64,000 bases of DNA from Auanema rhodensis. Lineage: Eukaryota > Animalia > Nematoda. Numbering within the stretch: position 1 is the stretch's first letter; the number at the start of each line of letters is the position of its first letter. The DNA is taken from positions 4,030,001 through 4,094,000 of the forward strand of contig OZ059895.1 in the NCBI GenBank assembly GCA_964057225.1, in the 5' to 3' direction. The translations under genes and the position numbers were made by a program. The notes under the pieces were generated by a model. That model saw only the letters and a list, made by a program, of their open reading frames with translations, was not told the origin of the DNA and made no database searches. Positions 1-64,000 of the stretch are shown piece after piece.

Positions 1-171
1 TATAAGTGTGAACTTATATCAGTTGATATCTCGGTGCATTTTCAAGCTAGCGCAAATCTGATAACACAGATCGACGCAGCTTAAAAATCCGCATTGAATG
101 CACTATACTTCATTGAGAAACGCTTAATACAAAACTTAGTTATGATCGTTTGAAAAATGATGCATTAGTGT

Positions 172-199
172 ATGTTGAGTTTCCATGTACACTCAACAT
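172..199. repeat. Intra-monomer 9-bp perfect inverted repeat with 10-nt loop
   Basis: ATGTTGAGT-ttccatgtac-ACTCAACAT, present in nearly every unit. Confidence 0.85.
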
Positions 200-212
200 T
201 GCTTCCAAAAAC

Positions 213-247
213 ATTTTGACAAAAATTTTTTCGAAAAATTTCAAAAT
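213..247. repeat. A/T-tract imperfect dyad
   Basis: ATTTTGA(213-219)/TCAAAAT(241-247) flanks TTTTTCGAAAAA (227-238, in G233 units). Confidence 0.7.
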
Positions 248-349
248 AATTTAGCAAAAAGTAGATGTTTTTAGATTCCTTTTTTCAAGGCAAAGACGAT
301 GGGCAATGTTATTCAATGAAAAAATTAATTCTTCAGGGTGAAAATCGAG

Positions 350-380
350 GATATAAGTGTGAACTTATATCAGTTGATAT
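350..380. repeat. Two overlapping short dyads at the monomer boundary
   Basis: GATATAAGT-gtga-ACTTATATC (350-371, 9-bp stem) overlaps ATATCA-gt-TGATAT (367-380, 6-bp stem). Confidence 0.85.
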
Positions 381-732
381 CTCGGTGCATTTTCAAGCTA
401 GCGCAAATCTGATAACACAGATCGACGCAGCTTAAAAATCCGCATCGAATGCACTATACTTCATTGAGAAACGCTTAATACAAAAATTAGTTATGATCAT
501 TTGAAAAATGATGCATTAGTGTATGTTGAGTTTCCATGTACACTCAACATTGCTTCCAAAAACATTTTGACAAAAATTTTTTCGAAAAATTTCAAAATAA
601 TTTAGCAAAAAGTAGATGTTTTTAGATTCATTTTTTTGAGGCAAAGACGATGGACAATGTTATTCAACGAAAAAATTAATTCTTCAGGGTGAAAATCGAG
701 GATATAAGTGTGAACTTATATCAGTTGATATC

Positions 733-799
733 TCGGTGCATTTTTAAGCTAGCGCAAATCTGATAACACAGATCGACGCAGCTTAAAAATCCGCATCGA
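733..799. repeat. Intra-monomer 67-nt imperfect inverted repeat (monomer pos 31-97; example in unit 3)
   Basis: TCGGTGC(31-37)/GCATCGA(91-97) with one G-T pair; ATTTTYAAGCT(38-48)/AGCTTAAAAAT(78-88); GCG/CGC; ATCTG/CAGAT closing an ATAACA loop. Confidence 0.85.
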
Positions 800-3700
800 A
801 TGCACTATACTTCATTGAGAAACGCTTAATACAAAAATTAGTTATGATCGTTTGAAAAATGATGCATTAGTGTATGTTGAGTTTCCATGTACACTCAACA
901 TTGCTTCCAAAAACATTTTGACAAACATTTTTTCAAAAAATTTCAAAATAATTTAGCAAAAAGTAGATGTTTTTAGATTCCTTTTTTCAAGGCAAAGACG
1001 ATGGGCAATGTTATTCAACGAAAAAATTAATTCTTCAGGGTGAAAATCGAGGATATAAGTGTGAACTTATATCAGTTGATATCTCGGTGCATTTTCAAGC
1101 TAGCGCAAATCTGATAACACAGATCGACGCAGCTTAAAAATCCGCATCGAATGCACTATACTTCATTGAGAAACGCTTAATACAAAACTTAGTTATGATC
1201 GTTTGAAAAATGATGCATTAGTGTATGTTGAGTTTCCATGTACACTCAACATTGCTTCCAAAAACATTTTGACAAAAATTTTTTCGAAAAATTTCAAAAT
1301 AATTTAGCAAAAAGTAGATGTTTTTAGATTCCTTTTTTCAAGGCAAAGACGATGGGCAATGTTATTCAATGAAAAAATTAATTCTTCAGGGTGAAAATCG
1401 AGGATATAAGTGTGAACTTATATCAGTTGATATCTCGGTGCATTTTCAAGCTAGCGCAAATCTGATAACACAGATCGACGCAGCTTAAAAATCCGCATCG
1501 AATGCACTATACTTCATTGAGAAACGCTTAATACAAAAATTAGTTATGATCGTTTGAAAAATGATGCATTAGTGTATGTTGAGTTTCCATGTACACTCAA
1601 CATTGCTTCCAAAAACATTTTGACAAACATTTTTTCAAAAAATTTCAAAATAATTTAGCAAAAAGTAGATGTTTTTAGATTCCTTTTTTCAAGGCAAAGA
1701 CGATGGGCAATGTTATTCAACGAAAAAATTAATTCTTCAGGGTGAAAATCGAGGATATAAGTGTGAACTTATATCAGTTGATATCTCGGTGCATTTTCAA
1801 GCTAGCGCAAATCTGATAACACAGATCGACGCAGCTTAAAAATCCGCATCGAATGCACTATACTTCATTGAGAAACGCTTAATACAAAAATTAGTTATGA
1901 TCGTTTGAAAAATGATGCATTAGTGTATGTTGAGTTTCCATGTACACTCAACATTGCTTCCAAAAACATTTTGACAAAAATTTTTTCGAAAAATTTCAAA
2001 ATAATTTAGCAAAAAGTAGATGTTTTTAGATTCATTTTTTTAAGGCAAAGACGATGGACAATGTTATTCAACGAAAAAATTAATTCTTCAGGGTGAAAAT
2101 CGAAGATATAAGTGTGAACTTATATCAGTTGATATCTCGGTGCATTTTTAAGCTAGCGCAAATCTGATAACACAGATCTACGCAGCTTAAAAATCCGCAT
2201 CGAATGCACTATACTTCATTGAGAAACGCTTAATACAAAAATTAGTTATGATCGTTTGAAAAATGATGCATTAGTGTATGTTGAGTTTCCATGTACACTC
2301 AACATTGCTTCCAAAAACATTTTGACAAAAATTTTTTCAAAAAATTTCAAAATAATTTAGCAAAAAGTAGATGTTTTTAGATTCCTTTTTTCAAGGCAAA
2401 GACGATGGGCAATGTTATTCAACGAAAAAATTAATTCTTCAGGGTGAAAATCGAGGATATAAGTGTGAACTTATATCAGTTGATATCTCGGTGCATTTTT
2501 AAGCTAGCGCAAATCTGACAACACAGATCTACGCAGCTTAAAAATCCGCATCGAATGCACTATACTTCATTGAGAAACGCTTAATACAAAAATTAGTTAT
2601 GATCGTTTGAAAAATGATGCATTAGTGTATGTTGAGTTTCCATGTACACTCAACATTGCTTCCAAAAACATTTTGACAAAAATTTTTTCAAAAAATTTCA
2701 AAATAATTTAGCAAAAAGTAGATGTTTTTAGATTCCTTTTTTCAAGGCAAAGACGATGGGCAATGTTATTCAACGAAAAAATTAATTCTTCAGGGTGAAA
2801 ATCGAGGATATAAGTGTGAACTTATATCAGTTGATATCTCGGTGCATTTTCAAGCTAGCGCAAATCTGATAACACAGATGGACGCAGCTTAAAAATCCGC
2901 ATCGAATGCACTATACTTCATTGAGAAACGCTTAATACAAAACTTAGTTATGATCGTTTGAAAAATGATGCATTAGTGTATGTTGAGTTTCCATGTACAC
3001 TCAACATTGCTTCCAAAAACATTTTGACAAAAATTTTTTCGAAAAATTTCAAAATAATTTAGCAAAAAGTAGATGTTTTTAGATTCATTTTTTTAAGGCA
3101 AAGACGATGGACAATGTTATTCAACGAAAAAATTAATTCTTCAGGGTGAAAATCGAGGATATAAGTGTGAACTTATATCAGTTGATATCTCGGTGCATTT
3201 TCAAGCTAGCGCAAATCTGATAACACAGATCGACGCAGCTTAAAAATCCGCATCGAATGCACTATACTTCATTGAGAAACGCTTAATACAAAAATTAGTT
3301 ATGATCATTTGAAAAATGATGCATTAGTGTATGTTGAGTTTCCATGTACACTCAACATTGCTTCCAAAAACATTTTGACAAAAATTTTTTCGAAAAATTT
3401 CAAAATAATTTAGCAAAAAGTAGATGTTTTTAGATTCATTTTTTTGAGGCAAAGACGATGGACAATGTTATTCAACGAAAAAATTAATTCTTCAGGGTGA
3501 AAATCGAGGATATAAGTGTGAACTTATATCAGTTGATATCTCGGTGCATTTTTAAGCTAGCGCAAATCTGATAACACAGATCGACGCAGCTTAAAAATCC
3601 GCATCGAATGCACTATACTTCATTGAGAAACGCTTAATACAAAAATTAGTTATGATCGTTTGAAAAATGATGCATTAGTGTATGTTGAGTTTCCATGTAC

Positions 3701-4913
3701 ACTCAACATTGCTTCCAAAAACATTTTGACAAACATTTTTTCAAAAAATTTCAAAATAATTTAGCAAAAAGTAGATGTTTTTAGATTCCTTTTTTCAAGG
3801 CAAAGACGATGGGCAATGTTATTCAACGAAAAAATTAATTCTTCAGGGTGAAAATCGAGGATATAAGTGTGAACTTATATCAGTTGATATCTCGGTGCAT
3901 TTCAAGCTAGCGCAAATCTGATAACACAGATCGACGCAGCTTAAAAATCCGCATCGAATGCACTATACTTCATTGAGAAACGCTTAATACAAAAATTAGT
4001 CATGATCGTTTGAAAAATGATGCATTAGTGTATGTTGAGTTTCCATGTACACTCAACATTGCTTCCAAAAACATTTTGACAAACATTTTTTCAAAAAATT
4101 TCAAAATAATTTAGCAAAAAGTAGATGTTTTTAGATTCCTTTTTTCGAGGCAAAGACGATGGGCAATGTTATTCAACGAAACAATTAATTCTTCAGGGTG
4201 AAAATCGAGGATATAAGTGTGAACTTATATCAGTTGATATCTCGGTGCATCTTCAAGCTAGCGCAAATCTGATAACACAGATCGACGCAGCTTAAAAATC
4301 CGCATCGAATGCACTATACTTCATTCAGAAACGCTTAATACAAAAATTAGTTATGATCGTTTGAAAAATGATGCATTAGTGTATGTTGAGTTTCCATGTA
4401 CACTCAAGATTGCTTCCAAAAACATTTTGACAAACATTTTTTCAAAAAATTTCAAAATAATTTAGCAAAAAGTAGATGTTTTTAGATTCCTTTTTTCAAG
4501 GCAAAGACGATGGGCAATGTTATTCAACGAAACAATTAATTCTTCAGGGTGAAAATCGAGGATATAAGTGTGAACTTATATCAGTTGATATCTCGGTGCA
4601 TCTTCAAGCTAGCGCAAATCTGATAACACAGATCGACGCAGCTTAAAAATCCGCATCGAATGCACTATACTTCATTGAGAAACGCTTAATACAAAAATTA
4701 GTTATGATCGTTTGAAAAATGATGCATTAGTGTATGTTGAGTTTCCATGTACACTCAACATTGCTTCCAAAAACATTTTGACAAACATTTTTTCAAAAAA
4801 TTTCAAAATAATTTAGCAAAAAGTAGATGTTTTTAGATTCCTTTTTTCAAGGCAAAGACGATGGGCAATGTTATTCAACGAAAAAATTAATTCTTCAGGG
4901 TGAAAATCGAGGA

Positions 4914-7900
4914 TATAAGTGTGAACTTATATCAGTTGATATCTCGGTGCATTTTCAAGCTAGCGCAAATCTGATAACACAGATCGACGCAGCTTAAAAA
5001 TCCGCATCGAATGCACTATACTTCATTGAGAAACGCTTAATACAAAAATTAGTTATGATCGTTTGAAAAATGATGCATTAGTGTATGTTGAGTTTCCATG
5101 TACACTCAACATTGCTTCCAAAAACATTTTGACAAAAATTTTTTCGAAAAATTTCAAAATAATTTAGCAAAAAGTAGATGTTTTTAGATTCATTTTTTTA
5201 AGGCAAAGACGATGGACAATGTTATTCAACGAAAAAATTAATTCTTCAGGGTGAAAATCGAAGATATAAGTGTGAACTTATATCAGTTGATATCTCGGTG
5301 CATTTTTAAGCTAGCGCAAATCTGATAACACAGATCTACGCAGCTTAAAAATCCGCATCGAATGCACTATACTTCATTGAGAAACGCTTAATACAAAAAT
5401 TAGTTATGATCGTTTGAAAAATGATGCATTAGTGTATGTTGAGTTTCCATGTACACTCAACATTGCTTCCAAAAACATTTTGACAAAAATTTTTTCAAAA
5501 AATTTCAAAATAATTTAGCAAAAAGTAGATGTTTTTAGATTCCTTTTTTCAAGGCAAAGACGATGGGCAATGTTATTCAACGAAAAAATTAATTCTTCAG
5601 GGTGAAAATCGAGGATATAAGTGTGAACTTATATCAGTTGATATCTCGGTGCATTTTCAAGCTAGCGCAAATCTGATAACACAGATCGACGCAGCTTAAA
5701 AATCCGCATCGAATGCACTATACTTCATTGAGAAACGCTTAATACAAAACTTAGTTATGATCGTTTGAAAAATGATGCATTAGTGTATGTTGAGTTTCCA
5801 TGTACACTCAACATTGCTTCCAAAAACATTTTGACAAAAATTTTTTCGAAAAATTTCAAAATAATTTAGCAAAAAGTAGATGTTTTTAGATTCATTTTTT
5901 TAAGGCAAAGACGATGGACAATGTTATTCAACGAAAAAATTAATTCTTCAGGGTGAAAATCGAGGATATAAGTGTGAACTTATATCAGTTGATATCTCGG
6001 TGCATTTTCAAGCTAGCGCAAATCTGATAACACAGATCGACGCAGCTTAAAAATCCGCATTGAATGCACTATACTTCATTGAGAAACGCTTAATACAAAA
6101 CTTAGTTATGATCGTTTGAAAAATGATGCATTAGTGTATGTTGAGTTTCCATGTACACTCAACATTGCTTCCAAAAACATTTTGACAAAAATTTTTTCGA
6201 AAAATTTTAAAATAATTTAGCAAAAAGTAGATGTTTTTAGATTCCTTTTTTCAAGGCAAAGACGATGGGCAATGTTATTCAATGAAAAAATTAATTCTTC
6301 AGGGTGAAAATCGAGGATATAAGTGTGAACTTATATCAGTTGATATCTCGGTGCATTTTCAAGCTAGCGCAAATCTGATAACACAGATCGACGCAGCTTA
6401 AAAATCCGCATCGAATGCACTATACTTCATTGAGAAACGCTTAATACAAAAATTAGTTATGATCATTTGAAAAATGATGCATTAGTGTATGTTGAGTTTC
6501 CATGTACACTCAACTTTGCTTCCAAAAACATTTTGACAAAAATTTTTTCGAAAAATTTCAAAATAATTTAGCAAAAAGTAGATGTTTTCAGATTCATTTT
6601 TTTGAGGCAAAGACGATGGACAATGTTATTCGACGAAAAAATTAATTCTTCAGGGTGAAAATCGAGGATATAAGTGTGAACTTATATCAGTTGATATCTC
6701 GGTGCATTTTTAAGCTAGCGCAAATCTGATAACACAGATCGACGCAGCTTAAAAATCCGCATCGAATGCACTATACTTCATTGAGAAACGCTTAATACAA
6801 AAATTAGTTATGATCGTTTGAAAAATGATGCATTAGTGTATGTTGAGTTTCCATGTACACTCAACATTGCTTCCAAAAACATTTTGACAAACATTTTTTC
6901 AAAAAATTTCAAAATAATTTAGCAAAAAGTAGATGTTTTTAGATTCCTTTTTTCAAGGCAAAGACGATGGGCAATGTTATTCAACGAAAAAATTAATTCT
7001 TCAGGGTGAAAATCGAGGATATAAGTGTGAACTTATATCAGTTGATATCTCGGTGCATTTTCAAGCTAGCGCAAATCTGATAACACAGATCGACGCAGCT
7101 TAAAAATCCGCATCGAATGCACTATACTTCATTGAGAAACGCTTAATACAAAAATTAGTTATGATCGTTTGAAAAATGATGCATTAGTGTATGTTGAGTT
7201 TCCATGTACACTCAACATTGCTTCCAAAAACATTTTGACAAAAATTTTTTCGAAAAATTTCAAAATAATTTAGCAAAAAGTAGATGTTTTTAGATTCATT
7301 TTTTTAAGGCAAAGACGATGGACAATGTTATTCAACGAAAAAATTAATTCTTCAGGGTGAAAATCGAAGATATAAGTGTGAACTTATATCAGTTGATATC
7401 TCGGTGCATTTTTAAGCTAGCGCAAATCTGATAACACAGATCTACGCAGCTTAAAAATCCGCATCGAATGCACTATACTTCATTGAGAAACGCTTAATAC
7501 AAAATATAGTTATGATCGTTTGAAAAATGATGCATTAGTGTATGTTGAGTTTCCATGTACACTCAACATTGCTTCCAAAAACATTTTGACAAAAATTTTT
7601 TCAAAAAATTTCAAAATAATTTAGCAAAAAGTAGATGTTTTTAGATTCCTTTTTTCAAGGCAAAGACGATGGGCAATGTTATTCAACGAAAAAATTAATT
7701 CTTCAGGGTGAAAATCGAGGATATAAGTGTGAACTTATATCAGTTGATATCTCGGTGCATTTTCAAGCTAGCGCAAATCTGATAACACAGATCGACGCAG
7801 CTTAAAAATCCGCATCGAATGCACTATACTTCATTGAGAAACGCTTAATACAAAACTTAGTTATGATCGTTTGAAAAATGATGCATTAGTGTATGTTGAG

Positions 7901-9125
7901 TTTCCATGTACACTCAACATTGCTTCCAAAAACATTTTGACAAAAATTTTTTCGAAAAATTTCAAAATAATTTAGCAAAAAGTAGATGTTTTTAGATTCA
8001 TTTTTTTAAGGCAAAGACGATGGACAATGTTATTCAACGAAAAAATTAATTCTTCAGGGTGAAAATCGAGGATATAAGTGTGAACTTATATCAGTTGATA
8101 TCTCGGTGCATTTTCAAGCTAGCGCAAATCTGATAACACAGATCGACGCAGCTTAAAAATCCGCATTGAATGCACTATACTTCATTGAGAAACGCTTAAT
8201 ACAAAACTTAGTTATGATCGTTTGAAAAATGATGCATTAGTGTATGTTGAGTTTCCATGTACACTCAACATTGCTTCCAAAAACATTTTGACAAAAATTT
8301 TTTCGAAAAATTTTAAAATAATTTAGCAAAAAGTAGATGTTTTTAGATTCCTTTTTTCAAGGCAAAGACGATGGGCAATGTTATTCAATGAAAAAATTAA
8401 TTCTTCAGGGTGAAAATCGAGGATATAAGTGTGAACTTATATCAGTTGATATCTCGGTGCATTTTCAAGCTAGCGCAAATCTGATAACACAGATCGACGC
8501 AGCTTAAAAATCCGCATCGAATGCACTATACTTCATTGAGAAACGCTTAATACAAAAATTAGTTATGATCATTTGAAAAATGATGCATTAGTGTATGTTG
8601 AGTTTCCATGTACACTCAACTTTGCTTCCAAAAACATTTTGACAAAAATTTTTTCGAAAAATTTCAAAATAATTTAGCAAAAAGTAGATGTTTTCAGATT
8701 CATTTTTTTGAGGCAAAGACGATGGACAATGTTATTCGACGAAAAAATTAATTCTTCAGGGTGAAAATCGAGGATATAAGTGTGAACTTATATCAGTTGA
8801 TATCTCGGTGCATTTTTAAGCTAGCGCAAATCTGATAACACAGATCGACGCAGCTTAAAAATCCGCATCGAATGCACTATACTTCATTGAGAAACGCTTA
8901 ATACAAAAATTAGTTATGATCGTTTGAAAAATGATGCATTAGTGTATGTTGAGTTTCCATGTACACTCAACATTGCTTCCAAAAACATTTTGACAAACAT
9001 TTTTTCAAAAAATTTCAAAATAATTTAGCAAAAAGTAGATGTTTTTAGATTCCTTTTTTCAAGGCAAAGACGATGGGCAATGTTATTCAACGAAAAAATT
9101 AATTCTTCAGGGTGAAAATCGAGGA
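4914..9125 (+). repeat. Hexamer (2106-bp) higher-order tandem duplication, 2 copies
   Basis: Rare variants pair at +2106: 5337/7443, 6061/8167, 6208/8314, 6515/8621, 6589/8695, 6632/8738. Confidence 0.9.
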
Positions 9126-9827
9126 TATAAGTGTGAACTTATATCAGTTGATATCTCGGTGCATTTTCAAGCTAGCGCAAATCTGATAACACAGATCGAC
9201 GCAGCTTAAAAATCCGCATCGAATGCACTATACTTCATTGAGAAACGCTTAATACAAAACTTAGTTATGATCGTTTGAAAAATGATGCATTAGTGTATGT
9301 TGAGTTTCCATGTACACTCAACATTGCTTCCAAAAACATTTTGACAAAAATTTTTTCGAAAAATTTCAAAATAATTTAGCAAAAAGTAGATGTTTTTAGA
9401 TTCATTTTTTTGAGGCAAAGACGATGGACAATGTTATTCAACGAAAAAATTAATTCTTCAGGGTGAAAATCGAGGATATAAGTGTGAACTTATATCAGTT
9501 GATATCTCGGTGCATTTTTAAGCTAGCGCAAATCTGATAACACAGATCGACGCAGCTTAAAAATCCGCATCGAATGCACTATACTTCATTGAGAAACGCT
9601 TAATACAAAAATTAGTTATGATCGTTTGAAAAATGATGCATTAATGTATGTTGAGTTTCCATGTACACTCAAGATTGCTTCCAAAAACATTTTGACAAAC
9701 ATTTTTTCAAAAAATTTCAAAATAATTTAGCAAAAAGTAGATGTTTTTAGATTCCTTTTTTCAAGGCAAAGACGATGGGCAATGTTATTCAACGAAACAA
9801 TTAATTCTTCAGGGTGAAAATCGAGGA

Positions 9828-12800
9828 TATAAGTGTGAACTTATATCAGTTGATATCTCGGTGCATCTTCAAGCTAGCGCAAATCTGATAACACAGATCG
9901 ACGCAGCTTAAAAATCCGCATCGAATGCACTATACTTCATTGAGAAACGCTTAATACAAAACTTAGTTATGATCGTTTGAAAAATGATGCATTAGTGTAT
10001 GTTGAGTTTCCATGTACACTCAACATTGCTTCCAAAAACATTTTGACAAAAATTTTTTTCGAAAAATTTCAAAATAATTTAGCAAAAAGTAGATGTTTTT
10101 AGATTCATTTTTTTAAGGCAAAGACGATGGACAATGTTATTCAACGAAAAAATTAATTCTTCAGGGTGAAAATCGAGGATATAAGTGTGAACTTATATCA
10201 GTTGATATCTCGGTGCATTTTTAAGCTAGCGCAAATCTGATAACACAGATCGACGCAGCTTAAAAATCCGCATCGAATGCACTATACTTCATTGAGAAAC
10301 GCTTAATACAAAAATTAGTTATGATCGTTTGAAAAATGATGCATTAGTGTATGTTGAGTTTCCATGTACACTCAACATTGCTTCCAAAAACATTTTGACA
10401 AACATTTTTTCAAAAAATTTCAAAATAATTTAGCAAAAAGTAGATGTTTTTAGATTCCTTTTTTCAAGGCAAAGACGATGGGCAATGTTATTCAACGAAA
10501 AAATTAATTCTTCAGGGTGAAAATCGAGGATATAAGTGTGAACTTATATCAGTTGATATCTCGGTGCATTTTCAAGCTAGCGCAAATCTGATAACACAGA
10601 TCGACGCAGCTTAAAAATCCGCATCGAATGCACTATACTTCATTGAGAAACGCTTAATACAAAATTTAGTTATGATCGTTTGAAAAATGATGCATTAGTG
10701 TATGTTGAGTTTCCATGTACACTCAACATTGCTTCCAAAAACATTTTGACAAAAATTTTTTCGAAAAATTTCAAAATAATTTAGCAAAAAGTAGATGTTT
10801 TTAGATTCATTTTTTTAAGGCAAAGACGATGGACAATGTTATTCAACGAAAAAATTAATTCTTCAGGGTGAAAATCGAAGATATAAGTGTGAACTTATAT
10901 CAGTTGATATCTCGGTGCATTTTTAAGCTAGCGCAAATCTGATAACACAGATCGACGCAGCTTAAAAATCCGCATCGAATGCACTATACTTCATTGAGAA
11001 ACGCTTAATACAAAAATTAGTTATGATCGTTTGAAAAATGATGCATTAGTGTATGTTGAGTTTCCATGTACACTCAACATTGCTTTCAAAAACATTTTGA
11101 CAAACATTTTTTCAAAAAATTTCAAAATAATTTAGCAAAAAGTAGATGTTTTTAGATTCCTTTTTTCAAGGCAAAGACGATGGGCAATGTTATTCAACGA
11201 AAAAATTAATTCTTCAGGGTGAAAATCGAGGATATAAGTGTGAACTTATATCAGTTGATATCTCGGTGCATTTTCAAGCTAGCGCAAATCTGATAACACA
11301 GATCGACGCAGCTTAAAAATCCGCATCGAATGCACTATACTTCATTGAGAAACGCTTAATACAAAACTTAGTTATGATCGTTTGAAAAATGATGCATTAG
11401 TGTATGTTGAGTTTCCATGTACACTCAACATTGCTTCCAAAAACATTTTGACAAAAATTTTTTTCGAAAAATTTCAAAATAATTTAGCAAAAAGTAGATG
11501 TTTTTAGATTCATTTTTTTAAGGCAAAGACGATGGACAATGTTATTCAACGAAAAAATTAATTCTTCAGGGTGAAAATCGAGGATATAAGTGTGAACTTA
11601 TATCAGTTGATATCTCGGTGCATTTTCAAGCTAGCGCAAATCTGATAACACAGATCGACGCAGCTTAAAAATCCGCATCGAATGCACTATACTTCATTGA
11701 GAAACGCTTAATACAAAAATTAGTTATGATCGTTTGAAAAATGATGCATTAGTGTATGTTGAGTTTCCATGTACACTCAACATTGCTTCCAAAAACATTT
11801 TGACAAACATTTTTTCAAAAAATTTCAAAATAATTTAGCAAAAAGTAGATGTTTTTAGATTCCTTTTTTCAAGGCAAAGACGATGGGCAATGTTATTCAA
11901 CGAAAAAATTAATTCTTCAGGGTGAAAATCGAGGATATAAGTGTGAACTTATATCAGTTGATATCTCGGTGCATTTTCAAGCTAGCGCAAATCTGATAAC
12001 ACAGATCGACGCAGCTTAAAAATCCGCATCGAATGCACTATACTTCATTGAGAAACGCTTAATACAAAAATTAGTTATGATCGTTTGAAAAATGATGCAT
12101 TAGTGTATGTTGAGTTTCCATGTACACTCAACATTGCTTCCAAAAACATTTTGACAAAAATTTTTTCGAAAAATTTCAAAATAATTTAGCAAAAAGTAGA
12201 TGTTTTTAGATTCATTTTTTTAAGGCAAAGACGATGGACAATGTTATTCAACGAAAAAATTAATTCTTCAGGGTGAAAATCGAAGATATAAGTGTGAACT
12301 TATATCAGTTGATATCTCGGTGCATTTTTAAGCTAGCGCAAATCTGATAACACAGATCGACGCAGCTTAAAAATCCGCATCGAATGCACTATACTTCATT
12401 GAGAAACGCTTAATACCAAAATTAGTTATGATCGTTTGAAAAATGATGCATTAGTGTATGTTGAGTTTCCATGTACACTCAACATTGCTTTCAAAAACAT
12501 TTTGACAAACATTTTTTCAAAAAATTTCAAAATAATTTAGCAAAAAGTAGATGTTTTTAGATTCCTTTTTTCAAAGCAAAGACGATGGGCAATGTTATTC
12601 AACGAAAAAATTAATTCTTCAGGGTGAAAATCGAGGATATAAGTGTGAACTTATATCAGTTGATATCTCGGTGCATTTTCAAGCTAGCGCAAATCTGATA
12701 ACACAGATCGACGCAGCTTAAAAATCCGCATCGAATGCACTATACTTCATTGAGAAACGCTTAATACAAAACTTAGTTATGATCGTTTGAAAAATGATGC

Positions 12801-13340
12801 ATTAGTGTATGTTGAGTTTCCATGTACACTCAACATTGCTTCCAAAAACATTTTGACAAAAATTTTTTTCGAAAAATTTCAAAATAATTTAGCAAAAAGT
12901 AGATGTTTTTAGATTCATTTTTTTAAGGCAAAGACGATGGACAATGTTATTCAACGAAAAAATTAATTCTTCAGGGTGAAAATCGAAGATATAAGTGTGA
13001 ACTTATATCAGTTGATATCTCGGTGCATTTTCAAGCTAGCGCAAATCTGATAACACAGATCGACGCAGCTTAAAAATCCGCATCGAATGCACTATACTTC
13101 ATTGAGAAACGCTTAATACAAAAATTAGTTATGATCGTTTGAAAAATGATGCATTAGTGTATGTTGAGTTTCCATGTACACTCAACATTGCTTCCAAAAA
13201 CATTTTGACAAACATTTTTTCAAAAAATTTCAAAATAATTTAGCAAAAAGTAGATGTTTTTAGATTCCTTTTTTCAAGGCAAAGACGATGGGCAATGTTA
13301 TTCAACGAAAAAATTAATTCTTCAGGGTGAAAATCGAAGA
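9828..13340 (+). repeat. Tetramer (1405-bp) higher-order repeat, ~2.5 copies
   Basis: The T7-tract insertion with C135 occurs in units starting 9828, 11233 and 12638; the GCTTTC variant occurs at 11086 and 12491. Confidence 0.85.
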
Positions 13341-16300
13341 TATAAGTGTGAACTTATATCAGTTGATATCTCGGTGCATTTTTAAGATAGCGCAAATCTG
13401 ATAACACAGATCGACGCAGCTTAAAAATCCGCATCGAATGCACTATACTTCATTGAGAAACGCTTAATACAAAAATTAGTTATGATCGTTTGAAAAATGA
13501 TGCATTAGTGTATGTTGAGTTTCCATGTACACTCAACATTGCTTTCAAAAACATTTTGACAAACATTTTTTCAAAAAATTTCAAAATAATTTAGCAAAAA
13601 GTAGATGTTTTTAGATTCCTTTTTTCAAGGCAAAGACGATGGGCAATGTTATTCAACGAAAAAATTAATTCTTCAGGGTGAAAATCGAGGATATAAGTGT
13701 GAACTTATATCAGTTGATATCTCGGTGCATTTTCAAGCTAGCGCAAATCTGATAACACAGATCGACGCAGCTTAAAAATCCGCATCGAATGCACTATACT
13801 TCATTGAGAAACGCTTAATACAAAAATTAGTTATGATCGTTTGAAAAATGATGCATTAGTGTATGTTGAGTTTCCATGTACACTCAACATTGCTTCCAAA
13901 AACATTTTGACAAAAATTTTTTCGAAAAATTTCAAAATAATTTAGCAAAAAGTAGATGTTTTTAGATTCATTTTTTTAAGGCAAAGACGATGGACAATGT
14001 TATTCAACGAAAAAATTAATTCTTCAGGGTGAAAATCGAAGATATAAGTGTGAACTTATATCAGTTGATATCTCGGTGCATTTTTAAGCTAGCGCAAATC
14101 TGATAACACAGATCGACGCAGCTTAAAAATCCGCATCGAATGCACTATACTTCATTGAGAAACGCTTAATACAAAAATTAGTTATGATCGTTTGAAAAAT
14201 GATGCATTAGTGTATGTTGAGTTTCCATGTACACTCAACATTGCTTTCAAAAACATTTTGACAAACATTTTTTCAAAAAATTTCAAAATAATTTAGCAAA
14301 AAGTAGATGTTTTTAGATTCCTTTTTTCAAGGCAAAGACGATGGGCAATGTTATTCAACGAAAAAATTAATTCTTCAGGGTGAAAATCGAGGATATAAGT
14401 GTGAACTTATATCAGTTGATATCTCGGTGCATTTTCAAGCTAGCGCAAATCTGATAACACAGATCGACGCAGCTTAAAAATCCGCATCGAATGCACTATA
14501 CTTCATTGAGAAACGCTTAATACAAAAATTAGTTATGATCGTTTGAAAAATGATGCATTAGTGTATGTTGAGTTTCCATGTACACTCAACATTGCTTCCA
14601 AAAACATTTTGACAAACATTTTTTCAAAAAATTTCAAAATAATTTAGCAAAAAGTAGATGTTTTTAGATTCCTTTTTTCAAGGCAAAGACGATGGGCAAT
14701 GTTATTCAACGAAAAAATTAATTCTTCAGGGTGAAAATCGAGGATATAAGTGTGAACTTATATCAGTTGATATCTCGGTGCATTTTTAAGCTAGCGCAAA
14801 TCTGATAACACAGATCGACGCAGCTTAAAAATCCGCATCGAATGCACTATACTTCATTGAGAAACGCTTAATACAAAAATTAGTTATGATCGTTTGAAAA
14901 ATGATGCATTAGTGTATGTTGAGTTTCCATGTACACTCAACATTGCTTCCAAAAACATTTTGACAAACATTTTTTCAAAAAATTTCAAAATAATTTAGCA
15001 AAAAGTAGATGTTTTTAGATTCCTTTTTTCAAGGCAAAGACGATGGGCAATGTTATTCAACGAAAAAATTAATTCTTCAGGGTGAAAATCGAGGATATAA
15101 GTGTGAACTTATATCAGTTGATATCTCGGTGCATTTTCAAGCTAGCGCAAATCTGATAACACAGATCGACGCAGCTTAAAAATCCGCATCGATTGCACTA
15201 TACTTCATTGAGAAACGCTTAATACAAAAATTAGTTATGATCGTTTGAAAAATGATGCATTAGTGTATGTTGAGTTTCCATGTACACTCAACATTGCTTC
15301 CAAAAACATTTTGACAAAAATTTTTTCAAAAAATTTCAAAATAATTTAGCAAAAAGTAGATGTTTTTAAATTCCTTTTTTCAAGGCAAAGACGATGGGCA
15401 ATGTTATTCAACGAAAAAATTAATTCTTCAGGGTGAAAATCGAGGATATAAGTGTGAACTTATATCAGTTGATATCTCGGTGCATTTTCAAGCTAGCGCA
15501 AATCTGATAACACAGATCGACGCAGCTTAAAAATCCGCATCGAATGCACTATACTTCATTGAGAAACGCTTAATACAAAAATTAGTTATGATCGTTTGAA
15601 AAATGATGCATTAGTGTATGTTGAGTTTCCATGTACACTCAACATTGCTTCCAAAAACATTTTGACAAAAATTTTTTCGAAAAATTTCAAAATAATTTAG
15701 CAAAAAGTAGATGTTTTTAGATTCATTTTTTTAAGGCAAAGACGATGGACAATGTTATTCAACGAAAAAATTAATTCTTCAGGGTGAAAATCGAAGATAT
15801 AAGTGTGAACTTATATCAGTTGATATCTCGGTGCATTTTTAAGATAGCGCAAATCTGATAACACAGATCGACGCAGCTTAAAAATCCGCATCGAATGCAC
15901 TATACTTCATTGAGAAACGCTTAATACAAAAATTAGTTATGATCGTTTGAAAAATGATGCATTAGTGTATGTTGAGTTTCCATGTACACTCAACATTGCT
16001 TTCAAAAACATTTTGACAAACATTTTTTCAAAAAATTTCAAAATAATTTAGCAAAAAGTAGATGTTTTTAGATTCCTTTTTTCAAGGCAAAGACGATGGG
16101 CAATGTTATTCAACGAAAAAATTAATTCTTCAGGGTGAAAATCGAGGATATAAGTGTGAACTTATATCAGTTGATATCTCGGTGCATTTTCAAGCTAGCG
16201 CAAATCTGATAACACAGATCGACGCAGCTTAAAAATCCGCATCGAATGCACTATACTTCATTGAGAAACGCTTAATACAAAAATTAGTTATGATCGTTTG

Positions 16301-19300
16301 AAAAATGATGCATTAGTGTATGTTGAGTTTCCATGTACACTCAACATTGCTTTCAAAAACATTTTGACAAAAATTTTTTCGAAAAATTTCAAAATAATTT
16401 AGCAAAAAGTAGATGTTTTTAGATTCCTTTTTTCAAGGCAAAGACGATGGGCAATGTTATTCAACGAAAAAATTAATTCTTCAGGGTGAAAATCGAGGAT
16501 ATAAGTGTGAACTTATATCAGTTGATATCTCGGTGCATTTTCAAGCTAGCGCAAATCTGATAACACAGATCGACGCAGCTTAAAAATCCGCATCGAATGC
16601 ACTATACTTCATTGAGAAACGCTTAATACAAAAATTAGTTATGATCGTTTGAAAAATGATGCATTAGTGTATGTTGAGTTTCCATGTACACTCAACATTG
16701 CTTCCAAAAACATTTTGACAAACATTTTTTCAAAAAATTTCAAAATAATTTAGCAAAAAGTAGATGTTTTTAGATTCCTTTTTTCAAGGCAAAGACGATG
16801 GGCAATGTTATTCAACGAAAAAATTAATTCTTCAGGGTGAAAATCGAGGATATAAGTGTGAACTTATATCAGTTGATATCTCGGTGCATTTTTAAGCTAG
16901 CGCAAATCTGATAACACAGATCGACGCAGCTTAAAAATCCGCATCGAATGCACTATACTTCATTGAGAAACGCTTAATACAAAAATTAGTTATGATCGTT
17001 TGAAAAATGATGCATTAGTGTATGTTGAGTTTCCATGTACACTCAACATTGCTTCCAAAAACATTTTGACAAAAATTTTTTCAAAAAATTTCAAAATAAT
17101 TTAGCAAAAAGTAGATGTTTTTAGATTCCTTTTCTCAAGGCAAAGACGATGGGCAATGTTATTCAACGAAAAAATTAATTCTTCAGGGTGAAAATCGAAG
17201 ATATAAGTGTGAACTTATATCAGTTGATATCTCGGTGCATTTTCAAGCTAGCGCAAATCTGATAACACAGATCGACGCAGCTTAAAAATCCGCATCGAAT
17301 GCACTATACTTCATTGAGAAACGCTTAATACAAAAATTAGTTATGATCGTTTGAAAAATGATGCATTAGTGTATGTTGAGTTTCCATGTACACTCAACAT
17401 TGCTTCCAAAAACATTTTGACAAAAATTTTTTCGAAAAATTTCAAAATAATTTAGCAAAAAGTAGATGTTTTTAGATTCATTTTTTTAAGGCAAAGACGA
17501 TGGACAATGTTATTCAACGAAAAAATTAATTCTTCAGGGTGAAAATCGAGGATATAAGTTTGAACTTATATCAGTTGATATCTCGGTGCATTTTTAAGCT
17601 AGCGCAAATCTGATAACACAGATCGACGCAGCTTAAAAATCCGCATCGAATGCACTATACTTCATTGAGAAACGCTTAATACAAAAATTAGTTATGATCG
17701 TTTGAAAAATGATGCATTAGTGTATGTTGAGTTTCCATGTACACTCAACATTGCTTCCAAAAACATTTTGACAAACATTTTTTCAAAAAATTTCAAAATA
17801 ATTTAGCAAAAAGTAGATGTTTTTAGATTCCTTTTTTCAAGGCAAAGACGATGGGCAATGTTATTCAACGAAAAAATTAATTCTTCAGGGTGAAAATCGA
17901 GGATATAAGTGTGAACATATATCAGTTGATATCTCGGTGCATTTTCAAGCTAGCGCAAATCTGATAACACAGATCGACGCAGCTTAAAAATCCGCATCGA
18001 ATGCACTATACTTCATTGAGAAACGCTTAATACAAAAATTAGTTATGATCGTTTGAAAAATGATGCATTAGTGTATGTTGAGTTTCCATGTACACTCAAC
18101 ATTGCTTCCAAAAACATTTTGACAAAAATTTTTTCGAAAAATTTCAAAATAATTTAGCAAAAAGTAGATGTTTTTAGATTCCTTTTTTCAAGGCAAAGAC
18201 GATGGGCAATGTTATTCAACGAAAAAATTAATTCTTCAGGGTGAAAATCGAGGATATAAGTGTGAACTTATATCAGTTGATATCTCGGTGCATTTTCAAG
18301 CTAGCGCAAATCTGATAACACAGATCGACGCAGCTTAAAAATCCGCATCGATTGCACTATACTTCATTGAGAAACGCTTAATACAAAAATTAGTTATGAT
18401 CGTTTGAAAAATGATGCATTAGTGTATGTTGAGTTTCCATGTACACTCAACATTGCTTCCAAAAACATTTTGACAAAAATTTTTTCAAAAAATTTCAAAA
18501 TAATTTAGCAAAAAGTAGATGTTTTTAGATTCCTTTTTTCAAGGCAAAGACGATGGGCAATGTTATTCAACGAAAAAATTAATTCTTCAGGGTGAAAATC
18601 GAGGATATAAGTGTGAACTTATATCAGTTGATATCTCGGTGCATTTTCAAGCTAGCGCAAATCTGATAACACAGATCGACGCAGCTTAAAAATCCGCATC
18701 GAATGCACTATACTTCATTGAGAAACGCTTAATACAAAAATTAGTTATGATCGTTTGAAAAATGATGCATTAGTGTATGTTGAGTTTCCATGTACACTCA
18801 ACATTGCTTCCAAAAACATTTTGACAAAAATGTTTTCAAAAAATTTCAAAATAATTTAGCAAAAAGTAGATGTTTTTAGATTCCTTTTTTCAAGGCAAAG
18901 ACGATGGGCAATGTTATTCAACGAAAAAATTAATTCTTCAGGGTGAAAATCGAGGATATAAGTGTGAACTTATATCAGTTGATATCTCGGTGCATTTTCA
19001 AGCTAGCGCAAATCTGATAACACAGATCGACGCAGCTTAAAAATCCGCATCGATTGCACTATACTTCATTGAGAAACGCTTAATACAAAAATTAGTTATG
19101 ATCGTTTGAAAAATGATGCATTAGTGTATGTTGAGTTTCCATGTACACTCAACATTGCTTCCAAAAACATTTTGACAAAAATTGTTTCGAAAAATTTCAA
19201 AATAATTTAGCAAAAAGTAGATGTTTTTAGATTCATTTTTTTAAGGCAAAGAGGATGGACAATGTTATTCAACGAAAAAATTAATTCTTCAGGGTGAAAA

Positions 19301-22115
19301 TCGAGGATATAAGTTTGAACTTATATCAGTTGATATCTCGGTGCATTTTTAAGCTAGCGCAAATCTGATAACACAGATCGACGCAGCTTAAAAATCCGCA
19401 TCGAATGCACTATACTTCATTGAGAAACGCTTAATACAAAAATTAGTTATGATCGTTTGAAAAATGATGCATTAGTGTATGTTGAGTTTCCATGTACACT
19501 CAACATTGCTTCCAAAAACATTTTGACAAACATTTTTTCAAAAAATTTCAAAATAATTTAGCAAAAAGTAGATGTTTTTAGATTCCTTTTTTCAAGGCAA
19601 AGACGATGGGCAATGTTATTCAACGAAAAAATTAATTCTTCAGGGTGAAAATCGAGGATATAAGTGTGAACTTATATCAGTTGATATCTCGGTGCATTTT
19701 CAAGCTAGCGCAAATCTGATAACACAGATCGACGCAGCTTAAAAATCCGCATCGAATGCACTATACTTCATTGAGAAACGCTTAATACAAAAATTAGTTA
19801 TGATCGTTTGAAAAATGATGCATTAGTGTATGTTGAGTTTCCATGTACACTCAACATTGCTTCCAAAAACATTTTGACAAAAATTTTTTCAAAAAATTTC
19901 AAAATAATTTAGCAAAAAGTAGATGTTTTTAGATTCCTTTTTTCAAGGCAAAGACGATGGGCAATGTTATTCAACGAAAAAATTAATTCTTCAGGGTGAA
20001 AATCGAGGATATAAGTGTGAACTTATATCAGCTGATATCTCGGTGCATTTTCAAGCTAGCGCAAATCTGATAACACAGATCGACGCAGCTTAAAAATCCG
20101 CATCGAATGCACTATACTTCATTGAGAAACGCTTAATACAAAACTTAGTTATGATCGTTTGAAAAATGATGCATTAGTGTATGTTGAGTTTCCATGTACA
20201 CTCAACATTGCTTCCAAAAACATTTTGACAAACATTTTTTCAAAAAATTTCAAAATAATTTAGCAAAAAGTAGATGTTTTTAGATTCCTTTTTTCAAGGC
20301 AAAGACAATGGGCAATGTTATTCAACGAAAAAATTAATTCTTCAGGGTGAAAATCGAGGATATAAGTGTGAACTTATATCAGTTGATATCTCGGTGCATT
20401 TTCAAGCTAGCGCAAATCTGATAACACAGATCGACGCAGCTTAAAAATCCGCATCGAATGCACTATACTTCATTGAGAAACGCTTAATACAAAAATTAGT
20501 TATGATCGTTTGAAAAATGATGCATTAGTGTATGTTGAGTTTCCATGTACACTCAACATTGCTTCCAAAAACATTTTGACAAACATTTTTTCAAAAAATT
20601 TCAAAATAATTTAGCAAAAAGTAGATGTTTTTAGATTCCTTTTTTCAAGGCAAAGACGATGGGCAATGTTATTCAACGAAAAAATTAATTCTTCAGGGTG
20701 AAAATCGAGGATATAAGTGTGAACTTATATCAGTTGATATCTCGGTGCATTTTCAAGCTAGCGCAAATCTGATAACACAGATCGACGCAGCTTAAAAATC
20801 CGCATCGAATGCACTATACTTCATTGAGAAACGCTTAATACAAAAATTAGTTATGATCGTTTGAAAAATGATGCATTAGTGTATGTTGAGTTTCCATGTA
20901 CACTCAACATTGCTTCCAAAAACATTTTGACAAAAATTTTTTCAAAAAATTTCAAAATAATTTAGCAAAAAGTAGATGTTTTTAGATTCCTTTTTTCAAG
21001 GCAAAGACGATGGGCAATGTTATTCAACGAAAAAATTAATTCTTCAGGGTGAAAATCGAGGATATAAGTGTGAACTTATATCAGTTGATATCTCGGTGCA
21101 TTTTCAAGCTAGCGCAAATCTGATAACACAGATCGACGCAGCTTAAAAATCCGCATCGATTGCACTATACTTCATTGAGAAACGCTTAATACAAAAATTA
21201 GTTATGATCGTTTGAAAAATGATGCATTAGTGTATGTTGAGTTTCCATGTACACTCAACATTGCTTCCAAAAACATTTTGACAAAAATTTTTTCAAAAAA
21301 TTTCAAAATAATTTAGCAAAAAGTAGATGTTTTTAGATTCCTTTTCTCAAGGCAAAGACGATGGGCAATGTTATTCAACGAAAAAATTAATTCTTCAGGG
21401 TGAAAATCGAGGATATAAGTTTGAACTTATATCAGTTGATATCTCGGTGCATTTTCAAGCTAGCGCAAATCTGATAACACAGATCGACGCAGCTTAAAAA
21501 TCCGCATCGAATGCACTATACTTCATTGAGAAACGCTTAATACAAAAATTAGTTATGATCGTTTGAAAAATGATGCATTAGTGTATGTTGAGTTTCCATG
21601 TACACTCAACATTGCTTCCAAAAACATTTTGACAAAAATTTTTTCAAAAAATTTCAAAATAATTTAGCAAAAAGTAGATGTTTTTAGATTCCTTTTTTCA
21701 AGGCAAAGACGATGGGCAATGTTATTCAACGAAAAAATTAATTCTTCAGGGTGAAAATCGAGGATATAAGTGTGAACTTATATCAGTTGATATCTCGGTG
21801 CATTTTCAAGCTAGCGCAAATCTGATAACACAGATCGACGCAGCTTAAAAATCCGCATCGATTGCACTATACTTCATTGAGAAACGCTTAATACAAAAAT
21901 TAGTTATGATCGTTTGAAAAATGATGCATTAGTGTATGTTGAGTTTCCATGTACACTCAACATTGCTTCCAAAAACATTTTGACAAAAATTTTTTCAAAA
22001 AATTTCAAAATAATTTAGCAAAAAGTAGATGTTTTTAGATTCCTTTTCTCAAGGCAAAGACGATGGGCAATGTTATTCAACGAAAAAATTAATTCTTCAG
22101 GGTGAAAATCGAGGA

Positions 22116-25100
22116 TATAAGTGTGAACTTATATCAGTTGATATCTCGGTGCATTTTCAAGCTAGCGCAAATCTGATAACACAGATCGACGCAGCTTAAA
22201 AATCCGCATCGAATGCACTATACTTCATTGAGAAACGCTTAATACAAAAATTAGTTATGATCGTTTGAAAAATGATGCATTAGTGTATGTTGAGTTTCCA
22301 TGTACACTCAACATTGCTTCCAAAAACATTTTGACAAAAATTTTTTCGAAAAATTTCAAAATAATTTAGCAAAAAGTAGATGTTTTTAGATTCATTTTTT
22401 TAAGGCAAAGACGATGGACAATGTTATTCAACGAAAAAATTAATTCTTCAGGGTGAAAATCGAGGATATAAGTTTGAACTTATATCAGTTGATATCTCGG
22501 TGCATTTTTAAGCTAGCGCAAATCTGATAACACAGATCGACGCAGCTTAAAAATCCGCATCGAATGCACTATACTTCATTGAGAAACGCTTAATACAAAA
22601 ATTAGTTATGATCGTTTGAAAAATGATGCATTAGTGTATGTTGAGTTTCCATGTACACTCAACATTGCTTCCAAAAACATTTTGACAAACATTTTTTCAA
22701 AAAATTTCAAAATAATTTAGCAAAAAGTAGATGTTTTTAGATTCCTTTTTTCAAGGCAAAGACGATGGGCAATGTTATTCAACGAAAAAATTAATTCTTC
22801 AGGGTGAAAATCGAGGATATAAGTGTGAACATATATCAGTTGATATCTCGGTGCATTTTCAAGCTAGCGCAAATCTGATAACACAGATCGACGCAGCTTA
22901 AAAATCCGCATCGAATGCACTATACTTCATTGAGAAACGCTTAATACAAAAATTAGTTATGATCGTTTGAAAAATGATGCATTAGTGTATGTTGAGTTTC
23001 CATGTACACTCAACATTGCTTCCAAAAACATTTTGACAAAAATTTTTTCGAAAAATTTCAAAATAATTTAGCAAAAAGTAGATGTTTTTAGATTCCTTTT
23101 TTCAAGGCAAAGACGATGGGCAATGTTATTCAACGAAAAAATTAATTCTTCAGGGTGAAAATCGAGGATATAAGTGTGAACTTATATCAGTTGATATCTC
23201 GGTGCATTTTCAAGCTAGCGCAAATCTGATAACACAGATCGACGCAGCTTAAAAATCCGCATCGATTGCACTATACTTCATTGAGAAACGCTTAATACAA
23301 AAATTAGTTATGATCGTTTGAAAAATGATGCATTAGTGTATGTTGAGTTTCCATGTACACTCAACATTGCTTCCAAAAACATTTTGACAAAAATTTTTTC
23401 GAAAAATTTCAAAATAATTTAGCAAAAAGTAGATGTTTTTAGATTCATTTTTTTAAGGCAAAGACGATGGACAATGTTATTCAACGAAAAAATTAATTCT
23501 TCAGGGTGAAAATCGAGGATATAAGTTTGAACTTATATCAGTTGATATCTCGGTGCATTTTTAAGCTAGCGCAAATCTGATAACACAGATCGACGCAGCT
23601 TAAAAATCCGCATCGAATGCACTATACTTCATTGAGAAACGCTTAATACAAAAATTAGTTATGATCGTTTGAAAAATGATGCATTAGTGTATGTTGAGTT
23701 TCCATGTACACTCAACATTGCTTCCAAAAACATTTTGACAAACATTTTTTCAAAAAATTTCAAAATAATTTAGCAAAAAGTAGATGTTTTTAGATTCCTT
23801 TTTTCAAGGCAAAGACGATGGGCAATGTTATTCAACGAAAAAATTAATTCTTCAGGGTGAAAATCGAGGATATAAGTGTGAACATATATCAGTTGATATC
23901 TCGGTGCATTTTCAAGCTAGCGCAAATGTGATAACACAGATCGACGCAGCTTAAAAATCCGCATCGAATGCACTATACTTCATTGAGAAACGCTTAATAC
24001 AAAAATTAGTTATGATCGTTTGAAAAATGATGCATTAGTGTATGTTGAGTTTCCATGTACACTCAACATTGCTTCCAAAAACATTTTGACAAAAATTTTT
24101 TCAAAAAATTTCAAAATAATTTAGCAAAAAGTAGATGTTTTTAGATTCCTTTTTTCAAGGCAAAGACGATGGGCAATGTTATTCAACGAAAAAATTAATT
24201 CTTCAGGGTGAAAATCGAGGATATAAGTGTGAACATATATCAGTTGATATCTCGGTGCATTTTCAAGCTAGCGCAAATCTGATAACACAGATCGACGCAG
24301 CTTAAAAATCCGCATCGAATGCACTATACTTCATTGAGAAACGCTTAATACAAAAATTAGTTATGATCGTTTGAAAAATGATGCATTAGTGTATGTTGAG
24401 TTTCCATGTACACTCAACATTGCTTCCAAAAACATTTTGACAAAAATTTTTTCGAAAAATTTCAAAATAATTTAGCAAAAAGTAGATGTTTTTAGATTCA
24501 TTTTTTTAAGGCAAAGACGATGGACAATGTTATTCAACGAAAAAATTAATTCTTCAGGGTGAAAATCGAGGATATAAGTTTGAACTTATATCAGTTGATA
24601 TCTCGGTGCATTTTTAAGCTAGCGCAAATCTGATAACACAGATCGACGCAGCTTAAAAATCCGCATCGAATGCACTATACTTCATTGAGAAACGCTTAAT
24701 ACAAAAATTAGTTATGATCGTTTGAAAAATGATGCATTAGTGTATGTTGAGTTTCCATGTACACTCAACATTGCTTCCAAAAACATTTTGACAAACATTT
24801 TTTCAAAAAATTTCAAAATAATTTAGCAAAAAGTAGATGTTTTTAGATTCCTTTTTTCAAGGCAAAGACGATGGGCAATGTTATTCAACGAAAAAATTAA
24901 TTCTTCAGGGTGAAAATCGAGGATATAAGTGTGAACATATATCAGTTGATATCTCGGTGCATTTTCAAGCTAGCGCAAATCTGATAACACAGATCGACGC
25001 AGCTTAAAAATCCGCATCGAATGCACTATACTTCATTGAGAAACGCTTAATACAAAAATTAGTTATGATCGTTTGAAAAATGATGCATTAGTGTATGTTG

Positions 25101-26327
25101 AGTTTCCATGTACACTCAACATTGCTTCCAAAAACATTTTGACAAAAATTTTTTCGAAAAATTTCAAAATAATTTAGCAAAAAGTAGATGTTTTTAGATT
25201 CCTTTTTTCAAGGCAAAGACGATGGGCAATGTTATTCAACGAAAAAATTAATTCTTCAGGGTGAAAATCGAGGATATAAGTGTGAACTTATATCAGTTGA
25301 TATCTCGGTGCATTTTCAAGCTAGCGCAAATCTGATAACACAGATCGACGCAGCTTAAAAATCCGCATCGATTGCACTATACTTCATTGAGAAACGCTTA
25401 ATACAAAAATTAGTTATGATCGTTTGAAAAATGATGCATTAGTGTATGTTGAGTTTCCATGTACACTCAACATTGCTTCCAAAAACATTTTGACAAAAAT
25501 TTTTTCGAAAAATTTCAAAATAATTTAGCAAAAAGTAGATGTTTTTAGATTCATTTTTTTAAGGCAAAGACGATGGACAATGTTATTCAACGAAAAAATT
25601 AATTCTTCAGGGTGAAAATCGAGGATATAAGTTTGAACTTATATCAGTTGATATCTCGGTGCATTTTTAAGCTAGCGCAAATCTGATAACACAGATCGAC
25701 GCAGCTTAAAAATCCGCATCGAATGCACTATACTTCATTGAGAAACGCTTAATACAAAAATTAGTTATGATCGTTTGAAAAATGATGCATTAGTGTATGT
25801 TGAGTTTCCATGTACACTCAACATTGCTTCCAAAAACATTTTGACAAACATTTTTTCAAAAAATTTCAAAATAATTTAGCAAAAAGTAGATGTTTTTAGA
25901 TTCCTTTTTTCAAGGCAAAGACGATGGGCAATGTTATTCAACGAAAAAATTAATTCTTCAGGGTGAAAATCGAGGATATAAGTGTGAACATATATCAGTT
26001 GATATCTCGGTGCATTTTCAAGCTAGCGCAAATCTGATAACACAGATCGACGCAGCTTAAAAATCCGCATCGAATGCACTATACTTCATTGAGAAACGCT
26101 TAATACAAAAATTAGTTATGATCGTTTGAAAAATGATGCATTAGTGTATGTTGAGTTTCCATGTACACTCAACATTGCTTCCAAAAACATTTTGACAAAA
26201 ATTTTTTCAAAAAATTTCAAAATAATTTAGCAAAAAGTAGATGTTTTTAGATTCCTTTTTTCAAGGCAAAGACGATGGGCAATGTTATTCAACGAAAAAA
26301 TTAATTCTTCAGGGTGAAAATCGAGGA
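22116..26327 (+). repeat. Trimer (1053-bp) higher-order repeat x4 with 2106-bp superstructure
   Basis: AAGTTTGAAC variant at 22474, 23527, 24580, 25633; GAACATAT in each following unit; GATTGC only in alternate trimers (~23267, ~25373). Confidence 0.88.
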
Positions 26328-29300
26328 TATAAGTGTGAACTTATATCAGCTGATATCTCGGTGCATTTTCAAGCTAGCGCAAATCTGATAACACAGATCG
26401 ACGCAGCTTAAAAATCCGCATCGAATGCACTATACTTCATTGAGAAACGCTTAATACAAAACTTAGTTATGATCGTTTGAAAAATGATGCATTAGTGTAT
26501 GTTGAGTTTCCATGTACACTCAACATTGCTTCCAAAAACATTTTGACAAACATTTTTTCAAAAAATTTCAAAATAATTTAGCAAAAAGTAGATGTTTTTA
26601 GATTCCTTTTTTCAAGGCAAAGACAATGGGCAATGTTATTCAACGAAAAAATTAATTCTTCAGGGTGAAAATCGAGGATATAAGTGTGAACTTATATCAG
26701 TTGATATCTCGGTGCATTTTCAAGCTAGCGCAAATCTGATAACACAGATCGACGCAGCTTAAAAATCCGCATCGAATGCACTATACTTCATTGAGAAACG
26801 CTTAATACAAAAATTAGTTATGATCGTTTGAAAAATGATGCATTAGTGTATGTTGAGTTTCCATGTACACTCAACATTGCTTCCAAAAACATTTTGACAA
26901 ACATTTTTTCAAAAAATTTCAAAATAATTTAGCAAAAAGTAGATGTTTTTAGATTCCTTTTTTCAAGGCAAAGACGATGGGCAATGTTATTCAACGAAAA
27001 AATTAATTCTTCAGGGTGAAAATCGAGGATATAAGTGTGAACTTATATCAGTTGATATCTCGGTGCATTTTCAAGCTAACGCAAATCTGATAACACAGAT
27101 CGACGCAGCTTAAAAATCCGCATCGAATGCACTATACTTCATTGAGAAACGCTTAATACAAAAATTAGTTATGATCGTTTGAAAAATGATGCATTAGTGT
27201 ATGTTGAGTTTCCATGTACACTCAACATTGCTTCCAAAAACATTTTGACAAACATTTTTTCAAAAAATTTCAAAATAATTTATCAAAAAGTAGATGTTTT
27301 TAGATTCCTTTTTTCAAGGCAAAGACGATGGGCAATGTTATTCAACGAAAAAATTAATTCTTCAGGGTGAAAATCGAGGATATAAGTGTGAACTTATATC
27401 AGTTGATATCTCGGTGCATTTTCAAGCTAGCGCAAATCTGATAACACAGATCGACGCAGCTTAAAAATCCGCATCGAATGCACTATACTTCATTGAGAAA
27501 CGCTCAATACAAAAATTAGTTATGATCGTTTGAAAAATGATGCATTAGTGTATGTTGAGTTTCCATGTACACTCAACATTGCTTCCAAAAACATTTTGAC
27601 AAACATTTTTTCAAAAAATTTCAAAATAATTTAGCAAAAAGTAGATGTTTTTAGATTCCTTTTTTCAAGGCAAAGACGATGGGCAATGTTATTCAACGAA
27701 AAAATTAATTCTTCAGGGTGAAAATCGAGGATATAAGTGTGAACTTATATCAGTTGATATCTCGGTGCATTTTCAAGCTAGCGCAAATCTGATAACACAG
27801 ATCGACGCAGCTTAAAAATCCGCATCGAATGCACTATACTTCATTGAGAAACGCTTAATACAAAAATTAGTTATGATCGTTTGAAAAATGATGCATTAGT
27901 GTATGTTGAGTTTCCATGTACACTCAACATTGCTTCCAAAAACATTTTGACAAACATTTTTTCAAAAAATTTCAAAATAATTTATCAAAAAGTAGATGTT
28001 TTTAGATTCCTTTTTTCAAGGCAAAGACGATGGGCAATGTTATTCAACGAAAAAATTAATTCTTCAGGGTGAAAATCGAGGATATAAGTGTGAACTTATA
28101 TCAGTTGATATCTCGGTGCATTTTCAAGCTAGCGCAAATCTGATAACACAGATCGACGCAGCTTAAAAATCCGCATCGAATGCACTATACTTCATTGAGA
28201 AACGCTTAATACAAAAATTAGTTATGATCGTTTGAAAAATGATGCATTAGTGTATGTTGAGTTTCCATGTACACTCAACATTGCTTCCAAAAACATTTTG
28301 ACAAAAATTTTTTCGAAAAATTTCAAAATAATTTAGCAAAAAGTAGATGTTTTTAGATTCATTTTTTTGAGGCAAAGACGATGGACAATGTTATTCAACG
28401 AAAAAATTAATTCTTCAGGGTGAAAATCGAAGATATAAGTGTGAACTTATATCAGTTGATATCTCGGTGCATTTTTAAGCTAGCGCAAATCTGATAACAC
28501 AGATCGACGCAGCTTAAAAATCCGCATCGAATGCACTATACTTCATTGAGAAACGCTTAATACAAAAATTAGTTATGATCGTTTGAAAAATGATGCATTA
28601 GTGTATGTTGAGTTTCCATGTACACTCAACATTGCTTCCAAAAACATTTTGACAAACATTTTTTCAAAAAATTTCAAAATAATTTAGCAAAAAGTAGATG
28701 TTTTTAGATTCCTTTTTTCAAGGCAAAGACGATGGGCAATGTTATTCAACGAAAAAATTAATTCTTCAGGGTGAAAATCGAGGATATAAGTGTGAACTTA
28801 TATCAGTTGATATCTCGGTGCATTTTCAAGCTAGCGCAAATCTGATAACACAGATCGACGCAGCTTAAAAATCCGCATCGAATGCACTATACTTCATTGA
28901 GAAACGCTTAATACAAAAATTAGTTATGATCGTTTGAAAAATGATGCATTAGTGTATGTTGAGTTTCCATGTACACTCAACATTGCTTCCAAAAACATTT
29001 TGACAAAAATTTTTTCGAAAAATTTCAAAATAATTTAGCAAAAAGTAGATGTTTTTAGATTCATTTTTTTGAGGCAAAGACGATGGACAATGTTATTCAA
29101 CGAAAAAATTAATTCTTCAGGGTGAAAATCGAGGATATAAGTGTGAACTTATATCAGTTGATATATCGGTGCATTTTCAAGCTAGCGCAAATCTGATAAC
29201 ACAGATCGACGCAGCTTAAAAATCCGCATCGATTGCACTATACTTCATTGAGAAACGCTTAATACAAAAATTAGTTATGATCGTTTGAAAAATGATGCAT

Positions 29301-32300
29301 TAGTGTATGTTGAGTTTCCATGTACACTCAACATTGCTTCCAAAAACATTTTGACAAAAATTTTTTCGAAAAATTTCAAAATAATTTAGCAAAAAGTAGA
29401 TGTTTTTAGATTCATTTTTTTGAGGCAAAGACGATGGACAATGTTATTCAACGAAAAAATTAATTCTTCAGGGTGAAAATCGAGGATATAAGTGTGAACT
29501 TATATCAGTTGATATATCGGTGCATTTTCAAGCTAGCGCAAATCTGATAACACAGATCGACGCAGCTTAAAAATCCGCATCGATTGCACTATACTTCATT
29601 GAGAAACGCTTAATACAAAAATTAGTTATGATCGTTTGAAAAATGATGCATTAGTGTATGTTGAGTTTCCATGTACACTCAACATTGCTTCCAAAAACAT
29701 TTTGACAAAAATTTTTTCAAAAAATTTCAAAATAATTTAGCAAAAAGTAGATGTTTTTAGATTCCTTTTTTCAAGGCAAAGACGATGGGCAATGTTATTC
29801 AACGAAAAAATTAATTCTTCAGGGTGAAAATCGAGGATATAAGTGTGAACTTATATCAGTTGATATCTCGGTGCATTTTCAAGCTAGCGCAAATCTGATA
29901 ACACAGATCGACGCAGCTTAAAAATCCGCATCGAATGCACTATACTTCATTGAAAAACGCTTAATACAAAACTTAGTTATGATCGTTTGAAAAATGATGC
30001 ATTAGTGTATGTTGAGTTTCCATGTACACTCAACATTGCTTCCAAAAACATTTTGACAAAAATTTTTTCAAAAAATTTCAAAATAATTTAGCAAAAAGTA
30101 GATGTTTTTAGATTCATTTTTTTGAGGCAAAGACGATGGACAATGTTATTCAACGAAAAAATTAATTCTTCAGGGTGAAAATCGAAGATATAAGTGTGAA
30201 CTTATATCAGTTGATATCTCGGTGCATTTTTAAGCTAGCGCAAATCTGATAACACAGATCGACGCAGCTTAAAAATCCGCATCGAATGCACTATACTTCA
30301 TTGAGAAACGCTTAATACAAAAATTAGTTATGATCGTTTGAAAAATGATGCATTAGTGTATGTTGAGTTTCCATGTACACTCAACATTGCTTCCAAAAAC
30401 ATTTTGACAAACATTTTTTCAAAAAATTTCAAAATAATTTAGCAAAAAGTAGATGTTTTTAGATTCCTTTTTTCAAGGCAAAGACGATGGGCAATGTTAT
30501 TCAACGAAAAAATTAATTCTTCAGGGTGAAAATCGAGGATATAAGTGTGAACTTATATCAGTTGATATCTCGGTGCATTTTTAAGCTAGCGCAAATCTGA
30601 TAACACAGATCGACGCAGCTTAAAAATCCGCATCGAATGCACTATACTTCATTGAGAAACGCTTAATACAAAAATTAGTTATGATCGTTTGAAAAATGAT
30701 GCATTAGTGTATGTTGAGTTTCCATGTACACTCAACATTGCTTCCAAAAATATTTTGACAAACATTTTTTCAAAAAATTTCAAAATAATTTAGCAAAAAG
30801 TAGATGTTTTTAGATTCATTTTTTTAAGGCAAAGACGATGGACAATGTTATTCAACGAAAAAATTAATTCTTCAGGGTGAAAATCGAGGATATAAGTGTG
30901 AACTTATATCAGTTGATATCTCGGTGCATTTTCAAGCTAGCGCAAATCTGATAACACAGATCGACGCAGCTTAAAAATCCGCATCGAATGCACTATACTT
31001 CATTGAGAAACGCTTAATACAAAAATTAGTTATGATCGTTTGAAAAATGATGCATTAGTGTATGTTGAGTTTCCATGTACACTCAACATTGCTTCCAAAA
31101 ACATTTTGACAAAAATTTTTTCGAAAAATTTCAAAATAATTTAGCAAAAAGTAGATGTTTTTAGATTCATTTTTTTGAGGCAAAGACGATGGACAATGTT
31201 ATTCAACGAAAAAATTAATTCTTCAGGGTGAAAATCGAGGATATAAGTGTGAACTTATATCAGTTGATATCTCGGTGCATTTTTAAGCTAGCGCAAATCT
31301 GATAACACAGATCGACGCAGCTTAAAAATCCGCATCGAATGCACTATACTTCATTGAGAAACGCTTAATACAAAAATTAGTTATGATCGTTTGAAAAATG
31401 ATGCATTAGTGTATGTTGAGTTTCCATGTACACTCAACATTGCTTCCAAAAACATTTTGACAAACATTTTTTCAAAAAATTTCAAAATAATTTAGCAAAA
31501 AGTAGATGTTTTTAGATTCCTTTTTTCAAGGCAAAGACGATGGGCAATGTTATTCAACGAAAAAATTAATTCTTCAGGGTGAAAATCGAGAATATAAGTG
31601 TGAACTTATATCAGTTGATATCTCGGTGCATTTTCAAGCTAGCGCAAATATGATAACACAGATCGACGCAGCTTAAAAATCCGCATCGAATGCACTATAC
31701 TTCATTGAGAAACGCTTAATACAAAAATTAGTTATGATCGTTTGAAAAATGATGCATTAGTGTATGTTGAGTTTCCATGTACACTCAACATTGCTTCCAA
31801 AAACATTTTGACAAACATTTTTTCAAAAAATTTCAAAATAATTTAGCAAAAAGTAGATGTTTTTAGATTCATTTTTTTAAGGCAAAGACGATGGACAATG
31901 TTATTCAACGAAAAAATTAATTCTTCAGGGTGAAAATCGAGGATATAAGTGTGAACTTATATCAGTTGATATCTCGGTGCATTTTCAAGCTAGCGCAAAT
32001 CTGATAACACAGATCGACGCAGCTTAAAAATCCGCATCGAATGCACTATACTTCATTGAGAAACGCTTAATACAAAAATTAGTTATGATCGTTTGAAAAA
32101 TGATGCATTAGTGTATGTTGAGTTTCCATGTACACTCAACATTGCTTCCAAAAACATTTTGACAAAAATTTTTTCGAAAAATTTCAAAATAATTTAGCAA
32201 AAAGTAGATGTTTTTAGATTCATTTTTTTGAGGCAAAGACGATGGACAATGTTATTCAACGAAAAAATTAATTCTTCAGGGTGAAAATCGAGGATATAAG

Positions 32301-33083
32301 TGTGAACTTATATCAGTTGATATCTCGGTGCATTTTTAAGCTAGCGCAAATCTGATAACACAGATCGACGCAGCTTAAAAATCCGCATCGAATGCACTAT
32401 ACTTCATTGAGAAACGCTTAATACAAAAATTAGTTATGATCGTTTGAAAAATGATGCATTAGTGTATGTTGAGTTTCCATGTACACTCAACATTGCTTCC
32501 AAAAACATTTTGACAAAAATTTTTTCGAAAAATTTCAAAATAATTTAGCAAAAAGTAGATGTTTTTAGATTCATTTTTTTGAGGCAAAGACGATGGACAA
32601 TGTTATTCAACGAAAAAATTAATTCTTCAGGGTGAAAATCGAGGATATAAGTGTGAACTTATATCAGTTGATATCTCGGTGCATTTTTAAGCTAGCGCAA
32701 ATCTGATAACACAGATCGACGCAGCTTAAAAATCCGCATCGAATGCACTATACTTCATTGAGAAACGCTTAATACAAAAATTAGTTATGATCGTTTGAAA
32801 AATGATGCATTAGTGTATGTTGAGTTTCCATGTACACTCAACATTGCTTCCAAAAACATTTTGACAAACATTTTTTCAAAAAATTTCAAAATAATTTAGC
32901 AAAAAGTAGATGTTTTTAGATTCCTTTTTTCAAGGCAAAGACGATGGGCAATGTTATTCAACGAAAAAATTAATTCTTCAGGGTGAAAATCGAGGATATA
33001 AGTGTGAACTTATATCAGTTGATATCTCGGTGCATTTTTAAGCTAGCGCAAATCTGATAACACAGATCGACGCAGCTTAAAAA

Positions 33084-33093
33084 ACTCAAACAA
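33084..33093. other. Inversion junction with 10-bp filler ACTCAAACAA
   Basis: Forward consensus ...GCAGCTTAAAAA|TCC stops at 33083 (monomer pos 87). Reverse consensus TTTCGTTGAATAAC begins at 33094 (monomer pos 321). The intervening bases fit neither register. Confidence 0.93.
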
Positions 33094-36000
33094 TTTCGTT
33101 GAATAACATTGTCCATCGTCTTTGCCTTAATAAAATGAATCTAAAAACATCTACTTTTTGCTAAATTATTTTGAAATTTTTCGAAAAAATGTTTGTCAAA
33201 ATGTTTTTGGAAGCAATGTTAGGTGTACATGGAAACTCAACATACACTAATGCATCATTTTTCAAACGATCATAACTAATTTTTGTATTAAGCGTTTCTT
33301 AATGAAGTATAGTGCATTCGATGCGGATTTTTAAGCTGCGTCGATCTGTGTTATCAGATTTGCGCTAGCTTAAAAATGCACCGAGATATCAACTGATATT
33401 AGTTCACACTTATATCCTCGATTTTCACCCTGAAGAATTAATTTTTTCGTTGAATAACATTGCCCATCGTCTTTGCCTTGAAAAAAGGAATCTAAAAACA
33501 TCTACTTTTTGCTAAATTATTTTGAAATTTTTTGAAAAAATGTTTGTCAAAATGTTTTTGGAAGCAATGTTGAGTGTACATGGAAACTCAACATACACTA
33601 ATGCATCATTTTTCAAACGATCATAACTAATTTTTGTATTGAGCGTTTCTCAATGAAGTATAGTGCATTCGATGCGGATTTTTAAGCTGCGTCGATCTGT
33701 GTTATCAGATTTGCGCTAGCTTAAAAATGCACCGAGATATCAACTGATATAAGTTCACACTTATATCCTCGATTTTCACCCTGAAGAATTAATTTTTTCG
33801 TTGAATAACATTGCCCATCGTCTTTGCCTTGAAAAAAGGAATCTAAAAACATCTACTTTTTGCTAAATTATTTTGAAATTTTTTGAAAAAATGTTTGTCA
33901 AAATGTTTTTGGAAGCAATGTTAGGTGTACATGGAAACTCAACATACACTAATGCATCATTTTTCAAACGATCATAACTAATTTTTGTATTAAGCGTTTC
34001 TTAATGAAGTATAGTGCATTCGATGCGGATTTTTAAGCTGCGTCGATCTGTGTTATCAGATTTGCGCTAGCTTAAAAATGCACCGAGATATCAACTGATA
34101 TTAGTTCACACTTATATCCTCGATTTTCACCCTGAAGAATTAATTTTTTCGTTGAATAACATTGCCCATCGTCTTTGCCTTGAAAAAAGGAATCTAAAAA
34201 CATCTACTTTTTGCTAAATTATTTTGAAATTTTTTGAAAAAATGTTTGTCAAAATGTTTTTGGAAGCAATGTTGAGTGTACATGGAAACTCAACATACAC
34301 TAATGCATCATTTTTCAAACGATCATAACTAATTTTTGTATTAAGCGTTTCTCAATGAAGTATAGTGCATTCGATGCGGATTTTTAAGCTGCGTCGATCT
34401 GTGTTATCAGATTTGCGCTAGCTTAAAAATGCACCGAGACATCAACTGATATAAGTTCACACTTATATCCTCGATTTTCACCCTGAAGAATTAATTTTTT
34501 CGTTGAATAACATTGCCCATCGTCTTTGCCTTGAAAAAAGGAATCTAAAAACATCTACTTTTTGCTAAATTATTTTGAAATTTTTTGAAAAAATGTTTGT
34601 CAAAATGTTTTTGGAAGCAATGTTGAGTGTACATGGAAACTCAACATACACTAATGCATCATTTTTCAAACGATCATAACTAAGTTTTGTATTAAGCGTT
34701 TCTCAATGAAGTATAGTGCATTCGATGCGGATTTTTAAGCTGCGTCGATCTGTGTTATCAGATTTGCGCTAGCTTAAAAATGCACCGAGACATCAACTGA
34801 TATAAGTTCACACTTATATCCTCGATTTTCACCCTGAAGAATTAATTTTTTCGTTGAATAACATTGCCCATCGTCTTTGCCTTGAAAAAAGGAATCTAAA
34901 AACATCTACTTTTTGCTAAATTATTTTGAAATTTTTTGAAAAAATGTTTGTCAAAATGTTTTTGGAAGCAATGTTGAGTGTACATGGAAACTCAACATAC
35001 ACTAATGCATCATTTTTCAAACGATCATAACTAATTTTTGTATTAAGCGTTTCTCAATGAAGTATAGTGCATTCGATGCGGATTTTTAAGCTGCGTCGAT
35101 CTGTGTTATCAGATTTGCGCTAGCTTAAAAATGCACCGAGATATCAACTGATATAAGTTCAAACTTATATCCTCGATTTTCACCCTGAAGAATTAATTTT
35201 TTCGTTGAATAACATTGTCCATCGTCTTTGCCTTAAAAAAATGAATCTAAAAACATCTACTTTTTGCTAAATTATTTTGAAATTTTTCGAAAAAATTTTT
35301 GTCAAAATGTTTTTGGAAGCAATGTTGAGTGTACATGGAAACTCAACATACACTAATGCATCATTTTTCAAACGATCATAACTAATTTTTGTATTAAGCG
35401 TTTCTCAATGAAGTATAGTGCATTCGATGCGGATTTTTAAGCTGCGTCGATCTGTGTTATCAGATTTGCGCTAGCTTGAAAATGCACCGAGATATCAACT
35501 GATATAAGTTCACACTTATATCCTCGATTTTCACCCTGAAGAATTAATTTTTTCGTTGAATAACATTGCCCATCGTCTTTGCCTTGAAAAAAGGAATCTA
35601 AAAACATCTACTTTTTGCTAAATTATTTTGAAATTTTTCGAAAAAATTTTTGTCAAAATGTTTTTGGAAGCAATGTTGAGTGTACATGGAAACTCAACAT
35701 ACACTAATGCATCATTTTTCAAACGATCATAACTAAGTTTTGTTTTAAGCGTTTTTCAATGAAGTATAGTGCATTCGATGCGGATTTTTAAGCTGCGTCG
35801 ATCTGTGTTATCAGATTTGCGCTAGCTTGAAAATGCACCGAGATATCAACTGATATAAGTTCACACTTATATCCTCGATTTTCACCCTGAAGAATTAATT
35901 TTTTCGTTGAATAACATTGCCCATCGTCTTTGCCTTGAAAAAAGGAATCTAAAAACATCTACTTTTTGCTAAATTATTTTGAAATTTTTTGAAAAAATTT

Positions 36001-36222
36001 TTGTCAAAATGTTTTTGGAAGCAATGTTGAGTGTACATGGAAACTCAACATACACTAATGCATCATTTTTCAAACGATCATAACTAATTTTTGTATTAAG
36101 CGTTTCTCAATGAAGTATAGTGCAATCGATGCGGATTTTTAAGCTGCGTCGATCTGTGTTATCAGATTTGCGCTAGCTTGAAAATGCACCGAGATATCAA
36201 CTGATATAAGTTCACACTTATA

Positions 36223-39200
36223 TCCTCGATTTTCACCCTGAAGAATTAATTTTTTCGTTGAATAACATTGCCCATCGTCTTTGCCTTGAAAAAAGGAATC
36301 TAAAAACATCTACTTTTTGCTAAATTATTTTGAAATTTTTTGAAAAAATGTTTGTCAAAATGTTTTTGGAAGCAATGTTGAGTGTACATGGAAACTCAAC
36401 ATACACTAATGCATCATTTTTCAAACGATCATAACTAATTTTTGTATTAAGCGTTTCTCAATGAAGTATAGTGCATTCGATGCGGATTTTTAAGCTGCGT
36501 CGATCTGTGTTATCAGATTTGCGCTAGCTTAAAAATGCACCGAGATATCAACTGATATAAGTTCACACTTATATCCTCGATTTTCACCCTGAAGAATTAA
36601 TTTTTTCGTTGAATAACATTGCCCATCGTCTTTGCCTTGAAAAAAGGAATCTAAAAACATCTACTTTTTGCTAAATTATTTTGAAATTTTTTGAAAAAAT
36701 GTTTGTCAAAATGTTTTTGGAAGCAATGTTGAGTGTACATGGAAACTCAACATACACTAATGCATCATTTTTCAAACGATCATAACTAATTTTTGTATTA
36801 AGCGTTTCTCAATGAAGTATAGTGCATTCGATGCGGATTTTTAAGCTGCGTCGATCTGTGTTATCAGATTTGCGCTAGCTTGAAAATGCACCGAGATATC
36901 AACTGATATAAGTTCACACTTATATCCTCAATTTTCACCCTGAAGAATTAATTTTTTCGTTGAATAACATTGCCCATCGTCTTTGCCTTGAAAAAAGGAA
37001 TCTAAAAACATCTACTTTTTGCTAAATTATTTTGAAATTTTTTGAAAAAATGTTTGTCAAAATGTTTTTGGAAGCAATGTTGAGTGTACATGGAAACTCA
37101 ACATACACTAATGCATCATTTTTCAAACGATCATAACTAATTTTTGTATTAAGCGTTTCTCAATGAAGTATAGTGCATTCGATGCGGATTTTTAAGCTGC
37201 GTCGATCTGTGTTATCAGATTTGCGCTAGCTTAAAAATGCACCGAGATATCAACTGATATAAGTTCAAACTTATATCCTCGATTTTCACCCTGAAGAATT
37301 AATTTTTTCGTTGAATAACATTGTCCATCGTCTTTGCCTTAAAAAAATGAATCTAAAAACATCTACTTTTTGCTAAATTATTTTGAAATTTTTCGAAAAA
37401 ATTTTTGTCAAAATGTTTTTGGAAGCAATGTTGAGTGTACATGGAAACTCAACATACACTAATGCATCATTTTTCAAACGATCATAACTAATTTTTGTAT
37501 TAAGCGTTTCTCAATGAAGTATAGTGCATTCGATGCGGATTTTTAAGCTGCGTCGATCTGTGTTATCAGATTTGCGCTAGCTTGAAAATGCACCGAGATA
37601 TCAACTGATATAAGTTCACACTTATATCCTCGATTTTCACCCTGAAGAATTAATTTTTTCGTTGAATAACATTGCCCATCGTCTTTGCCTTGAAAAAAGG
37701 AATCTAAAAACATCTACTTTTTGCTAAATTATTTTGAAATTTTTCGAAAAAATTTTTGTCAAAATGTTTTTGGAAGCAATGTTGAGTGTACATGGAAACT
37801 CAACATACACTAATGCATCATTTTTCAAACGATCATAACTAAGTTTTGTATTAAGCGTTTCTCAATGAAGTATAGTGCATTCGATGCGGATTTTTAAGCT
37901 GCGTCGATCTGTGTTATCAGATTTGCGCTAGCTTGAAAATGCACCGAGATATCAACTGATATAAGTTCACACTTATATCCTCGATTTTCACCCTGAAGAA
38001 TTAATTTTTTCGTTGAATAACATTGCCCATCGTCTTTGCCTTGAAAAAAGGAATCTAAAAACATCTACTTTTTGCTAAATTATTTTGAAATTTTTTGAAA
38101 AAATGTTTGTCAAAATGTTTTTGGAAGCAATGTTGAGTGTACATGGAAACTCAACATACACTAATGCATCATTTTTCAAACGATCATAACTAATTTTTGT
38201 ATTAAGCGTTTCTCAATGAAGTATAGTGCATTCGATGCGGATTTTTAAGCTGCGTCGATCTGTGTTATCAGATTTGCGCTAGCTTAAAAATGCACCGAGA
38301 TATCAACTGATATAAGTTCACACTTATATCCTCGATTTTCACCCTGAAGAATTAATTTTTTCGTTGAATAACATTGCCCATCGTCTTTGCCTTGAAAAAA
38401 GGAATCTAAAAACATCTACTTTTTGCTAAATTATTTTGAAATTTTTTGAAAAAATGTTTGTCAAAATGTTTTTGGAAGCAATGTTGAGTGTACATGGAAA
38501 CTCAACATACACTAATGCATCATTTTTCAAACGATCATAACTAATTTTTGTATTAAGCGTTTCTCAATGAAGTATAGTGCATTCGATGCGGATTTTTAAG
38601 CTGCGTCGATCTGTGTTATCAGATTTGCGCTAGCTTGAAAATGCACCGAGATATCAACTGATATAAGTTCACACTTATATCCTCAATTTTCACCCTGAAG
38701 AATTAATTTTTTCGTTGAATAACATTGCCCATCGTCTTTGCCTTGAAAAAAGGAATCTAAAAACATCTACTTTTTGCTAAATTATTTTGAAATTTTTTGA
38801 AAAAATGTTTGTCAAAATGTTTTTGGAAGCAATGTTGAGTGTACATGGAAACTCAACATACACTAATGCATCATTTTTCAAACGATCATAACTAATTTTT
38901 GTATTAAGCGTTTCTCAATGAAGTATAGTGCATTCGATGCGGATTTTTAAGCTGCGTCGATCTGTGTTATCAGATTTGCGCTAGCTTAAAAATGCACCGA
39001 GATATCAACTGATATAAGTTCAAACTTATATCCTCGATTTTCACCCTGAAGAATTAATTTTTTCGTTGAATAACATAGTCCATCGTCTTTGCCTTAAAAA
39101 AATGAATCTAAAAACATCTACTTTTTGCTAAATTATTTTGAAATTTTTCGAAAAAATTTTTGTCAAAATGTTTTTGGAAGCAATGTTGAGTGTACATGGA

Positions 39201-39732
39201 AACTCAACATACACTAATGCATCATTTTTCAAACGATCATAACTAATTTTTGTATTAAGCGTTTCTCAATGAAGTATAGTGCATTCGATGCGGATTTTTA
39301 AGCTGCGTCGATCTGTGTTATCAGATTTGCGCTAGCTTGAAAATGCACCGAGATATCAACTGATATAAGTTCACACTTATATCCTCGATTTTCACCCTGA
39401 AGAATTAATTTTTTCGTTGAATAACATTGCCCATCGTCTTTGCCTTGAAAAAAGGAATCTAAAAACATCTACTTTTTGCTAAATTATTTTGAAATTTTTC
39501 GAAAAAATTTTTGTCAAAATGTTTTTGGAAGCAATGTTGAGTGTACATGGAAACTCAACATACACTAATGCATCATTTTTCAAACGATCATAACTAAGTT
39601 TTGTATTAAGCGTTTCTCAATGAAGTATAGTGCATTCGATGCGGATTTTTAAGCTGCGTCGATCTGTGTTATCAGATTTGCGCTAGCTTGAAAATGCACC
39701 GAGATATCAACTGATATAAGTTCACACTTATA
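36223..39732 (-). repeat. Pentamer (1755-bp) duplication (approximate limits)
   Basis: CCTCAATT at 36930/38685 and TTCAAACTT at 37268/39023. Confidence 0.75.
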
Positions 39733-42700
39733 TCCTCGATTTTCACCCTGAAGAATTAATTTTTTCGTTGAATAACATTGCCCATCGTCTTTGCCTTGAA
39801 AAAAGGAATCTAAAAACATCTACTTTTTGCTAAATTATTTTGAAATTTTTTGAAAAAATGTTTGTCAAAATGTTTTTGGAAGCAATGTTGAGTGTACATG
39901 GAAACTCAACATACACTAATGCATCATTTTTCAAACGATCATAACTAATTTTTGTATTAAGCGTTTCTCAATGAAGTATAGTGCATTCGATGCGGATTCT
40001 TAAGCTGCGTCGATCTGTGTTATCAGATTTGCGCTAGCTTAAAAATGCACCGAGATATCAACTGATATAAGTTCAAACTTATATCCTCGATTTTCACCCT
40101 GAAGAATTAATTTTTTCGTTGAATAACATTGTCCATCGTCTTTGCCTTAAAAAAATGAATCTAAAAACATCTACTTTTTGCTAAATTATTTTGAAATTTT
40201 TCGAAAAAATTTTTGTCAAAATGTTTTTGGAAGCAATGTTGAGTGTACATGGAAACTCAACATACACTAATGCATCATTTTTCAAACGATCATAACTAAT
40301 TTTTGTATTAAGCGTTTCTCAATGAAGTATAGTGCATTCGATGCGGATTTTTAAGCTGCGTCGATCTGTGTTATCAGATTTGCGCTAGCTTGAAAATGCA
40401 CCGAGATATCAACTGATATAAGTTCACACTTATATCCTCGATTTTCACCCTGAAGAATTAATTTTTTCGTTGAATAACATTGCCCATCGTCTTTGCCTTG
40501 AAAAAAGGAATCTAAAAACATCTACTTTTTGCTAAATTATTTTGAAATTTTTCGAAAAAATTTTTGTCAAAATGTTTTTGGAAGCAATGTTGAGTGTACA
40601 TGGAAACTCAACATACACTAATGCATCATTTTTCAAACGATCATAACTAAGTTTTGTATTAAGCGTTTCTCAATGAAGTATAGTGCATTCGATGCGGATT
40701 TTTAAGCTGCGTCGATCTGTGTTATCAGATTTGCGCTAGCTTGAAAATGCACCGAGATATCAACTGATATAAGTTCACACTTATATCCTCGATTTTCACC
40801 CTGAAGAATTAATTTTTTCGTTGAATAACATTGCCCATCGTCTTTGCCTTAAAAAAAGGAATCTAAAAACATCTACTTTTTGCTAAATTATTTTGAAATT
40901 TTTTGAAAAAATTTTTGTCAAAATGTTTTTGGAAGCAATGTTGAGTGTACATGGAAACTCAACATACACTAATGCATCATTTTTCAAACGATCATAACTA
41001 ATTTTTGTATAAAGCGTTTCTCAATGAAGTATAGTGCAATCGATGCGGATTTTTAAGCTGCGTCGATCTGTGTTATCAGATTTGCGCTAGCTTGAAAATG
41101 CACCGAGATATCAACTGATATAAGTTCACACTTATATCCTCGATTTTCACCCTGAAGAATTAATTTTTTCGTTGAATAACATTGTCCATCGTCTTTGCCT
41201 TAAAAAAATGAATCTAAAAACATCTACTTTTTGCTAAATTATTTTGAAATTTTTCGAAAAAATTTTTGTCAAAATGTTTTTGGAAGCAATGTTGAGTGTA
41301 CATGGAAACTCAACATACACTAATGCATCATTTTTCAAACGATCATAACTAATTTTTGTATTAAGCGTTTCTCAATGAAGTATAGTGCATTCGATGCGGA
41401 TTTTTAAGCTGCGTCGATCTGTGTTATCAGATTTGCGCTAGCTTGAAAATGCACCGAGATATCAACTGATATAAGTTCACACTTATATCCTCGATTTTCA
41501 CCCTGAAGAATTAATTTTTTCGTTGAATAACATTGCCCATCGTCTTTGCCTTGAAAAAAGGAATCTAAAAACATCTACTTTTTGCTAAATTATTTTGAAA
41601 TTTTTCGAAAAAATTTTTGTCAAAATGTTTTTGGAAGCAATGTTGAGTGTACATGGAAACTCAACATACACTAATGCATCATTTTTCAAACGATCATAAC
41701 TAATTTTTGTATTAAGCGTTTCTCAATGAAGTATAGTGCATTCGATGCGGATTTTTAAGCTGCGTCGATCTGTGTTATCAGATTTGCGCTAGCTTGAAAA
41801 TGCACCGAGATATCAACTGATATAAGTTCACACTTATATCCTCGATTTTCACCCTGAAGAATTAATTTTTTCGTTGAATAACATTGTCCATCGTCTTTGC
41901 CTTAAAAAAATGAATCTAAAAACATCTACTTTTTGCTAAATTATTTTGAAATTTTTCGAAAAAATTTTTGTCAAAATGTTTTTGGAAGCAATGTTGAGTG
42001 TACATGGAAACTCAACATACACTAATGCATCATTTTTCAAACGATCATAACTAATTTTTGTATTAAGCGTTTCTCAATGAAGTATAGTGCATTCGATGCG
42101 GATTTTTAAGCTGCGTCGATCTGTGTTATCAGATTTGCGCTAGCTTGAAAATGCACCGAGATATCAACTGATATAAGTTCACACTTATATCCTCGATTTT
42201 CACCCTGAAGAATTAATTTTTTCGTTGAATAACATTGCCCATCGTCTTTGCCTTGAAAAAAGGAATCTAAAAACATCTACTTTTTGCTAAATTATTCTGA
42301 AATTTTTTGAAAAAATTTTTGTCAAAATGTTTTTGGAAGCAATGTTGAGTGTACATGGAAACTCAACATACACTAATGCATCATTTTTCAAACGATCATA
42401 ACTAATTTTTGTATTAAGCGTTTCTCAATGAAGTATAGTGCATTCGATGCGGATTTTTAAGCTGCGTCGATCTGTGTTATCAGATTTGCGCTAGCTTGAA
42501 AATGCACCGAGATATCAACTGATATAAGTTCACACTTATATCCTCGATTTTCACCCTGAAGAATTAATTTTTTCGTTGAATAACATTGCCCATCGTCTTT
42601 GCCTTGAAAAAAGGAATCTAAAAACATCTACTTTTTGCTAAATTATTTTGAAATTTTTCGAAAAAATTTTTGTCAAAATGTTTTTGGAAGCAATGTTGAG

Positions 42701-45700
42701 TGTACATGGAAACTCAACATACACTAATGCATCATTTTTCAAACGATCATAACTAATTTTTGTATTAAGCGTTTCTCAATGAAGTATAGTGCATTCGATG
42801 CGGATTTTTAAGCTGCGTCGATCTGTGTTATCAGATTTGCGCTAGCTTGAAAATGCACCGAGATATCAACTGATATAAGTTCACACTTATATCCTCGATT
42901 TTCACCCTGAAGAATTAATTTTTTCGTTGAATAACATTGCCCATCGTCTTTGCCTTGAAAAAAGGAATCTAAAAACATCTACTTTTTGCTAAATTATTTT
43001 GAAATTTTTCGAAAAAATTTTTGTCAAAATGTTTTTGGAAGCAATGTTGAGTGTACATGGAAACTCAACATACACTAATGCATCATTTTTCAAACGATCA
43101 TAACTAATTTTTGTATTAAGCGTTTCTCAATGAAGTATAGTGCATTCGATGCGGATTTTTAAGCTGCGTCGATCTGTGTTATCAGATTTGCGCTAGCTTG
43201 AAAATGCACCGAGATATCAACTGATATAAGTTCACACTTATATCCTCGATTTTCACCCTGAAGAATCAATTTTTTCGTTGAATAACATTGCCCATCGTCT
43301 TTGCCTTGAAAAAAGGAATCTAAAAACATCTACTTTTTGCTAAATTATTTTGAAATTTTTCGAAAAAATTTTTGTCAAAATGTTTTTGGAAGCAATGTTG
43401 AGTGTACATGGAAACTCAACATACACTAATGCATCATTTTTCAAACGATCATAACTAAGTTTTGTATTAAGCGTTTCTCAATGAAGTATAGTGCATTCGA
43501 TGCGGATTTTTAAACTGCGTCGATCTGTGTTATCAGATTTGCGCTAGCTTGAAAATGCACCGAGATATCAACTGATATAAGTTCACACTTATATCCTCGA
43601 TTTTCACCCTGAAGAATTAATTTTTTCGTTGAATAACATTGCCCATCGTCTTTGCCTTGAAAAAAGGAATCTAAAAACATCTACTTTTTGCTAAATTATT
43701 TTGAAATTTTTCGAAAAAATTTTTGTCAAAATGTTTTTGGAAGCAATGTTGAGTGTACATGGAAACTCAACATACACTAATGCATCATTTTTCAAACGAT
43801 CATAACTAATTTTTGTATTAAGCGTTTCTCAATGAAGTATAGTGCATTCGATGCGGATTTTTAAGCTGCGTCGATCTGTGTTATCAGATTTGCGCTAGCT
43901 TGAAAATGCACCGAGATATCAACTGATATAAGTTCACACTTATATCCTCGATTTTCACCCTGAAGAATTAATTTTTTCGTTGAATAACATTGCCCATCGT
44001 CTTTGCCTTGAAAAAAGGAATCTAAAAACATCTACTTTTTGCTAAATTATTTTGAAATTTTTTGAAAAAATGTTTGTCAAAATGTTTTTGGAAGCAATGT
44101 TGAGTGTACATGGAAACTCAACATACACTAATGCATCATTTTTCAAACGATCATAACTAATTTTTGTATTAAGCGTTTCTCAATGAAGTATAGTGCATTC
44201 GATGCGGATTCTTAAGCTGCGTCGATCTGTGTTATCAGATTTGCGCTAGCTTAAAAATGCACCGAGATATCAACTGATATAAGTTCAAACTTATATCCTC
44301 GATTTTCACCCTGAAGAATTAATTTTTTCGTTGAATAACATTGTCCATCGTCTTTGCCTTAAAAAAATGAATCTAAAAACATCTACTTTTTGCTAAATTA
44401 TTTTGAAATTTTTCGAAAAAATTTTTGTCAAAATGTTTTTGGAAGCAATGTTGAGTGTACATGGAAACTCAACATACACTAATGCATCATTTTTCAAACG
44501 ATCATAACTAATTTTTGTATTAAGCGTTTCTCAATGAAGTATAGTGCATTCGATGCGGATTTTTAAGCTGCGTCGATCTGTGTTATCAGATTTGCGCTAG
44601 CTTGAAAATGCACCGAGATATCAACTGATATAAGTTCACACTTATATCCTCGATTTTCACCCTGAAGAATTAATTTTTTCGTTGAATAACATTGCCCATC
44701 GTCTTTGCCTTGAAAAAAGGAATCTAAAAACATCTACTTTTTGCTAAATTATTTTGAAATTTTTCGAAAAAATTTTTGTCAAAATGTTTTTGGAAGCAAT
44801 GTTGAGTGTACATGGAAACTCAACATACACTAATGCATCATTTTTCAAACGATCATAACTAAGTTTTGTATTAAGCGTTTCTCAATGAAGTATAGTGCAT
44901 TCGATGCGGATTTTTAAGCTGCGTCGATCTGTGTTATCAGATTTGCGCTAGCTTGAAAATGCACCGAGATATCAACTGATATAAGTTCACACTTATATCC
45001 TCGATTTTCACCCTGAAGAATTAATTTTTTCGTTGAATAACATTGCCCATCGTCTTTGCCTTGAAAAAAGGAATCTAAAAACATCTACTTTTTGCTAAAT
45101 TATTTTGAAATTTTTTGAAAAAATTTTTGTCAAAATGTTTTTGGAAGCAATGTTGAGTGTACATGGAAACTCAACATACACTAATGCATCATTTTTCAAA
45201 CGATCATAACTAATTTTTGTATAAAGCGTTTCTCAATGAAGTATAGTGCAATCGATGCGGATTTTTAAGCTGCGTCGATCTGTGTTATCAGATTTGCGCT
45301 AGCTTGAAAATGCACCGAGATATCAACTGATATAAGTTCACACTTATATCCTCGATTTTCACCCTGAAGAATTAATTTTTTCGTTGAATAACATTGTCCA
45401 TCGTCTTTGCCTTAAAAAAATGAATCTAAAAACATCTACTTTTTGCTAAATTATTTTGAAATTTTTCGAAAAAATTTTTGTCAAAATGTTTTTGGAAGCA
45501 ATGTTGAGTGTACATGGAAACTCAACATACACTAATGCATCATTTTTCAAACGATCATAACTAATTTTTGTATTAAGCGTTTCTCAATGAAGTATAGTGC
45601 ATTCGATGCGGATTTTTAAGCTGCGTCGATCTGTGTTATCAGATTTGCGCTAGCTTGAAAATGCACCGAGATATCAACTGATATAAGTTCACACTTATAT

Positions 45701-47454
45701 CCTCGATTTTCACCCTGAAGAATTAATTTTTTCGTTGAATAACATTGCCCATCGTCTTTGCCTTGAAAAAAGGAATCTAAAAACATCTACTTTTTGCTAA
45801 ATTATTTTGAAATTTTTCGAAAAAATTTTTGTCAAAATGTTTTTGGAAGCAATGTTGAGTGTACATGGAAACTCAACATACACTAATGCATCATTTTTCA
45901 AACGATCATAACTAATTTTTGTATTAAGCGTTTCTCAATGAAGTATAGTGCATTCGATGCGGATTTTTAAGCTGCGTCGATCTGTGTTATCAGATTTGCG
46001 CTAGCTTGAAAATGCACCGAGATATCAACTGATATAAGTTCACACTTATATCCTCGATTTTCACCCTGAAGAATTAATTTTTTCGTTGAATAACATTGTC
46101 CATCGTCTTTGCCTTAAAAAAATGAATCTAAAAACATCTACTTTTTGCTAAATTATTTTGAAATTTTTCGAAAAAATTTTTGTCAAAATGTTTTTGGAAG
46201 CAATGTTGAGTGTACATGGAAACTCAACATACACTAATGCATCATTTTTCAAACGATCATAACTAATTTTTGTATTAAGCGTTTCTCAATGAAGTATAGT
46301 GCATTCGATGCGGATTTTTAAGCTGCGTCGATCTGTGTTATCAGATTTGCGCTAGCTTGAAAATGCACCGAGATATCAACTGATATAAGTTCACACTTAT
46401 ATCCTCGATTTTCACCCTGAAGAATTAATTTTTTCGTTGAATAACATTGCCCATCGTCTTTGCCTTGAAAAAAGGAATCTAAAAACATCTACTTTTTGCT
46501 AAATTATTCTGAAATTTTTTGAAAAAATTTTTGTCAAAATGTTTTTGGAAGCAATGTTGAGTGTACATGGAAACTCAACATACACTAATGCATCATTTTT
46601 CAAACGATCATAACTAATTTTTGTATTAAGCGTTTCTCAATGAAGTATAGTGCATTCGATGCGGATTTTTAAGCTGCGTCGATCTGTGTTATCAGATTTG
46701 CGCTAGCTTGAAAATGCACCGAGATATCAACTGATATAAGTTCACACTTATATCCTCGATTTTCACCCTGAAGAATCAATTTTTTCGTTGAATAACATTG
46801 CCCATCGTCTTTGCCTTGAAAAAAGGAATCTAAAAACATCTACTTTTTGCTAAATTATTTTGAAATTTTTCGAAAAAATTTTTGTCAAAATGTTTTTGGA
46901 AGCAATGTTGAGTGTACATGGAAACTCAACATACACTAATGCATCATTTTTCAAACGATCATAACTAAGTTTTGTATTAAGCGTTTCTCAATGAAGTATA
47001 GTGCATTCGATGCGGATTTTTAAACTGCGTCGATCTGTGTTATCAGATTTGCGCTAGCTTGAAAATGCACCGAGATATCAACTGATATAAGTTCACACTT
47101 ATATCCTCGATTTTCACCCTGAAGAATTAATTTTTTCGTTGAATAACATTGCCCATCGTCTTTGCCTTGAAAAAAGGAATCTAAAAACATCTACTTTTTG
47201 CTAAATTATTTTGAAATTTTTCGAAAAAATTTTTGTCAAAATGTTTTTGGAAGCAATGTTGAGTGTACATGGAAACTCAACATACACTAATGCATCATTT
47301 TTCAAACGATCATAACTAATTTTTGTATTAAGCGTTTCTCAATGAAGTATAGTGCATTCGATGCGGATTTTTAAGCTGCGTCGATCTGTGTTATCAGATT
47401 TGCGCTAGCTTGAAAATGCACCGAGATATCAACTGATATAAGTTCACACTTATA
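39733..47454 (-). repeat. 12-mer (4212-bp) duplication whose second copy is 2 units shorter (approximate limits)
   Basis: Markers at +4212: 39999/44211, 41011/45223, 42297/46509. Later markers at +3510: 43267/46777, 43514/47024. Confidence 0.82.
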
Positions 47455-50400
47455 TCCTCGATTTTCACCCTGAAGAATTAATTTTTTCGTTGAATAACAT
47501 TGCCCATCGTCTTTGCCTTGAAAAAAGGAATCTAAAAACATCTACTTTTTGCTAAATTATTTTGAAATTTTTCGAAAAAATTTTTGTCAAAATGTTTTTG
47601 GAAGCAATGTTGAGTGTACATGGAAACTCAACATACACTAATGCATCATTTTTCAAACGATCATAACTAAGTTTTGTATTAAGCGTTTCTCAATGAAGTA
47701 TAGTGCATTCGATGCGGATTTTTAAGCTGCGTCGATCTGTGTTATCAGATTTGCGCTAGCTTGAAAATGAACCGAGATATCAACTGATATAAGTTCACAC
47801 TTATATCCTCGATTTTCACCCTGAAGAATTAATTTTTTCGTTGAATAACATTGTCCATCGTCTTTGCCTTAAAAAAATGAATCTAAAAACATCTACTTTT
47901 TGCTAAATTATTTTGAAATTTTTCGAAAAAATTTTTGTCAAAATGTTTTTGGAAGCAATGTTGAGTGTACATGGAAACTCAACATACACTAATGCATCAT
48001 TTTTCAAACGATCATAACTAATTTTTGTATTAAGCGTTTCTCAATGAAGTATAGTGCATTCGATGCGGATTTTTAAGCTGCGTCGATCTGTGTTATCAGA
48101 TTTGCGCTAGCTTGAAAATGCACCGAGATATCAACTGATATAAGTTCACACTTATATCCTCGATTTTCACCCTGAAGAATTAATTTTTTCGTTGAATAAC
48201 ATTGTCCATCGTCTTTGCCTTAAAAAAATGAATCTAAAAACATCTACTTTTTGCTAAATTATTTTGAAATTTTTCGAAAAAATTTTTGTCAAAATGTTTT
48301 TGGAAGCAATGTTGAGTGTACATGGAAACTCAACATACACTAATGCATCATTTTTCAAACGATCATAACTAATTTTTGTATTAAGCGTTTCTCAATGAAG
48401 TATAGTGCAATCGATGCGGATTTTTAAGCTGCGTCGATCTGTGTTATCAGATTTGCGCTAGCTTGAAAATGCACCGAGATATCAACTGATATAAGTTCAC
48501 ACTTATATCCTCGATTTTCACCCTGAAGAATTAATTTTTTCGTTGAATAACATTGCCCATCGTCTTTGCCTCGAAAAAAGGAATCTAAAAACATCTACTT
48601 TTTGCTAAATTATTTTGAAATTTTTCGAAAAAATTTTTGTCAAAATGTTTTTGGAAGCAATGTTGAGTGTACATGGAAACTCAACATACACTAATGCATC
48701 ATTTTTCAAACGATCATAACTAATTTTTGTATTAAGCGTTTCTCAATGAAGTATAGTGCATTCGATGCGGATTTTTATGCTGCGTCGATCTGTGTTATCA
48801 GATTTGCGCTAGCTTGAAAATGCACCGAGATATCAACTGATATAAGTTCACACTTATATCCTCGATTTTCACCCTGAAGAATTAATTTTTTCGTTGAATA
48901 ACATTGCCCATCGTCTTTGCCTTGAAAAAAGGAATCTAAAAACATCTACTTTTTGCTAAATTATTTTGAAATTTTTCGAAAAAATTTTTGTCAAAATGTT
49001 TTTGGAAGCAATGTTGAGTGTACATGGAAACTCAACATACACTAATGCATCATTTTTCACACGATCATAACTAAGTTTTGTATTAAGCGTTTCTCAATGA
49101 AGTATAGTGCATTCGATGCGGATTTTTAAGCTGCGTCGATCTGTGTTATCAGATTTGCGCTAGCTTGAAAGTGCACCGAGATATCAACTGATATAAGTTC
49201 ACACTTATATCCTCGATTTTCACCCTGAAGAATTAATTTTTTCGTTGAATAACATTGCCCATCGTCTTTGCCTTGAAAAAAGGAATCTAAAAACATCTAC
49301 TTTTTGCTAAATTATTTTGAAATTTTTTGAAAAAATTTTTGTCAAAATGTTTTTGGAAGCAATGTTGAGTGTACATGGAAACTCAACATACACTAATGCA
49401 TCATTTTTCAAACGATCATAACTAATTTTTGTATGAAGCGTTTCTCAATGAAGTATAGTGCAATCGATGCGGATTTTTAAGCTGCGTCGATCTGTGTTAT
49501 CAGATTTGCGCTAGCTTGAAAATGCACCGAGATATCAACTGATATAAGTTCACACTTATATCCTCGATTTTCACCCTGAAGAATTAATTTTTTCGTTGAA
49601 TAACATTGCCCATCGTCTTTGCCTTGAAAAAAGGAATCTAAAAACATCTACTTTTTGCTAAATTATCTTGAAATTTTTCGAAAAAATTTTTGTCAAAATG
49701 TTTTTGGAAGCAATGTTGAGTGTACATGGAAACTCAACATACACTAATGCATCATTTTTCAAACGATCATAACTAATTTTTGTATTAAGCGTTTCTCAAT
49801 GAAGTATTGTGCATTCGATGCGGATTTTTAAGCTGCGTCGATCTGTGTTATCAGATTTGCGCTAGCTTGAAAATGCACCGAGATATCAACTGATATAAGT
49901 TCACACTTATATCCTCGATTTTCACCCTGAAGAATTAATTTTTTCGTTGAATAACATTGTCCATCGTCTTTGCCTTAAAAAAATGAATCTAAAAACATCT
50001 ACTTTTTGCTAAATTATTTTGAAATTTTTCGAAAAAATTTTTGTCAAAATGTTTTTGGAAGCAATGTTGAGTGTACATGGAAACTCAACATACACTAATG
50101 CATCATTTTTCAAACGATCATAACTAATTTTTGTATTAAGCGTTTCTCAATGAAGTATAGTGCATTCGATGCGGATTTTTAAGCTGCGTCGATCTGTGTT
50201 ATCAGATTTGCGCTAGCTTGAAAATGCACCGAGATATCAACTGATATAAGTTCACACTTATATCCTCGATTTTCACCCTGAAGAATTAATTTTTTCGTTG
50301 AATAACATTGCCCATCGTCTTTGCCTTGAAAAAAGGAATCTAAAAACATCTACTTTTTGCTAAATTATTTTGAAATTTTTTGAAAAAATTTTTGTCAAAA

Positions 50401-53400
50401 TGTTTTTGGAAGCAATGTTGAGTGTACATGGAAACTCAACATACACTAATGCATCATTTTTCAAACGATCATAACTAATTTTTGTATTAAGCGTTTCTCA
50501 ATGAAGTATAGTGCATTCGATGCGGATTTTTAAGCTGCGTCGATCTGTGTTATCAGATTTGCGCTAGCTTGAAAATGCACCGAGATATCAACTGATATAA
50601 GTTCACACTTATATCCTCGATTTTCACCCTGAAGAATTAATTTTTTCGTTGAATAACATTGCCCATCGTCTTTGCCTTGAAAAAAGGAATCTAAAAACAT
50701 CTACTTTTTGCTAAATTATTTTGAAATTTTTCGAAAAAATTTTTGTCAAAATGTTTTTGGAAGCAATGTTGAGTGTACATGGAAACTCAACATACACTAA
50801 TGCATCATTTTTCAAACGATCATAACTAAGTTTTGTATTAAGCGTTTCTCAATGAAGTATAGTGCATTCGATGCGGATTTTTAAACTGCGTCGATCTGTG
50901 TTATCAGATTTGCGCTAGCTTGAAAATGCACCGAGATATCAACTGATATAAGTTCACACTTATATCCTCGATTTTCACCCTGAAGAATTAATTTTTTCGT
51001 TGAATAACATTGCCCATCGTCTTTGCCTTGAAAAAAGGAATCTAAAAACATCTACTTTTTGCTAAATTATTTTGAAATTTTTCGAAAAAATTTTTGTCAA
51101 AATGTTTTTGGAAGCAATGTTGAGTGTACATGGAAACTCAACATACACTAATGCATCATTTTTCAAACGATCATAACTAATTTTTGTATTAAGCGTTTCT
51201 CAATGAAGTATAGTGCATTCGATGCGGATTTTTAAGCTGCGTCGATCTGTGTTATCAGATTTGCGCTAGCTTGAAAATGCACCGAGATATCAACTGATAT
51301 AAGTTCACACTTATATCCTCGATTTTCACCCTGAAGAATTAATTTTTTCGTTGAATAACATTGCCCATCGTCTTTGCCTTGAAAAAAGGAATCTAAAAAC
51401 ATCTACTTTTTGCTAAATTATTTTGAAATTTTTCGAAAAAATTTTTGTCAAAATGTTTTTGGAAGCAATGTTGAGTGTACATGGAAACTCAACATACACT
51501 AATGCATCATTTTTCAAACGATCATAACTAAGTTTTGTATTAAGCGTTTCTCAATGAAGTATAGTGCATTCGATGCGGATTTTTAAGCTGCGTCGATCTG
51601 TGTTATCAGAATTGCGCTAGCTTGAAAATGCACCGAGATATCAACTGATATAAGTTCACACTTATATCCTCGATTTTCACCCTGAAGAATTAATTTTTTC
51701 GTTGAATAACATTGTCCATCGTCTTTGCCTTAAAAAAATGAATCTAAAAACATCTACTTTTTGCTAAATTATTTTGAAATTTTTCGAAAAAATTTTTGTC
51801 AAAATGTTTTTGGAAGCAATGTTGAGTGTACATGGAAACTCAACATACACTAATGCATCATTTTTCAAACGATCATAACTAATTTTTGTATTAAGCGTTT
51901 CTCAATGAAGTATAGTGCATTCGATGCGGATTTTTAAGCTGCGTCGATCTGTGTTATCAGATTTGCGCTAGCTTGAAAATGCACCGAGATATCAACTGAT
52001 ATAAGTTCACACTTATATCCTCGATTTTCACCCTGAAGAATTAATTTTTTCGTTGAATAACATTGCCCATCGTCTTTGCCTTGAAAAAAGGAATCTAAAA
52101 ACATCTACTTTTTGCTAAATTATTTTGAAATTTTTTGAAAAAATTTTTGTCAAAATGTTTTTGGAAGCAATGTTGAGTGTACATGGAAACTCAACATACA
52201 CTAATGCATCATTTTTCAAACGATCATAACTAATTTTTGTATAAAGCGTTTCTCAATGAAGTATAGTGCAATCGATGCGGATTTTTAAGCTGCGTCGATC
52301 TGTGTTATCAGATTTGCGCTAGCTTGAAAATGCACCGAGATATCAACTGATATAAGTTCACACTTATATCCTCGATTTTCACCCTGAAGAATTAATTTTT
52401 TCGTTGAATAACATTGCCCATCGTCTTTGCCTTGAAAAAAGGAATCTAAAAACATCTACTTTTTGCTAAATTATTTTGAAATTTTTCGAAAAAATTTTTG
52501 TCAAAATGTTTTTGGAAGCAATGTTGAGTGTACATGGAAACTCAACATACACTAATGCATCATTTTTCAAACGATCATAACTAATTTTTGTATTAAGCGT
52601 TTCTCAATGAAGTATAGTGCATTCGATGCGGATTTTTAAGCTGCGTCGATCTGTGTTATCAGATTTGCGCTAGCTTGAAAGTGCACCGAGATATCAACTG
52701 ATATAAGTTCACACTTATATCCTCGATTTTCACCCTGAAGAATTAATTTTTTCGTTGAATAACATTGCCCATCGTCTTTGCCTTGAAAAAAGGAATCTAA
52801 AAACATCTACTTTTTGCTAAATTATTTTGAAATTTTTTGAAAAAATTTTTGTCAAAATGTTTTTGGAAGCAATGTTGAGTGTACATGGAAACTCAACATA
52901 CACTAATGCATCATTTTTCAAACGATCATAACTAATTTTTGTATTAAGCGTTTCTCAATGAAGTATTGTGCATTCGATGCGGATTTTTAAGCTGCGTCGA
53001 TCTGTGTTATCAGATTTGCGCTAGCTTGAAAATGCACCGAGATATCAACTGATATAAGTTCACACTTATATCCTCGATTTTCACCCTGAAGAATTAATTT
53101 TTTCGTTGAATAACATTGCCCATCGTCTTTGCCTTGAAAAAAGGAATCTAAAAACATCTACTTTTTGCTAAATTATTTTGAAATTTTTTGAAAAAATTTT
53201 TGTCAAAATGTTTTTGGAAGCAATGTTGAGTGTACATGGAAACTCAACATACACTAATGCATCATTTTTCAAACGATCATAACTAATTTTTGTATTAAGC
53301 GTTTCTCAATGAAGTATAGTGCATTCGATGCGGATTTTTAAGCTGCGTCGATCTGTGTTATCAGATTTGCGCTAGCTTGAAAATGCACCGAGATATCAAC

Positions 53401-53772
53401 TGATATAAGTTCACACTTATATCCTCGATTTTCACCCTGAAGAATTAATTTTTTCGTTGAATAACATTGCCCATCGTCTTTGCCTTGAAAAAAGGAATCT
53501 AAAAACATCTACTTTTTGCTAAATTATTTTGAAATTTTTTGAAAAAATTTTTGTCAAAATGTTTTTGGAAGCAATGTTGAGTGTACATGGAAACTCAACA
53601 TACACTAATGCATCATTTTTCAAACGATCATAACTAATTTTTGTATAAAGCGTTTTTCAATGAAGTATAGTGCAATCGATGCGGATTTTTAAGCTGCGTC
53701 GATCTGTGTTATCAGATTTGCGCTAGCTTGAAAATGCACCGAGATATCAACTGATATAAGTTCACACTTATA

Positions 53773-56700
53773 TCCTCGATTTTCACCCTGAAGAATTAAT
53801 TTTTTCGTTGAATAACATTGTCCATCGTCTTTGCCTTAAAAAAATGAATCTAAAAACATCTACTTTTTGCTAAATTATTTTGAAATTTTTCGAAAAAATG
53901 TTTGTGAAAATGTTTTTGGAAGCAATGTTGAGTGTACATGGAAACTCAACATACACTAATGCATCATTTTTCAAACGATCATAACTAATTTTTGTATTAA
54001 GCGTTTCTCAATGAAGTATAGTGCATTCGATGCGGATTTTTAAGCTGCGTCGATCTGTGTTATCAGATTTGCGCTAGCTTAAAAATGCACCGAGATATCA
54101 ACTGATATAAGTTCACACTTATATCCTCGATTTTCACCCTGAAGAATTAATTTTTTCGTTGAATAACATTGCCCATCGTCTTTGCCTTGAAAAAAGGAAT
54201 CTAAAAACATCTACTTTTTGCTAAATTATTTTGAAATTTTTTGAAAAAATGTTTGTCAAAATGTTTTTGGAAGAAATGTTGAGTGTACATGGAAACTCAA
54301 CATACACTAATGCATCATTTTTCAAACGATCATAACTAATTTTTGTATTAAGCGTTTCTCAATGAAGTATAGTGCATTCGATGCGGATTTTTAAGCTGCG
54401 TCGATCTGTGTTATCAGATTTGCGCTAGCTTGAAAATGCACCGAGATATCAACTGATATAAGTTCACACTTATATCCTCGATTTTCACCCTGAAGAATTA
54501 ATTTTTTCGTTGAATAACATTGCCCATCGTCTTTGCCTTGAAAAAAGGAATCTAAAAACATCTACTTTTTGCTAAATTATTTTGAAATTTTTTGAAAAAA
54601 TGTTTGTCAAAATGTTTTTGGAAGCAATGTTGAGTGTACATGGAAACTCAACATACACTAATGCATCATTTTTCAAACGATCATAACTAATTTTTGTATT
54701 AAGCGTTTCTCAATGAAGTATAGTGCATTCGATGCGGATTTTTAAGCTGCGTCGATCTGTGTTATCAGATTTGCGCTAGCTTAAAAATGCACCGAGATAT
54801 CAACTGATATAAGTTCAAACTTATATCCTCGATTTTCACCCTGAAGAATTAATTTTTTCGTTGAATAACATTGCCCATCGTCTTTGCCTTGAAAAAAGGA
54901 ATCTAAAAACATCTACTTTTTGCTAAATTATTTTGAAATTTTTTGAAAAAATGTTTGTCAAAATGTTTTTGGAAGCAATGTTGAGTGTACATGGAAACTC
55001 AACATACACTAATGCATCATTTTTCAAACGATCATAACTAATTTTTGTATTAAGCGTTTCTCAATGAAGTATAGTGCATTCGATGCGGATTTTTAAGCTG
55101 CGTCGATCTGTGTTATCAGATTTGCGCTAGCTTGAAAATGCACCGAGATATCAACTGATATAAGTTCAAACTTATATCCTCGATTTTCACCCTGAAGAAT
55201 TAATTTTTTCGTTGAATAACATTGCCCATCGTCTTTGCCTTGAAAAAAGGAATCTAAAAACATCTACTTTTTGCTAAATTATTTTGAAATTTTTTGAAAA
55301 AATTTTTGTCAAAATGTTTTTGGAAGCAATGTGGAGTGTACATGGAAACTCAACATACACTAATGCATCATTTTTCAAACGATCATAACTAATTTTTGTA
55401 TTAAGCGTTTCTCAATGAAGTATAGTGCATTCGATGCGGATTTTTAAGCTGCGTCGATCTGTTTTATCAGATTTGCGCTAGCTTGAAAATGCACCGAGAT
55501 ATCAACTGATATAAGTTCACACTTATATCCTCGATTTTCACCCTGAAGAATTAATTTTTTCGTTGAATAACATTGCCCATCGTCTTTGCCTTGAAAAAAG
55601 GAATCTAAAAACATCTACTTTTTGCTAAATTATTTTGAAATTTTTTGAAAAAATTTTTGTCAAAATGTTTTTGGAAGCAATGTTGAGTGTACATGGAAAC
55701 TCAACATACACTAATGCATCATTTTTCAAACGATCATAACTAATTTTTGTATAAAGCGTTTCTCAATGAAGTATAGTGCAATCGATGCGGATTTTTAAGC
55801 TGCGTCGATCTGTGTTATCAGATTTGCGCTAGCTTGAAAATGCACCGAGATATCAACTGATATAAGTTCACACTTATATCCTCGATTTTCACCCTGAAGA
55901 ATTAATTTTTTCGTTGAATAACATTGCCCATCGTCTTTGCCTTGAAAAAAGGAATCTAAAAACATCTACTTTTTGCTAAATTATTTTGAAATTTTTTGAA
56001 AAAATTTTTGTCAAAATGTTTTTGGAAGCAATGTTGAGTGTACATGGAAACTCAACATACACTAATGCATCATTTTTCAAACGATCATAACTAATTTTTG
56101 TATTAACCGTTTCTCAATGAAGTATAGTGCATTCGATGCGGATTTTTAAGCTGCGTCGATCTGTGTTATCAGATTTGCGCTAGCTTGAAAATGCACCGAG
56201 ATATCAACTGATATAAGTTCACACTTATATCCTCGATTTTCACCCTGAAGAATTAATTTTTTCGTTGAATAACATTGCCCATCGTCTTTGCCTTGAAAAA
56301 AGCAATCTAAAAACATCTACTTTTTGCTAAATTATTTTGAAATTTTTTGAAAAAATTTTTGTCAAAATGTTTTTGGAAGCAATGTTGAGTGTACATGGAA
56401 ACTCAACATACACTAATGCATCATTTTTCAAACGATCATAACTAATTTTTGTATAAAGCGTTTCTCAATGAAGTATAGTGCAATCGATGCGGATTTTTAA
56501 GCTGCGTCGATCTGTGTTATCAGATTTGCGCTAGCTTGAAAATGCACCGAGATATCAACTGATATAAGTTCACACTTATATCCTCGATTTTCACCCTGAA
56601 GAATTAATTTTTTCGTTGAATAACATTGCCCATCGTCTTTGCCTTGAAAAAAGGAATCTAAAAACATCTACTTTTTGCTAAATTATTTTGAAATTTTTTG

Positions 56701-59700
56701 AAAAAATTTTTGTCAAAATGTTTTTGGAAGCAATGTTGAGTGTACATGGAAACTCAACATACACTAATGCATCATTTTTCAAACGATCATAACTAATTTT
56801 TGTATAAAGCGTTTCTCAATGAAGTATAGTGCAATCGATGCGGATTTTTAAGCTGCGTCGATCTGTGTTATCAGATTTGCGCTAGCTTGAAAATGCACCG
56901 AGATATCAACTGATATAAGTTCACACTTATATCCTCGATTTTCACCCTGAAGAATTAATTTTTTCGTTGAATAACATTGTCCATCGTCTTTGCCTTAAAA
57001 AAATGAATCTAAAAACATCTACTTTTTGCTAAATTATTTTGAAATTTTTCGAAAAAATGTTTGTCAAAATGTTTTTGGAAGCAATGTTGAGTGTACATGG
57101 AAACTCAACATACACTAATGCATCATTTTTCAAACGATCATAACTAATTTTTGTATTAAGCGTTTCTCAATGGAGTATAGTGCATTCGATGCGGATTTTT
57201 AAGCTGCGTCGATCTGTGTTATCAGATTTGCGCTAGCTTAAAAATGCACCGAGATATCAACTGATATAAGTTCACACTTATATCCTCGATTTTCACCCTG
57301 AAGAATTAATTTTTTCGTTGAATAACATTGCCCATCGTCTTTGCCTTGAAAAAAGGAATCTAAAAACATCTACTTTTTGCTAAATTATTTTGAAATTTTT
57401 TGAAAAAATGTTTGTCAAAATGTTTTTGGAAGAAATGTTGAGTGTACATGGAAACTCAACATACACTAATGCATCATTTTTCAAACGATCATAACTAATT
57501 TTTGTATTGAGCGTTTCTCAATGAAGTATAGTGCATTCGATGCGGATTTTTAAGCTGCGTCGATCTGTGTTATCAGATTTGCGCTAGCTTGAAAATGCAC
57601 CGAGATATCAACTGATATAAGTTCACACTTATATCCTCGATTTTCACCCTGAAGAATTAATTTTTTCGTTGAATAACATTGCCCATCGTCTTTGCCTTGA
57701 AAAAAGGAATCTAAAAACATCTACTTTTTGCTAAATTATTTTGAAATTTTTTGAAAAAATGTTTGTCAAAATGTTTTTGGAAGAAATGTTGAGTGTACAT
57801 GGAAACTCAACATACACTAATGCATCATTTTTCAAACGATCATAACTAATTTTTGTATTAAGCGTTTCTCAATGAAGTATAGTGCATTCGATGCAGATTT
57901 TTAAGCTGCGTCGATCTGTGTTATCAGATTTGCGCTAGCTTGAAAATGCACCGAGATATCAACTGATATAAGTTCACACTTATATCCTCGATTTTCACCC
58001 TGAAGAATTAATTTTTTCGTTGAATAACATTGTCCATCGTCTTTGCCTTAAAAAAATGAATCTAAAAACATCTACTTTTTGCTAAATTATTTTGAAATTT
58101 TTCGAAAAAATGTTTGTCAAAATGTTTTTGGAAGCAATGTTGAGTGTACATGGAAACTCAACATACACTAATGCATCATTTTTCAAACGATCATAACTAA
58201 TTTTTGTATTAAGCGTTTCTCAATGGAGTATAGTGCATTCGATGCGGATTTTTAAGCTGCGTCGATCTGTGTTATCAGATTTGCGCTAGCTTAAAAATGC
58301 ACCGAGATATCAACTGATATAAGTTCACACTTATATCCTCGATTTTCACCCTGAAGAATTAATTTTTTCGTTGAATAACATTGCCCATCGTCTTTGCCTT
58401 GAAAAAAGGAATCTAAAAACATCTACTTTTTGCTAAATTATTTTGAAATTTTTTGAAAAAATGTTTGTCAAAATGTTTTTGGAAGAAATGTTGAGTGTAC
58501 ATGGAAACTCAACATACACTAATGCATCATTTTTCAAACGATCATAACTAATTTTTGTATTAAGCGTTTCTCAATGAAGTATAGTGCATTCGATGCGGAT
58601 TTTTAAGCTGCGTCGATCTGTGTTATCAGATTTGCGCTAGCTTGAAAATGCACCGAGATATCAACTGATATAAGTTCACACTTATATCCTCGATTTTCAC
58701 CCTGAAGAATTAATTTTTTCGTTGAATAACATTGCCCATCGTCTTTGCCTTGAAAAAAGGAATCTAAAAACATCTACTTTTTGCTAAATTATTTTGAAAT
58801 TTTTTGAAAAAATGTTTGTCAAAATGTTTTTGGAAGCAATGTTGAGTGTACATGGAAACTCAACATACACTAATGCATCATTTTTCAAACGATCATAACT
58901 AATTTTTGTATTAAGCGTTTCTCAATGAAGTATAGTGCATTCGATGCGGATTTTTAAGCTGCGTCGATCTGTGTTATCAGATTTGCGCTAGCTTAAAAAT
59001 GCACCGAGATATCAACTGATATAAGTTCAAACTTATATCCTCGATTTTCACCCTGAAGAATTAATTTTTTCGTTGAATAACATTGCCCATCGTCTTTGCC
59101 TTGAAAAAAGGAATCTAAAAACATCTACTTTTTGCTAAATTATTTTGAAATTTTTTGAAAAAATGTTTGTCAAAATGTTTTTGGAAGCAATGTTGAGTGT
59201 ACATGGAAACTCAACATACACTAATGCATCATTTTTCAAACGATCATAACTAATTTTTGTATAAAGCGTTTCTCAATGAAGTATAGTGCAATCGATGCGG
59301 ATTTTTAAGCTGCGTCGATCTGTGTTATCAGATTTGCGCTAGCTTGAAAATGCACCGAGATATCAACTGATATAAGTTCACACTTATATCCTCGATTTTC
59401 ACCCTGAAGAATTAATTTTTTCGTTGAATAACATTGCCCATCGTCTTTGCCTTGAAAAAAGGAATCTAAAAACATCTACTTTTTGCTAAATTATTTTGAA
59501 ATTTTTTGAAAAAATTTTTGTCAAAATGTTTTTGGAAGCAATGTTGAGTGTACATGGAAACTCAACATACACTAATGCATCATTTTTCAAACGATCATAA
59601 CTAATTTTTGTATAAAGCGTTTCTCAATGAAGTATAGTGCAATCGATGCGGATTTTTAAGCTGCGTCGATCTGTGTTATCAGATTTGCGCTAGCTTGAAA

Positions 59701-61143
59701 ATGCACCGAGATATCAACTGATATAAGTTCACACTTATATCCTCGATTTTCACCCTGAAGAATTAATTTTTTCGTTGAATAACATTGTCCATCGTCTTTG
59801 CCTTAAAAAAATGAATCTAAAAACATCTACTTTTTGCTAAATTATTTTGAAATTTTTCGAAAAAATGTTTGTCAAAATGTTTTTGGAAGCAATGTTGAGT
59901 GTACATGGAAACTCAACATACACTAATGCATCATTTTTCAAACGATCATAACTAATTTTTGTATTAAGCGTTTCTCAATGGAGTATAGTGCATTCGATGC
60001 GGATTTTTAAGCTGCGTCGATCTGTGTTATCAGATTTGCGCTAGCTTAAAAATGCACCGAGATATCAACTGATATAAGTTCACACTTATATCCTCGATTT
60101 TCACCCTGAAGAATTAATTTTTTCGTTGAATAACATTGCCCATCGTCTTTGCCTTGAAAAAAGGAATCTAAAAACATCTACTTTTTGCTAAATTATTTTG
60201 AAATTTTTTGAAAAAATGTTTGTCAAAATGTTTTTGGAAGAAATGTTGAGTGTACATGGAAACTCAACATACACTAATGCATCATTTTTCAAACGATCAT
60301 AACTAATTTTTGTATTAAGCGTTTCTCAATGAAGTATAGTGCATTCGATGCGGATTTTTAAGCTGCGTCGATCTGTGTTATCAGATTTGCGCTAGCTTGA
60401 AAATGCACCGAGATATCAACTGATATAAGTTCACACTTATATCCTCGATTTTCACCCTGAAGAATTAATTTTTTCGTTGAATAACATTGCCCATCGTCTT
60501 TGCCTTGAAAAAAGGAATCTAAAAACATCTACTTTTTGCTAAATTATTTTGAAATTTTTTGAAAAAATGTTTGTCAAAATGTTTTTGGAAGCAATGTTGA
60601 GTGTACATGGAAACTCAACATACACTAATGCATCATTTTTCAAACGATCATAACTAATTTTTGTATTAAGCGTTTCTCAATGAAGTATAGTGCATTCGAT
60701 GCGGATTTTTAAGCTGCGTCGATCTGTGTTATCAGATTTGCGCTAGCTTAAAAATGCACCGAGATATCAACTGATATAAGTTCAAACTTATATCCTCGAT
60801 TTTCACCCTGAAGAATTAATTTTTTCGTTGAATAACATTGCCCATCGTCTTTGCCTTGAAAAAAGGAATCTAAAAACATCTACTTTTTGCTAAATTATTT
60901 TGAAATTTTTTGAAAAAATGTTTGTCAAAATGTTTTTGGAAGCAATGTTGAGTGTACATGGAAACTCAACATACACTAATGCATCATTTTTCAAACGATC
61001 ATAACTAATTTTTGTATTAAGCGTTTCTCAATGAAGTATAGTGCATTCGATGCGGATTTTTAAGCTGCGTCGATCTGTGTTATCAGATTTGCGCTAGCTT
61101 AAAAATGCACCGAGATATCAACTGATATAAGTTCAAACTTAAA
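53773..61143 (-). repeat. Nested 3-, 5- and 12-mer duplications (approximate limits)
   Basis: GAAGAAATG at 54274, 57433, 57784, 58486, 60241; CAATGGAG at 57173, 58226, 59981; TTCAAACTT at 54818, 59030, 60785. Spacings are 1053, 1755 and 4212. Confidence 0.75.
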
Positions 61144-64000
61144 TCCTCGATTTTCACCCTGAAGAATTAATTTTTTCGTTGAATAACATTGTCCATCGTC
61201 TTTGCCTTAAAAAAATGAATCTAAAAACATCTACTTTTTGCTAAATTATTTTGAAATTTTTCGAAAAAATTTTTGTCAAAATGTTTTTGGAAGCAATGTT
61301 GAGTGTACATGGAAACTCAACATACACTAATGCATCATTTTTCAAACGATCATAACTAATTTTTGTATTAAGCGTTTCTCAATGAAGTATAGTGCATTCG
61401 ATGCGGATTTTTAAGCTGCGTCGATCTGTGTTATCAGATTTGCGCTAGCTTGAAAATGCACCGAGATATCAACTGATATAAGTTCACACTTATATCCTCG
61501 ATTTTCACCCTGAAGAATTAATTTTTTCGTTGAATAACATTGCCCATCGTCTTTGCCTTGAAAAAAGGAATCTAAAAACATCTACTTTTTGCTAAATTAT
61601 TTTGAAATTTTTCGAAAAAATTTTTGTCAAAATGTTTTTGGAAGCAATGTTGAGTGTACATGGAAACTCAACATACACTAATGCATCATTTTTCAAACGA
61701 TCATAACTAAGTTTTGTATTAAGCGTTTCTTAATGAAGTATAGTGCTTTCGATGCGGATTTTTAAGCTGCGTCGATCTGTGTTATCAGATTTGCGCTAGC
61801 TTGAAAATGCACCGAGATATCAACTGATATAAGTTCACACTTATATCCTCGATTTTCACCCTGAAGAATTAATTTTTTCGTTGAATAACATTGCCCATCG
61901 TCTTTGCCTTGAAAAAAGGAATCTAAAAACATCTACTTTTTGCTAAATTATTTTGAAATTTTTTGAAAAAATTTTTGTCAAAATGTTTTTGGAAGCAATG
62001 TTGAGTGTACATGGAAACTCAACATACACTAATGCATCATTTTTCAAACGATCATAACTAATTTTTGTATTAAGCGTTTCTCAATGAAGTATAGTGCAAT
62101 CGATGCGGATTTTTAAGCTGCGTCGATCTGTGTTATCAGATTTGCGCTAGCTTGAAAATGCACCGAGATATCAACTGATATAAGTTCACACTTATATCCT
62201 CGATTTTCACCCTGAAGAATTAATTTTTTCGTTGAATAACATTGCCCATCGTCTTTGCCTTGAAAAAAGGAATCTAAAAACATCTACTTTTTGCTAAATT
62301 ATTTTGAAATTTTTCGAAAAAATTTTTGTCAAAATGTTTTTGGAAGCAATGTTGAGTGTACATGGAAACTCAACATACACTAATGCATCATTTTTCAAAC
62401 GATCATAACTAAGTTTTGTATTAAGCGTTTCTCAATGAAGTATAGTGCATTCGATGCGGATTTTTAAGCTGCGTCGATCTGTGTTATCAGATTTGCGCTA
62501 GCTTGAAAATGCACCGAGATATCAACTGATATAAGTTCACACTTATATCCTCGATTTTCACCCTGAAGAATTAATTTTTTCGTTGAATAACATTGCCCAT
62601 CGTCTTTGCCTTGAAAAAAGGAATCTAAAAACATCTACTTTTTGCTAAATTATTTTGAAATTTTTTGAAAAAATGTTTGTCAAAATGTTTTTGGAAGCAA
62701 TGTTGAGTGTACATGGAAACTCAACATACACTAATGCATCATTTTTCAAACGATCATAACTAATTTTTGTATTAAGCGTTTCTCAATGAAGTATAGTGCA
62801 TTCGATGCGGATTTTTAAGCTGCGTCGATCTGTGTTATCAGATTTGCGCTAGCTTAAAAATGCACCGAGATATCAACTGATATAAGTTCGAACTTATATC
62901 CTCGATTTTCACCCTGAAGAATTAATTTTTTCGTTGAATAACATTGCCCATCGTCTTTGCCTTGAAAAAAGGAATCTAAAAACATCTACTTTTTGCTAAA
63001 TTATTTTGAAATTTTTCGAAAAAATTTTTGTCAAAATGTTTTTGGAAGCAATGTTGAGTGTACATGGAAACTCAACATACACTAATGCATCATTTTTCAA
63101 ACGATCATAACTAAGTTTTGTATTAAGCGTTTCTCAATGAAGTATAGTGCATTCGATGCGGATTTTTAAGCTGCGTCGATCTGTGTTATCAGATTTGCGC
63201 TAGCTTAAAAATTCACCGAGATATCAACTGATATAAGTTAACACTTATATCCTCGATTTTCACCCTGAAGAATTAATTTTTTCGTTGAATAACATTGTCC
63301 ATCATCTTTGCCTTAAAAAAAGGAATCTAAAAACATCTACTTTTTGCTAAATTATTTTGAAATTTTTCGAAAAAATTTTTGTCAAAATGTTTTTGGAAGC
63401 AATGTTGAGTGTACATGGAAACTCAACATACACTAATGCATCATTTTTCAAACGATCATAACTAATTTTTGTATTAAGCGTTTCTCAATGTAGTATAGTG
63501 CATTCGATGCGGATTTTTAAGCTGCGTCGATCTGTGTTATCAGATTTGCGCTAGCTTGAAAATGCACCGAGATATCAACTGATATAAGTTCACACTTATA
63601 TCCTCGATTTTCACCCTGAAGAATTAATTTTTTCGTTGAATAACATTGCCCATCGTCTTTGCCTTGAAAAAAGGAATCTAAAAACATCTACTTTTTGCTA
63701 AATTATTTTGGAATTTTTTGAAAAAATGTTTGTCAAAATGTTTTTGGAAGCAATGTTGAGTGTACATGGAAACTCAACATACACTAATGCATCATTTTTC
63801 AAACGATCGTAACTAATTTTTGTATTAAGCGTTTCTCAATGAAGTATAGTGCATTCGATGCGGATTTTTAAGCTGCGTCGATCTGTGTTATCAGATTTGC
63901 GCTAGCTTGAAAATGCACCGAGATATCAACTGATATAAGTTCACACTTATATCCTCGATTTTCACCCTGAAGAATTAATTTTTTCGTTGAATAACATTGC

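Follow-up and report, generated by a model that had tools for sequence, protein, structure and literature searches.

The 64,000-nt stretch of DNA analysed here, in the following called the window, is made up throughout of a single, highly uniform 351-bp satellite of 32% GC, whose orientation flips once. Judged from its sequence, the point of reversal is probably (we put the probability at about 0.7) a genuine head-to-head inversion breakpoint, or strand switch, within one homogeneous, non-coding array. No new kind of element is revealed, the junction being most likely an inversion breakpoint of the ordinary satellite kind, and no cellular function is indicated for it. The two arms are not mirror copies of each other: they resemble each other just as much as any pair of units does, whatever the register or the orientation.

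The 351-bp array and its junction

Two 351-bp arrays of opposite orientation, with 98% matches in each, were detected in the window by TRF (Table 1). Apart from a short filler between them they occupy positions 1-64000, so that the arms reach both window edges, as the preliminary description of this DNA had stated. The left arm is composed of 90 units of 351 bp, three of 352 bp and one of 350 bp, while all 87 full units of the right arm measure 351 bp. Units of the array share about 98.5% identity in pairwise comparison, in either orientation.

The content of the array was evaluated by several searches. Neither tRNAs nor ORFs of at least 70 aa were found in the window, and comparison with Rfam (E ≤1) returned no credible match, the only one being MIR5048, over the junction hairpin, which scores 30 bits where the gathering score is 160. 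The unit contains no recognisable RNA gene, as the units of a tandem array of ncRNA genes would, and no promoter-bearing gene or motif was found. On this sequence evidence the 351-bp array is non-coding. The possibility that the unit is an ancient dimer of about 175 bp was rejected, as the alignment of one half against the other scores 18, where shuffled sequences average 18.3. No match to a 30-mer of the unit was found in metagenome contigs, three sequence words of the unit occur in no paper retrieved by a literature search on sequence, and a search for '351-bp satellite' returned nothing relevant.

The strand switch, one of the claims of the preliminary description, is confirmed both by the opposite TRF arrays and by base composition, GC and AT skew showing one sign change, in the 32001-34000 bin. 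Base-by-base comparison with units 351 bp away places its limits precisely, the left-arm match running up to 33083 and the right-arm match starting at 33094. The same tandem-repeat family is found on both sides in opposite orientation, and the change occurs at one discrete junction, neither gradual nor interspersed. Only one breakpoint is contained in the window; the partner of a two-break inversion would lie beyond it.

Table 1. Coordinates of the array, of its junction and of the pairing stretches, numbered from the first position of the window.
Feature	Position	Strand or orientation	Description
Left arm	1-33083	+	TRF, 94.2 copies; array cut by the edge of the window
Right arm	33094-64000	-	TRF, 88.1 copies; array cut by the edge of the window; skew reversed
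Junction filler ACTCAAACAA	33084-33093		10 nt; matches neither arm
Innermost paired stretch	32700-32966 / 33094-33360	inverted	267 nt each, 97% complementary, 127 nt between
Stretch unpaired in the closest register	32967-33093	+	127 nt, of which 117 nt belong to an ordinary left-arm unit and 10 nt to the filler
Unit-internal hairpin TTTTTAAGCT ... AGCTTAAAAA	33035-33083	+	29 nt between arms; inverted-repeat search and fold

The breaks of the two arms fall at different phases of the 351-bp unit. The left end breaks after ...GCAGCTTAAAAA, and the right end inside an A/T run, between ...CGAAA and AAATT. The left breakpoint coincides with the 3' foot of the unit-internal hairpin, a single observation, to which no statistical test is attached. 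No template for the filler was found in the unit at ≤1 edit, the best match requiring 2 edits, while about 10% (9-11%) of random 10-mers reach ≤1 edit in the unit by chance; a templated origin was therefore rejected. A 23-mer spanning the junction occurs once within the 64-kb window and has no match in metagenome contigs.

In silico digestion predicts single-copy junction fragments of 364 bp (EcoRV) and 322 bp (NheI), to be compared with a 351-bp ladder. The Southern blot proposed in the preliminary description is impractical, because these fragments sit near the ladder and are present once.

Order and make-up of unit variants in the two arms

The window had been interpreted as a giant macro-palindrome with near-identical arms. 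In order to evaluate this reading, the two arms were compared unit by unit in 31 mirror registers, the one originally proposed (33094 with 32966) corresponding to offset +1. Mean values range from 4.77 to 5.71 differences per 351-bp unit, and the proposed register, with 5.71, is the worst of the 31. The overall mean between arms is 5.20 differences per unit, for within-arm means of 5.52 and 4.68. Since any two units are so closely similar, an arm-to-arm likeness of about 98.5% is obtained whatever the register; ungapped identity in the proposed register is just 74%, because of the three 352-bp units and the one 350-bp unit of the left arm.

No mirrored tract of low distance was detected at any offset, including the first 30 units: the best mirrored 8-unit tract shows 1.9 differences per unit, for 2.4 in a wrong-order control. 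Direct duplications within arms were readily detected in the same tract scan, at 0.12-0.75 differences per unit, and within-arm duplications of 6 and 12 units show 0-3 differences. The units adjoining the centre carry differing variants on the two sides. The mirror-symmetric order of unit variants that defines a true palindrome is therefore absent, nor is the second arm the reverse complement of the same molecule, as it would be in a fold-back artefact. A recent fold-back duplication is excluded by the lack of a mirrored tract at any offset, and fold-back read artefacts by the absence of mirror-identical arms. What stands of the macro-palindrome is a pair of inverted arms, about 98.5% alike; their status as special mirror copies does not.

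No break in variant make-up is seen at the junction. All frequent variants are common to both arms, at similar frequency; private variants number 40 and 38 and are mostly rare, while 12 variants are shared. Differentiation across the junction is 0.022, within the 0.001-0.114 spanned by arbitrary boundaries. Unit types follow the order C-D-A in both arms, when read in the unit's own direction, as expected for one array with an inverted part.

These data bear on the possibility that the junction was created by assembly, with true stretches of the array wrongly oriented to each other because of a graph error or of a single chimeric long read, in which two unrelated satellite fragments were fused head to head. 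Such an origin is unlikely, even if the homogeneity of the array (98% matches) makes it a hard case for assemblers. The fold-back type of artefact, arising from a missed hairpin adapter or an amplification chimera, predicts mirror arms, which are absent at every offset, and the window is free of N bases, so that no scaffold gap lies at the junction. The 10-nt untemplated filler would not be expected in simple ligation or template-switch chimeras; fillers of this kind would be typical of cellular end joining and unexpected from the blunt ligation of two library fragments. In addition, private variants to which reads can be anchored occur in the units close to the junction, left and right, and the arms draw on one local variant pool with a common order of unit types.

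An old palindromic duplication, generated by fold-back or by a breakage-fusion-bridge cycle and deprived of its symmetry by later unequal exchange in each arm, is improbable. The head-to-head geometry and the position of the left break, where a hairpin has its foot, would fit a hairpin-primed fold-back, and the duplications of 6 and 12 units demonstrate that turnover within arms is active. Residual mirror signal is nevertheless missing even in the units adjoining the centre, and neither the different unit phases of the two breaks nor the filler is predicted by a simple fold-back at one hairpin. Moreover, the present sequence fits a two-break inversion equally.

Fold-back potential of the junction

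An inverted-repeat search returned exactly the arms given in the preliminary description, with 33094 pairing with 32966 and 127 bp between them. This stretch is left without a partner because the arms break at different unit phases; the DNA matching neither arm at the centre amounts to 10 nt, whereas 127 nt are unpaired in the closest register. An alternative register pairs 32961-33083 with 33328-33450, with 244 nt between arms. Complementarity near the centre is 97-99%. As had been proposed, pairing is possible in many registers shifted by 351 bp, all 31 giving 4.8-5.7 differences per unit, and the region 32800-33260 is predicted to fold back as single-stranded DNA, at -190.7 kcal/mol (z = -36). 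The 127-nt stretch alone folds into small hairpins, at a predicted -21.6 kcal/mol (z = -5.3).

The suggestion that the short spacer makes the site fragile is not supported. The short-spacer fragile class comprises inverted repeats with spacers up to about 12 nt, with a transition near 8 nt (PMC8053094, PMC10164571); here the shortest spacer measures 127 nt, followed by 244 nt in the next register. Fragility also depends on high arm identity, the effect being lost below about 75%, and in this respect the arms do qualify, with 97-99% near the centre and an overall value of about 98.5% per unit. With Alu inverted repeats in yeast, lengthening the spacer from 12 to 100 bp cuts recombination about 300-fold in duplex DNA (PMC10164571), and both hairpin attack and fork stalling show a sharp transition at a spacer of about 8 nt (PMC8053094). 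By comparison with these systems, a 127-nt spacer would place the junction among the comparatively stable ones, as long as the DNA stays double-stranded.

A broader role may be imagined, in which satellite junctions of the head-to-head type would recur, be selected for or have a mechanistic meaning in the germline-restricted repeat blocks of a DNA-eliminating nematode. They could be, for example, scars of a fold-back repair which expands the blocks after programmed or accidental breaks, or sources of hairpin RNA through whose small RNAs the entire family is marked for silencing and elimination. We regard this idea as highly improbable. The centromeric chromatin boundary suggested in the preliminary description draws no support from the sequence; nematode chromosomes are holocentric, and if this DNA is that of a nematode such a boundary is unlikely. 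That this junction is itself a functional landmark, whether as a site of programmed breakage, as a boundary of chromatin or of the centromere, or as the origin of hairpin and small RNAs that silence the satellite family, is the least probable reading of all: its strong predicted fold-back potential as DNA, the self-complementarity that a read-through transcript of the junction would have and the satellite arrays eliminated from somatic cells described for Auanema rhodense (10.64898/2026.08.27.747507) speak for it, but the junction is single in the window and without relatives in metagenome contigs, the searches yielded neither an RNA family nor a promoter-bearing gene or motif, and variant make-up is continuous across it.

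Origin of the junction and comparison with known systems

As an inversion breakpoint, the junction may have formed through a repair of the end-joining type, which linked two ends of one local array with their orientations opposed. The left break would have occurred at the foot of the unit-internal hairpin and the right one within the A/T run, and repair would have left the 10 nt of untemplated filler. Later turnover probably proceeded separately in each arm, by direct duplication of local blocks of 3 to 12 units. When single-stranded, the junction could fold back on itself as a long hairpin whose loop would measure 127 nt or more, and recombination between the arms would be expected to invert the intervening DNA, with no deletion.

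If real, the junction implies that the array underwent at least one inversion, and marks a limit beyond which unequal crossing-over is unable to homogenise the units. It would also provide a unique marker in an otherwise featureless array, usable to anchor assembly validation. A warning of general use follows: wherever a homogeneous satellite changes strand once, "giant near-identical inverted arms" follow automatically, and it is the test of mirror order that tells such a trivial switch from fold-back artefacts and true palindromic duplications.

In Auanema rhodense, germline-restricted, multi-megabase blocks of tandem repeats have been described, with units of 167-504 nt, together with arrays of tRNA, spliced-leader and snRNA type and palindromic break motifs (10.64898/2026.08.27.747507). 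The 351-bp unit falls within this size range; however, none of the four published probes (AT-1, XR-1, XT-1, XT-2) matches it, the best requiring 8 edits, and the text of that paper mentions neither 351 nor strand switches. The repeat units listed in papers on DNA elimination in Caenorhabditis and Mesorhabditis differ from the 351-bp unit.

Inverted duplications produced by fold-back or breakage-fusion-bridge cycles, for which a general scheme is available (PMC6007334), share with the junction the head-to-head arrangement and a short non-duplicated centre, but their defining feature, the mirror-image order of variants, is absent here. Yeast fragile sites based on Alu inverted repeats are similar in having long, highly identical arms that can pair into a hairpin once the DNA is single-stranded; they differ in the spacer, which is 127 nt here and not ≤12 nt, and in that the arms described here are tandem repeats, in which many registers compete.

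Strand switches of human satellites are documented by a polymorphic 1.7-Mb inversion in the alpha-satellite array of chromosome 1 and by more than 200 inversion breakpoints in HSat3B5 and beta satellite, reported for T2T-CHM13 (10.1101/2021.07.12.452052). They belong to another organism, involve repeats unrelated to the 351-bp unit, of which one breakpoint is seen here, and are backed by read validation and population polymorphism. In both cases one repeat family lies on both sides of a discrete junction, in opposite orientation, within an otherwise head-to-tail homogeneous array, whose homogeneity makes the arms alike; the documented occurrence of such switches in satellite arrays supports the interpretation of the junction as an inversion breakpoint.

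The satellite array and its strand switch

Both halves of the window consist of the same 351-bp satellite, arranged in two opposite-strand arrays which, as the preliminary description had stated, reach both window edges and are separated by a single strand switch. GC skew and AT skew change sign once, being constant to 32 kb and opposite from 34 kb, within a GC content of 31-32% across the whole window. Tandem Repeats Finder reported almost no indels in either array. Units were delimited at a conserved 14-mer, which gave 94 full units in the left arm (351 bp in 90 of them, 352 bp in three and 350 bp in one) and 87 in the right arm, each of 351 bp. The repeated features detected are collected in the table.

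Repeated and junction features identified in the window, with position, orientation and supporting values
Feature	Position	Strand or arm	Evidence
351-bp unit array, left arm	1-33083	+	Tandem Repeats Finder, 94.2 copies, 98% matches
351-bp unit array, right arm	33094-64000	-	Tandem Repeats Finder, 88.1 copies, 98% matches
Direct duplication, 12 units (4.2 kb)	43521-47732 vs 39309-43520	- arm	0-3 differences per 351-bp unit
Direct duplication, 6 units (2.1 kb)	4636-7092 vs 6742-9198	+ arm	0-2 differences per unit
Junction filler, 10 nt, ACTCAAACAA	33084-33093		belongs to neither arm

No tRNA genes were found in the window, nor any ORF of at least 70 codons in any frame. Rfam gave one match at E<=1, to the precursor model of a plant microRNA; scoring 30 bits where the gathering score is 160, this match spans the junction and is explained by the hairpin there. 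Since these searches revealed no credible coding or RNA feature, and GC content is low, the array is a plain non-coding, AT-rich satellite. Derivation of the unit from an old dimer was rejected, as its halves score 18 against each other, versus 18.3 for shuffles. One EcoRV and one NheI site occur per unit throughout the window; the corresponding junction fragments, of 364 and 322 bp respectively, lie too close to the 351-bp ladder, and are too rare, to be resolved by Southern blotting.

The junction limits were set by comparing every base with its counterpart one unit length (351 bp) away: the left-arm match runs through 33083 and the right-arm match begins at 33094. No template for the intervening filler was found in the unit at <=1 edit; as 9-11% of random 10-mers of the same composition attain such a match, weaker ones carry no meaning. 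The left arm ends in ...GCAGCTTAAAAA, and its breakpoint falls at the 3' foot of an intra-unit hairpin, TTTTTAAGCT / AGCTTAAAAA, whose arms lie 29 nt apart (inverted-repeat pair I16, and folding); this coincidence is one observation, beyond statistical test. The right arm starts within an A/T run (...CGAAA|AAATT). The two breaks fall at different unit phases, and the closest fold-back register, in which 33094 pairs with 32966 (pair I1), therefore leaves 127 nt unpaired, exactly as first described; the next register (I2) leaves 244 nt. As single-stranded DNA, the region 32800-33260 folds back with -190.7 kcal/mol, versus -44 for shuffles (z = -36), and small hairpins also form within the 127-nt loop taken alone (-21.6 kcal/mol, z = -5.3). 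The window contains a single copy of the junction 23-mer.

Relation between the two arms

All 181 units were aligned, and left units were compared with right units in mirror order in 31 registers. Depending on the register, units differ on average at 4.77 to 5.71 positions, so that many 351-bp-shifted registers could pair, as had been proposed. The values do not dip at or around the 33094-32966 register; this one (offset +1) gives 5.71, the highest of the 31. The between-arm mean of 5.20 is on par with those within the left (5.52) and right (4.68) arms, hence the ~98.5% identity of the arms is that of any two units in any register. A search for mirrored tracts at every offset returned at best an eight-unit tract with 1.9 differences per unit, versus 2.4 for a wrong-order control, while direct duplications inside each arm were readily detected by the same statistic (0.12-0.75). 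Variants of the units adjoining the centre differ between the two sides. The two arms do not form a mirror-image palindrome: the coordinates of the original observation stand, and its reading as a giant near-identical macro-palindrome does not.

Every frequent variant occurs in both arms, at similar frequencies; the left arm has 40 private variants and the right arm 38, with 12 common to both. A few private variants were amplified locally (A at column 276, 12 left versus 0 right; T at column 52, 0 versus 9). In both arms, unit types read along the direction of the unit follow the order C-D-A, which amounts to an incipient higher-order repeat older than the inversion. The order is a loose three-unit one, seen for instance in left-arm units at ~15-25 kb and right-arm units at 34-38 kb. 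Differentiation between the two sides of the junction has an index of 0.022, which arbitrary boundaries inside the arms bracket (0.001-0.114), which leaves the proposed structural landmark unsupported. Common variants, unit order and low differentiation together argue for arms derived from one local array domain, part of which was turned round.

The 12-unit duplication indicates recent segmental amplification within the array. The right arm opens with five units (33094-34800) that are all of one type, 150C/321T, and among their private changes 293A is common at two-unit spacing and 306G is common to neighbours, which points to a local duplication beside the junction, not including the junction itself.

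Origin of the junction

The junction is probably (about 0.7) the ordinary breakpoint of an inversion in a homogeneous satellite. An assembly misjoin, in which a chimeric read united two different satellite fragments, is a less likely possibility: the untemplated filler would be somewhat at odds with a chimera made by simple ligation or template switching, and the assembler would have had to pass over the genuine continuation at each locus. A search for sequencing runs with a 71-nt query specific to the junction, which sampled two words of it, listed none. Fold-back artefacts and recent fold-back events, such as a missed hairpin adapter, an amplification fold-back chimera or a recent sister-chromatid fusion, predict mirror-image arms; as none were found, artefacts or recent events copying one molecule backwards are excluded. 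A scaffold join was rejected, since every base of the window is A, C, G or T and no gap is involved. According to the inversion reading, the two arms would have arisen when part of one local array domain was inverted, and would since have been altered solely by local duplication. The junction is chiefly of use for validating the assembly, and as a single observation of inversion in the repeat blocks of the A. rhodensis genome.

Stability and comparison with known systems

Nematode chromosomes are holocentric, so the suggestion of a centromeric boundary loses its basis. Fragility from a short spacer, also suggested at first, is not favored by data on yeast inverted repeats. There, behavior depends mainly on the spacer, and both hairpin attack and fork arrest show a transition at about 8 nt (PMC8053094). 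Recombination in duplex DNA falls about 300-fold when the spacer grows from 12 to 100 bp, and widely spaced repeats still interact when their region has become single-stranded (PMC10164571). By analogy, a 127-nt spacer would place the junction among comparatively stable inverted repeats, which fits its survival in an array otherwise turning over.

The germline genome of Auanema rhodense, a 180-Mb HiFi/hifiasm assembly, is described as containing multi-megabase tandem repeats with units of 167-504 nt, 19,554 tRNA loci and a 29-nt palindromic break motif (10.64898/2026.08.27.747507). The 351-bp unit matches none of the four probe sequences printed in that report, and "351" is absent from its text. 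Across 325 surveyed species, satellites show a tendency to form on a single strand, and the plots mark both strands (10.64898/2026.09.17.752431). In human centromeres, inversion breakpoints were tallied per megabase by satellite family in the T2T study (10.1101/2021.07.12.452052). Strand switches are a catalogued feature of satellite arrays, and the junction is probably a further instance of them.
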